Below are positions 1 to 52,448 of a DNA stretch of 52,448 nucleotides, one piece after another. Location of the stretch: IMG/VR virus record IMGVR_UViG_3300038393_000730, positions 1 to 52,448 of that record. The stretch is one strand, 5' to 3'. Numbering within the stretch: position 1 is the first letter of the stretch; every line of letters begins with the position of its first letter. This stretch comes from a virus (Duplodnaviria > Caudoviricetes). The position numbers and the translations under genes are program-made. The notes below the pieces were generated by a model. The model did not search any database. It was given only the letters and a program-made list of their open reading frames with translations, and was not told where the DNA came from.

Positions 1-193
1 CTTCCGGCTGGAAGCGCGAGAGGTAGTCGATCACGACTTTCTGCTCGACCGTCCCGCCTTCCGGCAGGGCCAGCGTGAGCATGCACATGCGGTTCCACTC
101 GTCGGCGGGCACCTGGATCTTCACGATGCGCGCGGCGCGGGTGCGTTTGTGCATGACGTATTCCGGCAGGGCCGGTGCGACGGTAGTGGTCAT
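1..193 (-). CDS. Hypothetical protein, 3'-truncated (MTTTVAPALPEYVMHKRTRAARIVKIQ...)
   Basis: ATG overlaps the upstream TGA (ATGA at 190-193); frame stays open to the window edge. Confidence 0.6.
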   Translation of the reverse strand, partial: MTTTVAPALPEYVMHKRTRAARIVKIQVPADEWNRMCMLTLALPEGGTVEQKVVIDYLSRFQPE

Positions 194-423
194 CCTTGCT
201 GCCCTCCTTCGGTTTGCTGTTGTGCTGCCAGGAACTGCCTTACCCATCCACGCCTTGCTGCAAGATCAGGTGCTGGTACGTACAGGACACAGAACCTGTC
301 ATCCCAGGCCGATACGTTTTCGTAGCCGCTGCACGGCGCCCCGCCGGCCTGTTGCTGCTCGGCCGTGGCCTGGTTCAGTTCCCAGCGGTGGCACGAGGCG
401 CAGATTCTGGTGGCGCGGTTCAT
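190..423 (-). CDS. Small Cys-rich hypothetical protein (MNRATRICASCHRW...)
   Basis: ATGA coupling at both ends; CxxC plus two further Cys. Confidence 0.6.
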   Translation of the reverse strand: MNRATRICASCHRWELNQATAEQQQAGGAPCSGYENVSAWDDRFCVLYVPAPDLAARRGWVRQFLAAQQQTEGGQQG

Positions 424-527
424 CGGCCAAACAACCTTTGCCACAGCGCCAGGCCCATGCCCAGCATGCATCCGGCGAGCATGCCGAAGGCGCTGGCGGC
501 ATAAAGCCAGCTTGTCAGTTTGTTCAT
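420..527 (-). CDS. 35-aa membrane peptide ([35 protein letters not shown])
   Basis: Read manually; ATGA-coupled to the MTase stop and to the next gene; hydrophobic. Confidence 0.5.
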   Translation of the reverse strand: MNKLTSWLYAASAFGMLAGCMLGMGLALWQRLFGR

Positions 528-1639
528 GCCGCCCACTCCATCACGGTTTCGATGAACAGCCGCGCCGCCTCTACGTTGATGGCGTTGCCATACCCGCGCA
601 GTGCTGCGACACGGTAGGACTTGGCTCGGGCGAGACTTTCGTTATCAAGTCCTGCCAGGCTTGCCAGTCGCTCCAGCCCGGCGCCGCCCGATCCCACGCT
701 TCGGGGTAGCCCATGAGCCAGCGGGAATGTGCCGGGTTCAACTGGCCTCCACTTTCCATCCCGGCATCCGAGCCAGTCAGCATCTCGCCAGAAGCCGTTA
801 GTCGGGCCGGTCCGCAGATCGCTGCCGCCATCGACAAGTCCTGCGGCGATCCCTTGCGCTCGATCTCCGACAGCGCCCCCTCCAGCGTCCGCACATTCTT
901 CTCGCCGTCCGCTGCTCGCGTCGTCGGCCAGCCGCATAAGTTCGCCTGCCGCGGCAGCTGATCGAAGCGTTCCGACCCGTCCGCCCTCGGCTTGATGTCC
1001 GCGCCCGAGTCCTTCCAGTCGCGCGTGACTGGCGTCACCCAGCCCGCCAGCATCACCGCATCCTGGAGATTGATCATGTGACCCACTCGCTTTGCCGGAT
1101 CCTGCCCACCCCTCTCCCCGTTGCCCCGCGTCGGCGTTGGCCACCCAGTACAGGCGATCTCGGATGTGCGGCGCACCGACGCCCGCAGACGGGAACGCGA
1201 CACACCCGAAGGCGTAGCCCAGTTCTTCCAGGTCTGCGTGTACAAGGTCGATCCAAGGGTCTGCATCCTTGCTCGCAACCTGCTCTCCAAGAACGCTTGC
1301 AGGGCGGCGCTCGCGGATGAGGTCGCGGAAGACGGGCCACAGGTGGCGCTCGTCATCGAATCCGGCGCCCTTTCCTGCCGCGCTGAACGGCTGGCAAGGG
1401 CAGGAGCCGGTCCAGACAGAGCGATCGTCCGGCCATCCTGCAAGGCGCAAGGCGAGGGGCCAGCCGCCGATGCCGGCGAAGAAATGACACTGGGTGAATC
1501 CCACAAGCTCATCTGCTCGTACATCCTCGATGCTCCTTTCGTCCACCACGCCAGGTGCAATCAGCCCGGCCGCGATCAGGTTGCGCAGCCAGGCTGCGGC
1601 GCGCGGGTCAAATTCGTTGTAATAGTTTTCGTTCTCCAT
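524..1639 (-). CDS. C5-cytosine DNA methyltransferase, catalytic (alpha-like) chain
   Basis: FFAGIGG (motif I), GSCPCQPFS (IV), EQV (VI), [10 protein letters not shown] (VIII), GYGNAI (X); no motif IX in this frame. Confidence 0.92.
571..1524 (-). CDS. Overlapping alternative-frame chain of the methyltransferase (beta-like; TRD-like repeats and motif IX)
   Basis: 317-codon open frame nested in the MTase gene; GAAAGGAG Shine-Dalgarno 8 nt before ATG 1524; [16 protein letters not shown] resembles motif IX; three GW(P/V)T(P/T) repeats. Confidence 0.75.
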
Positions 1640-1668
1640 CCTGCCGCCCCGCTCTGATATTTATCAAA

Positions 1669-1697
1669 ACTGTAGCATACAATATGATATCAGTCAC
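1669..1697 (-). promoter_or_regulatory. Putative sigma70 promoter for the MTase/nin genes
   Basis: GTGACT-17-TACAGT with an extended -10 TG; ATATGATATC motif lies in the spacer. Confidence 0.45.
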
Positions 1698-1725
1698 CAA
1701 CTATTTTTCTTCCCGGAATTTGTTG

Positions 1726-2478
1726 TTATTCCCCAGCACCAGCCTGCCGCTGATAGGCGCGCACCTGCTGGTCGATGTCGCGCGTCCTTGCCTGCTCGGC
1801 CTGGAACGCTGCCGCCACGCGCGCATCGCGGATGCGCTCGGCTTTCCTGAACGGGTCTTCGAGCTTCGCTACTTCGTCCAGCACGCGCTTGAGCCCTTCG
1901 GGGCGTCCTGCCGGTTCGCCGCTGATGCTGATGCCGTTTTGTGCCAGCGCCAGGTGCGCGGGCGGTGCCGGCAAGAGGCCGTCCCGCTGGGCCTTGGCCA
2001 GCACGACCGCCTTGCGCGTCTTGTCCCAGCCTTCGGACACCACCCACACGGCCGGCTTGTTGGCAGCTCGCGCTTCGCTCACCAGGCGGGCATAGGCATC
2101 CTTGAACGCCATGCGTGCGCCGATTTCGTCGCCCGCCGCCAGCACCGGCTGGCAGGCATGGAAGGCATCGCGCATTTCCTCGGTCCAGACCACCGTTTCC
2201 TCTTCGCCGCGAGTCGTCAGCGCCACCGCCCAGGCTTCGTTCTCGTCAGGCCGGCCGTCCAGCAGGCGGCAGCGGGCGGCGATGCTGTTCGGTGCCGGGG
2301 CGTGGTCCGGGCGCTCCAGCGCGTAGGCAGAAAACGCCCTGGCGATCACGGCTGGCTGGAACGGCGCCAGCACGTTGAACCACACGCCCACCATGCCGCC
2401 ATCCGGCAGCGGCTTGCCGTAACTAGCCATCACATTGCCCAGAAGCTGGGCAAATTCCGGCTTGTCCTCGTTCCTCAT
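1726..2478 (-). CDS. Putative helicase loader/inhibitor-type replication protein
   Basis: Coupled directly downstream of the initiator; RPDENEAW and GARMAFKDAY motifs typical of phage proteins in this position. Confidence 0.6.
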   Translation of the reverse strand: MRNEDKPEFAQLLGNVMASYGKPLPDGGMVGVWFNVLAPFQPAVIARAFSAYALERPDHAPAPNSIAARCRLLDGRPDENEAWAVALTTRGEEETVVWTEEMRDAFHACQPVLAAGDEIGARMAFKDAYARLVSEARAANKPAVWVVSEGWDKTRKAVVLAKAQRDGLLPAPPAHLALAQNGISISGEPAGRPEGLKRVLDEVAKLEDPFRKAERIRDARVAAAFQAEQARTRDIDQQVRAYQRQAGAGE

Positions 2479-3440
2479 TGCTCGGTTTCCTCCAGTTCCA
2501 TTTCGATCACGTCGGCGTCGATCGCGCTGGCGTCGGCCGCACCAGGGCCACTCAGGAACTCGGCCATGATGCGGGCGTTGCGCTGCTCGATCGTCTCCTC
2601 CCCCACCACCTGCTGGCTTGCCAGTTCGATGAACTTGTCGATGTGCTCCGCATCGCGCAGCACCAGGCCGATGCCGTTGTGCTTGTTGTTGCCGGCGTAC
2701 TTGCCGCGCGCCATGTGGAAATCCGACCGCTCACAGCCCTTGATTGCCTCGCAGAGCTGGCGCGGCGTGTAGCCCAGCTTGAGCGCGGCCTTGATCGCCC
2801 GCTTGCGCTTGTCGTCCAGCAGGGCGCGTGGCGAGTTCATCGTCTTTTGCCAGTAACCGAAGATGTCCGACACCACATCGCGGTCGGGTGCCGCATTGCG
2901 GCGCTCGACATGGTTTTTAGGTTTACTCTCTTCTTCTTCCTCTTTCTCTTCTTCTACCTCTTCTTCTTGTGGCCGTTTCTTACCGTTACCTACCGTTTCA
3001 TCCGTTTCTGGTTTTTTGTGATCCGTTGCGCCACCTAAGTCATTGTTTTCATTAGGCTGCGGGCCTTTCTTGCGATCCCGCAGCGCCTGCACGCGCTTGG
3101 TCGAAGCGCCGGGCGGTTCGGGCTTTTTCTCGCGTTTCCCCTGCCTTTCCTCCCAGCGCATGATCTCGCCCGTTTCGCTCACCAAGCCTTCCCGTTTCAG
3201 GCCGTTACATACCGTTTCAACGGTCGCCAGATCGAATTGCAGGGTATAAGCCATCTGGCGCATGGCCTTGGCGTCCAGTTCGACCCAGCCGCGCTCATCG
3301 CTGTTGGAGGCAGTCTCCAGGTGGTACGCCCAGATCGCAATAATGCAACCTGTGGGCACCTTGATTTCGTCGGCCAGCATGCGCAGCTTCATATCAGCGC
3401 AGGTGCCGACCCACCACTTGAACCACGGCATCCGTTCCAT
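2475..3440 (-). CDS. Phage replication initiator (replisome organiser, lambda O analogue)
   Basis: N-terminal MPWFKWW...D.KL, central charged linker carrying iterons, C-terminal helical domain. Confidence 0.75.
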   Translation of the reverse strand: MERMPWFKWWVGTCADMKLRMLADEIKVPTGCIIAIWAYHLETASNSDERGWVELDAKAMRQMAYTLQFDLATVETVCNGLKREGLVSETGEIMRWEERQGKREKKPEPPGASTKRVQALRDRKKGPQPNENNDLGGATDHKKPETDETVGNGKKRPQEEEVEEEKEEEEESKPKNHVERRNAAPDRDVVSDIFGYWQKTMNSPRALLDDKRKRAIKAALKLGYTPRQLCEAIKGCERSDFHMARGKYAGNNKHNGIGLVLRDAEHIDKFIELASQQVVGEETIEQRNARIMAEFLSGPGAADASAIDADVIEMELEETEQ

Positions 3441-3502
3441 TTAATGCCTTCCCAATTTCTTGTTTTTGAAACGGCCCGTTACAGACCGTTGCATGCCGTT
3501 GC
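2973..3502. repeat. Iteron-like CCGTT(T/A/G)C repeats; putative origin and autoregulatory sites
   Basis: Copies at 2973, 2983, 2993, 3002, 3023; 3170, 3192, 3202, 3212; 3476, 3486, 3496, mostly in 10-bp phase; purine/pyrimidine-skewed tract at 2926-2968. Confidence 0.7.
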
Positions 3503-3865
3503 TCAGGCGCTCTTGCGTTCGTCTGTCGGCAGTTGAACCAGTTCCATGTGCTTGCGCATCTGGCCCATGTACAGCGCCAGGAACTGGTCGATCCAGTTCG
3601 CTTTCGAGGGGCACAGCTTGCGGGCCGACAGGGCGCCTGCGGTGGCGACTTCGATCAGGATTGCCGCCTCCAGCGAGATAGGGTGGTTGGCCAGGCGCGA
3701 CATGCGCGACAGTTGTGACGGGTACAGGCCGGTCTTGGCGGCGATGTCGAGCTGGCGCCCCTTGCCTGCCTTGAAGTAGGCGCGCAGTTCCTCGCGGGCC
3801 TCCTGCTCGGCCAGGATCAGCGATTGCGGTTTAGTCGGTTGCGGTGACGGTGCGACGTACGGCAT
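3503..3865 (-). CDS. Cro/YdaS-like HTH regulator
   Basis: HTH QLDIAAKTGLYPSQLSRM; AILIEVATAGALSARKLCP tail; AAGGGGA SD. Confidence 0.7.
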   Translation of the reverse strand: MPYVAPSPQPTKPQSLILAEQEAREELRAYFKAGKGRQLDIAAKTGLYPSQLSRMSRLANHPISLEAAILIEVATAGALSARKLCPSKANWIDQFLALYMGQMRKHMELVQLPTDERKSA

Positions 3866-4098
3866 GGACATTCCCCTTGGATACGTTTTGACATTTATCA
3901 ATTATACCCAGCGCAAGAATGCTGATACAGATCAAGCCGCTCCTGTCCGCATCAAGCCACAATCGTTCACGCTGGGCAATCTCTTGGTTGACTTTCCGCA
4001 AAACTTCCACCTGGGAAAAACAGTAGGAGATGTCTTACACAGTAGCAGGCGTATTGAACGGAATCAAGTGCTTTGTTCCAATACCGAACTATTTGTTC

Positions 4099-4596
4099 CT
4101 ATTTGCAACGGTTTAGTTTGATATGATATCGATTTGCCAGCAGATTTTTGAGGGTGTCGAGCAGGGCCAGTTCGCTCCCGTAAGCGGCCTCGAAACGGGT
4201 CTTGTAGGGGTGGCGGCTGATCTTTGCCGGGGTCGGGCTGTTCTGGTGGTGGCCTGGATCGCACAGGGGCAGGGTGAACATGTGCCCCATGCGCCGGCCG
4301 CCGCTCAGGATGTGGTGGATTGCCGCTGGCGTGCGCGCCCCGTGCTGCAGGTAGCAGACGATGCAGCCGAATTCGCGGGCCTTGTCCATCCAGGCTTGCT
4401 CCGCGGCGGTTGGCGCCACCTTGCCCTGCCCAGTACGCCGCGCACGCTGCCCCACCGCCGCCATCGGTTTCGTGGACCGCGCCATGGGCTTTGTCGCCAC
4501 CAGCCGCGCCGTGCCCCGGTTCATCGGCTTGTGGCTCTTGAGTGGCGTCTTGCGCGCCAGTGGCTTGCCGGGGTTCTTGAAGGTGCTGTTTCTCAT
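4099..4596 (-). CDS. ref: Ref-family RecA-dependent HNH nuclease
   Basis: Basic N-terminus, GCIVC, IHH, TLPLCDPGHH, ISRHP.K.RFEAAYGSE..LL as in P1 Ref. Confidence 0.8.
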   Translation of the reverse strand: MRNSTFKNPGKPLARKTPLKSHKPMNRGTARLVATKPMARSTKPMAAVGQRARRTGQGKVAPTAAEQAWMDKAREFGCIVCYLQHGARTPAAIHHILSGGRRMGHMFTLPLCDPGHHQNSPTPAKISRHPYKTRFEAAYGSELALLDTLKNLLANRYHIKLNRCK

Positions 4597-4847
4597 TCGC
4601 GGCCTGCCAATGCGCCAGCAAACATGGCCTCGTAGATGCAGGCACCTTCGCTGTAGAAGCCGGCGTTCAGCAGCAGGGCCGGCGAGTGTACCAGCGCATT
4701 GAGCAGGGTCAGGAGCGCATGCACCGGCACCACCGGGCCCAACAGGGCGCAGCGCAGCCAGTCGCGCCTGATGCGGGCCAGGCGCCCGATGCGGCAGGCG
4801 CCGGCCAGCAGGATCAGCATGGCAAAGAGGTAGGCGGCGGGGTGCAT
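4593..4847 (-). CDS. Hypothetical membrane protein
   Basis: TAATG/ATGA coupling; hydrophobic stretches. Confidence 0.55.
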   Translation of the reverse strand: MHPAAYLFAMLILLAGACRIGRLARIRRDWLRCALLGPVVPVHALLTLLNALVHSPALLLNAGFYSEGACIYEAMFAGALAGRE

Positions 4848-5215
4848 TACTCGTCGCCCCGCTTGGTGTGGAGAACGATACACCACTCCTTGTTCTCGAC
4901 CCCGACCAATGCGGTGCTGGTATAGCATCCGGGGTTATCGACATGAAGAGGGGTATCCAGCGAGTACCTGAAATCGCCACCTTTCCAGCCCGTGAACGCG
5001 CGCCCGTCGCTGGCACTGCGAAGCTCTGCTAGCAGAGCGGCGGCTGATACGTGACAGCCGGGCAGCGCGAAGCCAAGCGCCGCCTCCGAGTAGACCCCGC
5101 GCCAGCTATCAACTGCGGTTGGCACGCAGCGGCAAAAGTCGAAGTACACCGATGCATCTGGCGGAGCTGCCTCCAGTGCCGTGATGACCGCGCCGATGGT
5201 GAGGGTTTCGCTCAT
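4847..5215 (-). CDS. Hypothetical phage protein
   Basis: Coupled ORF; DSWRGVYSE and FTGWKGG motifs. Confidence 0.7.
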   Translation of the reverse strand: MSETLTIGAVITALEAAPPDASVYFDFCRCVPTAVDSWRGVYSEAALGFALPGCHVSAAALLAELRSASDGRAFTGWKGGDFRYSLDTPLHVDNPGCYTSTALVGVENKEWCIVLHTKRGDE

Positions 5216-5583
5216 CGCTTCTCCTGCCGGTGGTTGTTTTCTGACATGGCCTCGCCTATGGCGGCAGCAGCACGAACGATAGCGCGGCGGGTGGCGGCGT
5301 ATGGATCATCGAGCTCATACTCGACGGCGCTAAAACCTTCTTGGTTGCTGGCCGTTACGGTACAGTATCGCCCTTCTTCCGCCGTCGCTGTGTCGTTGGT
5401 CTTAGCGATGTCGATGTCCAGCTTCACCGCCAGCCGTAGCGCGTCGCCGTCGTCGGTGAGCGGATTCCATCCATCCTGCACACCTAGCAAGTACATCAGG
5501 CCCAGTTCCATGCCTTGTGGCTCGTAACCAGCCGCCTTCGCCGCCAGTTCCAGCAATTCACGGTCTAGCTTCGCTTCGCTCAT
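5212..5583 (-). CDS. Conserved hypothetical phage protein
   Basis: AAAGGAG SD; ELLELAAKAAG, WNPLTDDGDALRLAVKL, AATRRAIVRAAA motifs. Confidence 0.75.
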   Translation of the reverse strand: MSEAKLDRELLELAAKAAGYEPQGMELGLMYLLGVQDGWNPLTDDGDALRLAVKLDIDIAKTNDTATAEEGRYCTVTASNQEGFSAVEYELDDPYAATRRAIVRAAAAIGEAMSENNHRQEKR

Positions 5584-6007
5584 GATGGCTCCTTTGAAAA
5601 TGTTGTTGTGCATCATGCGGCAGGTCGCACTGGCGCGTCCAGTCCTTGCAGATCCCGCACCAGATGCGTGAGTTGCGCTTGCTCGCCCGCTGCAGGTATC
5701 GGAAGCCCAGGCGCACGTCCACTGGGGGCGTCTGCATTACCTCAATCAGCCTGGTTGGCCCGTCGAACGGCATCCCGGCAAGTTCCCGCACGGTCTGGAT
5801 GTGCCACCCGGTACGGTCCATGATCTGCACCATCAGCCCCGGCGAAATCGGGCGCTGGCGATGGCTGACGCGCGTGATGATGGCTGGGTCGCATTCCAAG
5901 AGGTGCGCGAGCTGGCTTGCGTTTTCCACGTCCAGGCACTCCATTACCTTGTTCAGCAGCCGGTTGGGGGTGTAGGTGGGCGAGGTGAGGTCGATGTCGT
6001 CCATCAT
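5558..6007 (-). CDS. HTH DNA-binding protein
   Basis: PNRLL...NASQLAHLLECDPAIITRVSHR HTH; CAGGAGG SD. Confidence 0.7.
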   Translation of the reverse strand: MMDDIDLTSPTYTPNRLLNKVMECLDVENASQLAHLLECDPAIITRVSHRQRPISPGLMVQIMDRTGWHIQTVRELAGMPFDGPTRLIEVMQTPPVDVRLGFRYLQRASKRNSRIWCGICKDWTRQCDLPHDAQQHFQRSHHERSEARP

Positions 6008-6168
6008 GTGGCCGAATCCTCCTGCTTGGCCTTGTCGCCCTGCGGCAGCGGCGGCGGAACGTACTGCTGGCGCTCCCGCTTGCCGAATATGCGTTCGTGG
6101 TTGGTGTCGAATACCTCAAGGGGCACCGAGAAGGGGCGCGGTGCGTCACCTTTTCCTCCGTCGCTCAT
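6004..6168 (-). CDS. 54-aa phage protein (MSDGGKGDAPRPFSVPLEVFDTNHERIFGK...)
   Basis: Read manually, below the ORF-track cut-off; ATGA-coupled at both ends; GGAGG SD. Confidence 0.65.
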   Translation of the reverse strand: MSDGGKGDAPRPFSVPLEVFDTNHERIFGKRERQQYVPPPLPQGDKAKQEDSAT

Positions 6169-6521
6169 GCGCCTCCCTTGCAGCCCATGTGGGTCTTGCC
6201 ATCGGCGGCGATACGCGGCTGCACAGCCTTGCCATAGCCGCCACGGCCAAACAGCAGGTATTCGCAGCCGGTTTCGCCGTCACGGTACAGGATGATGCCG
6301 CCGTGGTTGACGGGGTTCTCCGGTTGCGGGCGCGCTGCGCGGGCCTCTTCCACTTCCTGGCGCTCGCACCCCGTCAGCACGGCTACCACGATCATTGCCC
6401 ACACGGCAGCAGCGATCCACCAGCCGATGCGCTGGTTGCGGGTGAAGTCGCGCGGCTGGCGAAGCGGGCATTCGCGGCCTTGGTTGCAAGAATGAGTCGA
6501 GCAGCAGTGCGGGGCGGTCAT
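6165..6521 (-). CDS. Membrane-anchored hypothetical protein (DUF6440-like)
   Basis: TM helix ending in LTGC; DGETGCEYL...PR...DG motif. Confidence 0.6.
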   Translation of the reverse strand: MTAPHCCSTHSCNQGRECPLRQPRDFTRNQRIGWWIAAAVWAMIVVAVLTGCERQEVEEARAARPQPENPVNHGGIILYRDGETGCEYLLFGRGGYGKAVQPRIAADGKTHMGCKGGA

Positions 6522-7357
6522 GCTGGCACCTTGTCGATAATGGCGGCGAGGTCGATGCAGCCCATGCCAATGGCGCTCATGGATGAATTGCCAATGCGGT
6601 TCTGGCATGCTTCCAGCACTGCTTCTGCAATCGCCATGTCACGGGCTTCGCGGTCTTTCTTGGTGAAGCAGGCGGCGCAAATCTCGGCGGCTTGGCCGTT
6701 GGCCTGCGCCTGCATCAGCTTGATACCGTACTCGTGCCGGGCCTGCGACACTTCATCGCGCGCCGCGAATAAGTCTTGCTGGCTTTGAATCAGTTGTTGC
6801 TGCAATGCGGTGTACTGCGCTTCGGCAAAGACGATGCCGTTGTCAATCGCATGGCGCAGAGCAGCATTGGCAACGGCTTGTATCTGCCCCGAAGTAATAG
6901 TAAGACCCTGCCTTGGGCCCATTTTATCTATGGCAGCTATTGCGTCATCCCATTCGAGGTCGATTACTGGGTACTGCTTCGCAGGGAATGGCCAGCGCCA
7001 GGTTTCGTGCGTCCCGTTCTTGTCGCCCGGCAGCGCATCAAATTCTTCCCCCGTGTTGCCCACAATGCGGTCTCCAACGAAGAACGCTCTGCCCTCGATG
7101 TAACCGAGGGGCGTCATCACGAGGTTGCGGCGATGCTCGTAATCGCCGCCATTTGGATCGCATGTGCCGGATGCTGCCCAGTTCTCCGGGTAATCATGAC
7201 CACTTTCCGTCACATAGCCGAGCAGCGGATACAGGCTATTGTTCGCGTCCCATTTCAAGACTGTTGCGGCAAATCCGCCTTGGCACGCATACGGCGCACC
7301 CGCTTTCGCATGTTCCAGGTTGAACGGCCGCGTTTCCATCTGCTTTACCTGTTCCAT
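6518..7357 (-). CDS. Hypothetical protein
   Basis: 279-aa ORF in the coupled operon; PFNLEHAKAGAP N-terminus. Confidence 0.7.
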   Translation of the reverse strand: MEQVKQMETRPFNLEHAKAGAPYACQGGFAATVLKWDANNSLYPLLGYVTESGHDYPENWAASGTCDPNGGDYEHRRNLVMTPLGYIEGRAFFVGDRIVGNTGEEFDALPGDKNGTHETWRWPFPAKQYPVIDLEWDDAIAAIDKMGPRQGLTITSGQIQAVANAALRHAIDNGIVFAEAQYTALQQQLIQSQQDLFAARDEVSQARHEYGIKLMQAQANGQAAEICAACFTKKDREARDMAIAEAVLEACQNRIGNSSMSAIGMGCIDLAAIIDKVPA

Positions 7358-7401
7358 TTCTCTATCCCTTCGTTGTAGTTGTGATGCTGAGTAAAAGTAG
7401 G

Positions 7402-8025
7402 TTACAGCCCAAGCGCCGAAAACGGGTTCTGCGGCTTTGCCACTGCCTGCTGCACGATGCTTTGCGCGCGCCTGGACCGGATCTTGCGGATGGCTGACTG
7501 GTAGCGCGGCACGACGATCCCGGTCATTTCAGCCTGCTCGACGGCAGCACGAACGCGCTTTTCATAGTTGCGCTTGATCGTGTTCTTGGGCACCGGCTTG
7601 AGCTTGCATTTTGCATCCTTGCCGGGGCCGGGGTAGAAGATGGGGCAGAACAGTCCCTGCGCTTCGGGCCTTGCGTAGTCCCCGATGTGGCACCAGCCCA
7701 CGTTGCGCATGGTGTTGACCCGGCGCTCGACCTCGTGCCGGTCAAAACCCATCTGCCGCATGATCTGCGCATAGGTCGCGGGCAGCAAGGCACGGATGGC
7801 GCGCGCATCGCGGTCCACGGCGAACACACGGAACGGATTGCAGGTAGGGCACTTGCAAGCGCCGTTCCTGATCGCGCGCTGCTCGCCCACGGTTTGCCAG
7901 CCGCAGGCGCATGTCACCCGCCACGTCGTTTCCAGATGAACGGTGCGGCCCACCCGCTCGCCCACCGCCAGGTTCTCCCAGCGCGGCACCGGGGCGGCAG
8001 CTACCTGCTCACCCTTGCGCGCCAT
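7402..8025 (-). CDS. Hypothetical Zn-finger/HTH protein
   Basis: CxC...CxxC followed by an HTH-like segment. Confidence 0.6.
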   Translation of the reverse strand: MARKGEQVAAAPVPRWENLAVGERVGRTVHLETTWRVTCACGWQTVGEQRAIRNGACKCPTCNPFRVFAVDRDARAIRALLPATYAQIMRQMGFDRHEVERRVNTMRNVGWCHIGDYARPEAQGLFCPIFYPGPGKDAKCKLKPVPKNTIKRNYEKRVRAAVEQAEMTGIVVPRYQSAIRKIRSRRAQSIVQQAVAKPQNPFSALGL

Positions 8026-8239
8026 CGCTTACCCCATGCTCGTCCAGCTTGCGCACCTTCTCGTGCTTTTCCAGGAAGGGCTGCAGCCGTCCGGCGATCG
8101 ACAATCGGCAAGCATTCCCCTCGATGATCCGGCGAATTGTATTGATGCCAACGCCGGCCATCCGCGACACCTTGGCGGTCTGCCTTTCCCCGGCCCGGCG
8201 CTGCAACTGCGCCCTGATGTAATCCATGTTGATCTGCAT
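8009..8239 (-). CDS. Cro-like HTH protein, first gene of the leftward-drawn early operon
   Basis: TAKVSRMAGVGINTIRRII HTH; GGAG SD; adjacent to the divergent control region. Confidence 0.65.
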   Translation of the reverse strand: MQINMDYIRAQLQRRAGERQTAKVSRMAGVGINTIRRIIEGNACRLSIAGRLQPFLEKHEKVRKLDEHGVSDGAQG

Positions 8240-8405
8240 CCCTTGCTCTCCATATGATTTCAAATGATACCGACAGATAGTGGCACGAATGCTGGCGTAA
8301 ATCAATCCACAACTGTTGCGAAATAGCCCTTGCGCCATCGATTTTTATACGGTAGGATTTGCAACGGTAGCAAATGATATCGTATCAGACCAACCGGGAG
8401 CCATC
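8240..8405. promoter_or_regulatory. Divergent early control region
   Basis: AT-rich gap where the coding strand switches; ATATGATTTC, AAATGATACC and AAATGATATC operator-like copies. Confidence 0.65.
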
Positions 8406-8801
8406 ATGGAGCACGCCAGCCACACCATCGTGAAGTCGTCCTTGCCCACGCAGCGGGCACGCATCAAGGCGTCGGAACTGACGCTAAAGCTGGTGCGGGC
8501 CGGGGAAACTTTCGACACCGTGACGGCAGCGGAAGGCGAGCTGCTGTCGGTGGAGTTCGCCTATGTGCCGGGCGATGCGCCACGCTCGTTCGGGCCGCCT
8601 GACACATGGGACGACGGCGCACCCGCCGAGATCCACATCCGCGCCATCCGCACCATCGTGCCCCTGTACTTCGAGGAAATGGGGCTCAAGCTGGAAATTG
8701 TGGCAGGCCACGATATCAAGAACCTTTTCAGTCTGGAAGAACTGGAAAAGGTGGAAGAAGAACTGCTGGCGCGGGCGGAAGCTGGCGCGCTGGGTGACTG
8801 A
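8406..8801 (+). CDS. Hypothetical protein
   Basis: GGGAG SD; first gene of the plus-strand operon. Confidence 0.7.
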   Translation: MEHASHTIVKSSLPTQRARIKASELTLKLVRAGETFDTVTAAEGELLSVEFAYVPGDAPRSFGPPDTWDDGAPAEIHIRAIRTIVPLYFEEMGLKLEIVAGHDIKNLFSLEELEKVEEELLARAEAGALGD

Positions 8802-8823
8802 TCACAACAGAAAGGATTGGAGC

Positions 8824-9120
8824 ATGAACTACAAGCGCATCCCCACCAGCGCCGAAGTGTACGCCGTCATCTTCGCGCGCCACCGGCACCAGCTCAAGGC
8901 GTTCGCTTCGTTCAGCGACCCGGACGGCACCTACCAAGGCGCGGACGGCACGACGGGCCGCATGGATACAAGCTGGGGGATCGACGGCGCTGACTGCCCG
9001 CTGCTGGAAATCCGCTCGACCTGGCCCATCACGCGTGACGGCAACGGCGAGCCCAAGACGGGTGAACGCCATAACGAATACTGGATCTGCTATCCGGTGG
9101 AACAAGGAGAACAACAGTGA
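8824..9120 (+). CDS. Hypothetical protein
   Basis: GGAG SD; FASFSDPDG motif; coupled to the SSAP gene. Confidence 0.7.
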   Translation: MNYKRIPTSAEVYAVIFARHRHQLKAFASFSDPDGTYQGADGTTGRMDTSWGIDGADCPLLEIRSTWPITRDGNGEPKTGERHNEYWICYPVEQGEQQ

Positions 9121-9788
9121 GCGAAGAAAAGCAACTCTCGATCGAGGCGCTGGCCAAGCTGCGCGCCCCGTTCGATTCCAACCACATCGCCCTCAAGCCG
9201 GTGCCGACCAAGAAGCAGACCGAGGATGTGCGCAGCGGCACCGTGCGCGCCGAACACTGCGACAAGTGCGGCGGCTACCACCACCCGAAGGCCCAGCACC
9301 TGTCCTACGTCGGCCACGCGGCGATCACGCACCGCCTGCTGGACGTGGACCCGTTCTGGTCCTGGGAGCCGGTTGCCTTCGATGCCAAGGGCTTGCCGGC
9401 GATTGACGGCGACGGCGGCATGTGGATCAGGCTGACCGTGTGCGGGGTGTCGCGCCTGGGCTATGGTGACGCGCAGGGCAAGACCGGGCCGGACGCTATG
9501 AAGGAGCGCATTGGCGATGCGCTGCGCAACGCCGGCATGCGCTTTGGCATGGCGCTGGAACTGTGGCATAAGGGCGTGCTGGAAATGGAGCCGGAACGCT
9601 TCGAGCCGAACAGCGCCGACAAGTGGGTGATGAAGGCCGGCGCTGCGGCTACGCTGGCCGAACTGGAAACCTGCTGGACCGATGGGGCGCGTGACCTGAT
9701 CGAGAAGAACGACCGCACCGCCTATGATGAGTTCAAGGCAGCGGTCAAGGCACGCAAGGAGGAACTCAAGCCAGCGGAGGGCGCATGA
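9117..9788 (+). CDS. Rad52/Rad22-like single-strand annealing protein
   Basis: LRAPF, LSYVGHAAITHRLLDVDPFWSW, KERIGDALRNAGMRFG. Confidence 0.85.
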   Translation: MSEEKQLSIEALAKLRAPFDSNHIALKPVPTKKQTEDVRSGTVRAEHCDKCGGYHHPKAQHLSYVGHAAITHRLLDVDPFWSWEPVAFDAKGLPAIDGDGGMWIRLTVCGVSRLGYGDAQGKTGPDAMKERIGDALRNAGMRFGMALELWHKGVLEMEPERFEPNSADKWVMKAGAAATLAELETCWTDGARDLIEKNDRTAYDEFKAAVKARKEELKPAEGA

Positions 9789-10573
9789 GATTCATCGAAT
9801 GCCCTCAAGGAGCGCCGGACTGGCACGCCGCCCGGTGCGGCAAGATCACCGCCAGCGAGTTCGCATGCGCCATTTCCACCGTGGGCGGGCTGACCGAGCA
9901 GCAGAAGAAATACGTGGAAGCCGTGCGCGGCGGCATGGACCCAAAGGCTGCGCTGGCTGTTGCCGGGTACAAGGCAGCGCCGACTGCCGACAGTGTGCGC
10001 CGCGCGCTGCTGGGTGAAGATACGGAGCAGCCGTCCGACACAGCGCGCCGCTACGCTGCCGACCTGGCAATCGAGCGCATCAGCGGCAAGCCCTACGGCG
10101 AACCACCGAAAGCCTGGGTACTGGAACGTGGTCACATCATGGAAGATGCGGCCCGGCTGCGCTACGAGGCCCGCGCGCTGGACGCCCATGTGACACAGGC
10201 CGGCATCTGCCTGACCGATGACGACACCTTCGGCTACAGCTCGGATGGGCTCGTGGGCGACGACGGCCTCATCGAAATCAAGGCGCCGATCGACGGCACC
10301 AAGATCCTCGCCATGTGGCAGACGGGCGACGTGTCCGAGTACATGCACCAGATGCAGGGCGGCATGTGGATCACTGGGCGGCGCTGGTGCGACTTCATCA
10401 TGTACTGCCCTGATCTGGAAGCCGTGGGCAAGGATTTGTTCGTCAAGCGCATCCACCGGGACGATGCCTTTATTGACGACATGGTGGCGAAGCTGGCGAA
10501 GTTCGACAAACTCGTACAGGCCAACGTGGCGATCCTGCGCGCCAGCACCGGGCAAGTTCTGGAGGCGGCATGA
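9785..10573 (+). CDS. YqaJ/lambda-exonuclease family protein
   Basis: QGAPDWHAARCGKITAS, RGHIME, SSDGLV, IEIKAP, QMQGGMW. Confidence 0.92.
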   Translation: MRFIECPQGAPDWHAARCGKITASEFACAISTVGGLTEQQKKYVEAVRGGMDPKAALAVAGYKAAPTADSVRRALLGEDTEQPSDTARRYAADLAIERISGKPYGEPPKAWVLERGHIMEDAARLRYEARALDAHVTQAGICLTDDDTFGYSSDGLVGDDGLIEIKAPIDGTKILAMWQTGDVSEYMHQMQGGMWITGRRWCDFIMYCPDLEAVGKDLFVKRIHRDDAFIDDMVAKLAKFDKLVQANVAILRASTGQVLEAA

Positions 10574-10848
10574 CCAAGCGCACCGACCTTGAAACCGGCG
10601 CCGAAGCGCGCCTTCACGACAACCGCACGATCGACCTGCTGGAGCAGATGCCGCTGATCGACTGGGACGCGCGGCAGGTGCCGCCAAACCGCCCGCTGAC
10701 GCTGGACATGGCGAAGGATGCTGCAGCAGAGCATGCGTTCCGCCAGGCCGTGCGCCAGCTCGTGCGATCGCGTAGCTACGACGCCATCCGGGAACTGCTG
10801 GACGAGGAACTGGAAGGGCCGAAACCAAAGGACCAGGAGGCATCATGA
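10570..10848 (+). CDS. Hypothetical protein
   Basis: GGAGG SD; ATGA coupling. Confidence 0.6.
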   Translation: MTKRTDLETGAEARLHDNRTIDLLEQMPLIDWDARQVPPNRPLTLDMAKDAAAEHAFRQAVRQLVRSRSYDAIRELLDEELEGPKPKDQEAS

Positions 10849-11012
10849 CCGAGCAGCACAACACCGAGCCCGCACGCCAGCCAGTGGACGACCGCGCCGC
10901 CGTTGCCGCACTGCTCGCTGCCGTGCGCAACCTCACCAACACCCGCGACGAGGTAGGCATCCGCGAACTGTTCGAGCAAGCCCTGACTGCTGCTTACGGG
11001 GTGGCTGGCTGA
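10845..11012 (+). CDS. 55-aa hypothetical protein
   Basis: Read manually; AGGAGG SD; coupled at both ends. Confidence 0.55.
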   Translation: MTEQHNTEPARQPVDDRAAVAALLAAVRNLTNTRDEVGIRELFEQALTAAYGVAG

Positions 11013-11422
11013 TGGCCAAGCGTACCTTGTGCCTGTCCAGCGAAGCGGTGCGCGAGCGGGCCTTGCAGGCGGTGCGCGAAGCCCCGGATGGCTGGTTCGT
11101 CAGCATCGGGCCGGAAGGCAGGACCGAAGAACAGAGTGCGCTGTTCCATGCGCTGTGCGACGACCTGGCCCGGTCCGGCGTCAAGTGGGCAGGTCGGCCG
11201 CGCAACGCGCGCCAATGGAAGACCTTGTTGGTATGCGGTCACACGACCGCCACGCGCGACGATGCCGAACTCATCATTGGTCTGGAAGGCGAGCCCGTCC
11301 TGATCCGCGAATCGACCGCCAGCATGAGCAAGGCGCGTATGGCATCCCTGATCGAATACGCCTATGCGTTCTGCGCGACCAACGGCGTAGCGGTTACGCA
11401 ACAAGCCGAAAATTACCAGTAG
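11012..11422 (+). CDS. ninB: NinB/Orf-family recombination protein
   Basis: RTEEQSALFHA...D, WK.L, GLEGEPV, STASMSKARMASLIEYAYAF. Confidence 0.85.
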   Translation: MAKRTLCLSSEAVRERALQAVREAPDGWFVSIGPEGRTEEQSALFHALCDDLARSGVKWAGRPRNARQWKTLLVCGHTTATRDDAELIIGLEGEPVLIRESTASMSKARMASLIEYAYAFCATNGVAVTQQAENYQ

Positions 11423-11483
11423 CAAATGCGACGAGAATCCTGTATGGTATCTCGTGATATCAGATCATATGGAGCGAAACCAG

Positions 11484-11663
11484 ATGCAAGCACAAACCAA
11501 ACGGACGCGCGGGCCTTCCGCGGCAAGCGTGGATGCGCAGAAATACTTGAAGCGCCACCCCAAAACTTCGGCCGGCGAGCTGTCGCGGCGGTTTAAGATT
11601 GCAGTATCGACGGTGCGCCGCTCCGAGTGGTGGAAGGGCCGGGCAAACAAGGTGACAGCATGA
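11484..11663 (+). CDS. Small HTH protein
   Basis: SAGELSRRFKIAVSTVRR. Confidence 0.55.
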   Translation: MQAQTKRTRGPSAASVDAQKYLKRHPKTSAGELSRRFKIAVSTVRRSEWWKGRANKVTA

Positions 11664-11787
11664 TCCGCGCCGCCACCTCTGCCCTGCTCCGCCTGGCCGA
11701 CTGGTACGCCGAGCAGAACGAAGCACTGTACCTCGCTGCAGTTGGGGTGCTGGGCCTTCTCGTGATGAACTGTTTTGGAGGTAAGGC

Positions 11788-12033
11788 ATGAGCACACTGA
11801 CCGAAAAGCTGGCCGAAGTAGCGCGCAACTGGAAGCGGATGCGCATGCAAGCGCAGATCGCCCACTTCGACAATGAGATTGAGTCAATCCGGCAGATGCG
11901 CGCCTTCGACCACGAGTGCGAACTGGCAATGAAAGAGGAACGCGCCCGCCTTGCCCGCTGCCTTCAAGTGATGAAGCAGGAAGACATCAACCGCGTGACC
12001 GCCGCCAATGTGCGTGCGATGGCGCAGAAGTAA
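11788..12033 (+). CDS. Hypothetical coiled-coil protein
   Basis: GGAGG SD; 81-aa ORF. Confidence 0.6.
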   Translation: MSTLTEKLAEVARNWKRMRMQAQIAHFDNEIESIRQMRAFDHECELAMKEERARLARCLQVMKQEDINRVTAANVRAMAQK

Positions 12034-12050
12034 TCGACTAGGGAGAGAAC

Positions 12051-13292
12051 ATGGACAAGAACGAAAAGACGACGAGTGATGTGGGGCTGACGGATAGCAT
12101 CAGCGCACTTTTGGGCACACTCGACCAGCACATGCACATGAACGACTACTCCGGCCTCGAAGTCAGCAAGCACCACGCCGACACTATCACTGCCGCAATC
12201 GAAAAGGTACGCGAAGTCCTCGCCACCCGCGCACCGGCTGATCTGAGCGGGCTGACGCGCGCCTACAACAGCGGCTACAAGGCTGGCCACCACGATACAG
12301 TGGAAGCGCAGTACACCGATATCGACCAGCGCGACATGCTCACGTATCACGCCGACGTTGTGGCTGAACTCGTAGCAGATGGCACGATCCCCGCCGCGCC
12401 TTCCACCAAGGCAGCACAGCCAGCAGCGGGGCAGGTGCCGGGCCTGAGCCTGTCGAATGCCGAGATTGACGCCATCATTCGCGTGCTCCGTTCTGCCCCG
12501 GCTGGCGCGGATTGGGAGGCCGTCGATAGCGCATCGAGATACTTGCAGGCGTGGCGCGCTCGATCGGCTGCCCCTGTCCCACCAGTACCCGCAGCCGAGC
12601 AGCCGGGCGACAAGCTGCCGAAGTGGATTGACGCGCTCAAGGGTAAAGACCCGACTATTGACGAGCTGATCGAGTACATCATTGAACTGAATGAGTGCTT
12701 CGACGCCCACCTCGCGCGCCAGGCTCAGGCTGGGGCGGTGGCGAACTTACCGCTGACCGCCGAGGACGCGATCGCATTTATTGGCAACCACTTCGACAGC
12801 ATGGCCGAAGCCGCGGACCCGATGAACGTACGGTTCACGCTTTCCGTGCACGACCTGCTGTCGGCGTTCCGCTGGTGGGCTGACGCCGACATCGCCGCCC
12901 CGACCAGCACCGATGCCAGCGCACATAACGAGGCGGTGGCGTGGATGGTGCTCGACTGCATCAACTTCAAGCCGTCAAGCGTCACGCTCGACAAAGCGGA
13001 TATCGAAGACCACAACCCCGCGCATGTCGTGGAGCTTGTCGCCGCTCCCAAGCGCGTCAGCGCACAGGCCGCACAAGCCGATGTGAGGGATGCGGCGCTG
13101 GAGGAAGCCGAGGAAGGCGCACAAATTCTCGACGACCTCATCAAGAGCGTTGAACAGCATGGGAACTACAGCAAGGAAAGTACGCTGGTTTTCCTCAACC
13201 AGCTGAAGCAATGCGTAGACGGCACCGTGCGCGCCCTGCGCGCCACCCGCACCCCGGCAGACGACAGCCAGCCCGCTGTGGGAGGTGCGTGA
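12051..13292 (+). CDS. Mosaic multi-module accessory protein
   Basis: Several short modules separated by Ala/Pro/Gln linkers. Confidence 0.75.
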   Translation: MDKNEKTTSDVGLTDSISALLGTLDQHMHMNDYSGLEVSKHHADTITAAIEKVREVLATRAPADLSGLTRAYNSGYKAGHHDTVEAQYTDIDQRDMLTYHADVVAELVADGTIPAAPSTKAAQPAAGQVPGLSLSNAEIDAIIRVLRSAPAGADWEAVDSASRYLQAWRARSAAPVPPVPAAEQPGDKLPKWIDALKGKDPTIDELIEYIIELNECFDAHLARQAQAGAVANLPLTAEDAIAFIGNHFDSMAEAADPMNVRFTLSVHDLLSAFRWWADADIAAPTSTDASAHNEAVAWMVLDCINFKPSSVTLDKADIEDHNPAHVVELVAAPKRVSAQAAQADVRDAALEEAEEGAQILDDLIKSVEQHGNYSKESTLVFLNQLKQCVDGTVRALRATRTPADDSQPAVGGA

Positions 13293-13480
13293 TGAAGCCA
13301 TCGAAAAAGCGCAAATGCGGCAGCTGCGGCGGGTATTGCGGTGGCCGACGCGGAAGTTGCAAGTTCGCGGCTAACGAAGCAAAGCGCCGCGCCGACGAAA
13401 TTTGGCAGCACGCGACTGGCAAATCCCCCTCCCAGGAGGCAGACGACAGCCAGAAAGGAGGCGGCGATGCGGCAAATTAA
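13292..13480 (+). CDS. Small Cys-rich protein (KCGSCGGYCG)
   Basis: GGAGG SD; flanked by the direct repeat GGCAGACGACAGCCAG. Confidence 0.55.
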   Translation: MKPSKKRKCGSCGGYCGGRRGSCKFAANEAKRRADEIWQHATGKSPSQEADDSQKGGGDAAN

Positions 13481-13664
13481 CCAGCTCAAGAAGGCCGCGC
13501 GCCACCACTACGAAGCGTACCGCGCTGCGACCTCGCACCTCGACTGTGGTGCGACTTTGGCTGAGCACATCCGGCCCGACGCCGCGAAGCACAAGGACGC
13601 CTTCAACAACACGATGGATGAACTGGCGAAGCTGGACCCGAGCGCGCCGGCATTTCGCCTCTAA
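13467..13664 (+). CDS. Hypothetical protein
   Basis: AAAGGAGG SD. Confidence 0.65.
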   Translation: MRQINQLKKAARHHYEAYRAATSHLDCGATLAEHIRPDAAKHKDAFNNTMDELAKLDPSAPAFRL

Positions 13665-13672
13665 GGACAACC

Positions 13673-14713
13673 ATGACCAACACTACCAACCCGAAATGCC
13701 GCGCGACTTTCCCCGGCGAGGCGCTTGGCATCCTTGAGAGCTACCTTGAGCAATGCGCCGTCGAGGCACCGCAAGCGGCCACCACGGAGCAGGCCGGGCC
13801 TCGGCTGACGGTCGAACAGTGCATCCAGCAGTTCCGCATGTACGCAGACGGATGCGACAAACTCGGCAATGCCGAAGGCGCGCGCCAGCTTCGCCTGTGC
13901 GCTGAATTCCTGAGCGAGTATGGCCCTGCGGCCACCACGGCAAGCGCCCCGCAATACGAGAACGTCACCGACCACAGCGGCAAGATCATCGGCGTGCGCA
14001 TGACGAACGCGGACCAGATGCCGAGCTACGGGGCGACCACGGCAAGCGCGAGCGGCGTGGACCTGACCGACTACAGTCAGCCCGTGGTTTACTCGAACAA
14101 CGCAGGCCGCGCCCCAGCACCCAGCCGTGAGGCTGCTGTACCGCAGTTTGGCGTGACCAGCATCCTGCGCTCGATCATCAAGGACGGCTACCTGTCAGAG
14201 ACCAACGTAGGCCGTGCTCGCGCCGCCCTTGCTGGCCGTGATGCCGCACCGCTGGATGAGCTGTGGATGCACGAGGACATGGACCGCGATGCGACCGAAG
14301 CGATCCTCAACCTGCCGGGGAAGGAACTCAAAGCCTACTTCGTGCAGGCCCGCGAGGACGTGGCAACCTGGCGGCGGCGCGCGTTGACGGCGGAAGCCGC
14401 ACTCGCCAAGCCAGCAGCGCCTGTAGTGGACGGGGAGCTTGTCGAAGCGATGAGGCCGCACCTGTTCAAAGCAGATGGCGGCTATACCTGCGATACCGCA
14501 CCAGAACATGTCGCAGCCGCTGGCCACGCCGCCATCGCCGCCGCTCGCAGCGCACCAGTGGGCGAACAGGTCGCTTGGCTGTTTGAGAACCACCAAGGCG
14601 AGCGCGGCACTTCGTTGCTCGCCCATGTGCCGCGCGGCGTAGCGCAAAAATGGCCGCTCTATCTCGCCGCCCCATCGCACCCCGAGCCAGCAGGCGGGAA
14701 GGAGCAGGCATGA
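13673..14713 (+). CDS. Mosaic multi-module accessory protein
   Basis: Modules separated by repeated ATTASA linkers and by boxes A-C shared with 51933-52448. Confidence 0.75.
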   Translation: MTNTTNPKCRATFPGEALGILESYLEQCAVEAPQAATTEQAGPRLTVEQCIQQFRMYADGCDKLGNAEGARQLRLCAEFLSEYGPAATTASAPQYENVTDHSGKIIGVRMTNADQMPSYGATTASASGVDLTDYSQPVVYSNNAGRAPAPSREAAVPQFGVTSILRSIIKDGYLSETNVGRARAALAGRDAAPLDELWMHEDMDRDATEAILNLPGKELKAYFVQAREDVATWRRRALTAEAALAKPAAPVVDGELVEAMRPHLFKADGGYTCDTAPEHVAAAGHAAIAAARSAPVGEQVAWLFENHQGERGTSLLAHVPRGVAQKWPLYLAAPSHPEPAGGKEQA

Positions 14714-15069
14714 GCGTGCTCGACATCGAACAACTGCGCAAGCAGTTCGAAGAAGACTATGCAGCGGCACAGATGCCCGCCGAGTCAGACTGGTTCAGGC
14801 TCGACGCTGATGGCGATTATCGCTACCGCGAAACTGACAGCGCGTGGGAGGGCTACCAACTCGCCGCTAAGCGCATCACCCGCCTGCAGCCCGCACCCAT
14901 TCCAGTGCAAGCGGGGGAGCAGTCGCCCGAGCCCCAGCCGTGCTGCATTTGCGGGGAGGCCACGACTCATTGCGTCGCGGATGAGCCGTTCTGCGACGAA
15001 CACCTGCAAGAGTTCCGCTCCTTCCAGCTAGAAAAGTACGGCGCCGCCATCAAAGCAGGCGGGCAAGGC
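14402..15069 (+). repeat. Linker boxes A-E, left-arm copies
   Basis: A 14402-14439, B 14535-14558, C 14665-14713, D 14887-14919, E 15041-15069; each has an inverted copy in 51398-52379. Confidence 0.95.
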
Positions 15070-15318
15070 GAGCCGGAAGAAATCGACCCCGGCGCACTGT
15101 ACGCTGTCCGCGTCGATAGCCCCTATACCACGGGCTTGACCTATTGGACGATCGGCAAGAACCACGGCGTAGGCTGGATGAACCGCGACGATGGAAGCTG
15201 GGTCGGGCCTGTGCGCGGCGTCGTCGAGTATCACAAGCTGATCGATCCTGAGCGCAGCATCCTTGGGCATATACCCGAAGACGGGGCAGGCGGGCAAGGC
15301 GGGGAGGATGGAAAATGA
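14710..15318 (+). CDS. Mosaic accessory protein with a Zn-finger module
   Basis: AAGGAG SD inside box C; modules separated by boxes D and E; CCICG...FCDEH. Confidence 0.75.
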   Translation: MSVLDIEQLRKQFEEDYAAAQMPAESDWFRLDADGDYRYRETDSAWEGYQLAAKRITRLQPAPIPVQAGEQSPEPQPCCICGEATTHCVADEPFCDEHLQEFRSFQLEKYGAAIKAGGQGEPEEIDPGALYAVRVDSPYTTGLTYWTIGKNHGVGWMNRDDGSWVGPVRGVVEYHKLIDPERSILGHIPEDGAGGQGGEDGK

Positions 15319-15611
15319 GCATCACTACCGAAACAGCGACTGTCTATCGCGGCGGCAGTCGTCGCTGGTTTAGCCTGAAAGCTGCGTGCAATGCCGAAGC
15401 TTGGGCCATCATGCGGCGCAAAGACAAACCGCGCTGCGAATGCGAGCAGGCCGATATCGACTACATCAACGGCGTCAGCCACCTACTCAGCCCGCCCTAT
15501 ACCTGCCGACTGCACGAACACGAGCGGCTGGGGAAACGTCATCGTCGGTTGGCGCGCTTGATCCGCGCCGCCATCACAGCCAAGGAGAACAAGCATGGAA
15601 CCGATCATTAA
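15315..15611 (+). CDS. Hypothetical protein
   Basis: GGAGG SD; ATGA coupling. Confidence 0.65.
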   Translation: MSITTETATVYRGGSRRWFSLKAACNAEAWAIMRRKDKPRCECEQADIDYINGVSHLLSPPYTCRLHEHERLGKRHRRLARLIRAAITAKENKHGTDH

Positions 15612-15918
15612 ATCCCTCGTTGCCACGCTCTCTACTGCCTGCGCCGTGGCCTCGATGTGCTACAGCCCCATGCTGCTGTGGGCGATCGCAATGGGCGCGG
15701 ACTGGCGCTGGGAACTGTTGCACCCCCAGGTTGACCGTATAGCGCCGATGGTGCAGGGCTCGGTGGCGCTCGGCTTCATGGCGATGGCCGCATGCATGTG
15801 TGTGGACGTGGGCGCGGCCTATCCGAAGTTCAAGCCAGTGGCGCTTGGCGGCTGCCTTGTCGCCGCCTGCCTCGTGGCCTTGCACTGGCTGCTGCATGCA
15901 CAGTTCAGCCTGTTGTAA
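15595..15918 (+). CDS. Hypothetical membrane protein (about 3 TM helices)
   Basis: AAGGAG SD; three hydrophobic segments. Confidence 0.6.
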   Translation: MEPIIKSLVATLSTACAVASMCYSPMLLWAIAMGADWRWELLHPQVDRIAPMVQGSVALGFMAMAACMCVDVGAAYPKFKPVALGGCLVAACLVALHWLLHAQFSLL

Positions 15919-16027
15919 CAGTACCTGATACGATATGGCTTCGTATCTGGCCATTGCTTGAGCTATCGCATTACCTGCCAAGCCCGCTTTGCCACCATGA
16001 AGGCATCCCCACTACCAGGATGCCGCC

Positions 16028-16372
16028 ATGTTCCGCCACGCCTCGCTCTACCTTGCCGCCGCGCTGCCGGCGCTTTCCCATGCAGCCCCTGCTTACCAGT
16101 TCGACCTGACCGGCGAGCAGTTCGCCGCGGCACTCGCCAAGCAGCCCGCCGATCCCTTCACCATGCGCGAACGCGACCGGGCCTATGCCTACCTCGATGG
16201 GGTCAAGGATGCGATCGTCGGGAAAGAATGGTGCCCGCCACAGCCGCGCAAGACACATGAACTGGCCTACGACGCTGCTGCCTACATCCGCAGCTTGCAT
16301 GCGGACCTGCGCCGCGGCAATGCCGCCCGGTTGCTCGTGGCCTACCTGGTCGCTACCTCCCCCTGCAAGTGA
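16028..16372 (+). CDS. Rap1a/Tai-type periplasmic amidase immunity protein
   Basis: Sec signal ending SHA-A; LTGEQF, AYLDGVKD, WCPP, NAARLL, C-terminal PCK. Confidence 0.8.
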   Translation: MFRHASLYLAAALPALSHAAPAYQFDLTGEQFAAALAKQPADPFTMRERDRAYAYLDGVKDAIVGKEWCPPQPRKTHELAYDAAAYIRSLHADLRRGNAARLLVAYLVATSPCK

Positions 16373-16379
16373 GGCGCAC

Positions 16380-16856
16380 ATGGCAAAGATCACCTATGCC
16401 GCCCTGCGCAGGCACTACCCTACCCACGAGCAGTTCGACGGCGCCGCCCTGTACGCCAGCATCGGCCACCCGGACAAGGGCAGGAACCCAAGCTGGCAAA
16501 ACACCTGTGCAATCCGTGTCAGCCTGGCCCTGCTGGGCGCCGGGGTGGCGATCACGCCCGGTTTCCTCACCGCGCTGTCCGGTCCCTACAAGGGCCGGCG
16601 CATCGAGTCGCGCCAGAAGATCCTGTCGAATTTCCTGCGCGCCAGGCTGGGCCAGCCCGAGGTCTACCAGAACGGCTACCGCGCCTGGAGCCAGATCCGG
16701 CCGCGCCACGGCATCGTGTCGTTCTACCGCCTCAACGGCGCATGGGACACGCAGGGCCACATCGACTTGATCGAACCTGCCACCATGAACGACCTGCAGT
16801 GCGCCAGCGCCTGCTACTGGTCGTCGTCGGAAATCTGGTTCTGGCCGCTCACCTGA
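16380..16856 (+). CDS. Tae4/Ssp1-family T6SS-type peptidoglycan amidase effector
   Basis: NTCAIRVSLAL (catalytic Cys), GIVSF, GHIDL (catalytic His), C-terminal IWFWPL. Confidence 0.82.
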   Translation: MAKITYAALRRHYPTHEQFDGAALYASIGHPDKGRNPSWQNTCAIRVSLALLGAGVAITPGFLTALSGPYKGRRIESRQKILSNFLRARLGQPEVYQNGYRAWSQIRPRHGIVSFYRLNGAWDTQGHIDLIEPATMNDLQCASACYWSSSEIWFWPLT

Positions 16857-17104
16857 CCCACCATGCATTGCACGTGTTCAATTTCTACAACAGCAACGGG
16901 AATGGGTTGCAATGGGCTTGATCTTGCGCAAATACTGGTCGCCACACTATGACAAAGTGTTACAGGAATTAGAGCATAGCGTTTGATACCATCCCACCAG
17001 CTATCAAAAAAACCAAGATTTCCTTTGATCTTGTTACATACCACTTGCTATCATTGCGCCGGTTTTCAAAACTATTTTAACAATTACTAATTACGGGGTA
17101 GGAA

Positions 17105-17752
17105 ATGATCGTTTTGTGCGGGTGCGAGAAAGGAGGCGTGGGCAAGTCCACGGTCGCCGTCAACCTTGCGGTGGGCCGGGCGCGAACTGGCCGTGATGTA
17201 CTTTTGGTTAATGCAGACAAGCAAGACAGTGCCGAGGAATGGGCAGAAACGCGGCGCCACCTCGGGCACCAGCCGGTGATCCCAGCAGTGGCGATCCGCG
17301 GTCAACGCCTGCGGCATGACGTGGCGGACCTGGCGCGGCGTTACGACGACATCGTGATCGACTGCGGCGGCCGCGATTCGCTGGAACTGCGCTACGCCAT
17401 GAGCATTGCCCACATCCAGATCATGCCGTGCGAACCTTCGCAATTCGATGTAAATACGATGTACAAAATGGACCGGCTCGTATCGGAGGCCAAGATCCAC
17501 AATCCGGCGCTGCGCGCCGTCGCACTGGTGAACAAGGCGCCGACGAATCCGGCGATGGGCGACACCCGAGAAATGCTCGATGCGCTGGCCGACATGCAGC
17601 ACTATGGCGTTCTCGATACGCGCCTGTATGCACGCAAGGCATACCGCCTGTGTGGGCGGGACGGGGTGGCCGTGTTTGAACTGGACAGCCCGGACCCCAA
17701 GGCCACGGCCGAGGTGGAAGCGTTGAACGTGGAAGTGTGGGGGACGGAATGA
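17105..17752 (+). CDS. parA: Plasmid-type ParA partition ATPase
   Basis: Deviant Walker A EKGGVGKST; NADKQ; IVIDCGGRDS; PSQFD; short form without an N-terminal HTH. Confidence 0.9.
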   Translation: MIVLCGCEKGGVGKSTVAVNLAVGRARTGRDVLLVNADKQDSAEEWAETRRHLGHQPVIPAVAIRGQRLRHDVADLARRYDDIVIDCGGRDSLELRYAMSIAHIQIMPCEPSQFDVNTMYKMDRLVSEAKIHNPALRAVALVNKAPTNPAMGDTREMLDALADMQHYGVLDTRLYARKAYRLCGRDGVAVFELDSPDPKATAEVEALNVEVWGTE

Positions 17753-18060
17753 ACCAGAACCGCGGTTTTCGCAAGCCAGGCGTCGCCACCCCGGACGTGG
17801 ACGAATGGGCCAAGCAGGCAGATTCCCAGCCAGCCGATCCGGTGGCCCAGCCGTGGCGCAACGCTGACCCGACGCGCATGCAGCAGTTCCTAGCCCGCAT
17901 GCCAGCGCCCCTGCACGCCAAGCTGACATGGCTCAAGGCAAACCTGCCCGGTGGCCCGTCAATCCAGCAACAGGTGCTCGGTGCTGCGGAAGAGTGGGCC
18001 GACAAGATGATTGCCCAGCTCGAAGCAGAGCGCGAGCGGCGCCGCAACGACAAGCATTGA
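17749..18060 (+). CDS. Putative small centromere-binding partner (type Ib, RHH-like)
   Basis: ATGA-coupled to parA; flexible N-terminus then QQFLARMPAPLHAKL strand-helix pattern. Confidence 0.6.
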   Translation: MNQNRGFRKPGVATPDVDEWAKQADSQPADPVAQPWRNADPTRMQQFLARMPAPLHAKLTWLKANLPGGPSIQQQVLGAAEEWADKMIAQLEAERERRRNDKH

Positions 18061-18071
18061 CGGAGAGCCCT

Positions 18072-18263
18072 ATGCGTACCGCCTTCTACTGCAGTGCGTT
18101 CCTTGGCTTTTTCGTCTACCTTGTCGCCACCACCCACCTGTCGCTGCTGAACCTGATCGGCTGCCTGATGGCTGCAACCGCCCGCACCGTGCTCCTTGGC
18201 GTGGTGCTCACGCCGCTGGAATTGCTGGTGCAGGCAGTGCGGAACCGGATCAACGGTTCTTGA
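18072..18263 (+). CDS. Small membrane protein
   Basis: GGAG SD; two hydrophobic stretches. Confidence 0.5.
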   Translation: MRTAFYCSAFLGFFVYLVATTHLSLLNLIGCLMAATARTVLLGVVLTPLELLVQAVRNRINGS

Positions 18264-21200
18264 TGCGGTCCAGCCGCGCCTGCTCCTGGTCATCGGCGTG
18301 GCGCGCGAACTTCTGCACGGCCGCGCGGCTGATGCGGTCGGGCTGCTCGATGGCGCGCAGGGTGCGGCGGGCTTCCTGCACGCTCTGGCCGGCATCGACG
18401 AGCTTCTGTTCGGCCTCGTCGAACTGCTCGCGCCGTACCAGTTCGCGCACGTCCGGCAGGACATCACGGATCGCAGCTTCATGCTCGCGGCTGGCATAGC
18501 GCATTTCCGCCACTGCGTCACCGCCCGACAGCTTCGACACCGACAGCCCAGTTGCCGTACCCAGCAGTTTCGCTTCGTCCATGTTGAGGTCGCGGCCCAG
18601 CAGATGCACCTTGCCGCCCTGGTCCTTGTCGCCCGCCATCACATGCTTGAGTGCCACCATGTCATCGAACGGCACCTGTGACTTGAGGATATGCCCGGCA
18701 ATGGCCCCGACCTGCTGCATGGCGCCATCGGTTTCGAGGAACACGCGGCGCCCCTGGAAGTCCTGGTTCTCCATCACTTCGGCAACGGCCCGTGCCATGG
18801 GGCTCATCTTGTTGTGCAGCAGGTGAAGGCCCGTTCCAATGCCGAGGTACTGCTTCATTTCCTCGACCACCTTGCCGGTCGGCAGGCGCAGGTAGTAGGT
18901 ATTGCCCTGCTCGTCCTCCCCGATGCGTACCCGGTCTTCCTTGCCGTGCGGGTTGTCGTCGGTTTGCGAGAGCGCCTGCAGGTTGGCGAACGGGTGGCGC
19001 AGGAAGGCGGCTGGCAGGCCCAGCTTGCCCCACTGCGGCCCGAGGAATGCCATCGGGTTGTCAGCGTCCAGCTTCACGCCCAGCCGCGCAGTGCGCTCCT
19101 TGAGGTCTTCCCACCACTGCTGGCCGCTCTGCCCGGCAAACCACGCCTGTGTGAGCGAAGTCAGGGCGGCCATCGCGGCAAAGTCCACGAGCAGGATCGC
19201 CCCGGCCTTTTTGAGCGTGACCGACTGCGCCTGATCCAGTACCTTGCCTGCGGCATCCGTCGCCTCGATGCCGGTCTTGCCAAGTGCCCGCTGCGCCTCG
19301 ATGGTGCGCAGCCTGATCTGTGCCTGCACGTCCTTGGGCAAGCCCATGAACGGGTCTTTCATCGCCCCGAGGTTGGTCATCGTGAACGACTTGGAGAACA
19401 GGGTGACGTTCATCAGCGCATGGGCCGCTTCGCTGATCGCCTCGTGCGGGACGGCGCCGGCATAGCGGTTTGCAAAAAACGTGGCGATCCGCGTTGCCGT
19501 ATCCTGGTCCAGTCCCTTGTCGATGAAGTGGTTGCGCATCTGCACCGCCATCCCGGCCTGCATGTCCGCGATACGGTCCCACAGCAGGGTTTCGTGCCAG
19601 AAGTGGCCCACGGCATCAATCGTGCGGCGCGCGGCATCCCCGGCCTTGACGTGTGCAAGGTCGAACACGGCGCCGAGCGCCTTGGCCATGATGCTGCGCC
19701 CCGGCTGGATGCCGTTGGCGATCGCCGGCAGGTCCGGGTTCATGCCGCGCCCGCCCATCGGCACCAGCCCCTTGTCCACCAGTTCGCCCATCAGCGCGTG
19801 GTCCTGGCGCACCTTGTGCCCGAGGAAGTAGCTGTACAGCCCGCCCGTGGCGATGTTCTTGAGGTTGCCCTTCCAGCCCATTGCCGTGACCATCGACGGC
19901 AGCGCCTTGCCCCAGATGACCATGTTGTGGGTCAGCGGGGAGACCATGATGAGGCTCATCGAGAGCCCCTTCATTTCCATGTAGCCGCGGTAGACCGCAT
20001 TCGGCTCGGTCGTGAACACCGATTTGAGCGGCCCGATGAAATCCTTGTGGACGAACAGCGGGCGCGCTTCCAGCACGGGCTTGCCCTCGGCATCAACTAC
20101 CGGGCGTAGTTGCTCGGCCACGCTGTCCCTGACGCGGTAGCTGGCCAGCTTCTCGCCATCCTTGGCATAGACGCCATCGGGCTTCACGGTGTAGCCGCGC
20201 ACCGCGAGTTTGACTTCATCGGCCGGTTGCCAGTCCATCTTGGGCATCCAGCGCTTCATGGCCGGATGGTCGAAGGTGGCGTAGTTCCTGTCGCCCGTGT
20301 CCGAATCGCGCACCAGATCCTGCCCCGACACCTGCCCGTGGGCCTTGATCTGGTTGATGAGCGTACGCCCGGCAATCGCCTTTTCCAGTTGCGCCATCGC
20401 CATCGGCATGACGCGGATGTTCTTGACGTATCCGGCGTCCTCGCCGTGCTTGGCCTTGAGTGCTGCTTCCGATTCGGCCGTGGTGTCGTACTTGCGTTCC
20501 TTGGTCGAACTGGCCGAAGTGCGCAGGTTACGCGCTTCCTTGGAGAATTCGGCAGGGCCGGAATCGAGCCGGTCGGCCACGCCATCGGCATAGATGCGCG
20601 CAGCCACGCGAGGCGTCCAGAACGCCACGCCATCGCCAGACACCAGCCCCGCATCCTTGGCCTTGGCCCACAGTTCCTCGCCGTAAGCGTGCAGCAGTTC
20701 GACGGTGGCGCGCTGGTTCGGCGTCAGCGAGGCGAGGCCCAGCGTATCCGAAGTCTTGCCTTCGCGGCGCAGGTCGTTTTCCTCGTCGGCCGCGCGCCAC
20801 ATTTTCTCAAGCTGCTCGTCGGTGTAGTGCTTGGCCAGCACCTTGTCGAATGCGGCCCACTGCAACTGCGCCTTGCGCATGCTGTTGGCGAAGTCCTTGG
20901 CGAATGCCTGGCCGTGCTCGCTGCCGGCGCTCATCGGCATCACCAGCATCTTCGTGTGGAACGCTGCCGAGGCCAGCGCGCCTTTCGGGATCTGCACCAT
21001 GCGCGAGAGGCGGTCTTTCAGCTCGTCGGCGCGCTGCTGGGAGAAGCGGATGTCATTGGTGTAGGGCGAGAAGTCGCCATTGTTATCAGCCGCTGATTTT
21101 ATTTGGGCAGGATCGAATACCGCTATTTCATTGAGTTCGCCATTGTTTTCGATGAAAAGCGCGTCGCGGCGAATTGATGGGTTGTCGCCTCGTGCCTTTT

Positions 21201-24200
21201 TCGAAACTCCATCGAAAATGACTGGGTGTTCCGCCTTGATATATACGGCGTACTTGTGCGGCCCGTAACCCTCGTACATTTCCGCATGCGGAGTAAAGAA
21301 CGTGCCATTCCGGAAGGACATATACCCAACAGGTTCATTTTGCTGTTGCGCCGCACGCCACTTTTCAACCTGCGCTTTTATTTCATCCAGTGACATATCG
21401 CCGTTGAGTAGCGAACGGCCAAACGGCAGGAACTCCTGAATCCCTTGCGTGTGGGTGTTGTGATAAACGACTAGCGGTTTGCCCTGCTCGTCCACCACCT
21501 TGCTATCGCCAAACCAGCGCCAGAAGTTGCGCACTCCTTCTTCGGTTGCAGCAAGCGGCCTACCGCTGCTGTTGACGACTGGGCGCTCGATGCCATCCAC
21601 CTCGACCGTTTTACGCTCATCCGACAGTCGCAGTTCTGCCCTGCGCTCCTCGATCAGGTAAGGGTAATTGCGCTCGACTTCTTCACGCGGCACGATGTGC
21701 GTGTCTTCCGCATAGGCGTGCTCGGACCTGGCGCGGCGCAGGGCCGTTTCCGCATCCGGTGCTGCTACCTTTTCCACCATGCTATGACCAGTGGGGAGGG
21801 TGACGCGGACGAAGTGTGAGTTATCGCGTTCGTCGGAGAGCTTGGCATTCTGCGGGTCGTAACCCCATTCCAGAATCGAATCGCCGTTGGTGTAGATATC
21901 CTTGGCCTTGACCATCTTCGAGATGATCTTGTAGTCGCCATCGAAGCGCGACTCACCGTGCTCCTGCGCATAGCCACGGCTGATCGTTACCCAGTCGCCC
22001 GGTCGAATGTCGGCGTTGATATCCTTCGGCACCGCACGGAAAATCATCACATCATAGTCAGGATTGCCCTTGGCCATGTTGGCGATGCGGAATGCCTGCT
22101 TGTCGAGCGCATCATAACCTGTGCCGTAGTAGCGCGACCCGTTGCTGCTGTACACGTCATCAGGATAAATCTGTCCGTCGCCGGTCAGGTCGTGAAGCGG
22201 TGCGCCGCTGTCGGCCATCGGTGGGCGGTGCTCGTCCTGCCAGTCTTCGCGTTCGCCTGATTGCAACTCCGGCGCATGCGATTCTTCCTTTACATCAAAC
22301 GGGGCCTTGATCTTGCCCCGTCCTTCCATGTAATGCCCGATGGCTTCCGCTGCCGCCGCCCTGATCTTGTCGAGGTCGGCCACGAACTCATCGGTTGCAA
22401 AGCGCTTGCCAGAAACAAGCGAAGCGATGCGGTCGATGAAGTCGCGCAGGTAGGCCATCACCTTGCCTGCCGTGCCCTTGTCCTTGATGTTGCCCAGCAG
22501 GTCGCGCAGGAAATCGGGCTCGGCAAAACGGTTGCCGAACAGGTCTGCCGCGATTTCTTCCCAGTGCCCCGCTTCGTCAAGGTGCGGCTGGTTGATGTAC
22601 TGCTGCAATGCCTTGAACTGCTCGGACGGCACCAACGGTTTCACGGCATCAATGAACGCGCCACGCAGCTCGTCGGGCATCTGGTGGAAGAATTCATGGC
22701 CTGCCACAACATGCCATGCCGCGTCACCGTGGCCCACGTTCACGAACAGCAAGTCAGGATGCTTGGGCGAGGCAAAGCCGTCCAGGCGCTTCTTGTTGCC
22801 GTCCTGCCGGAAGAACACGACTTCCTTGCCCAGCGCGCGGCCCAGCCCTTGCACGAGTGCGGCATCTTCCGGCGCAATGGTTTTGCCATCGCGGCCCAGC
22901 GTGGACGGATCAACGACTGCCAGCTTGCCATGAACGGGATTCGGTTTCATGCCGTTGATGATAGCAGTGGCGGTGGCAACCTGTTCGGGCAGGGATTTCG
23001 CCTGAACGGTGTAGACCGGGCTGCCATCATCCGTCATCCAGCGCGGCGTGACGACTTCGGGCGGTTCGGCCAGCCGTGCGCTCGGGTTCTTCTCAACGGT
23101 GTAGTCGCGCTTGGCCAGCGAGTCGTAAATGCGTGCGGCATCGGTCGTCACGGAATCGTCCGACGTGAAGCGCAGGCCGCGCCGGGCTGCTTCGCTAATT
23201 GCGCCCTCGTACATCGCGCGCATCTTGCCGCTGCTGCTCTGGCCGAACTTCAGCCCGTTGTCGGCATAGGTCGGGAACAGTCGCCCGTCCTTGATGCCCA
23301 GTTCCAGCATGCCACGCCCACCTTCGCCGCTGTCGAACTCAGCGGTAATGCCCGGCATCTTCTTGCCGTTGGAGTCTTCCACGGTCGTGTCGCGGAACGC
23401 CGGCCTGTCCGCAGTCGGCAACGGCTGAGTCTCGCCCTCCCGCGCGTGCGCGGGCATGGTATCAAGGCTGGAGGGTTGCCCCGTCAGTGCCTGCTCGCCG
23501 TTGGCGGCGCCGTCTGCAACAGGAACATGACTTCCAGCATCGGGCGCAGCGAGTCCGGTATCAGCGCGTTCGCCGCCATCAACTGCTCCAGGCACCCCAG
23601 TTGCTCGCTCCACTGCGGGCACGAGTTCACCAGCATTGCCATTGCTTCGTCCCACTCCATCATCGACTGGTAGTGCAGGGGCAGGCAGTCGGGCGTCATT
23701 GGTGCTCTCCGGCTCGGGTTGGGCGACAGGTGCGGTATCGGCCACCTCGGCAGGCTTGGCCTCGGGCGGGCGGATCGCTTTGAGGATGGCGGCCACATCG
23801 GCATCATTGCCCTTGGCGATGGCATCGGTATTGATCGACGGCACGGCAGCGGTGGCCGCGGCAATGGCCTGATCCACGTCCTGCGCCTTCGCAATATCGG
23901 CCACGGTGGCGCGCGGGGTCATCGCTTCGCCCACCGCATGGGGAACGCGCAGCACGCCAAAGCCCAGCGCCTGCGCCGCCATGTCCTTCGGGTCAATCCA
24001 TGCGTTGTTGTTCTGCTGGCCCGCGATCAGGTCGGTGGCCTTGTCGGATACCGTGTTCAGGGCCGAAAAGCCCACGCCTTCGCCCGCCGCGGCGCCAAGC
24101 TGTCCAGCCGCACCAAGCAATCCGCCTTCGCCTGCCGCCTTGCCGATCACGCCGCCAATGCCACGCGCGGCAATCGATGGGGCCAGCAGGTTGATGCCCG

Positions 24201-24999
24201 CCGCTTCCGCCGCATGGGCCAGCGCCAGGTTCTCGCTTTGGCCTTGCGCGATCTTGGCCTTGTAGGTGTCGCGGAACGCTGGAATCGCAAACAGGCCCGT
24301 GTTCGCCGCCAGTTGCGGCACCAGTTCGCTGGGCACTGCCAAAGCGGGGGCAATGCCACCCACGAGCGAGGATGCGCGGCCCACGATGGTGTCGCCGCCG
24401 AGTTCGTCGTGCTCGCGTTCCTCGATTGCACGCCGCGCCGCGTCCAGCCCGGCTGCCGTATCATCAGCACCGACGAGGGAACTCAGTGCCGCGCCCGCCC
24501 CGGCAAGCCCACCCATCAGCCCACCCGTCACGTTGCCTCCGATTTCCTGCGCCAGTGTCGGGGCCGGTTTCGGGGTGGCGATCCGGTCAGGTTGCTGGCG
24601 CGCAGGCAGTTGCGGCACCACGCCGTTTGCCGGGCCTTGCAGCCTCTCGTTCAGGCGCACATCGAACATCGCCTCGGGCGAAGCCAGTTGCTTGAACTTG
24701 TCCTGCACCGCATTGCCGCGCGCCTCGGTCCGGGCTGCCTGCGCCTTGTCGTACTGGGACAGGGCCACGTCCAGCGCAGACTGGTCCGCATCCGGGTTAT
24801 TGGCCAGGAACTGCTTGGCATAGTCGGCGCGCGGCATGGTGGTCGCGAAATTGCCGCCCGTCCCGGCAAGCCCGACTTGCTGGAGGAACTGGTCGCGCGG
24901 CACGTCCGCATAGAACTTGGCGTGCAGGGCATCGGCCAGTTCCAGGTCCGGCACGTCCTTGTAGTCGGGATTGTTCTGCTTGAACTCGGCAATGTCCAT
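18250..24999 (-). CDS. Giant internal-virion/ejection protein with polyvalent-protein domains
   Basis: 2249 aa, last late gene; GNAT-like, HEFFH metallopeptidase, PGDWVT ART-like and NFWRWFGDSKVVD...PLVVYH ART-PolyVal-like segments. Confidence 0.85.
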   Translation of the reverse strand: MDIAEFKQNNPDYKDVPDLELADALHAKFYADVPRDQFLQQVGLAGTGGNFATTMPRADYAKQFLANNPDADQSALDVALSQYDKAQAARTEARGNAVQDKFKQLASPEAMFDVRLNERLQGPANGVVPQLPARQQPDRIATPKPAPTLAQEIGGNVTGGLMGGLAGAGAALSSLVGADDTAAGLDAARRAIEEREHDELGGDTIVGRASSLVGGIAPALAVPSELVPQLAANTGLFAIPAFRDTYKAKIAQGQSENLALAHAAEAAGINLLAPSIAARGIGGVIGKAAGEGGLLGAAGQLGAAAGEGVGFSALNTVSDKATDLIAGQQNNNAWIDPKDMAAQALGFGVLRVPHAVGEAMTPRATVADIAKAQDVDQAIAAATAAVPSINTDAIAKGNDADVAAILKAIRPPEAKPAEVADTAPVAQPEPESTNDARLPAPALPVDDGVGRSNGNAGELVPAVERATGVPGAVDGGERADTGLAAPDAGSHVPVADGAANGEQALTGQPSSLDTMPAHAREGETQPLPTADRPAFRDTTVEDSNGKKMPGITAEFDSGEGGRGMLELGIKDGRLFPTYADNGLKFGQSSSGKMRAMYEGAISEAARRGLRFTSDDSVTTDAARIYDSLAKRDYTVEKNPSARLAEPPEVVTPRWMTDDGSPVYTVQAKSLPEQVATATAIINGMKPNPVHGKLAVVDPSTLGRDGKTIAPEDAALVQGLGRALGKEVVFFRQDGNKKRLDGFASPKHPDLLFVNVGHGDAAWHVVAGHEFFHQMPDELRGAFIDAVKPLVPSEQFKALQQYINQPHLDEAGHWEEIAADLFGNRFAEPDFLRDLLGNIKDKGTAGKVMAYLRDFIDRIASLVSGKRFATDEFVADLDKIRAAAAEAIGHYMEGRGKIKAPFDVKEESHAPELQSGEREDWQDEHRPPMADSGAPLHDLTGDGQIYPDDVYSSNGSRYYGTGYDALDKQAFRIANMAKGNPDYDVMIFRAVPKDINADIRPGDWVTISRGYAQEHGESRFDGDYKIISKMVKAKDIYTNGDSILEWGYDPQNAKLSDERDNSHFVRVTLPTGHSMVEKVAAPDAETALRRARSEHAYAEDTHIVPREEVERNYPYLIEERRAELRLSDERKTVEVDGIERPVVNSSGRPLAATEEGVRNFWRWFGDSKVVDEQGKPLVVYHNTHTQGIQEFLPFGRSLLNGDMSLDEIKAQVEKWRAAQQQNEPVGYMSFRNGTFFTPHAEMYEGYGPHKYAVYIKAEHPVIFDGVSKKARGDNPSIRRDALFIENNGELNEIAVFDPAQIKSAADNNGDFSPYTNDIRFSQQRADELKDRLSRMVQIPKGALASAAFHTKMLVMPMSAGSEHGQAFAKDFANSMRKAQLQWAAFDKVLAKHYTDEQLEKMWRAADEENDLRREGKTSDTLGLASLTPNQRATVELLHAYGEELWAKAKDAGLVSGDGVAFWTPRVAARIYADGVADRLDSGPAEFSKEARNLRTSASSTKERKYDTTAESEAALKAKHGEDAGYVKNIRVMPMAMAQLEKAIAGRTLINQIKAHGQVSGQDLVRDSDTGDRNYATFDHPAMKRWMPKMDWQPADEVKLAVRGYTVKPDGVYAKDGEKLASYRVRDSVAEQLRPVVDAEGKPVLEARPLFVHKDFIGPLKSVFTTEPNAVYRGYMEMKGLSMSLIMVSPLTHNMVIWGKALPSMVTAMGWKGNLKNIATGGLYSYFLGHKVRQDHALMGELVDKGLVPMGGRGMNPDLPAIANGIQPGRSIMAKALGAVFDLAHVKAGDAARRTIDAVGHFWHETLLWDRIADMQAGMAVQMRNHFIDKGLDQDTATRIATFFANRYAGAVPHEAISEAAHALMNVTLFSKSFTMTNLGAMKDPFMGLPKDVQAQIRLRTIEAQRALGKTGIEATDAAGKVLDQAQSVTLKKAGAILLVDFAAMAALTSLTQAWFAGQSGQQWWEDLKERTARLGVKLDADNPMAFLGPQWGKLGLPAAFLRHPFANLQALSQTDDNPHGKEDRVRIGEDEQGNTYYLRLPTGKVVEEMKQYLGIGTGLHLLHNKMSPMARAVAEVMENQDFQGRRVFLETDGAMQQVGAIAGHILKSQVPFDDMVALKHVMAGDKDQGGKVHLLGRDLNMDEAKLLGTATGLSVSKLSGGDAVAEMRYASREHEAAIRDVLPDVRELVRREQFDEAEQKLVDAGQSVQEARRTLRAIEQPDRISRAAVQKFARHADDQEQARLDRIKNR

Positions 25000-25008
25000 C
25001 CGGCTTCC

Positions 25009-25968
25009 TTATTTTTTGAACAGGCCCAGCGGGTCGTTGCGCGGTGCGCCCGGTACAGTCGATGCCGGGGTTGAGACCGGCGTATCGGCGCCGCGCCCGA
25101 AGCGTTTCTCGGCTGCCTGGATCTGGCCGGTGGCAATCTCCATCGCCTTCGACGCCTGCGTGGTGCCGGGCGGGTCGTCCTTCGTGACCTTGACCGCATT
25201 GCTGTTGATGAGCGAGGAAGCCAGTTGCGTTGCCATCGCCACCGGGTCTTTCGTGGCTCCCGCCCCCGTCCCCATCACGCGGTCGGTCGCGGTCTTCTTG
25301 TCCATGCCGTTCTTGACCAGGTACTCGATCATCTTGGCGTCGGACGGCATCTTGCCATCTCCGCCTGCGGACTCGGCGCGGATCTGGGCAATGGCCAGCA
25401 TCACGTCGCTGCGGTCCTTGGCCGCCTCGAGCTTGGCTTCCACCGAGCGCATGTAGCCTTCCTGGCGAAGCTGCGTGATTTCCTTCTGGTTCAGCAGGGT
25501 TGCAGCCTTGGCCGGGTCGATGTCGCCGGTCGCGATCGCAGCCTTCGTCGCCACGTCCGGGTCGTTCGCCAGCCGGTCGGCATCAAGCCCCTTGGCCTGT
25601 GCGATGGCGGCTTTCTGGTCGTCGGTCAGCGGGGCATCGGTGTTGCCTGCGTCCGCGTCCGCCACCGCCGCATCGCTCTGGCCGTACTTCGCCGCCAGCG
25701 CCTGGTTGATGATGCCACCCTTGGCCGCGTTGATGCGGTCCACCATTGCCTGCCGGGTCTGGTTGCCCATGTCCAAGGCGGTCTGGTTCTTGAACTGCTC
25801 GAGCGCCTCGGCCTTTTGCAGATCGAGGTCGCTGCGCAGCCGGTCCAGCGCCGCCGCATTGGAGAACTGCTGGTCCTGCATGGCCGAGGCGTTCAGGTTC
25901 TGCCCCACCTGCTGCGCGCCAACGCCCAGCCCGCCAACGGCACCTGCGATAATTCCACCGAGACTCAT
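25009..25968 (-). CDS. Internal virion/ejection protein
   Basis: Gly-rich N-terminus, helical Ala/Gln-rich body; position among ejection genes. Confidence 0.7.
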   Translation of the reverse strand: MSLGGIIAGAVGGLGVGAQQVGQNLNASAMQDQQFSNAAALDRLRSDLDLQKAEALEQFKNQTALDMGNQTRQAMVDRINAAKGGIINQALAAKYGQSDAAVADADAGNTDAPLTDDQKAAIAQAKGLDADRLANDPDVATKAAIATGDIDPAKAATLLNQKEITQLRQEGYMRSVEAKLEAAKDRSDVMLAIAQIRAESAGGDGKMPSDAKMIEYLVKNGMDKKTATDRVMGTGAGATKDPVAMATQLASSLINSNAVKVTKDDPPGTTQASKAMEIATGQIQAAEKRFGRGADTPVSTPASTVPGAPRNDPLGLFKK

Positions 25969-26510
25969 GCTGCCCCCTGTGCCGAGTTGATGATGCCGCC
26001 AGCCGCAGGCGCTTGCGCGCCGCCCCCCGCGTCGGCAGACGCGGGCATGGTGCCGTCAGGAGCACCGTGCGCCGCCATCCCCGCATGCATGTACTGGTCG
26101 ATCTGCGCCTTCTTGAACCCGAAGATTTGCAAGAGGTAGGCCATCATGTCCTTGGTGGCTTCGGCAATCAGGTCGTCGCCCACCTGCACGAGCCCGGCTT
26201 TTTCCATGAAGTCCAGCGCCTCGCACAGCAGGACTTGGGCCGCAGGGATCGCCGCCTTCATCGGCATCGTGCCCTTCGATTCCTTGAACAAGAGGCCCAT
26301 GAGCTTTGCCACGCCCTGCCCGGCGAGGTCGGCCGGCGCGCCTTTCTGCGACAACTGGCTTTGCAGCAGGTGGCGCGTCTCCGGTGCGTACATCACTTTC
26401 TCGCCGGCCGCGACGATGCGCTGGAAGGCCGAATCCAGTTCGGGCGGGACTTTGGCCTGTACCGCTTGTTCGACCGCTTGCAGTTGGGGATTGGTGGTTT
26501 TGCCGAGCAT
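25965..26510 (-). CDS. Hypothetical virion-associated protein
   Basis: TAAGGAG SD; coupled; within the ejection cluster. Confidence 0.7.
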   Translation of the reverse strand: MLGKTTNPQLQAVEQAVQAKVPPELDSAFQRIVAAGEKVMYAPETRHLLQSQLSQKGAPADLAGQGVAKLMGLLFKESKGTMPMKAAIPAAQVLLCEALDFMEKAGLVQVGDDLIAEATKDMMAYLLQIFGFKKAQIDQYMHAGMAAHGAPDGTMPASADAGGGAQAPAAGGIINSAQGAA

Positions 26511-26522
26511 GCCGGGTTCTCC

Positions 26523-26684
26523 TTATTTGTTGACCAGCGTGGCGCACTGGAAGCCGCCCAACGTGCGCACCAACTCACCGCCGCGCGTGTGGCACTCGTC
26601 CTGCACATGCAGCTCGAAATACACGATACCGGCCATCATGGCGAAAAAGGCGGCATAGATCGTTGCCATCAATACCTTGCGCAT
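26523..26684 (-). CDS. Small membrane protein
   Basis: GGAGG SD; N-terminal TM followed by C..RGG...C. Confidence 0.55.
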   Translation of the reverse strand: MRKVLMATIYAAFFAMMAGIVYFELHVQDECHTRGGELVRTLGGFQCATLVNK

Positions 26685-26685
26685 G

Positions 26686-27630
26686 TCAGCCTCCGCGTGC
26701 GCCGGCAATGATGCCGCCGTAGGTTTTCTGGGGGTTGTTGAACACGTTCACGTTCGGGTTCACCGTGAAGTTCAACTTCGGCTGGGCATTGGCATTGGCT
26801 GCCTGCTGCTTGGCCAAGTTCAGGTAATCCTGCTGGGTCTGGTAATTGCGGTCTGCCGCATAGCCGGAAGCCACGCCTTGCGCCAGCCCGCCGCCAAGGT
26901 TGAGCATGGCGGACGCCAGCGTCTTGTTGTTGTTGACCCAGTTGCCCACCTTGTCCAGTGTGCTGCCCGAGAAGAAGTCGGACGAACCGGTAAAGTCGGC
27001 CGGGTTGGTCGAGTTGACGGCATTGCTGATGGCGCCATCCACGCCGGAGCCGGCCGGGCTCCACGGTGCAGAAGGAGCATTCGGGGCGAATGGGCCAGTC
27101 GGGGCTGCAGCACCCGCAGGAGCGCCCACGCCACCAGCCGCAGTCGTTGCATCCACCGTGGCTGCGGCAGGATTGGCCGCGCTGCCGATGATGCCGGTCG
27201 AGGGTGCGCCAGCGAGCGAGGCATCCACAGGCGGCAGGCTGGAGGCGCCACCGGCCAGGCTGGCATCGCCCACGCTGCCGGTGATGGTGCCTGCATTGGC
27301 CGCGCTCGAGGCGGCGGCATCGCCTGCGACATTGGCCGCTGCGCTACTGCCGGCCGCTTCGCCGCCCACGACCGAGCTGCCCGCGCTGGCGGTCCCGGCG
27401 TCGGCCGCGGCCGTGCCTGCCGCCGTACTGGCCGCCTCACCGAGCCCCAGCACCCCGGCTCCCGCGGCACCGAGCGCCATGCCGGCGCCGATCCGGGTCA
27501 GTTCCTTGGACTTGGTGACGACACCCACCACGGAGGTGACGGCTGCCGCGATGGCCAGCGTTTCCACCGCCACTACGCCGGTTGCGACGGCTCCTGCTCC
27601 TGCTACTGCCGCGATTGCGGTTATGGCCAT
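26686..27630 (-). CDS. Ala/Gly-rich DNA-transfer (pilot-like) protein
   Basis: TAAGGAGG SD; hydrophobic Ala/Gly N-terminus. Confidence 0.7.
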   Translation of the reverse strand: MAITAIAAVAGAGAVATGVVAVETLAIAAAVTSVVGVVTKSKELTRIGAGMALGAAGAGVLGLGEAASTAAGTAAADAGTASAGSSVVGGEAAGSSAAANVAGDAAASSAANAGTITGSVGDASLAGGASSLPPVDASLAGAPSTGIIGSAANPAAATVDATTAAGGVGAPAGAAAPTGPFAPNAPSAPWSPAGSGVDGAISNAVNSTNPADFTGSSDFFSGSTLDKVGNWVNNNKTLASAMLNLGGGLAQGVASGYAADRNYQTQQDYLNLAKQQAANANAQPKLNFTVNPNVNVFNNPQKTYGGIIAGARGG

Positions 27631-27639
27631 GTTGCCTCC

Positions 27640-28089
27640 TTATAGCATCTTGCCGACGATTTTTTCCTCGTCGGCGTAGCCCATCCGGTGCAGGATTGCA
27701 GACCAGTCGAGCGAATGTTTTACGTGGTACGTGAGCTTATCCGTGCCCAGCTCGCGCAATGCCTGCTCGCAGAACTTGAGCAGCTTGATTCCGGTGGTGC
27801 CGCGGCGCTTGTCGGCGCGCAGGAACAGCACGTCGTTGATCGCCATCTTCGTTCCTGCGTAGTGCAAGTGGCACACGAGGAAGAACGCGGCATAGCCCAC
27901 CAGTTCCCCGTCCTCGCGCGCCGTGAACAGGGCGAAGCGCCCGAGGTCTTCCAGTGCCTTGTACTCGCCCCACATCGGGTCCAGCGTGATGCGGTCCTTG
28001 TGCAAGGTCAGTTCCTCGTAGTGCTGGCGCAGCAGCGGTTCGATGTCGGCCACCACGTCGAACAGGGTTTCGCGGGCGAAGTCAATCAC
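27640..28089 (-). CDS. GNAT-family acetyltransferase
   Basis: ELVGYAAF, NDVLFLRADKRRGTTGIKLL, ILHRMGY. Confidence 0.8.
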   Translation of the reverse strand: MIDFARETLFDVVADIEPLLRQHYEELTLHKDRITLDPMWGEYKALEDLGRFALFTAREDGELVGYAAFFLVCHLHYAGTKMAINDVLFLRADKRRGTTGIKLLKFCEQALRELGTDKLTYHVKHSLDWSAILHRMGYADEEKIVGKML

Positions 28090-29267
28090 AGGGTGGCCCC
28101 GCCGATGATGCCCGGCGCAGGCTGGCCTGCCGCGATGCCCTGCGTGCCGGCGCTGGACGGCGCGAAGTTGAGCAGGTCGCCCAGGTTCAGGTTCGAAATC
28201 GCCCCGTTGATCTGCATGCCGTTTTTCAGCAGTTGCAGCTGGTTGTCCACCGCCGCCTGCTTGGCCGCGCCGTCCAGATCCTTGCTGGCCGAAATGGTGG
28301 CGATGTTCTGCGTGATCTGGCTATACAGGTTCTGGGCCGAGGCGTTGGCCTGCATGACCGTGTGGTATTGCGCCTCGATGTTGGCCAGCTTGATCTGGTT
28401 GTCGTTGGACAGGTTCGCCAGGTTGGTCTTGGTCTGGTTGTCCAGGTACGCCAGGTTCGTCTGCGTCTGCGCCTGCAGGTTGGCTATCGCCACCTGCGTC
28501 TGTGCCGACAGGTTGGCGCGCGAGGCGTCGTTCTTGGCGTCCACGTTATGCACCGCGAACTGGTTCTGCTCGTCGGCGTTGTAGCCCGCCGCCTTGGCGT
28601 AGGTCGATGCGTCCGAGGTCGCAATCGGCACCGCCGCCCGGTAGGCCGAATCCATTGCCGCCGTCTCGCCAATGCTCGAGTTGAGCAGGCCGCGCTCGTT
28701 GGCCAGTTCCAGCCCTTGCGTTCTGGCTTGCTGGATGATGGGGCTGTTCGGGTCGAGGATCTTGCCCAGTTGCCCCGCCACGGTCTGCTCGCCCGTCACG
28801 TTCCATGCGGTCGGGTTGCCCAGTTGCGCAGCGGTGTAGCCTGCCACCGAGGCGGTAGGTGCGACAGGCGGCTTGGGTGCATGCAGCGCCTTGTACTCGT
28901 CCGAGTTCATGATCGAGTCGCGCACCTGGTCCAGCGTCGTGCCGGTGCCCATGTTCTGCGTGTAGAAGCCCAGCCCGGCCTGATCGGCCTGCCGCCCCAG
29001 CAGCGACTGGTACAGATCGCCAACCTGGCTGCGGAAGTCCGGCGTAGTCGCGGCGCCCGGCGCGGATACCGACGCAGGCGCTGCCGTGGGGGCAATGGGC
29101 GCGGCAGTCGGCGCAGGCGTCGGCGCCGGGGTAGAGCCGGCTGCGACTGCCGTATTGATGATGCCGGTCGGCTGTGCAACCGTGCTGCCCGACAAGCCCT
29201 GCGTGGCAGTGGCGTTGATGTTGGCGGCCGGATCGTTCATTGCCGAACTGATGATGGATTGTGCCAT
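28086..29267 (-). CDS. Virion protein with a DUF4214-like domain
   Basis: AAAGGAG SD; LYQSLLGRQADQAGLGFY...IMNSDEY; ANERGLLNSSIG motif. Confidence 0.72.
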   Translation of the reverse strand: MAQSIISSAMNDPAANINATATQGLSGSTVAQPTGIINTAVAAGSTPAPTPAPTAAPIAPTAAPASVSAPGAATTPDFRSQVGDLYQSLLGRQADQAGLGFYTQNMGTGTTLDQVRDSIMNSDEYKALHAPKPPVAPTASVAGYTAAQLGNPTAWNVTGEQTVAGQLGKILDPNSPIIQQARTQGLELANERGLLNSSIGETAAMDSAYRAAVPIATSDASTYAKAAGYNADEQNQFAVHNVDAKNDASRANLSAQTQVAIANLQAQTQTNLAYLDNQTKTNLANLSNDNQIKLANIEAQYHTVMQANASAQNLYSQITQNIATISASKDLDGAAKQAAVDNQLQLLKNGMQINGAISNLNLGDLLNFAPSSAGTQGIAAGQPAPGIIGGATL

Positions 29268-29318
29268 GCAGGCTCCTTTGACGATGCCGGGCAGATACTA
29301 TGAATTATCGCCCAAAAC

Positions 29319-29519
29319 TTACCAAAAATCACTAAAACCGATGTTCCAGCCGTCGATTGCGGCCTGTTGCGCCAGGGCTTTTTCAGCCTCGGTACGGTAG
29401 CGGATCAGCGCCCCGTGGCGCCCGCACTTGCAGGCCAGTTGCAGCGCCGGTTCCGGGCCGTCGTGGCAGGTCAGGATCGCGGGTTCCTGACCGCACTTGC
29501 AGGGCTGCGGGGTATTCAT
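29319..29519 (-). CDS. Small Lar-like Zn-ribbon protein
   Basis: PCKCG...CKCG...AIDGWN; ATGA-coupled. Confidence 0.55.
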   Translation of the reverse strand: MNTPQPCKCGQEPAILTCHDGPEPALQLACKCGRHGALIRYRTEAEKALAQQAAIDGWNIGFSDFW

Positions 29520-30688
29520 GCGGCCTGCAGCATGGCTACGTCGCAGCGATGGCGCTCGACTTCGCCATGATCTTTGTGCAGAACGATCAAACGCATGTCG
29601 CGGCCGGCGCGGTAGCCCTGTCCGGCATGCCATGCATCGCGCGCAGCAAGCGTGCGGAAGTACTCGACCACGCCGCCGCGGTATTCCTTGATGTCCTGGT
29701 GGTGGACGTGGCCTACATACACATACCGATGGACGGTGGCACCCCAGTCTTCCGGGCGGTCGGCAGCCATCACCGGCACCATGTCCGGCCCCTTGATCGT
29801 GTCGCCGTGGGTCGAGCCGATCAGCACCTTGCCGAAGCGGTAGTACCACATCGTCGCGGGCGACAGGTCAACCTCGATGCGCGGCTCATTATGGAAGTAG
29901 CACGACAGCATGAGCGCCAGCGCGTAGGCGGAGTGCCCATCATGGTTGCCGCGGTTGATGCGCAGGATGACCTTCTGGTGCTTCTCCAACAGGCGGCGAG
30001 CGCAGTGGATCATGGCCATCAGGCCCACCTTCTGCACCTTGGCCCAGCGCCCGTCCACGTCGAGCTGGTGGCCGGACTGGCTCTGGTTCTTCTGGTTGTC
30101 CGCATGGAACATATCGCCCAGGTTCAGCAGCAGGGCCGTGTGCGCGGCCGGCGCGCTCGCCACCAGCCTGTCTACGGCGCCGCATGTCAGCGCTTCGGCT
30201 TTCTTGAGGTCGAAGTCATCCCCAGCATCCTGCCACCACGCATGCATTCCAAAATGCGGGTCGCCCATCGGGTACACGCACATCAGGTCCGCATCCGCGA
30301 CGGCGGGCGGCTTGGTCAGCGGGGCGAGGCCCTTGATGTCCAGCGCAAGGTCGGCCGCGAACTCGCGCAGCAGTTCCTGTGCGCGCGCCTGGTCCGGGCT
30401 CTGGCGCTCCCACGTCCGCTCAACCTCACCGGACGGGCCACGCTGTACTGTTACCTTGCCCATGTTGAAGCCTGGCGCCACGCCGTTATCGAAGTGGCCG
30501 GGGGCGTAGCCCTGCCGCGCCGCCTCCTTGCGCACGCGATCGACTGCCTCGTTGACGGCGTTCTTGGCGCAGCCAAGTGCAGCGGCAGCCTTGCGCGCGC
30601 TGCCGTGCTCGATGATGGCGTCGATGTACTTCCGCTGTGCTTCCGTTCGCGCGTACTCGCGCAGCTTCGGATCGATGGTACAGGTCAT
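29516..30688 (-). CDS. Calcineurin-like metallophosphoesterase with N-terminal HTH
   Basis: GDPHFG, LGDMFH, GNHD, HGD, GHVHH; SARKAAAALG HTH. Confidence 0.85.
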   Translation of the reverse strand: MTCTIDPKLREYARTEAQRKYIDAIIEHGSARKAAAALGCAKNAVNEAVDRVRKEAARQGYAPGHFDNGVAPGFNMGKVTVQRGPSGEVERTWERQSPDQARAQELLREFAADLALDIKGLAPLTKPPAVADADLMCVYPMGDPHFGMHAWWQDAGDDFDLKKAEALTCGAVDRLVASAPAAHTALLLNLGDMFHADNQKNQSQSGHQLDVDGRWAKVQKVGLMAMIHCARRLLEKHQKVILRINRGNHDGHSAYALALMLSCYFHNEPRIEVDLSPATMWYYRFGKVLIGSTHGDTIKGPDMVPVMAADRPEDWGATVHRYVYVGHVHHQDIKEYRGGVVEYFRTLAARDAWHAGQGYRAGRDMRLIVLHKDHGEVERHRCDVAMLQAA

Positions 30689-30711
30689 TGCGGCCCTTTC
30701 TCGGGGTGGTG

Positions 30712-30909
30712 CTACGACTGCAAACGCTGCGCGAACTCGCCGCAGATGCTGGTTCTGGTCACGCTCGGGAACACGAAAATCACGCTGGTATCGACCACGA
30801 GGGGAACCGGGGGATAGCGCCGGCATTCGCCCTCGGCATCCTTGGGCTCGGCCACGAAGCAACGGCAGGTGCCGCAGGCGTTGATGTCCGGTGCTTTCTT
30901 GCGCGGCAT
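30712..30909 (-). CDS. Small Cys-rich protein
   Basis: CGTCRCF, GECRRYPP, FP.V...CGEF. Confidence 0.65.
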   Translation of the reverse strand: MPRKKAPDINACGTCRCFVAEPKDAEGECRRYPPVPLVVDTSVIFVFPSVTRTSICGEFAQRLQS

Positions 30910-30912
30910 GGC

Positions 30913-31494
30913 CTATCTCCCGGTGGAATCGACCGCGTGTTTCAGGGCGTCGTATTCGATGACGCAGGCTTTGGCGGCGGCGATGGCGGTGTTGCGGGAA
31001 ACCCGGACCCGCTCAAGATCTCCTGCCACTGCTGGATCGAGAGTGACGCTTGTGCTGCCGCTTCCCGAATCCACGGCGCCAGTTCCGGCGCTGCTATCCG
31101 CTCCGGGTGCAGGATTTGTGCCGGTGCCGATGGCGCGGATGAGCACCCGCTCACGCTCCACACCAGCGCGCAAACGAGACTCGCGCTCAGATGAAACTGC
31201 TTTTGCATCTTGGACCTCCTTCGTCAGTTGCTCGACCTGGCCCTGCGCTGCTGCCAGTTGTTCGCGCGCGGCGTACACTTGTGCGTTCAGCCGCGCCAGT
31301 TCGACCTTGGCCGCTTCGTCGCGTTGCCGGTCGATCGCATCGCGCCGCGCGGATTCCTGTGCCACCCCTTGTTCTAGCTTGTCATGGCCGTACCACAGCA
31401 GGGTGCCGTAGCCGAGCGCCACCACAGCGACGATGGCCAGCAGTTCCGCGGCCCAGCGCGGCAGGGCGATGCGGGCCAGCAGTTCGGCGATCAT
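30913..31494 (-). CDS. Rz-like inner-membrane spanin
   Basis: N-terminal TM, coiled coil, C-terminal Cys; follows holin and endolysin. Confidence 0.8.
   Translation of the reverse strand: MIAELLARIALPRWAAELLAIVAVVALGYGTLLWYGHDKLEQGVAQESARRDAIDRQRDEAAKVELARLNAQVYAAREQLAAAQGQVEQLTKEVQDAKAVSSERESRLRAGVERERVLIRAIGTGTNPAPGADSSAGTGAVDSGSGSTSVTLDPAVAGDLERVRVSRNTAIAAAKACVIEYDALKHAVDSTGR
30942..31208 (-). CDS. Rz1-like outer-membrane spanin lipoprotein embedded in Rz
   Basis: AAGGAGG SD; lipobox VSGC; Pro-rich; nested in another frame. Confidence 0.8.
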   Translation of the reverse strand: MQKQFHLSASLVCALVWSVSGCSSAPSAPAQILHPERIAAPELAPWIREAAAQASLSIQQWQEILSGSGFPATPPSPPPKPASSNTTP

Positions 31495-31688
31495 TTGGCG
31501 GGGTCCGGGAAAACCATCTTGAGCAGCGCCGAGACGATGCCGCCGAGGCCCGCTGCCTGCCCCCAGTCGAGGTTTGCTGCCCACTTGGCCCCGGCCAGCG
31601 TCAGGCAAAAGCCAATGCCCTGCCATGTCGATTGCTCACCGAGGCGGGCTGCGAGATATTCGGCAGCGCTGCGGATTCGTTCTTTCAT
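31491..31688 (-). CDS. Putative holin
   Basis: 65 aa, two TM segments, RLGEQSTWQG; AAAGGAG SD. Confidence 0.7.
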   Translation of the reverse strand: MKERIRSAAEYLAARLGEQSTWQGIGFCLTLAGAKWAANLDWGQAAGLGGIVSALLKMVFPDPAK

Positions 31689-32128
31689 GCGGGCTCCTTT
31701 GCGTCCTTAAGAAACAGTTCGGATTCGGCGTTGCGGCGCTTGACCAGCCCCGGAAGCTCCACGCCGTTTGAATGGGTCCACAGCTTGAACTGGGAGGCGG
31801 CAGCAAACACGCGCCCATCGTTGAGCATCTTGAGCAGGGTCGAGTGTGCGAACTTGTCGCCGCCCATGTTGAAGATGAACGAGGCCAGTGCGTCGAACTG
31901 GCCCTGCGTCAGCGGCACCTTGACCAGCCGAGCGATGTCCGACTCCGCCGATTGCAGGTCTTCTGCCAGCCATTGGTCGGCCTGCTCGCGCGTGCAGGAC
32001 ATCCCGAGCCGCACGCCCTTGGTATGGCCGATGCCGATAGTCGGCACTCCTGCCGGGCAAAGATAGGCTTGCAGCTTGCAGTCCTCGGCATCCTCGATCA
32101 GCTTGCGGCCCTGTGCGGAAGTCTTCAT
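31685..32128 (-). CDS. GH24 lysozyme (endolysin)
   Basis: E-x8-C-x5-T triad (EDCKLQAYLCPAGVPTIGIGHT), QFDALASFIFNMG, LPGLVKRRNAE. Confidence 0.92.
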   Translation of the reverse strand: MKTSAQGRKLIEDAEDCKLQAYLCPAGVPTIGIGHTKGVRLGMSCTREQADQWLAEDLQSAESDIARLVKVPLTQGQFDALASFIFNMGGDKFAHSTLLKMLNDGRVFAAASQFKLWTHSNGVELPGLVKRRNAESELFLKDAKEPA

Positions 32129-32130
32129 GC

Positions 32131-32394
32131 TCACCCTTTGAAATGCTGGAACAACCACAACGCCCCGGCCCCGATCGATCCCGACGCCCCGCCCACCATC
32201 ATCAGCGTGCGCCAGCCGCCGCGCGCCTCCGCCAATGTCTTCTGGATGTCCGCCACCATCGCCACCAGCTCCCGATTCGACTCCTGCAACTGGTCGATCG
32301 ACAGCTTCATGTGGCCGACTTCCACCTCCAGGCTGGCAATGTCGATGCGCGCTTGCGTTAGCGCCTCTGCGTGGGAATCGGTCTGTGGTGGCAT
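32131..32394 (-). CDS. Holin/antiholin-like protein (coiled coil plus C-terminal TM)
   Basis: Immediately upstream of the endolysin; ARGGWRTLMMVGG TM. Confidence 0.6.
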   Translation of the reverse strand: MPPQTDSHAEALTQARIDIASLEVEVGHMKLSIDQLQESNRELVAMVADIQKTLAEARGGWRTLMMVGGASGSIGAGALWLFQHFKG

Positions 32395-32491
32395 TGGCTT
32401 TCCTTTCTGGTCAGGGCATGGCTTATAAGGTCGGATTGTGGTGTATTTCCTGAGTGAATTAAACCTTCGGTTACAAAATTATTTAAACCGT

Positions 32492-32782
32492 TTATTCAGT
32501 TTTTCGCGCCGCCTTCTGGCAGTGGTTCTTTTCCAGCAGGTCGAGCAGTCGGCACAGCACGCAGCCCCACGTCCTTTTTTCCTGCATGGCGCGGTAGGCG
32601 CGGCTTGAAATCGTCTCGCTCGCGCTGCCGCCAGTGACCGCATTGCCGAGGTGGTCATAGCCCAGCGCGATATCCCACGCCCGCTGCCGCCCGGTGAGTG
32701 AGGCCAGTAGCAGCCAGGTCGAAGCCAGCAGATGCACCGCATGCGACAGCATCCAGACCGCGAGCAGGAGGACGGTTCTCAT
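32492..32782 (-). CDS. Conserved hypothetical phage protein
   Basis: DHLGNAVTGG..ETISSRA...C.LLD...HC. Confidence 0.65.
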   Translation of the reverse strand: MRTVLLLAVWMLSHAVHLLASTWLLLASLTGRQRAWDIALGYDHLGNAVTGGSASETISSRAYRAMQEKRTWGCVLCRLLDLLEKNHCQKAARKTE

Positions 32783-32785
32783 GGC

Positions 32786-33211
32786 TTATGCGGGCCAGGC
32801 AATCGTCGGCAGCATGGCCAGCAGTTCGGCCACCGTGGGCTGGGCCAGCGTTCCGGCTTCCACTTGCGCGAGAATGTCGTAGCACTTGGCCCATACCGCG
32901 TCACGCCAGTTGCGGCAGGCCGTGCCCTCGTCGCTGAACTTCTGGACCGTCGAGCCAACGTAGGTGCAGGCCGACAGGATGTTGTCGTAGTGGCGGGTCT
33001 GCGCCGTGGTATCGAGCAGGGTCTGTACGGCGTTGACATAATCGGCTTCCACGGGTGCCGGCGTCGGTGCAGGGATCTTGAAGAAGGTCGTGCCGTCCCA
33101 CCCGTCGCCAATCGTAGCGCCCGTACCGTCGATCAGGCCGGGCAGAATGTCGAGCGAATCGACCACGATCAGGTTGGTGACGATGCCGTTCTGGATGATG
33201 GCTGCTTGCAT
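32786..33211 (-). CDS. Tail fibre assembly/chaperone-like protein
   Basis: Follows the fibre gene; LDTTAQTRHYDNILSACTY...WRDAVW...LPTIAWP. Confidence 0.7.
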   Translation of the reverse strand: MQAAIIQNGIVTNLIVVDSLDILPGLIDGTGATIGDGWDGTTFFKIPAPTPAPVEADYVNAVQTLLDTTAQTRHYDNILSACTYVGSTVQKFSDEGTACRNWRDAVWAKCYDILAQVEAGTLAQPTVAELLAMLPTIAWPA

Positions 33212-33220
33212 GTTGGCTCC

Positions 33221-34207
33221 TTAATATTCGATGATGACGCCACCAGCCCCGCCAGCCTTCGACACGCCGTTAGCGGTCACGCCGGGACCGCCCTGCCCGA
33301 TACCAGTTGCGCTTGCGGCGTTGAAGGCGAGATTGTTAGCGAGCAGCGTGCTACCGCCGCTTTGGGCGTTGCCGATAGTGAGTGCCGGACCACCTGTCAC
33401 AGTGATATCGCCGTTGGCCGAGGTCAGGGTTGTAAAGCCGGCGCCGCTAACCGAACTCGCCCCGCCGACGCTGCCGGCTCCAACGTTCGAGGCAGGATTG
33501 CCTACACCGCCAGCGCCAACCGTGATGGTGTAGGTTGTCGTCGGACTCACGGCGCGGATGGACACGCTCGCATCGCCGCCTTTTCCAGCGTATGCGTAGT
33601 CGGTAGTGGTGCTGGTGCCGCCACCTTGACCACCGTCGATCACGGTGAATTTCGCCTTCGTTACGCCAGCCGGAGGGGTCCAGGTCTGCGTTGACAGGAT
33701 AACGACGAGGTTGGAAAAGCCGCCCAGCGTCACATCGCGGTCGGGCATGTAGACCTTGCGCGTCGTGTTGGTGGTCAGGCCCGAGGCGATCACTTGTACC
33801 TGCTTGGTCTTGTCGGTGCCGTCCACGAACTTGAGCACCGAGACGTTCAGCTTGTCGGTGAAGGACGCCGAGGGAGTTGTGGCACCATCGGTCGTCACCA
33901 GCTTGTCGGCGTTGCCGGTCTGCCCCGGCAGGGCTGCGCTGTAGGCTTGCTGGTTGACGTAATCGACGCTGGCAGCGAACGTGCCCGACGAGCCCACCGG
34001 CAGGGTCGGCACCTTGATCGTGCCGGCCGTGTAATCGTGGATGCCGCTCCAGTTCTGCCCAGTGATGGCACCCTTGCCGTTGATAGCATTTGATACGCTA
34101 TCAAAGCCTTGCGAAATCAGCGCGAATTCAGCGCGGATCAGCGACGAAGCACCGCGCGAAATGGCAACCGGCTGGCCGCTGCTGTAGGTGTAGTAGATAT
34201 TGCTCAT
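33221..34207 (-). CDS. Tail fibre protein with glycine-rich domain
   Basis: IRAEFALISQGFD anchor; TWTPPAGVT, GGQGG, ITVGAGG, C-terminal GVIIEY. Confidence 0.8.
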   Translation of the reverse strand: MSNIYYTYSSGQPVAISRGASSLIRAEFALISQGFDSVSNAINGKGAITGQNWSGIHDYTAGTIKVPTLPVGSSGTFAASVDYVNQQAYSAALPGQTGNADKLVTTDGATTPSASFTDKLNVSVLKFVDGTDKTKQVQVIASGLTTNTTRKVYMPDRDVTLGGFSNLVVILSTQTWTPPAGVTKAKFTVIDGGQGGGTSTTTDYAYAGKGGDASVSIRAVSPTTTYTITVGAGGVGNPASNVGAGSVGGASSVSGAGFTTLTSANGDITVTGGPALTIGNAQSGGSTLLANNLAFNAASATGIGQGGPGVTANGVSKAGGAGGVIIEY

Positions 34208-34222
34208 GGCGTCCTTTCGGGG

Positions 34223-36283
34223 TTAGCGTTCAAGGCGGCGCGGCGACGAGACAAACGTCAGCCCCTGCACCGTATGCGAGCCGTCCTGCGCCCGGTTGCT
34301 GTAAAAGGTGAAGCTGATGTTCTTCTCGGTGCCCTCGATCGACACCACGGGGTTGCTCAGGATTTGGGTATCCCACGAGAACGTGTCCCATGTGAAGCTG
34401 TCCCAGTACCCCCCGCCGCCGTTCAGTTGCTTGTCAGCCGTGGGTGCGGCAGGAAGCACGTCGGGGCTGCCGTAGCCGAAGTCGTAACTGATATTCACCT
34501 GCGAATAGGAACCAACCAGCACCTCCAGCACGGCGCGGCGCATGCGCTTTCGCATCATCGGGTCGCCCAGGTTGTTGAAGTGCAGGCGCATCCATGCCTC
34601 GACCGGCTGGCCGTCAAAGCTGGTGCCCACGTTGTCCTGGTAGACGTAGCCGTCGTCCGAGCCGAAGTAGGTCACTTCCTGCCCGGCCGAGAGTTCGGCC
34701 GTCTTCATGCAGCGCACGACACGCCCGTAATTGAGCGGCATGAGGCCGGACACCTTGCCACCCGTCAGACCCACCACGAGGCCGGTGCCGTCGCTGAAAA
34801 ACACGCGATACTGGTTCTTGCCCTTGAGCGTGGTCGAGGTGGTTTCCTTGCCCTGCTTGGCCGTCATCAGTGGCTGGATCTGGTGCGATACCGAGGCATA
34901 GTCGTAGTCGCCGTAGTCGAGTGTCGTGGTCAGCGCATGCAGGCCGCGCGCCGTCAGCCCGTAGATGTCATTCCCCACTGCTTGCACCGTGTAGGCGGCA
35001 AAGCCAAGGTCTTTCTTGGACGGCACGAGGGTGAAGCTCTGGTTGCTCGAGCCGTACAGGATGAAGGTGCGGTTGCGCGTGAAGATCGCCATGGACGATC
35101 CGCCCGTCGCGGAACCTGCCGCCTCCATGAAGCCGGTCACGGGCGAGCCGGTGGCAATCTCGCCGCCACCCAGCACCACGGTCCATGCATACGGGTTGCC
35201 GATGCCGCTCTGCTGCACCGAGCCGAGGAAGGACAGGAACAGGTAGTTCTTGTGCTCGAACACATGCAGCGGGGTATCGGTCGCCATCCCGGTATGGATC
35301 GGTATGTAGTTGGTGCCGTCGAACTCGAACGCGGTGTTGACGCCATCGGCACCGTACAGCTTTTCCGTATCCGTGCTGCCGGTGAAGTTGGCATTGACCG
35401 TCTCGACCTTGCCGCCCGGAGCGCGGGTGATCGCTGCGCTTGCGGTCGTTGCGGTGGCCTTCTGCGTGCCGCCCACGTAGATGCCCGAGCCATTGGCAAA
35501 GCCTGCGCCAGTCGGGGTACTGACGACAAGCGAGCCGGTGGCATCCGTCCCCCATGCGCCTTTGCGCAGCAGGACTTTGACGACCGTGCAGGTGGACGTG
35601 GCGCCGGATGCTGCGTTGGCGATCACGTCGCCCTCGTTGATCTGTGCTGTGCCGGTGCCGAACTGGATCTCGTAGCCGAACGCCACCTGCTGCCAGCCGG
35701 AGGCCGTGGCCTTGTACATGAGCCCAGCCGTTCCCCCGGCATTGTCGCGGAAGGCATAGACCACATCGCGGTACACGGCCACGCCTCGGATCGGGCCGGA
35801 GCCGGGGACCACGCCAATGTCGGTACGCAGGTCGTTCGCCGCCAGCAGCAGGTAGTCTGCATGGTCGGACGGGAACAGCGCCGCGTTCTGGCTGACGGGC
35901 GCGATGAGCGTGCCCACGGTGCCGGAACTGGTGATCGTTTCGCCCGACTGGAACGTGCCGGTCACACGACCCACCACGAGGTAGCCGGAGAAGATGCCAA
36001 GTACGCGCGCCGTCGCGCCTGAAGTCGCCCCGGTAATCGTGCCGCCCACGGTGGCCGCAACCGCGCCTGCCGTGTAATTGGCGATCCAGTATGAGGCCGA
36101 GGTAGGCGAGGTGCGCCCGTCGAACCGCTCGTAGCCGTCGATGCGCCGGTAGCCGCCCTCGATCTGGGGCTCGTAGTTCTGGGCATCCGACACCCGGCCC
36201 GGTGCGACGGCAATCGGCGGCGTCATGAGGTCCAGGCCACCCGCCAGAGCGTAGTGCTTCTGGTCGTTGCGTGCGAAGCGCAT
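34223..36283 (-). CDS. Tail tubular/nozzle (DNA-stabilisation) protein
   Basis: 686 aa, beta-rich; LAGGLDL, NYEP...GGYRRIDG; follows the adaptor gene. Confidence 0.75.
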   Translation of the reverse strand: MRFARNDQKHYALAGGLDLMTPPIAVAPGRVSDAQNYEPQIEGGYRRIDGYERFDGRTSPTSASYWIANYTAGAVAATVGGTITGATSGATARVLGIFSGYLVVGRVTGTFQSGETITSSGTVGTLIAPVSQNAALFPSDHADYLLLAANDLRTDIGVVPGSGPIRGVAVYRDVVYAFRDNAGGTAGLMYKATASGWQQVAFGYEIQFGTGTAQINEGDVIANAASGATSTCTVVKVLLRKGAWGTDATGSLVVSTPTGAGFANGSGIYVGGTQKATATTASAAITRAPGGKVETVNANFTGSTDTEKLYGADGVNTAFEFDGTNYIPIHTGMATDTPLHVFEHKNYLFLSFLGSVQQSGIGNPYAWTVVLGGGEIATGSPVTGFMEAAGSATGGSSMAIFTRNRTFILYGSSNQSFTLVPSKKDLGFAAYTVQAVGNDIYGLTARGLHALTTTLDYGDYDYASVSHQIQPLMTAKQGKETTSTTLKGKNQYRVFFSDGTGLVVGLTGGKVSGLMPLNYGRVVRCMKTAELSAGQEVTYFGSDDGYVYQDNVGTSFDGQPVEAWMRLHFNNLGDPMMRKRMRRAVLEVLVGSYSQVNISYDFGYGSPDVLPAAPTADKQLNGGGGYWDSFTWDTFSWDTQILSNPVVSIEGTEKNISFTFYSNRAQDGSHTVQGLTFVSSPRRLER

Positions 36284-37005
36284 CAGCACAGGCTCCCGCC
36301 GAAGCCCACCTGCGGCGCCTGGTCCTGCATCAGTTCGCGCATCAGGCGGTCGTAGCCATCCATGCCACGGTCGTACACGTCCGGCGCATTCTCGTAGGCG
36401 CCATAGTACTGCATGGCCTTGTAGACGATCGCCATGTGGAACTGGCCCGGCATCGAAGGCAGGTCGGTGTCGTTGGCCAGTCCTTGCGGCGCTTGGTAGG
36501 CTTCGCCCTCGATCACGTAATCGGCGTCCGGCGCGGGCCCGAGGATCAGGTTCTTCTGCGGATCCACCGTGAACACGTAGGGCCGCCGCGACACGAGCGA
36601 GTTTGCACCGAACAGCCAGTAGTTGCGGAAGTTGTCGTAGTCCTCCCACTGCAGGAACTGTTCAGCCGCAATCCCCACCGAGGCTGGGTAGCAGCGCAGC
36701 GAGTTGCGCTTGTAGCTTTGCAGGTTCACGATGCCCGCTTGCGCCGGAGTGTAGCTCCTGCCGTTAGCCTGCGTCGCCGTGAAGCTGAACGACTGGCGCA
36801 GGAAAAACCAGTCGGTGCGCTTCCGCTGCACTTCGAGCCAGGCTTCGTTGAACCAGTTCGACAGCCGCACGATTTCGGCCGGCAGCGTGCCTTGCAGCGT
36901 GACCGGATCGGCACCGGACACGCCACATTCGCGCTTCAGGCGCTGCACGCCTTGCAGGTAGGTCAGGCTGTGCGTGTTCGGGAGGATGGTGGCAATGATG
37001 GTCAT
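36283..37005 (-). CDS. Head-tail adaptor / tail tubular protein A-like
   Basis: WFNEAW.EVQ...W.FL, LGPAPD..Y, P.MP.QFH.AIVY.A. Confidence 0.75.
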   Translation of the reverse strand: MTIIATILPNTHSLTYLQGVQRLKRECGVSGADPVTLQGTLPAEIVRLSNWFNEAWLEVQRKRTDWFFLRQSFSFTATQANGRSYTPAQAGIVNLQSYKRNSLRCYPASVGIAAEQFLQWEDYDNFRNYWLFGANSLVSRRPYVFTVDPQKNLILGPAPDADYVIEGEAYQAPQGLANDTDLPSMPGQFHMAIVYKAMQYYGAYENAPDVYDRGMDGYDRLMRELMQDQAPQVGFGGSLC

Positions 37006-37041
37006 GCGCGGTCCTTATGCTGAGCTGGGGTTGGCATGGGC

Positions 37042-39501
37042 TTAGGCGGTTTCCAGCACGCCGCTGATGTACAGGGTTGCAGCGGCATCCACCTGAACGG
37101 CCGATGCGGCAGCGTTGGACGTGTCTGCCCACAGCCGGATCAGGTTGTCGCCGGACGAAACGGCGGCTTTCACCGTCCCGCTGTAGGTCAGGCTGTCGCT
37201 CAGGATGTTCAGTACCTGAGACTTCGCGGCGCAGGTGAACGGCAGCGAAATGACCATTGCCCCCGTCCCTGTGTGTCCACTCCATGCCACGGTGATGTCG
37301 ATGTTGACGAGGTTGCCGTTGCGCGTGTAGCTGCCGGTTTGGGTCGAGTAGGTGGCGGTGCCCGCCGTCGTCAGGCCGCTGACCACAGGCGTGTACGACA
37401 CTGGCACCAGCGACCCGTTTTCGATGCGCGTGGTGCGCACGCCGGCATCGCTGATCGGGGTCGTGCAGTTGCCCGCGTTGTTGTTCTCCAGCAGGCGCGT
37501 GCCGGTGCAGCCGGAGCCGACAGAAATGCCGGTCACCATGGTGTTGCCAGTCGTCGCGCCATACTGGTTGTTCTCGACCGTCGCCCCGGTCACGGTTCCA
37601 TTCAGGTCGATGCCCTTAGTGATTGTCGATAGTGAGCCTCCGCCCGGAGCCGCCAGCGAATTGCTGCCGATGTGGGCTCCGCGCACCGAATTGAGCGAAC
37701 TGCCTACGCTAATCAGGCTGGCGATGGTCAGTTGCGAGTTGACGATGAAAGTGGTGCCATCGATGACTGCGCCACTTGAAATGAACCCGCCACCCGGTTC
37801 ATCGACAATCGCAATACCGGCCTTGGTGAAGGTGGCCGCGCCGCTGCCTGGATTGATGAAGGCCAGCGTATTGCCGACTGCGCGCGGCGATGCTACCGCC
37901 GTGGTGATTTCGACAGCGTTGCTGGTCAGCGCGTAAATGTTTTGCTGATTCTTCTCGAACGTGATGCCGGTGCTGGGTCCGTGCGCGTAGAACTGACGCC
38001 CCGATCCGCCCTTGAGGCGGTTGGTCTGGATCGTCACACCGTTGCACGAATCGGCTTCAATCTGGTCCGTGGTGCCGCCATTGAAGACGCACGCACCGTC
38101 CACATCGACGTGGTTGCACGACTTCAGGTATAGCAGGCGTCCTGCTGGCGGGCTGTCGATGGTGGTGCCGCTCACTTCCACCTTGAGCGATTGTTCGTAC
38201 CAGATGCCGCCCGAGACGTAGGAATCGCATCCCTTCACCCGTAGGGTCATGCCACCGTACGCGTACAGAAGCTGAGCGGGGATCGGGTTGCCGTTATGAT
38301 CCTTGCCGTTGCCGCTGTTCGACTGGATTTGAATGCGCTCCAGTGTGATGACCTGCGGCCCGGTGGACAGTGCGCCGAGAATGGAAACGATGTGCCCGTT
38401 GTTGCCAGTCCCGTTGACGCGGAAGTTGCCGATCCAGACGTACCCGATGCTGGTATCGGCCAGCTCAAAGAGAGGATCAGCCGCCGTCGCGTTGCTGATG
38501 GCGTTGGTGAACAGGCAGTTGTGCCCGTCGAACACGAAGTGGCCAGCCGTGATGCGCAGCTTGGCCGTGATCTTATAGTTGCGCCCCACCGCCCCATGTA
38601 CCTGCATCGCATTCGCAAGCGCGAAGCTAAGAGCCGCCTGCGTCGCCGCGGTGTCATCAGTGGTGCCATTGCCGACTGCCCCGAACCAGTCGGGCAGCAC
38701 GAAGCCAGTCATCTGGCGCTTCCAGCGCACGTTATTGGAGGCGACAATCACGGTGCCGCCGTTGTCGGCAGTCGTCGTATCGCTGTCGTCTCGCACGAAC
38801 ATGCCGGCGATACCCGAAGGCGCAGCCGTGCCAAGATAGCCCGTCACATACACGCTCTTGCGCGGCCCGGTGTAGGCGCGTAGGGCGGTGTAGTCGGCCA
38901 GTTGCAGGGCGTTGAAGCTGTCGGCTACGGTTTCGCCGCCGTTGCCCACGACGGCCGAGCCGCCGCTTGCCGCCAGTTGTGCGAGCGACGCTTTCTCGAC
39001 ATCGAGTTCGTTGATCGCGCCCTGTACCGTAGTTGCGGCCACATTTCCGGCTGGCGTGTTCCCGACCAAAGCCGCCCCACCTGCGGCAGCGAGGGTCGCT
39101 AGCGATGCCTTTTCGGTGTCAAGTTCGTTCAGCGCGCCTTGCACCGTCGTCGCGGCGATGTTTCCTGCTGGTGCATTGCCTACCAGTGCAGCCCCGCCCG
39201 ACGCGGCAAGTGTGGAAAGCGTCGGGCGCGTGCTGTCGTCTGCCGAGTCGTACAGCTGGAACTCCGGAATCAGTACCTGCGCGATGCTGTTGCCCGTCAC
39301 CTTGCCGGTATAGCGCCCGTTTGCGGCGAAGAAGTAGAACCGGCCCAGCGCATCGCAGGTGATCGGGTTAGCGATTGCCTGCGTGCCTGCGCTATCGGAA
39401 AACAGGTGCGCCAATGCGCCCGCATGGTCGTAGATCGTCACGACCGAGAAGGGCACGGCGTTGCCCGCCGCATCGGTGATATTGCTGGTGTACTGTTGCA
39501 T
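37042..39501 (-). CDS. Tailspike with pectate-lyase-like beta-helix (putative depolymerase)
   Basis: WFGAVGNGTTDDTAATQAAL, beta-helix-type repeats, C-terminal GSYTRNGNLV; N-terminal 39-aa repeats. Confidence 0.85.
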   Translation of the reverse strand: MQQYTSNITDAAGNAVPFSVVTIYDHAGALAHLFSDSAGTQAIANPITCDALGRFYFFAANGRYTGKVTGNSIAQVLIPEFQLYDSADDSTRPTLSTLAASGGAALVGNAPAGNIAATTVQGALNELDTEKASLATLAAAGGAALVGNTPAGNVAATTVQGAINELDVEKASLAQLAASGGSAVVGNGGETVADSFNALQLADYTALRAYTGPRKSVYVTGYLGTAAPSGIAGMFVRDDSDTTTADNGGTVIVASNNVRWKRQMTGFVLPDWFGAVGNGTTDDTAATQAALSFALANAMQVHGAVGRNYKITAKLRITAGHFVFDGHNCLFTNAISNATAADPLFELADTSIGYVWIGNFRVNGTGNNGHIVSILGALSTGPQVITLERIQIQSNSGNGKDHNGNPIPAQLLYAYGGMTLRVKGCDSYVSGGIWYEQSLKVEVSGTTIDSPPAGRLLYLKSCNHVDVDGACVFNGGTTDQIEADSCNGVTIQTNRLKGGSGRQFYAHGPSTGITFEKNQQNIYALTSNAVEITTAVASPRAVGNTLAFINPGSGAATFTKAGIAIVDEPGGGFISSGAVIDGTTFIVNSQLTIASLISVGSSLNSVRGAHIGSNSLAAPGGGSLSTITKGIDLNGTVTGATVENNQYGATTGNTMVTGISVGSGCTGTRLLENNNAGNCTTPISDAGVRTTRIENGSLVPVSYTPVVSGLTTAGTATYSTQTGSYTRNGNLVNIDITVAWSGHTGTGAMVISLPFTCAAKSQVLNILSDSLTYSGTVKAAVSSGDNLIRLWADTSNAAASAVQVDAAATLYISGVLETA

Positions 39502-39526
39502 CGGCGCTCCTGTTCTCCGGGGTCGT

Positions 39527-40036
39527 TCAGTTGCTCATCATCACGCGCGCGATCCACTCGTGGCCGCGCGGGTTGTCGTCGTTGATGATCGACATCGGGT
39601 AGCACGCCTTCACGCGGCGATCGACCCAGTTGCGCGGGCGCTCCACGTTGGCGTCGTCGTGGCGGGTGTTGACCAGGATCGACTTGGAGCGGGCCAGCAC
39701 CTCGACGTACTTGCGCTTGGTGGTCAGCACCGGGCCGATGGGCAACCAGCCGATTTCCATCCAGCGCCCGTTCTGCAGCACTTCGGCGCCCTTGCCCTGC
39801 ACGTAGGACGGGACATGGGTTTCCGGGAAGTCAGCCGAGCTGTTCTCGTTGATCTGGATCGTGACGGGTTCTTCCATGAAGGCCAGTTCCGCTGCGTGCG
39901 CGTCGAACAGATTGTTGTCGTGCGCGATGTTTGGGATGTTCTCGCCATGCTCCACCGGCTTGTCAAACGACAGGTCGATGGACGACGGCTGGTTGATCGG
40001 CATGTCGGCGGTATGTTGTTCGCGGTTGCGTGCCAT
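39527..40036 (-). CDS. Conserved hypothetical morphogenesis protein
   Basis: ELAFMEEPVTI, RKYVEVLAR, DDNPRGHEW; between head and tail genes. Confidence 0.7.
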   Translation of the reverse strand: MARNREQHTADMPINQPSSIDLSFDKPVEHGENIPNIAHDNNLFDAHAAELAFMEEPVTIQINENSSADFPETHVPSYVQGKGAEVLQNGRWMEIGWLPIGPVLTTKRKYVEVLARSKSILVNTRHDDANVERPRNWVDRRVKACYPMSIINDDNPRGHEWIARVMMSN

Positions 40037-40112
40037 GTTCTGGGTTCTCCGATTGCTTGGGTTCTGGGGAAACGGGAGCCAGCCGCAACCGGCTCCCGGT
40101 GCTACAGGGGTG

Positions 40113-40595
40113 TTACGAGACGACCGGACGGCCCGGCAGGGTCGAGAGGTTCTTGAAGCTGTAGGTGGCGCCGGTCACGCTCGACAGGTTCGAGCTGCCG
40201 AAGGTCCAGGTGCCCGACAGGGTCGAACCGCCCTTGAACACGAGGTAGCCGAACGGGCAGGTGCCATCGGCCGGGCTCGGGAACTGCGGCGCGGCGATGA
40301 AGTTGCCCGAGGTGTCCAGCGCGGTCACGGCGCCTTGGGTCACTTTCAGGTTGCCGGAGGCGTCGTAGGCGAACACGAACACGCAGCCCTGGTTCGCGGT
40401 CACGCCAACGAACGCGGCGCCAGTGGTGGCATCGGTGGTCGGGGTGGCAGCGTTGGTCTGCGCGGCCTTGTTGTAGATCAGGCCGGCGATCGAGTAGTCG
40501 ATTGCATTCGCGGTGGTGTAGGTGGTGGTAGTGCCAGCGGTCAGGCCCGCGTAGCTGTGGCACATGGTGGTCGGTGCGAGTGCGTGCAGATGCAT
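40113..40595 (-). CDS. Putative head decoration/cement protein
   Basis: Thr/Ala/Gly-rich 160 aa right after the capsid gene; AAAGGA SD. Confidence 0.6.
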   Translation of the reverse strand: MHLHALAPTTMCHSYAGLTAGTTTTYTTANAIDYSIAGLIYNKAAQTNAATPTTDATTGAAFVGVTANQGCVFVFAYDASGNLKVTQGAVTALDTSGNFIAAPQFPSPADGTCPFGYLVFKGGSTLSGTWTFGSSNLSSVTGATYSFKNLSTLPGRPVVS

Positions 40596-40663
40596 GGTGG
40601 TTCCTTTCAGGTTATCGGGTTGCGATGAATGGGCGGGATGAAGGACTCACCCCGCCCGCTTCA

Positions 40664-41740
40664 TCAGGCCGGACGGGCGACGTTGACGACCGCCATCCAC
40701 ATGTGGTTTTCGATCATGCAAGCCTTCCACCACTTGGTGCCGGCGTAGCCGCGCTGGCCGTGCGGGTCGTTCTTGTCCTTCTGGCCGGGCGGGAGGTAGG
40801 TCGGGTCCAGCGCATTCAGGCCGCGCACCGCGATCTGGCTGAACGCATCGGCGCCCATGATGATGACCGGGTACACGTCCAGGCTGGTGCCGGTGGTCGA
40901 ATAGCCGGTAGTACCGCCCGTGCCGGTCCACGAGCCAACAGCGGCGCCCGCGTCCTGGAACGACGGCAGGTCCGGCGACAGCACGTAGCGGAGGCGCTCG
41001 ACCTTGCCGATTTCACCCGGCACGGCCTGCGACGGATCACCGTAACGCGACACGTCGATGAAGTTCGGCAGGTCGCGCACCATGCGCTCCAGGTCGGTGT
41101 GGGTGTAGGCGAAGTAGCCTGCTTCCACGCCGTGGGTGTCGTAGTTCGGGGACGACTTGAGCAGGCGCGTCACCGGCATGGCGTGGTTGGCCATCAGCAC
41201 GCGCACCACGTTCGACTGCAGGCTCTGGGTCATCGGGCCAGCCACGGTCGAACGGCTGGTGCCGGCGCCACCGTAGAACTGGTTGGTGCAGGACTTCAGC
41301 TTGCCGTACACGATCATTTCGTTGACCAGGCCAACGCGCTCACCGATCTGGATCTTCATCTGCGCGGGGATGTCGTCTTCGTACAGCTCGAAGGTCTTGT
41401 CGGTGAAGCCGTACAGGCAGGAGTACTGCTGCACCACTTCGGTGATGTCCACCGGCTGAATCGAGTCCGGCGACGGGGTGACGCCTTCGGTGGTCATGTG
41501 GGCCTGCACCAGTGCGTTGCCGCGGTCGCCCGTGCCGTTCTGGAAGAACACGTTCTGGTTCGAGGCGGTGGCGCCGTACGGCAGGAAGCGGCGGGCCACG
41601 TAGGTGTCGCTGGCGTTGGCCGGCATCTGCACCTGGCGACCCTGCTTGGCCAGCACTTCATACGGTTTGGCGTGTGCCAGGATCTCGCCCTTGAAACGGT
41701 TGATCCGGCCGGGAGTGAGGTTGAAAGTCTGGATACCCAT
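40664..41740 (-). CDS. Major capsid protein, N4-gp56 family
   Basis: TEGVTP, HTDLE..VRDL..F..V..YG, GEIGKVERLRYV, DVYP...G.DAF, DPHGQRGY.G.KWW. Confidence 0.9.
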   Translation of the reverse strand: MGIQTFNLTPGRINRFKGEILAHAKPYEVLAKQGRQVQMPANASDTYVARRFLPYGATASNQNVFFQNGTGDRGNALVQAHMTTEGVTPSPDSIQPVDITEVVQQYSCLYGFTDKTFELYEDDIPAQMKIQIGERVGLVNEMIVYGKLKSCTNQFYGGAGTSRSTVAGPMTQSLQSNVVRVLMANHAMPVTRLLKSSPNYDTHGVEAGYFAYTHTDLERMVRDLPNFIDVSRYGDPSQAVPGEIGKVERLRYVLSPDLPSFQDAGAAVGSWTGTGGTTGYSTTGTSLDVYPVIIMGADAFSQIAVRGLNALDPTYLPPGQKDKNDPHGQRGYAGTKWWKACMIENHMWMAVVNVARPA

Positions 41741-41765
41741 GTTGGTGTTTCCTTTCTATGTTGGT

Positions 41766-42623
41766 TTAGCCGTTGTTGTATCCGGCAAGAAATTCGTCCA
41801 CCTCCGACTTGCCGGGGGCATGGCCTCCGGTGCCGCGGGGGGTGACGGCGGCGGCCAGGCGTGCGGCACGCGCGGTGGTGTCGGGCTTCTTCGGGTCACT
41901 GGTGGGGGCCGGGGTCGGGGCTTGGGTCGGCGCAGGTTTGGCCAGGTGCTCGCGGTACAGCGTGAGCATCTGCGCGGCATCACCCACATCATCGGAATTG
42001 GCGAGCGCCTTGACCTCTTCCGGCTGGGTTGCGATCCAGCCCTTGAAGTCGTCGGTGTTCACCTTGTCGCGCCACTTCGGCAGCACTGCATTGAGCGACG
42101 ATTCGATGATGCGGCCCTGCATTTCCGCGGTCTTGCCCTCGATTTCCTTGGCAATCTTCTGCTCGAACGCCTCGGCATCGAACTTCGGGATGCGGGCATC
42201 AAGTAGCTCCTCCGTGGCCGTGGCCCAGTCGGGATAGTCCTTTTTGAGGGCTGCCCACTTTTCCGGGTCTTTGGCGGCGCTGGTGATTTCCTGCTTGCTC
42301 GGAGCGTCACCAACCTGCTTGGCGGCAGCTTGCGCCGTGGCCAGGCTTTGCTGGATTTGCTCGTGGCTTTGCATCAGGCGTCCGAGTTTGCCCGACAGGG
42401 TGTCGTGGCTTTTCTCGTACTTTTCCAGCCGCGCCAGAACGTCTTTCAGCGGGTCGGGCTTGTCCTCCGGTTGCGGCTCGGCTTGCGCCGGCTCTTCCTT
42501 CGGTGCGGCCGTGACCTCCGGTTCCTGCTTTGTCACTTCTGCAGCCGGCGTCTCCGTGGGCTGGTTGTCGTAACCTGCAAGAAGCTCGGCGTTCGCTGCT
42601 GCCAGTTCTTCGTTGTGATCCAT
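41766..42623 (-). CDS. Scaffolding protein
   Basis: Acidic/Pro N-terminus, YPDW and F.GW...QP motifs; directly upstream of the capsid gene. Confidence 0.75.
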   Translation of the reverse strand: MDHNEELAAANAELLAGYDNQPTETPAAEVTKQEPEVTAAPKEEPAQAEPQPEDKPDPLKDVLARLEKYEKSHDTLSGKLGRLMQSHEQIQQSLATAQAAAKQVGDAPSKQEITSAAKDPEKWAALKKDYPDWATATEELLDARIPKFDAEAFEQKIAKEIEGKTAEMQGRIIESSLNAVLPKWRDKVNTDDFKGWIATQPEEVKALANSDDVGDAAQMLTLYREHLAKPAPTQAPTPAPTSDPKKPDTTARAARLAAAVTPRGTGGHAPGKSEVDEFLAGYNNG

Positions 42624-42746
42624 TGAAGCTGTCTCCTTCGTGCGTTGGGCACATGGCCCGCCTGTTTGAACAGCCGGCGCGCTTTACTTGCCGCGTGGGC
42701 TGTCACCTCTTGCCGTGCCGGTTTGCACCGGGGCGGCCACTACTTC

Positions 42747-42965
42747 CTAAAATTCGTCAATGCGGGGCGGCTCGTTCAGGGCCAGCACCACTTTCAGTTG
42801 CGCGATCTTGCCGCGCAGGTGCGCCGTCGCCACCTCGTCCTTGTCCTGGTCGTTCTGCATGCGCAGGGTGTCAAGCTGGCGGCTGAAGTGCGCATACAGG
42901 CGCTGCCACAGTTCGCTGCGGCGCTCCGTTTCTGTCAGGATCAGGGGCGTTGCCAGTTCGGTCAT
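42747..42965 (-). CDS. Small head-assembly protein
   Basis: Coupled to the portal gene; TAHLRGKIAQLK. Confidence 0.65.
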   Translation of the reverse strand: MTELATPLILTETERRSELWQRLYAHFSRQLDTLRMQNDQDKDEVATAHLRGKIAQLKVVLALNEPPRIDEF

Positions 42966-45454
42966 GGCGTGCTCTCCGTGCTCACCTCATCGCGCACCAG
43001 CGACGGCGCCGGGTTGTGGTGCTTGTGCAGGTCCACGGCGCGGTCGGCGTTGCCCTGCGAGGCCGCAAGCTGGAGTTCCGCGGCACCAAGTTGGCGCTTG
43101 GTTTCCTCCTGCATCGACACCTTCGCCAGTTCGGCCTTGGCCTGTTCGAGCGTGATGTTGCGTTTCTCCGCCATCTGGATCAAGGCCTGTTGGTTAAGGA
43201 GGCGCAACTTCTCCAGGTCGTAGGCTGCGTTCTGCTGGGCGATTTCCTGTTCCTTGTCGGCACGCGCCAGTTCGGCATCGGCACGCGACTGCTGGATGAC
43301 GGCCGAGGCATTGGCACGGATCTTTTCGCGCTCGATTTGCGCGATTGCGGAAGCCTGGTGCGGCGCGATACCGCCCTGCATCATCAGCTGCTGTTCGTGT
43401 TCGGCTTCGACTGCGGCCACTTGTGCGTCGGCTTGGGCTTGTGCGGCGATCTGCTGCAGCTTGTTCTGGCCCTCGACCTGCTTGACCATGACCTGCACCG
43501 GGGGTGCTGGCGGCTGGCCGCGCATCTTCGCCTGCTCGGCTTCGCTGTACTGCGCGTCCTTCGGGTTGATGCGCTTGGCCTTCAGGAGCTGCGCCATCAC
43601 CTTCGACGGGTCGAGCATGAATGCCGGGTTGCCCACGGCAGAGAGCACGCCGAACCAGAACTGCTCCTGAATCGCGCGCTCCACCATCGCCACCGAGCCC
43701 TGAGCATTGATGCGGAAGTCGCCCTTCTCGTCGTCCGGCACTTCCGGGTCGAGCAGCAGCCATTCGTAGAAGTCCTGCACCAGCGGCTCGGTGATGTCGT
43801 CGTCAAAGCGGTAGCCGATCGAGCGCAGCCACGTATGGGCGTTGTTGTCCTGCAGTTCGGCCTGGCCGAAGGTCTGCGGCGTGGTCGGCCCGGCTTGGCC
43901 TTGGGTCACGAGCGGGATGCCTGTGGATTCTTCCGCGAGGCGCATGCCGTACTGGATGATGGCCGACAGGTCTGCCTGCAGCGACGGGATCGTGAGCACC
44001 TGGAATGCCTTGGTCACGTCGGCGGTCTGGCCTGACAGCGTGTACCAGATCTTGTTCGGTGTGATGACCCACTTGTTGTCGGCTGGCGTAATCAGGCTCT
44101 GGTCGATCACCACCTGCACGCCCGAGGCGATACCGGCGTTGTTGAACATGGCGCGGGTGGCGGCGTTCACGCTGCGCTGCGCCACGCTCATCTGTTCGCC
44201 CACGCCGATACCGGCCCAGTGACCGGCGCGGCGCGACCAGCCCATGACACGGTACGGGAACTTGCCCGACTCCAGCGGGTGCAGCACGGCGCGGATCACG
44301 CGGTCGTTGACCATCGTGACGATCGCATGCACGCTCTCGGTGTCTTCGTCCAGCCCTTTCAAGGCATCGGCGTTGACCGCCTCCATGTCGGCGCGGTCCA
44401 CGATGCCGTAGTAGTACCAGACCTCGAAACGCTTCTTGTCCTTGTCGCGGCGCTCGGCCGGATTGGTGCCGTCGCTGTAGCATTTGCCCGGCCCTTCCTC
44501 CAGTACCGCCTTGATCTGCTCTGGCAGGTAGCCGATAGCCTCCTGTTCCGCGAGTTTCGCAAGCGACTTCTTGGACAGGAAATCGCGCTCCCACACGAAG
44601 TCGCCGTTGTGGATGTCCTCGCCGCAGGCATCGTCCGGGAACACGTTCCACGGATCGACCCAGCGCACGGACGGCACGACCTTCTGCACGATTTCCAGCG
44701 CAATGCCGCCATTGATGCGCTTGGCGGCGCGGTTTTCCTGCACGTCCGGGAACGGGCCTTTCAGGACGCCCACGCCGATGCGCGCTGCGTCATGAATCAC
44801 CTTGCGGCATTCAGCCGGGTACTTCGCTTCCGTCATCCAGTCGTAGACGCGCTGTTCGGCGCGCTTGGCGGCGGCGCTGGCGGCGTCCTGCTGCTGGTCG
44901 GCCGGGTTGGCAGCGAGAGCGCCCGGCTGCGGCATGGCGGCAATGGCTTGCGGCGACGGCGCGCCAAACTGCGCGACCGGGGCCATCGGTGCCACAGGTG
45001 CGGCATTCGGATCGACCGCGCCCGGCACTGGCAATACAGGATCGGCAACCGGCGTGGCTTCGAACGAGAACGCCTTGTCATCGATCGGCAGCAGGATTTC
45101 ACCCAGCTTGGCGCCGGCATGGTCCACATAGCGCGCGGTCAGGCGCACGAACGCAGTCGAGCGGGTCGCATCCACCGGGCCGGATTTCTCGGTCGGGCTA
45201 CCCGACATGCTCATCGGCTTGGCCCAGCGTGCAGCCTTGAACTCGTGGCGGTTGGCGTCATCGATGCCGACATACGCCTCTTCGCAGGCGAGCCATACTT
45301 CCTCGATGCCCGATGCCTTGCGCGCGTCCACGGCTTCGCGGCGCTTGTCGGACAGGGCATTGCCCAATGCCTCCAGGCGCGACAGGCGCTCGGCATCGCT
45401 CATCACCGGAGCGCTGGCCAGTGCGGTTTGCCCCATGAACTTAGCGGGATGCAT
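42962..45454 (-). CDS. Portal protein (podovirus type, long C-terminal barrel)
   Basis: 830 aa after terL; GVGVLKGP, VDPWNVFPD, EESTGIP, GDFRINAQGS; Q/A-rich tail. Confidence 0.88.
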   Translation of the reverse strand: MHPAKFMGQTALASAPVMSDAERLSRLEALGNALSDKRREAVDARKASGIEEVWLACEEAYVGIDDANRHEFKAARWAKPMSMSGSPTEKSGPVDATRSTAFVRLTARYVDHAGAKLGEILLPIDDKAFSFEATPVADPVLPVPGAVDPNAAPVAPMAPVAQFGAPSPQAIAAMPQPGALAANPADQQQDAASAAAKRAEQRVYDWMTEAKYPAECRKVIHDAARIGVGVLKGPFPDVQENRAAKRINGGIALEIVQKVVPSVRWVDPWNVFPDDACGEDIHNGDFVWERDFLSKKSLAKLAEQEAIGYLPEQIKAVLEEGPGKCYSDGTNPAERRDKDKKRFEVWYYYGIVDRADMEAVNADALKGLDEDTESVHAIVTMVNDRVIRAVLHPLESGKFPYRVMGWSRRAGHWAGIGVGEQMSVAQRSVNAATRAMFNNAGIASGVQVVIDQSLITPADNKWVITPNKIWYTLSGQTADVTKAFQVLTIPSLQADLSAIIQYGMRLAEESTGIPLVTQGQAGPTTPQTFGQAELQDNNAHTWLRSIGYRFDDDITEPLVQDFYEWLLLDPEVPDDEKGDFRINAQGSVAMVERAIQEQFWFGVLSAVGNPAFMLDPSKVMAQLLKAKRINPKDAQYSEAEQAKMRGQPPAPPVQVMVKQVEGQNKLQQIAAQAQADAQVAAVEAEHEQQLMMQGGIAPHQASAIAQIEREKIRANASAVIQQSRADAELARADKEQEIAQQNAAYDLEKLRLLNQQALIQMAEKRNITLEQAKAELAKVSMQEETKRQLGAAELQLAASQGNADRAVDLHKHHNPAPSLVRDEVSTESTP

Positions 45455-45492
45455 TGTGCCCCTTGCGAATTGTCTTCATTCTTCGTTTCTCC

Positions 45493-47058
45493 TTAACCCA
45501 AGAGGCCCATGCCGGAGTCCATCGGGCGATAGGCTTGCGTGCGTGGCATTTCGATGCGGCGCTGGCGCACCGGGATGGCAAAGGTCAGCATCAGCGAGTC
45601 GGCGCGGTCGGGCGACTTGATGCCGCGGCGCTTTGCCTCATCCTTCCCTTCGATCAGGCGCAGGCTCTGGCGGAACTTGTATTTCAGCGCCGTCAGGTCG
45701 GTCTTCAGTTCGGCATCGCGCGGCAGGCTCACCGGCCCGTTAATCAGCCACTCCTTGCCGTTGGCCCACATCTGCGCGCGCAGGTTGTAGTTCTCGCCGT
45801 CGTCCACGATGAGGGACGAGTTCACGTCCACGACAATCGAGTGCTCGATGATGTTGCCGTAGGCGTCCTTGGTGTCCGGGTAAATCTGGCGCAGCCGGTC
45901 GGCCACGCCGGCACCAACGCCGATCGTGTCCACCGCGATCTGGTCCACGCGCTGCCCTGCTGCGCTGAATGCCTCGACCTCGTTCTTGACTTTCTGTGCC
46001 AGGCCCATCGTGTCGAGCTTTTCGTACACGCGCTGCCAGTACACGACACGGCCGCGGCGCGCGGTGATCGCGCTCTTGTCGTCGCCAAAGCGGGCCACGT
46101 CCACGCCCAACTGCAGGGGGCCGATGCCCTCCACGTCAGCCGGGCCGTGCTGCATGGCGATGTCCACCAGCGGCGCCGGGATGAAGGCGTCACCCATCGA
46201 GGCCGAATAGTCGATGTCGATTTCCTGCGCCACCACCACCGCGTCCAGCGTCTCGCACTGCTTGCGATACCAGGCGTCATCCTTGCGCGGGTCGTCGCGC
46301 CAGTTGAACGTGAACACGCTGATCTTGCCGCCGTGGCGCTTGCGGTAGAACGGATTGCCGGGGCCGTTCGGGGTGCTGATGTCGATCTTGCAGTTCGAGG
46401 TCTGCGACAGCGCCGCGTCGATCGCGTCGGCCTGCTCGTAGAACGCCGATTCGTCCTTGAAGTAGATCGAGGTGCGGTTGCCGCGGCCGATGTTCTTGCC
46501 CGCCTCGCCCACGATCGAACTGCCGTTTTCCGGGTTCTGGATCTTCATAAACGGCGCGTGCTTCTTCTCATCCCACCCGAGCGGCCGGAACTCAGCCGGC
46601 AGCAGGGCGATGAACTGGCGCACCTTCCAGAACAGCGATTTCGGGTCGCCCACGTTGTCCACGTACTCTTCCTTGCGCGAGCCGAAGCCAACCACCGTGC
46701 CGGGGTAGAACAGGAACATCCACACTGCAAAGCCCACGCACAGCCAGGACACGCCCATGTCGCGCGACTTCTCGGCCAGGCCATCGTCGCGGCCCTTCCA
46801 CTTGGCCTGCACCCACTCGATGAACTCGGCCTGCTTCGGGAACAGCAGGAACGGGATCACCGTGGGCAAGCCAATCTCGGCATTGCGCGGATCAAACGTC
46901 ATGCCCCAGTCGTTGATGAACGCAACCGGGTTGGCTTTATAAAACTCCTTCACGCCCGGCAGCAGGTCCGGGTTGGCGCGCAGGTTCTCGAGGCGGCGCT
47001 TGCGTTCCTCGTAGACTGGCGCGTAGTCGGGCGCGCGGAAGTCGAAGCCTTCGATCAT
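45493..47058 (-). CDS. terL: Terminase large subunit
   Basis: EKSRDMGVSW (Walker A), FKDESAF (Walker B), ISTPNG, GVDVARFGDD, SPDRADSL. Confidence 0.95.
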   Translation of the reverse strand: MIEGFDFRAPDYAPVYEERKRRLENLRANPDLLPGVKEFYKANPVAFINDWGMTFDPRNAEIGLPTVIPFLLFPKQAEFIEWVQAKWKGRDDGLAEKSRDMGVSWLCVGFAVWMFLFYPGTVVGFGSRKEEYVDNVGDPKSLFWKVRQFIALLPAEFRPLGWDEKKHAPFMKIQNPENGSSIVGEAGKNIGRGNRTSIYFKDESAFYEQADAIDAALSQTSNCKIDISTPNGPGNPFYRKRHGGKISVFTFNWRDDPRKDDAWYRKQCETLDAVVVAQEIDIDYSASMGDAFIPAPLVDIAMQHGPADVEGIGPLQLGVDVARFGDDKSAITARRGRVVYWQRVYEKLDTMGLAQKVKNEVEAFSAAGQRVDQIAVDTIGVGAGVADRLRQIYPDTKDAYGNIIEHSIVVDVNSSLIVDDGENYNLRAQMWANGKEWLINGPVSLPRDAELKTDLTALKYKFRQSLRLIEGKDEAKRRGIKSPDRADSLMLTFAIPVRQRRIEMPRTQAYRPMDSGMGLLG

Positions 47059-47738
47059 CCGAGCATCCGCTGATATGCGTCGGCCGCGCTCAGGCTGCTG
47101 TCACCAGCAGCGGGCGGCGGCGGAGTGGCGCCGGAATCGAGCCCGTAGGCTTCGCGCTCCAGCGTCACCAGCGTCTTGAGCGTATCGGCCAGCTTCTTGA
47201 GGCTGTCGATCCGGCCGGCACTGGAAATTACGCGGCGATAGACTTCGTTGCGCTTGTCCTGGCCCTTGTCGTCATCTGCGCGCAGCAGGTCGCCCAGTTC
47301 CTCGTACAGATCGACGTTGTTCGTCTCGTGCTCAATCTCCGCCAGCATGCTCATGGCGATGTCGCGGAACCGCTTGATGTCGCCGCGCTGGGTCATGCGC
47401 ACGTCGGCAATCACCTGCGCGGTCGCCTCGATCATCTGGCGCTCGGTTGCCAACCTTTCAGCGGAAACTGTTTTGGCAACCTCGCGCTTGGCAACCAGCG
47501 CATCGGCCTTGGCTTTCACTTTGGCGTTGAGGTCACGTTCCCAGCCTTCCGCCTTGGCGCGCTTGTTGATCGCAGTGTGCGACAGGCCGTGCGCAGTACC
47601 GATTTCACGCACCGACAACAGGCCGGCGCGGTAGTCCAGTTCGATGCGCTCCCAGTCGTGCGCCTTGCGGTCCGGCTTGCCTTCGGTTCCGCTCGCGCCC
47701 TTCGCTTTGGCGGGCTGCTTGTTCTGGTCTTTTGCCAT
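47055..47738 (-). CDS. terS: Terminase small subunit
   Basis: DWERIELDYRAG.LSVREIG..HG.SHTAINKRAK..GW.R; LEREAYGL; coupled to terL. Confidence 0.88.
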   Translation of the reverse strand: MAKDQNKQPAKAKGASGTEGKPDRKAHDWERIELDYRAGLLSVREIGTAHGLSHTAINKRAKAEGWERDLNAKVKAKADALVAKREVAKTVSAERLATERQMIEATAQVIADVRMTQRGDIKRFRDIAMSMLAEIEHETNNVDLYEELGDLLRADDDKGQDKRNEVYRRVISSAGRIDSLKKLADTLKTLVTLEREAYGLDSGATPPPPAAGDSSLSAADAYQRMLG

Positions 47739-47742
47739 TGCC

Positions 47743-48189
47743 TTACTCTTGCTTTTCTAAGGTCAGGGTGTCGATGCCGTTGCCGCAGTCGGTATCAAGG
47801 GCGCAAGCCACTTCGACGGCGTGGCGCGCATCATGGCCAAGGTGCATTGCCGCCAGCGCGAAGTCGCCACCTGAGCCCATGGCGTACATGCGGTCTTCGA
47901 TCAGTAGCGGGTCCGGGCCGCGCAGGTACATCGTGACCTTGCCTTCCGGGGTAATGACCAGCAGCCTCCCGCAGCAGGTATCGCCATCGCGGTTGTTCGG
48001 ATATTCGGTGCGATCCGCTCCATCGCAGTACCAGCGGCGCAGTGCAGATACCGCATCCGAATCACCGGAACCACCCAGCAGGGCACCGTTCGGCGCGCGG
48101 AATATCTTGGTCGTGGTGGCGGGATAGCCGTTGTCGCTCATTCGCTTGTCGGCTGCCAGCGTGTGGCCGTCCCATACGATCACAGTCAT
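47743..48189 (-). CDS. HslV/proteasome-like Ntn peptidase
   Basis: N-terminal (M)TVIVWDG..LAAD, K, GSGD, YAMGSG, A.HAVEVA...D. Confidence 0.8.
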   Translation of the reverse strand: MTVIVWDGHTLAADKRMSDNGYPATTTKIFRAPNGALLGGSGDSDAVSALRRWYCDGADRTEYPNNRDGDTCCGRLLVITPEGKVTMYLRGPDPLLIEDRMYAMGSGGDFALAAMHLGHDARHAVEVACALDTDCGNGIDTLTLEKQE

Positions 48190-48407
48190 GGATTCCCCCA
48201 GTACGCATGCCGGCGCAGGTCGCGCAGTTCGCCGTTCAGCGCCTCGGCGCGGGTGTCGTGCAGCTCGACGCTCTTCTCGACGGTCGGCAGGGGATCGAAC
48301 ACGCACAGTTCGGCGTGCTTCGGCCCAAGCACCTTCGTGACGATGGCCGGGCGGTCGCCCGACTGGTCTGCCACGAATACCTGTGCGCCGAGCTTGAGCG
48401 GCTTCAT
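48186..48407 (-). CDS. Hypothetical protein
   Basis: ATGA-coupled at both ends; PAIVTKV. Confidence 0.65.
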   Translation of the reverse strand: MKPLKLGAQVFVADQSGDRPAIVTKVLGPKHAELCVFDPLPTVEKSVELHDTRAEALNGELRDLRRHAYWGNP

Positions 48408-48670
48408 GCGACTTTCTCGCGCCCCACGCGGCGGACAGGTTCGTTGTGGATCAGGTCACACGGCACCAGCGTCAGGCTTTGCAGGATGCCCGCCTCGTTG
48501 CGCTTTTCATCGATCGCCAGGCCGCAGAAGGTGTCGCCACCCACGCACTCCCCGAAGAACTGCGCCACGCGGGTCAGTAGCTCGTCGGCGGTGTCGTCCA
48601 GCGTCTTGCCCTGTTCCTCTCCGTGGCTGGCGGCGTCCACGATCACGCCCTTGGCTTGGTCGAAGTCCAT
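48404..48670 (-). CDS. Hypothetical protein
   Basis: TGATG coupling; AAGGGGA SD. Confidence 0.6.
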   Translation of the reverse strand: MDFDQAKGVIVDAASHGEEQGKTLDDTADELLTRVAQFFGECVGGDTFCGLAIDEKRNEAGILQSLTLVPCDLIHNEPVRRVGREKVA

Positions 48671-49008
48671 CACGTCCCCTTGCTGTAACCGGCGCTCATT
48701 TCGTCGGCGCCCGCCTGCATGTCTTCCTTGTTGCCAGCGTGGGCCACGATGTCCTTCACGAGACGCAGGGCCGCGCCCAGGCTGGTGCAGGTCTGGTAGT
48801 TCTCGTCCGCGCCGCCTTCGCCGCTGCCGCCCGACGCGCCGCCGTCCTCGCCGGATTCTTCCTGCGCTTCCTCGGCCATCGGCTCGACGCCCACAGCAAA
48901 GGTGCCGTCCGGCTTGCACTTGATTTCGATGACGTAGCCGGCGCTGGTGTCGGTCGCGGTGTCGTCGGTCGCGGCGGTATCTTCCGGCGCTTGGGTCAGG
49001 TCTGCCAT
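48670..49008 (-). CDS. Acidic hypothetical protein
   Basis: GGAG SD; Asp/Glu-rich. Confidence 0.65.
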   Translation of the reverse strand: MADLTQAPEDTAATDDTATDTSAGYVIEIKCKPDGTFAVGVEPMAEEAQEESGEDGGASGGSGEGGADENYQTCTSLGAALRLVKDIVAHAGNKEDMQAGADEMSAGYSKGT

Positions 49009-49026
49009 GTGGGGCTCCATTGGATG

Positions 49027-49060
49027 AAAAAAGGGAGCTGGCCTTTTCAGGTCAGCTCCC
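49027..49060 (-). terminator. Rho-independent terminator
   Basis: GGGAGCTGACCT-GAAA-AGGCCAGCTCCC followed by T6. Confidence 0.75.
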
Positions 49061-49094
49061 AAACGTCCCAGAACAGGAACGGAACAGCGGGGGG

Positions 49095-49256
49095 TCAGGG
49101 TGAAGCGGTGTCGCGCGAATCGAGCGGTTCGCCTAGTTGGTCCTGCTCGATGTCGTCCTGCGCCTGGTGCAGCTCGCGCTGGAGGCGACGGCGCAGTTCG
49201 GCGCGGCTCGGGGCAGGCCGTTTGCGGGGCTTGTCCTCGCGCTCGTCTCGCTCCAT
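49095..49256 (-). CDS. 53-aa charged protein (MERDEREDKPRKR...)
   Basis: Read manually; GAAGGT SD; lies between two terminators. Confidence 0.45.
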   Translation of the reverse strand: MERDEREDKPRKRPAPSRAELRRRLQRELHQAQDDIEQDQLGEPLDSRDTASP

Positions 49257-49273
49257 GCGGCACCTTCGGGAAT

Positions 49274-49304
49274 AAAAAAAGCCGGGCGATTGCTCCCCGG
49301 CTTT
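49274..49304 (-). terminator. Rho-independent terminator (tR'-like)
   Basis: AAAGCCGGG...CCCGGC followed by T7. Confidence 0.8.
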
Positions 49305-49340
49305 CTTGCAGCGACAATTATCTAGTGTGCTATGAACGAC

Positions 49341-49369
49341 AGTTTAACCGGATGATTGCTGGTTTTCAA
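49341..49369 (-). promoter_or_regulatory. Putative late promoter (pR'-like)
   Basis: TTGAAA-17-TAAACT shortly upstream of a terminator. Confidence 0.6.
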
Positions 49370-49389
49370 CTACTTTTTACTATTCGGCG

Positions 49390-49767
49390 TTACAGCCACC
49401 GCAGCGCGGCGTAGTTGATGCACAGGTGTAGGGTGTTGTCCGCGATGATAAGCAGCCAGACGGCGAGCCACGGCGGTGTGTCCTTGTGGTAGCCAGTGGC
49501 GCTGCAGTCGGCCCAGCACAGGGACGGCTGCGTGATCCAGTTCTTCGCGAAGACGACAAAGCGCGCGAGGCGGTAGTGGTCGATGAAGAAGTGCGTCCAC
49601 CAGATCACGCAGAACGCGGTGACGGATGGGCCGAGCAGCAGGAAAGGCAGCGAGTAGACAATCGCGTGCACCATCGCTGGTGCCTGCGCTTTTGTCTTCT
49701 CTGTCGCCATCCAGTTCGTTTGCGTCAGGTAGTCGCCAATCAGGTGCAGCAGAATCTGTTCCATCAT
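49390..49767 (-). CDS. DUF3307-like membrane protein
   Basis: HLIGDYLTQTNWMA..K, HAIVY, HFFID, DNTLH. Confidence 0.8.
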   Translation of the reverse strand: MMEQILLHLIGDYLTQTNWMATEKTKAQAPAMVHAIVYSLPFLLLGPSVTAFCVIWWTHFFIDHYRLARFVVFAKNWITQPSLCWADCSATGYHKDTPPWLAVWLLIIADNTLHLCINYAALRWL

Positions 49768-49916
49768 GCGCCACCAATCCCGTCGATGACCGCCAAAACA
49801 GGGCCTTTACGCTGACCATTCGTGGCCAAACCAACCATGCTCCGTGCTAATGCATAGTTCTCTGTATCCACTTTCCAGCAAGCCAGCTTCCCGTTGATCC
49901 GGCAGTAGACCTTCAT
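49764..49916 (-). CDS. 50-aa hypothetical protein (MKVYCRINGK...)
   Basis: Read manually; TAAGGGGT SD; ATGA-coupled. Confidence 0.55.
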   Translation of the reverse strand: MKVYCRINGKLACWKVDTENYALARSMVGLATNGQRKGPVLAVIDGIGGA

Positions 49917-49929
49917 GCACACCCCTTAT

Positions 49930-49959
49930 AAAAAGACACCCGCCAAGCCTCAGCGGGCG
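49930..49959 (-). terminator. Rho-independent terminator at the 3' end of the structured RNA
   Basis: CGCCCGCTGAG-GCTT-GGCGGGTG region followed by TCTTTTT. Confidence 0.7.
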
Positions 49960-50410
49960 AAAGTCCTAACGGACGGAGCAAACTGTTGCGGTGCCGGGGG
50001 CGCGACTATCCCGGTGTTTCCGCGAGCTTCACCACACAGAGCCGCCGAGCAGGCATCGCAGGCGCTATCCTGCGATTCAATGCGGCTTGCTCGTTGCCGT
50101 CGATACAGATTTCTTTTGCCCGGCTCTGTGTGGCCCCTCGTATCGTGAGGGCTACGCGCCACGGGCACCGTCCCGCATACACCGGAGTCGAACCGGCTAC
50201 ATTCCGAACTTATGGCGATCAGTGAGAGTCGAACTCACCACTCGGCTGGCGGCTACGGTTTAACCCGTGAACCCACGTAAGTCCGTGGTGACAGTCGCCA
50301 TGCGGGTGGTGCCGGACTTTCACCGGCTCGCCGCTTATCCCGAAGTTACGCGGTCGCGCCTCTTTCGAGGACTTAAGCCCGATGCTTGCGCAGAGCGGGA
50401 CCCCACGGTG
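49930..50410 (-). ncRNA. Putative large structured non-coding RNA with a tRNA-like domain
   Basis: Nested long-range helices, three T-loop hairpins, and GAAA, GCAA and CUUCGG tetraloops, all reading on the minus strand; no convincing ORF. Confidence 0.7.
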
Positions 50411-50417
50411 GAAGACG

Positions 50418-50675
50418 TTACAAAAACATTACGAACCCATTGGGAACGCGGCGGCTGATACCGTTGAGCAGGTGCTTGCGCTTGCGGGCCGATGCCGTGC
50501 GGCTGGACACGGTACGCGGCTTGTTGGCCGGAACGTCTTTGTACAGCGAATGCCAGTAGCACCCATCCACGGATGGATTGAATTCTGTGAGGCGGCGACG
50601 TTTTCGCGTCCTGCCGGGCATTTGCGGTGTCATGATGAAGCGGAAGTTCTCGATGGTGCCAATCTCTGCTTTCAT
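50418..50675 (-). CDS. Small basic protein with a capsid-like N-terminal motif
   Basis: TGATG-coupled to the Q-like gene; EIGTIENFRFIMTPQMP. Confidence 0.55.
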   Translation of the reverse strand: MKAEIGTIENFRFIMTPQMPGRTRKRRRLTEFNPSVDGCYWHSLYKDVPANKPRTVSSRTASARKRKHLLNGISRRVPNGFVMFL

Positions 50676-51232
50676 CACGCCGCCCTGTCAAACAACCACG
50701 CCAGCTCGCCCGTCACCGCGTTCTGCGCTTCCGTTTCCAGAGTTTTCAGGGCATCCCATATCTTTTTCTTTGCATCGAACCCGGTAGAACGCGGCACCTT
50801 GCGGCGCTCGAATTCGCGGGTCAGGCTCACCGAGCGGTCGAAGTACGCAGCCAGGATCGCGGCGCGCGTGGCCGAATCGACGCCAGCCGGGGCTTTCTCG
50901 AAACTCCAGTGCAGGATCGCCGCCATTGCCTCGCGGTAGGCTTGCGATACCTTCTCGCCGGCGCAGCAGGGTTTCCCACAGGTGCAGGGCTCGGCCTTTG
51001 GGGCGTACCGGGCAGCGATGCAGGCGCGCGCCATCGGGGGCATGCGCTCGACCGCGGCGAGGATATAGGCCGCTTGTGCCGAACCATCCAGCCCGCCCAG
51101 TCCCTTGCCGCCGCCGATGTTCGCGCCCTTGAGCAAGCGGCCCATCGGGGAAACCGGATACTGCTGGCTGGAGAAGTTGAACGCAAACGCCAGCGCGGCG
51201 GCGGGGCTGTCGAACAGTTGCTCTTGGCTCAT
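50675..51232 (-). CDS. Putative late regulator / Q-like antiterminator
   Basis: Position between the nin region and late leader; AALAFAF, GKGLGGLDG.AQA, PCTCGKPCC, C-terminal HTH-like segment. Confidence 0.55.
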   Translation of the reverse strand: MSQEQLFDSPAAALAFAFNFSSQQYPVSPMGRLLKGANIGGGKGLGGLDGSAQAAYILAAVERMPPMARACIAARYAPKAEPCTCGKPCCAGEKVSQAYREAMAAILHWSFEKAPAGVDSATRAAILAAYFDRSVSLTREFERRKVPRSTGFDAKKKIWDALKTLETEAQNAVTGELAWLFDRAA

Positions 51233-51255
51233 GCTGTGCATTGGCGTTTTATGGC

Positions 51256-51291
51256 AAAAAAATACCCCGCACCGGGGCCGGTAAGCGGGGT
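51256..51291 (-). terminator. Rho-independent terminator upstream of the Q-like gene
   Basis: ACCCCGC...GCGGGGT followed by ATTTTTTT. Confidence 0.7.
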
Positions 51292-51321
51292 GGAAAACTA
51301 CACAGGAGAAGTACAAAATCG

Positions 51322-51350
51322 ATACTATGTCATATCATACTGCTTGTCAA
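51322..51350 (-). promoter_or_regulatory. Putative sigma70 promoter
   Basis: TTGACA-17-TAGTAT; GTATGATATG operator-like motif in the spacer. Confidence 0.7.
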
Positions 51351-51394
51351 TGCGAAATTGTTCCTGTTGGTAATAAGGGGCGGCGCCATACCCA

Positions 51395-51769
51395 TCAGCC
51401 TTGCCCGCCTGCTTTGATGGCGGCGCGACGATGTAAGGTAGAGCGCGCGAGCCAACCCGCCCAGTACAGCGTCCACTCCCTGGCGCCCACTGGATTACGC
51501 TCGTAGTCGAACGCTGTGACCGTGTACTCATGCTCTGCGTGCTTGCGTTCTTCTTCGATAGGCAGCACCTCCCCCGCTTGCACTGGAATGGGTGCGGGCT
51601 GGGTGGTGCGGCGGTTCCAGGCGACGATGCAGTCTGCTTTCGCTGTGCGCTTGCCGGTCGATACATGGCAGGTCGGGCACCATGTCGCGTACAGCTTCGG
51701 GTGTCGGTCGGTCTCCACGGTCTCAGCGTGACCACCGCAAAACGGGCACGGTTTCAGTTCGTCAGTCAT
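51395..51769 (-). CDS. Lar-like restriction-alleviation domain fused to a second module
   Basis: LKPCPFCGG...CPTC...AWNRR, then box D linker QPAPIPVQAGE, ending in box E. Confidence 0.75.
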   Translation of the reverse strand: MTDELKPCPFCGGHAETVETDRHPKLYATWCPTCHVSTGKRTAKADCIVAWNRRTTQPAPIPVQAGEVLPIEEERKHAEHEYTVTAFDYERNPVGAREWTLYWAGWLARSTLHRRAAIKAGGQG

Positions 51770-52379
51770 GCCTGCTCCTTCCCGCCTGCCAGCGCACGGC
51801 GAATGCGCCCCAGCTCGGCGAGTATCAACATCAACAGGATGGCGATGACCGGCAGTGGCCTGTCTTTGACCATCAGCGCAATGCATCCAGCGGCGATGAT
51901 GATGTCGCCCAAGTTGAATGATAGATTGCGCATCACGCACCTTCCTTCCCGCCTGCTGGCTCGGGGTGCGATGGGGCGGCGGCGAGCAGCCCTTGCCACA
52001 TGCGGCGCAAAGCTTGAGTTCCGCTGTAGTTCGTGTCGTTCACGGTCATGTCGATACCGTCAGGGCCGCCAGCGGCGTCAATGCGCCGCTTTCCGTAGTG
52101 CGCAGCCAAGGCGCTATAGATCATTTCGCCGGTCAGCTTCTTCGGCAGTTGAATCCACCCTTCCGGCACGCCCCCTGGTGCGCTGCGAGCGGCGGCGAGG
52201 CTGGCTTCGTTGAGCGTGATGTAATCGCGGACAGCGGATCCACGGCCAACGGCAAAGCATGCGGCCCCGTACGCGCTCATGTGCTTCGCTCGGTAGGCGT
52301 ACACCCCCGGTAACAAGCACTCGGGCTTCGGCAGCGGCGGCAGCTCCCCGTCCACTACAGGCGCTGCTGGCTGGGCGAG
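51398..52379 (-). repeat. Linker boxes A-E, right-arm copies
   Basis: A 52342-52379, B 52175-52198, C 51943-51981 and 51766-51789, D 51569-51601, E 51398-51426. Confidence 0.95.
51766..51933 (-). CDS. 55-aa membrane protein between duplicated box C
   Basis: Coupled at both ends; two hydrophobic segments; ends in AGGKEQA. Confidence 0.6.
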   Translation of the reverse strand: MRNLSFNLGDIIIAAGCIALMVKDRPLPVIAILLMLILAELGRIRRALAGGKEQA

Positions 52380-52448
52380 GGCGGCGCGCACCGTCTCCAC
52401 TTCATCGTCCGAAATTGGGCGGTCGAAGATAACCAACACGCCCCGCTG
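51933..52448 (-). CDS. Mosaic accessory protein, 5'-truncated
   Basis: Frame open to the window end; contains boxes A, B and C in frame. Confidence 0.7.
   Translation of the reverse strand, partial: QRGVLVIFDRPISDDEVETVRAALAQPAAPVVDGELPPLPKPECLLPGVYAYRAKHMSAYGAACFAVGRGSAVRDYITLNEASLAAARSAPGGVPEGWIQLPKKLTGEMIYSALAAHYGKRRIDAAGGPDGIDMTVNDTNYSGTQALRRMWQGLLAAAPSHPEPAGGKEGA

Follow-up and report, generated by a model that had tools for sequence, protein, structure and literature searches.

Organization of the Linker Array

The window analyzed here, which comprises a whole 'linear' metagenomic record of IMG/VR (52,448 nt, CheckV completeness 86%), contains about 21 ordered linker boxes of 20–48 nt each at 12.24–15.59 kb, located within or bordering six coupled early genes (arm 1; Table 1). 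The full array is situated in a leftward early operon, which also carries the gene for a single-strand annealing protein (SSAP) 2.3 kb upstream. A database search with the product of array gene 1 (P0006) yielded 10 proteins at E ≤ 1, among which were the query and a protein of the array carrier G488; the matches had either single modules in common with P0006 or its linkers in unchanged order. The same was observed for P0001, which matched 66 proteins of a 50%-clustered library at E ≤ 1e-3 via single modules or ordered linkers, and no near-length homologue of P0002 except itself was present in a database of 5.8 billion proteins. An AF2 model of P0001, whose overall confidence is low (mean pLDDT 64, pTM 0.33), shows confident helical or beta modules parted by stretches of pLDDT < 50, which coincide with five of the seven linkers (11, 12 in both copies, 13, 14 and 17), whereas linkers A and B fall into confidently helical rather than disordered parts.

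The 3′ end of this scaffold occurs again, at least in part and with other modules, on the opposite strand at the right end of the window (arm 2), directly upstream of a late-promoter-like site. Upstream of box A in this arm, only 60 nt remain to the end of the window, and a database entry (P0077) consists of the residues of the truncated P0003 without the first three. Box C of arm 2 is followed by a 55-aa ORF (P0004), box C′ and a gene for a Lar protein, while box C of arm 1 directly continues into an SD, stop and start (GGAAGGAGCAGGCATGA). P0004 appeared hydrophobic as judged by eye and showed no Pfam or PHROG match; because it lies between C and C′, the slot at this position consists of an inserted whole gene.

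Table 1. Genes, linker boxes and inverted box pairs of the window. Identities refer to the array carriers G488 and G489 and to the Massilia prophage (MASS).
Feature	Position	Strand	Remarks
SSAP gene	9117–9788	+	candidate recombinase; phrog_3290, E 2.5e-49; no Pfam match
YqaJ-type exonuclease gene	9785–10573	+	SSAP partner; PF09588, E 1.1e-13; phrog_149
Array gene 1 (P0006)	12051–13292	+	413 aa, beads-on-a-string, linkers 1–4 and 7–9 (ORF, linker map)
Box 1 (..DLSGLTR..)	12240–12259	+	20 nt, 100% to G488, G489
Box 2 (TKAAQPAAGQVP)	12403–12441	+	39 nt, 97% to G488; partial in G489, MASS
Box 3 (VPPVPAAEQPG)	12572–12608	+	35 nt, 97% to G488; two halves match MASS
Box 4 (DAHLARQAQAGAV)	12700–12742	+	43 nt, 100% to G488; 97% to G489, MASS
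Box 7 (AAPTSTDASAH)	12892–12926	+	34–35 nt, 91% to G488, G489
Box 8 (AQAAQADVRDA)	13058–13096	+	30 nt, 100% to G488; 96% to MASS
Box 9	13247–13294	+	gene border: C-terminal tail RTPADDSQPAVGGA, SD, stop overlapping next start; 42 nt, 100% to G488; 48 nt, 94% to MASS; 18-nt core in 16 IMG/VR contigs
Small Cys-rich gene	13292–13480	+	62 aa, between boxes 9 and 9′ (sequence, ORFs); start and length read from SD and TGATG overlap, longer frame 13211–13480 in ORF list
Box 9′ (..ADDSQKGGGDA tail, SD, next ATG)	13438–13471	+	partial duplicate of box 9; 34 nt, 97% to G489, there end of gene 1
Small gene	13467–13664	+	65 aa, after box 9′; start deduced from SD AAGGAGG
Box 10 (SD and MTNTT start)	13657–13707	+	25 nt, 100% to G488; 17–19 nt to G489, MASS
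Array gene 3 (P0001)	13673–14713	+	346 aa, linkers 10–17 including boxes A, B, C
Box 11 (APQAATTEQAG)	13765–13799	+	34 nt, 100% to G488; 32 nt, 100% to MASS; 22-nt core in 4 IMG/VR contigs
Box 12 (PAATTASA)	13924–13947	+	24 nt, 100% to G488, G489, MASS
Box 12′ (ATTASASG)	14036–14055	+	partial duplicate of box 12, brackets extra module; 19–20 nt, 100% to same G488/G489/MASS box as box 12
Box 13 (GRAPAPSREAA)	14105–14138	+	32 nt, 100% to G489; 97% to MASS
Box 14 (RAALAGRDAAPLDE)	14212–14269	+	43–51 nt, 88–93% to G488
Box A (AALAKPAAPVVDGEL)	14396–14439	+	linker 15; 93–98% to G488, G489, MASS, arm 2
Box B (AAARSAPV)	14535–14564	+	linker 16
Box C (AAPSHPEPAGGKE)	14665–14703	+	linker 17, end of P0001
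Box C′	14686–14733	+	18; SD, ATGA stop/start overlap, first P0002 codons MSVLDIE
Array gene 4 (P0002)	14710–15318	+	202 aa: module, D, Cys-rich module, E, module, E′
Box D (QPAPIPVQAGE)	14887–14920	+	19
Box E (AAIKAGGQG)	15041–15070	+	20
Box E′ (AGGQGGEDGK tail, SD, ATGA overlap)	15286–15323	+	partial duplicate and direct repeat (D19) of E, border of P0002 and next gene; 25 nt, 100% to MASS
Array gene 5	15315–15611	+	98 aa, phrog_21496; box 21 (RAAITAKE) at 15564–15587
Box E, arm 2	51398–51426	-	
Arm 2 gene c (P0005)	51395–51769	-	124 aa: Lar zinc-ribbon module, D, module, E, stop
Box D, arm 2	51569–51601	-	
Box C′, arm 2	51766–51789	-	
Arm 2 gene b (P0004)	51766–51933	-	55 aa, between C and C′
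Box C, arm 2	51943–51981	-	followed by GGTGCGTGATG, stop/start junction to 55-aa gene
Box B, arm 2	52169–52198	-	
Box A, arm 2	52342–52388	-	65 nt, 98.5% to MASS
Arm 2 gene a (P0003)	51933–52448	-	..A, module, B, module, C; 5′ end cut by record end
Pair I1 (box A)	14386–14439/52342–52395	inverted	54 nt, 89%
Pair I2 (box C)	14665–14703/51943–51981	inverted	39 nt, 100%
Pair I3 (box B)	14528–14564/52169–52205	inverted	37 nt, 89%
Pair I4 (box D)	14887–14919/51569–51601	inverted	33 nt, 100%
Pair I5 (box E)	15041–15069/51398–51426	inverted	29 nt, 100%
Pair I8 (C′)	14690–14713/51766–51789	inverted	24 nt, 100%; SD and ATGA junction

Comparison of the Two Arms

The sequence-only reading of this DNA had proposed five boxes, A to E, which occur in the same order in two opposite-strand arrays and encode the same linkers in the same frame. 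These five boxes were recovered at the proposed positions as the top inverted pairs in a repeat search of the window, and a fuzzy scan with the originally proposed limits showed mismatches between the arms at 1 of 38 positions in A and at none in B (24 nt), C (39 nt), D (33 nt) and E (29 nt). A sixth pair, C′, which had merely been hinted at, was identical over 24 nt, giving the common order A-B-C-C′-D-E. Box D matched twice in the window and never in 100 dinucleotide shuffles, and 84 24-mers of the window recurred in its reverse complement, whereas all 20 first-order Markov simulations gave none. The five boxes are therefore real and chance is excluded. The translations confirmed the proposed linker peptides and the same frame in both arms, and blastp comparison of the inter-box peptides of arm 1 and arm 2 revealed no similarity, in accordance with the proposed unrelated mini-modules. 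What had been described proved to be only the 3′ end of the scaffold: its in-frame slots with unrelated modules stood, but its extent is about four times larger. The arrangement in two arms was seen only in this window, and each of the three other carriers of boxes A–E contains a single array.

The identity of the boxes at synonymous sites had also been taken as a sign of homogenisation at the DNA level. Over boxes A–E, arm 1 and arm 2 agree at 163 of 174 positions, but arm 2 and the Massilia prophage agree at 166 of 174. As arm 2 resembles the Massilia copy more than it does arm 1, the likeness of the boxes is population-wide rather than intragenomic, and a special homogenisation between the arms is not upheld. 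These values also weigh against an intragenomic two-arm system, in which the arms would trade modules by gene conversion, or inversion of the intervening 37-kb segment at the boxes would change the operon from which modules are expressed. The inverted orientation of the arms, their differently regulated contexts and the complete identity of C, C′, D and E over 24–39 nt would suit such a system, and these lengths suffice for SSAP-type pairing according to PMC3945230. However, no module is common to both arms, the other A–E carriers have only one array, C′ is absent from five further records, and none of the best-supported arm 1 joints listed changes strand, which is a weak argument as contigs drop rare variants. 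Overall, we regard the two-arm system as very improbable.

Distribution in Related Phages and Metagenomes

All 14 arrays with two or more canonical linkers showed the same boxes in ascending order. These arrays derive from 13 records including a prophage of the isolate Massilia agilis JCM 31605 and four viral contigs that are 100% complete and carry direct terminal repeats. Colinear short matches of 93–100% identity connected positions 12240–15587 of the window with G488, G489 and the Massilia prophage. Comparing all 10 array pairs, we obtained 152 HSPs with a median length of 29 nt (25th to 75th percentile, 23–35 nt), and the sole HSP longer than 67 nt represented an ordinary upstream gene. 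Database proteins with at least two linkers likewise contain them in ascending order, except for P0063, in which the gene-end linker 9 follows linker 17. Because only 3 of 44 window proteins matched G488, G489 or the 60-kb Massilia region by tblastn at E < 1e-10, and 41 did not, the carriers are otherwise unrelated. We attribute the linker scaffold to a group of temperate phages infecting Oxalobacteraceae of soil, one carrier being the Massilia prophage.

Population-level variants were observed in two soil or rhizosphere metagenomes from two studies (runs X1 and X2), in which contigs match the boxes and then diverge. The depth bins containing boxes peaked at 170.8, 108.6 and 102.1 compared to about 10 elsewhere; in X1, the bin at 13217–13363 (box 9) reached 170.8 versus about 10 in neighbouring bins, and that at 14099–14245 (box 13) reached 108.6. 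Contigs fitting the window only in part amounted to 36 of 75 in X1 and 14 of 19 in X2, and one X2 contig of depth 105 joined box 14 to box A through 119 foreign letters. One IMG sample number was common to three different array-bearing contigs.

Short repeats shared by co-occurring phages may also mislead assemblers, so that arm 2 at least, if not all of the arrays, would consist of chimeric joins. The window is indeed a linear, incomplete metagenomic record ending close to box A, and the Logan unitigs (k=31) of the window phage end at the boxes, which are shared by many co-occurring genomes. However, an isolate genome and the four complete records that carry direct terminal repeats contain this ordered scaffold as well, no slot leaves the frame or includes a stop, and boxes of 24–48 nt are shorter than ordinary reads, which should thus be able to phase neighbouring modules. 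An assembly artefact appears extremely improbable to us, with a mis-join at a box remaining a slight possibility for arm 2.

Modules between the Boxes

The boxes are separated by modules of 18–140 aa, and slot lengths differ widely between the arrays, although all intragenic slot lengths are divisible by 3. As had been expected from the window, the inter-box content is not fixed in the relatives: 83 slot instances in 15 slots represent 80 distinct module types, with sharing limited to three probably identical contigs and the pair of the Massilia prophage and P0063. The 89 modules of the first five arrays yielded only six blastp pairs at E < 0.05. Some modules of gene 1 are found individually in the otherwise different proteins P0007, P0008, P0009, P0010 and P0012, and one shared module shows 89.6% identity over 183 nt, starting at box 8. 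The slots are not strict, since some homologous modules occupy other slots or even other array genes: 11 of 15 detectable homologies connected different slot labels. Some of these are merged slots, but others genuinely cross slots or genes (e.g., slot 3-4 of P0014 versus slot 10-11 of P0023). The latter homologies are not predicted by homologous exchange from box to box.

Searching the modules against Pfam and PHROGs, we obtained the Lar domain as the only match, which is confined to residues 3–55 of P0005 in arm 2 (PF14354, E 1.4e-11; phrog_599). The anti-defence role suggested for the modules in the sequence-only reading is thus backed by one Lar domain only, as no other module matched either collection.

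Properties of the Linker DNA

The linkers show nucleotide identities of 87–95% in protein-defined windows, equal to those of other shared DNA of the region (89.3% in the adjoining ordinary gene, 89.6% in the shared module), and nothing in these sequences reveals selection at the nucleotide level acting on the boxes in addition to common descent. At identical linker residues, the same codon is used in 969 of 1101 comparisons, which are not independent of each other. This agreement, which includes A-ending codons (linker GC3 0.69–0.72), suggests identity by descent. The proposed identity at synonymous sites is therefore high, but its excess is modest: codon identity is 0.88 in linkers, only moderately above the 0.76 of the neighbour gene (50/66), and 0.62 at 214 control positions.

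The level of conservation would also suit passive linkers, whose peptides are kept by protein need, e.g., as flexible spacers of defined sequence, polyprotein processing sites, docking motifs or SD/translational-coupling signals, while modules are replaced by illegitimate recombination and in-frame, domain-preserving products are selected. The boxes would then be leftovers of exchange happening elsewhere. Boxes 9, 9′, C, C′ and E′ contain genuine SD and stop/start signals, but most boxes lack an SD-like motif, and while modules in different slots need non-homologous or microhomology events anyway, illegitimate replacement would import foreign flanks. Because the same box lies between different module pairs in every carrier, the donors must already have the boxes. 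Moreover, constraint at the protein level leaves both the shared A-ending codons in a GC3-rich genome and the single order of 21 different linkers in all 14 arrays unexplained. We therefore consider passive linkers rather unlikely.

Proposed Mechanism of Module Exchange

We consider it probable, on entirely comparative evidence, that phages exchange modules in frame by homologous recombination at the unique linkers. The boxes have no motif in common, and the window encodes neither an integrase nor a resolvase or reverse transcriptase, which points to general rather than site-specific recombination. The minimal efficient pairing segment is given as 23–27 bp for Redβ and 31–34 bp for RecA in PMC3945230, and the length of the boxes fits the requirement of Redβ-type recombinases. 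Recombination at the boxes may be performed by the phage SSAP and exonuclease; upstream of their arrays, G488 possesses ERF and SSB and the Massilia prophage RdgC.

The six translationally coupled early genes downstream of the recombination genes encode beads-on-a-string proteins, in which about 21 different Ala/Pro/Gln/Thr-rich linkers, each encoded by its own box, join small autonomous modules, and a few boxes double as gene borders with an SD and overlapping stop/start. According to our model, co-resident phages, or a phage and a prophage, would recombine from one box to a later one; since the boxes are unique and their order does not vary, all modules between these two points would be exchanged in register and without loss of frame. 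Where boxes resemble each other in part, unequal exchange may add or remove slots, with 9/9′, 12/12′, C/C′ and E/E′, each bracketing one extra module or small gene, as possible footprints. Exchange among the known arrays alone cannot explain the origin of the modules, because nearly every module is unique. Repeated over the population, these exchanges would produce a near-constant scaffold whose contents almost never recur, presumably driven by diversifying selection on modules for host takeover or anti-defence.

Boxes shared by the two arms

The sequence-only reading had described five boxes, A to E, in two gene arrays on opposite strands (arm 1, plus; arm 2, minus), and all five were recovered in place, box A with 1 mismatch in 38 nt and B (24 nt), C (39 nt), D (33 nt) and E (29 nt) as exact matches. 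The boxes follow the same order on both arms, translation gave the frame and linker peptides that had been claimed, and the peptides between the boxes of the two arms were unrelated by blastp. The Lar-like zinc ribbon attributed to one arm was located as well, in residues 3–55 of P0005, the third gene product of arm 2, only (PF14354, E 1.4e-11); this predicted Lar family module scored 44.9 bits against a PF14354 cut-off of 28.6 and also matched phrog_599. A sixth pair, C′ (24 nt, 14690–14713 and 51766–51789), comprises an SD and an ATGA junction. Chance is excluded as the origin of the boxes because box D matched twice in the window and never in 100 shuffles, and the window shared 84 24-mers with its own reverse complement compared to 0 in 20 simulations.

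The proposed homogenisation between the arms was not supported. Boxes A to E agree in 163/174 between arm 1 and arm 2 and in 166/174 between arm 2 and a prophage of Massilia agilis, and judged from these identities we see no sign of special intragenomic homogenisation. Exchange between the two arms within one genome, or their inversion, found no support and appears very improbable.

A larger scaffold of linkers

Exact-pattern scans detected box D in one IMG/VR contig (L001, record G488), box E in G488 and a second record, G489, and box A in the genome of Massilia agilis JCM 31605. BLAST comparison of the window with these three records gave a colinear ladder of matches of 20–48 nt (93–100%) over window 12240–15587, with no alignable DNA between the rungs. 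All 10 pairs of five arrays yielded 152 HSPs with a median of 29 nt (25th–75th percentile, 23–35 nt); the sole HSP above 67 nt was an ordinary gene upstream of the array (398 nt, 90%). Translated, the rungs represent ~21 different Ala/Pro/Gln/Thr-rich linkers.

Linkers of the scaffold in ascending order
Linker	Peptide	Remark
1	SVDLSGLTRY	
2	ATKAAQPAAGQVP	
3	VPPVPAAEQPG	
4	DAHLARQAQAGAV	
5	AAPTLGSTPQAE	
6	AAPVAQEGEQSAK	
7	AAPSSTDASAQA	
8	AQAAQADVRDA	
9	TPADDSQPAVGGA	then stop
10	(MTNTT)TPDSSATSG	
11	APQAATTEQA	
12	SPAATTASASG	
13	APAPSREAA	
14	ALAGREAAPLDER	
15	RAALAQPAAPVVDGEL	box A
16	AAARSAPV	box B
17	AAPSHPEPAGGKE	box C
18	MSALDIEKE	box C′
19	TQPAPIPVQAGE	box D
20	AAIKAGGQG	box E
21	RAAITAKE	

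The sub-gene scale claimed for the system was borne out, as most boxes lie in-frame inside ORFs, and only 9, 9′, 10, C/C′ and E′ are found at gene borders, where they carry an SD with overlapping stop and start. The lengths of intragenic slots, the places between two successive linkers, are all multiples of 3 and vary between arrays; the boxes are spaced by ~100–200 nt and the modules between them comprise 18–140 aa. The window also contains partial second box copies (9/9′, 12/12′, C/C′ in arm 2, E/E′), each pair bracketing one extra module or small gene. The slot between boxes 9 and 9′ is occupied by a 62-aa Cys-rich, very basic ORF (CGSCGGYCGG..C; 13292–13480, +), whose last codons contain the ATG of the next gene (13467); in G488, the corresponding position is taken by another Cys-rich ORF. 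Neither a common recombination motif nor a Chi-like word was found in the boxes, the best shared 9-mer occurring in only 3/21, and an SD-like motif was rejected as a general box property, since by eye no box contained one apart from A, D and those at gene borders. Promoter- and terminator-like sites in 11.4–18.3 kb did not exceed shuffles (1 vs. 1.5 and 6 vs. 6.1, respectively).

An AF2 model of P0001, the 346-aa product of array gene 3, was obtained with mosaic alignment A2 (mean pLDDT 64, pTM 0.33). The stretches with pLDDT below 50 (residues 31–40, 88–93, 112–129, 139–160, 189–200 and 309–343) fall on linkers 11, 12 (both copies), 13, 14 and 17, with confident helical or beta modules between them; linkers A and B lie within confident helices. 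The model is of low overall confidence and fits a predicted arrangement as beads on a string.

Module contents of the slots

The content between boxes is variable rather than fixed, in line with the sequence-only reading: the 83 instances in the 15 slots with at least 3 instances fell into 80 module types (single linkage clustering, normalised local score 0.4). Similarity at E<1e-3 was seen for 15 pairs among the 102 modules with 18 aa or more, 4 with the same slot label and 11 with different labels. Some of the latter represent merged slots and others are real cross-slot cases, such as the proteins P0011 (slot 4–5) and P0015 (slot 7–8) with 89% over 35 aa, or P0014 (slot 3–4) and P0023 (slot 10–11) with 79% over 29 aa. 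Lar was located in slot 10–11 in Massilia and in slot C′–D in both arm 2 and Massilia. Gene 1 of the window array shares single modules with the otherwise different database proteins P0007, P0008, P0009, P0010 and P0012, and one module with contig G498 (89.6% over 183 nt, beginning at box 8).

Among the modules scanned, Pfam and PHROGs gave no name but Lar; sub-threshold matches to tRNA-synt_His, PilJ and CATASP were weak and disregarded. The ESM Atlas yielded no leads except some below 0.8, namely clusters with Lar + DUF551 fusions. One small module recurs with the signature (P)EGW/GY-x-L-V/M-P-x-x-(P)T-x-E/A-M, in residues ~95–130 of P0003, the first gene product of arm 2 (window ~52160–52060, −), in P0009, P0011, P0014, P0018 and P0020 and in the Massilia array, thus in several slots and in both array genes; the Pfam and PHROG scans performed did not name it.

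Occurrence in other phages and genomes

A word-indexed search with gene 1 returned 10 proteins at E≤1, counting the query itself and the G488 protein, and an exhaustive HMMER search of a 50%-clustered library with P0001 returned 66 at E≤1e-3, counting the query and the window's own P0077, the database copy of P0003. Most P0001 matches were single modules at varied positions in proteins of 50–708 aa; for P0002, the product of gene 4, there was no near-length homologue. Database proteins with at least 2 canonical linkers carry them in ascending order, the exception being P0063 with the gene-end linker 9 after 17. IMG/VR contained 16 contigs with the box 9 core and 4 with that of box 11. After nine more regions were fetched, the linker order was kept in 14/14 arrays having two or more canonical linkers, which came from 13 records; three records (G492, G496, G497) probably represent one phage, as their spacing is identical, and G499 had no canonical linker. 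Four of the 15 new loci with box 9 or box 11 cores (L026, L028, L037, L038) also lacked canonical linkers, and L033 had only a lone match to the short linker 16, taken as chance.

The rarer part of the scaffold is C′–D–E, which five further complete records lacked even with 3 mismatches allowed. The 32-nt box C gave 0 matches in IMG/VR and a box D 20-mer 0 in genome_contigs, while a box E 19-mer matched 5 viral loci, of which L002–L004 were dismissed as chance IKAGGQ matches in AT-rich phages. Canonical boxes are rare among species-representative genomes because box D (up to 3 mismatches) occurred in 1/401 genomes of the host's family and C′ in 1/110 of its genus, the sole match being Massilia agilis each time. 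Its prophage encodes a 345-aa protein with DUF7666 and collagen-triple-helix repeats (L020:4574–5611, −) upstream of the RdgC gene and the array. Three different array-bearing contigs, at loci L030 (G491), L005 (G489) and L023/L027 (G494), have the same IMG sample number in their names; therefore, carriers with different modules co-occur, which is a precondition for exchange.

At identical linker residues, the same codon was used in 969/1101 pairwise comparisons, A-ending codons included (linker GC3 0.69–0.72). The corresponding controls were 132/214 identical residues in the three other proteins common to the carriers and 50/66 in the gene adjoining the array; they are few because the carriers have almost nothing else in common, with 3/44 window proteins giving a tblastn match at E<1e-10 in G488, G489 or a 60-kb Massilia region. 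Linker DNA in protein-defined windows is 87–95% identical between arrays, which equals the neighbouring gene (89.3%). The identity at synonymous sites noted by the sequence-only reading is high, but only moderately above that of the neighbouring gene. Judging from these comparisons, the boxes are identical by descent and not demonstrably more constrained than other DNA common to the carriers.

Arrays in natural populations

Two runs from two studies, soil metagenome X1 and rhizosphere metagenome X2, contain the stretch or parts of it, and X1 may be the source sample; no RNA runs were listed as containing the array. Both were compared with window 11600–16000, leaving stretches without cover out of the interpretation. 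In X1, the depth was ~10 over the window's own modules and 170.8, 102.1 and 108.6 in the bins with boxes 9, 9′ and 13. Contigs fitting the window only partly numbered 36/75 in X1 and 14/19 in X2, and the share continuing unlike the window was 0.47 and 0.87, respectively. Many joints jump from one box to the next box, one X2 contig of depth 105 joining box 14 to box A across 119 other letters, and the window's own unitigs terminate at boxes. This shows that many box-bearing genomes with other modules co-occur in X1 and X2, and that such arrays are hard to assemble. An origin of the scaffold as an assembly artefact is very unlikely, as it is present in an isolate genome and in terminal-repeat-complete records.

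Genome layout and surroundings

The window is one entire IMG/VR virus record (52,448 nt), classed as linear with a CheckV completeness of 86%, and each end lies inside a minus-strand ORF (1–247 and 52388–52448). The record end truncates the first gene of arm 2 at a distance of 60 nt from box A, suggesting that assembly halted in the repeat-tangled array. We rejected a closed circle on two grounds, a frame offset of 1 nt between the ORFs exiting left and entering right and the linear, 86%-complete status of the record; a local search found no homologue bridging both ends. A subset of the ORFs was scanned with PHROG and Pfam to obtain the layout.

Features of the window with their positions (nt)
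Feature	Position	Strand	Remark
O-like replication protein, protein of unknown function, DNA methyltransferase	3440–571	−	PHROG/Pfam
Early operon (SSAP, YqaJ exonuclease, arm 1, Tae4-like amidase-domain protein, ParA-like protein)	8563–18060	+	
Single-strand annealing protein (SSAP)	9117–9788	+	PHROG/Pfam scans
YqaJ exonuclease	9785–10573	+	PHROG/Pfam scans
Six coupled linker-bearing genes	12051–13292, 13292–13480, 13467–13664, 13673–14713, 14710–15318, 15315–15611	+	
Late genes (small terminase, large terminase, onward to 2249-aa ORF)	51316–18250	−	
Small terminase	47738–47055	−	
Terminator-like GC hairpin + T-run	51278–51264	−	~45 nt past promoter-like site
Sigma-70-like promoter TTGACA-17-TAGTAT	51350–51322	−	strong, 10/12 matches; between arm 2 and late genes
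Arm 2	52448–51395	−	directly upstream of promoter-like site and hairpin ahead of late genes

The promoter–hairpin arrangement (51350–51264, −) resembles a lambdoid late promoter with its terminator; if this likeness holds, the Lar-module gene of arm 2 would stand at the usual place of a Q-type antiterminator gene. A 223-aa protein (16185–16856, +) matches the T6SS amidase effector Tae4 with its C-terminal half (PF14113, E 1.9e-15); its gene is placed in the early operon and not among lysis genes, and the product could be an endolysin-type amidase or that of a cargo gene. The 2249-aa ORF (18250–24999, −) is the last of the late operon, convergent with the early plus-strand operon, and presumably codes for a very large tail or host-recognition protein. 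Neither integrase, resolvase nor reverse transcriptase was detected in the window (PF00589, PF00239 and PF00078, 0 matches each; record 86% complete). A ParA-like partition protein (phrog_164) is encoded at 17105–17752 (+), with 0 matches to tyrosine or serine recombinases in the record; the phage may be a plasmid-type prophage, or an integrase may be encoded in the missing 14% of the genome. There is no close named phage in the phage GenBank collection because identity of the large terminase to those of known phages does not exceed 45%; the DNA of 8–18 kb gave 0 matches there, as did P0002 by tblastn.

Proposed mechanism

We consider it reasonably probable that modules are exchanged between phages at the unique boxes, with register and order kept; unequal events at partly similar boxes would create extra slots. 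The lack of a shared word among the boxes, together with the failure to detect a site-specific recombinase, argues for general homologous recombination. According to the text of PMC3945230 available, lambdoid phage mosaics arise mainly via homology-driven exchange by Rad52-like recombinases, and the minimal efficient pairing segment is 23–27 bp for Redβ and 31–34 bp for RecA. The boxes have the size of this pairing minimum, with a median shared stretch of 29 nt and exact matches of 24–39 nt between the arms. Recombination genes are located upstream of the array in three carriers, namely for an SSAP and YqaJ exonuclease in the window, ERF and SSB in G488, and RdgC in the Massilia prophage. From box length and these upstream genes we infer recombination at the boxes as the mechanism.

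Exchange at the boxes does not explain where the modules originate or how the cross-slot cases arose, and we therefore retain the alternative that the linkers are passive, which we regard as unlikely.

Comparison with known systems

Short conserved DNA between exchangeable units of temperate phages is an old theme. As far as the available text of PMC3029335 and PMC3945230 goes, lambdoid mosaicism involves boundary sequences and 'relaxed' homologous recombination of the Rad52-like type; exchange is ascribed to phage SSAPs accepting short or diverged homology, and accessory early regions are the most mosaic. The arrays resemble this in that the 152 HSPs of the 10 array pairs are short conserved sequences with non-homologous DNA on both sides, and that boxes 9, 9′, C, C′ and E′ do mark gene borders, with SD and stop/start. 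Conserved boundary sequences seldom occur at mosaic joints, and mosaicism is usually described for genes or gene blocks, at least in the accessible part of PMC3029335. Here, in contrast, only boxes 9, 9′, 10, C/C′ and E′ lie at gene borders, most being intragenic in-frame linkers, ~21 different ones in fixed order; the units are protein modules of 18–140 aa, and the scaffold is common to phages with otherwise unrelated genomes.

In the T-even tail-fibre adhesins gp37/gp38, a subject for which Tetart et al. 1998 is also cited, hypervariable segments alternate with glycine-rich motifs that are conserved, and exchanges occur at these motifs or close to them (PMC3157838, available portion). The sub-gene design of conserved motifs and hypervariable segments in one frame is also found here, as are chimeric proteins ascribed to recombinational shuffling. 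By the same partial account, gp38 is a single domain whose structural core is built from the conserved motifs, and its variable parts are host-range loops. In the arrays, conservation falls mostly on low-confidence linkers, and what varies are separate modules belonging to early, non-structural proteins; gp38 has 4 slots compared to ~20 here. No adhesin or tail-fibre match was obtained in Pfam/PHROG, and the array genes are situated in the early operon beside SSAP and exonuclease.

PeSL (promoter-early stem-loop) cassettes in hyperplastic regions of T4-type phages likewise have short conserved sequences flanking small variable accessory ORFs, with modular shuffling proposed (excerpts of PMC2839356 and PMC4122927). 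As described there, every PeSL is a copy of a single regulatory motif, non-coding and intergenic, whereas the boxes here are all different, coding and order-setting; a repeated non-coding promoter and stem-loop motif was not found among the boxes. The polyvalent proteins of phages and conjugative elements, compared by description, are multidomain proteins of 2 to 15 domains with variable architectures, thought to be used in host conflict (PMC5512222, in the part available). Conserved linker scaffolds at the DNA level do not figure in that part. The architecture of the array proteins is multi-module, but their modules are tiny, only Lar was recognised among those scanned with Pfam/PHROG, and their interest lies in the nucleotide-level scaffold.

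Hallmarks of other systems were not found. For integrons, PF00589 gave 0 matches in the window (the control matched 14/14 genomes) and the boxes are unique coding sequences; for shufflons and invertases, PF00589 and PF00239 gave 0 matches, in a record 86% complete from which such a gene may be missing, and the boxes have no core in common; for diversity-generating retroelements, PF00078 gave 0 matches, and the modules vary in length and are unalignable rather than point-mutated. In minicassette gene conversion for antigenic variation (Neisseria pilE/pilS) and in recombination at conserved junction motifs of polymorphic toxins (CdiA VENN, Rhs), silent donor copies act within one genome, for surface variation or for toxin/immunity swapping. 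The arrays resemble both in that short conserved sequences beside variable segments would provide homology for in-frame replacement, and differ in that exchange is apparently between phages, with no silent donor locus shown.

Significance

That short conserved sequences mediate phage mosaicism is an old idea, and precedents exist, in the available texts, in T-even adhesins at the sub-gene scale (PMC3157838), gene-scale PeSL motifs and many-domain polyvalent proteins. A keyword search of the open-access literature, which does not imply absence in print, gave no description of such a scaffold: we did not find ~21 different in-frame linker boxes described in order over several early genes of otherwise unrelated phages, with nearly every slot different. 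The arrays offer a clear, countable case of conserved short sequences at essentially every joint, intragenic and in fixed order, in phages sharing almost nothing else. As a practical warning, they fragment de Bruijn graphs and may yield chimeric or truncated viral contigs in soil metagenomes.

If recombination at the linkers is confirmed, the arrays would provide a testable model of in-frame domain shuffling in phage proteins, a rich natural source of small modules from early genes (80 types in 83 instances) for bacterial defence-system screens, and a natural design rule, unique linker overlaps of 25–45 nt, for in vivo combinatorial protein assembly. More tentatively, and on balance doubtfully, the scaffold could be an evolved diversification device and not a by-product, its ~21 unique address tags at the SSAP pairing minimum being kept alike for module trading. 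Were this true, the tags would be preserved among phages with otherwise unrelated genomes since modules lacking a tag could not be traded, and the second arm of the window, ahead of the late promoter, would indicate that seeding of the scaffold under a different mode of expression is possible. The phage community would then build combinatorial multi-headed host-takeover or anti-defence proteins in frame, which would be the phage equivalent, for protein domains, of integron cassettes or antigenic-variation minicassettes.
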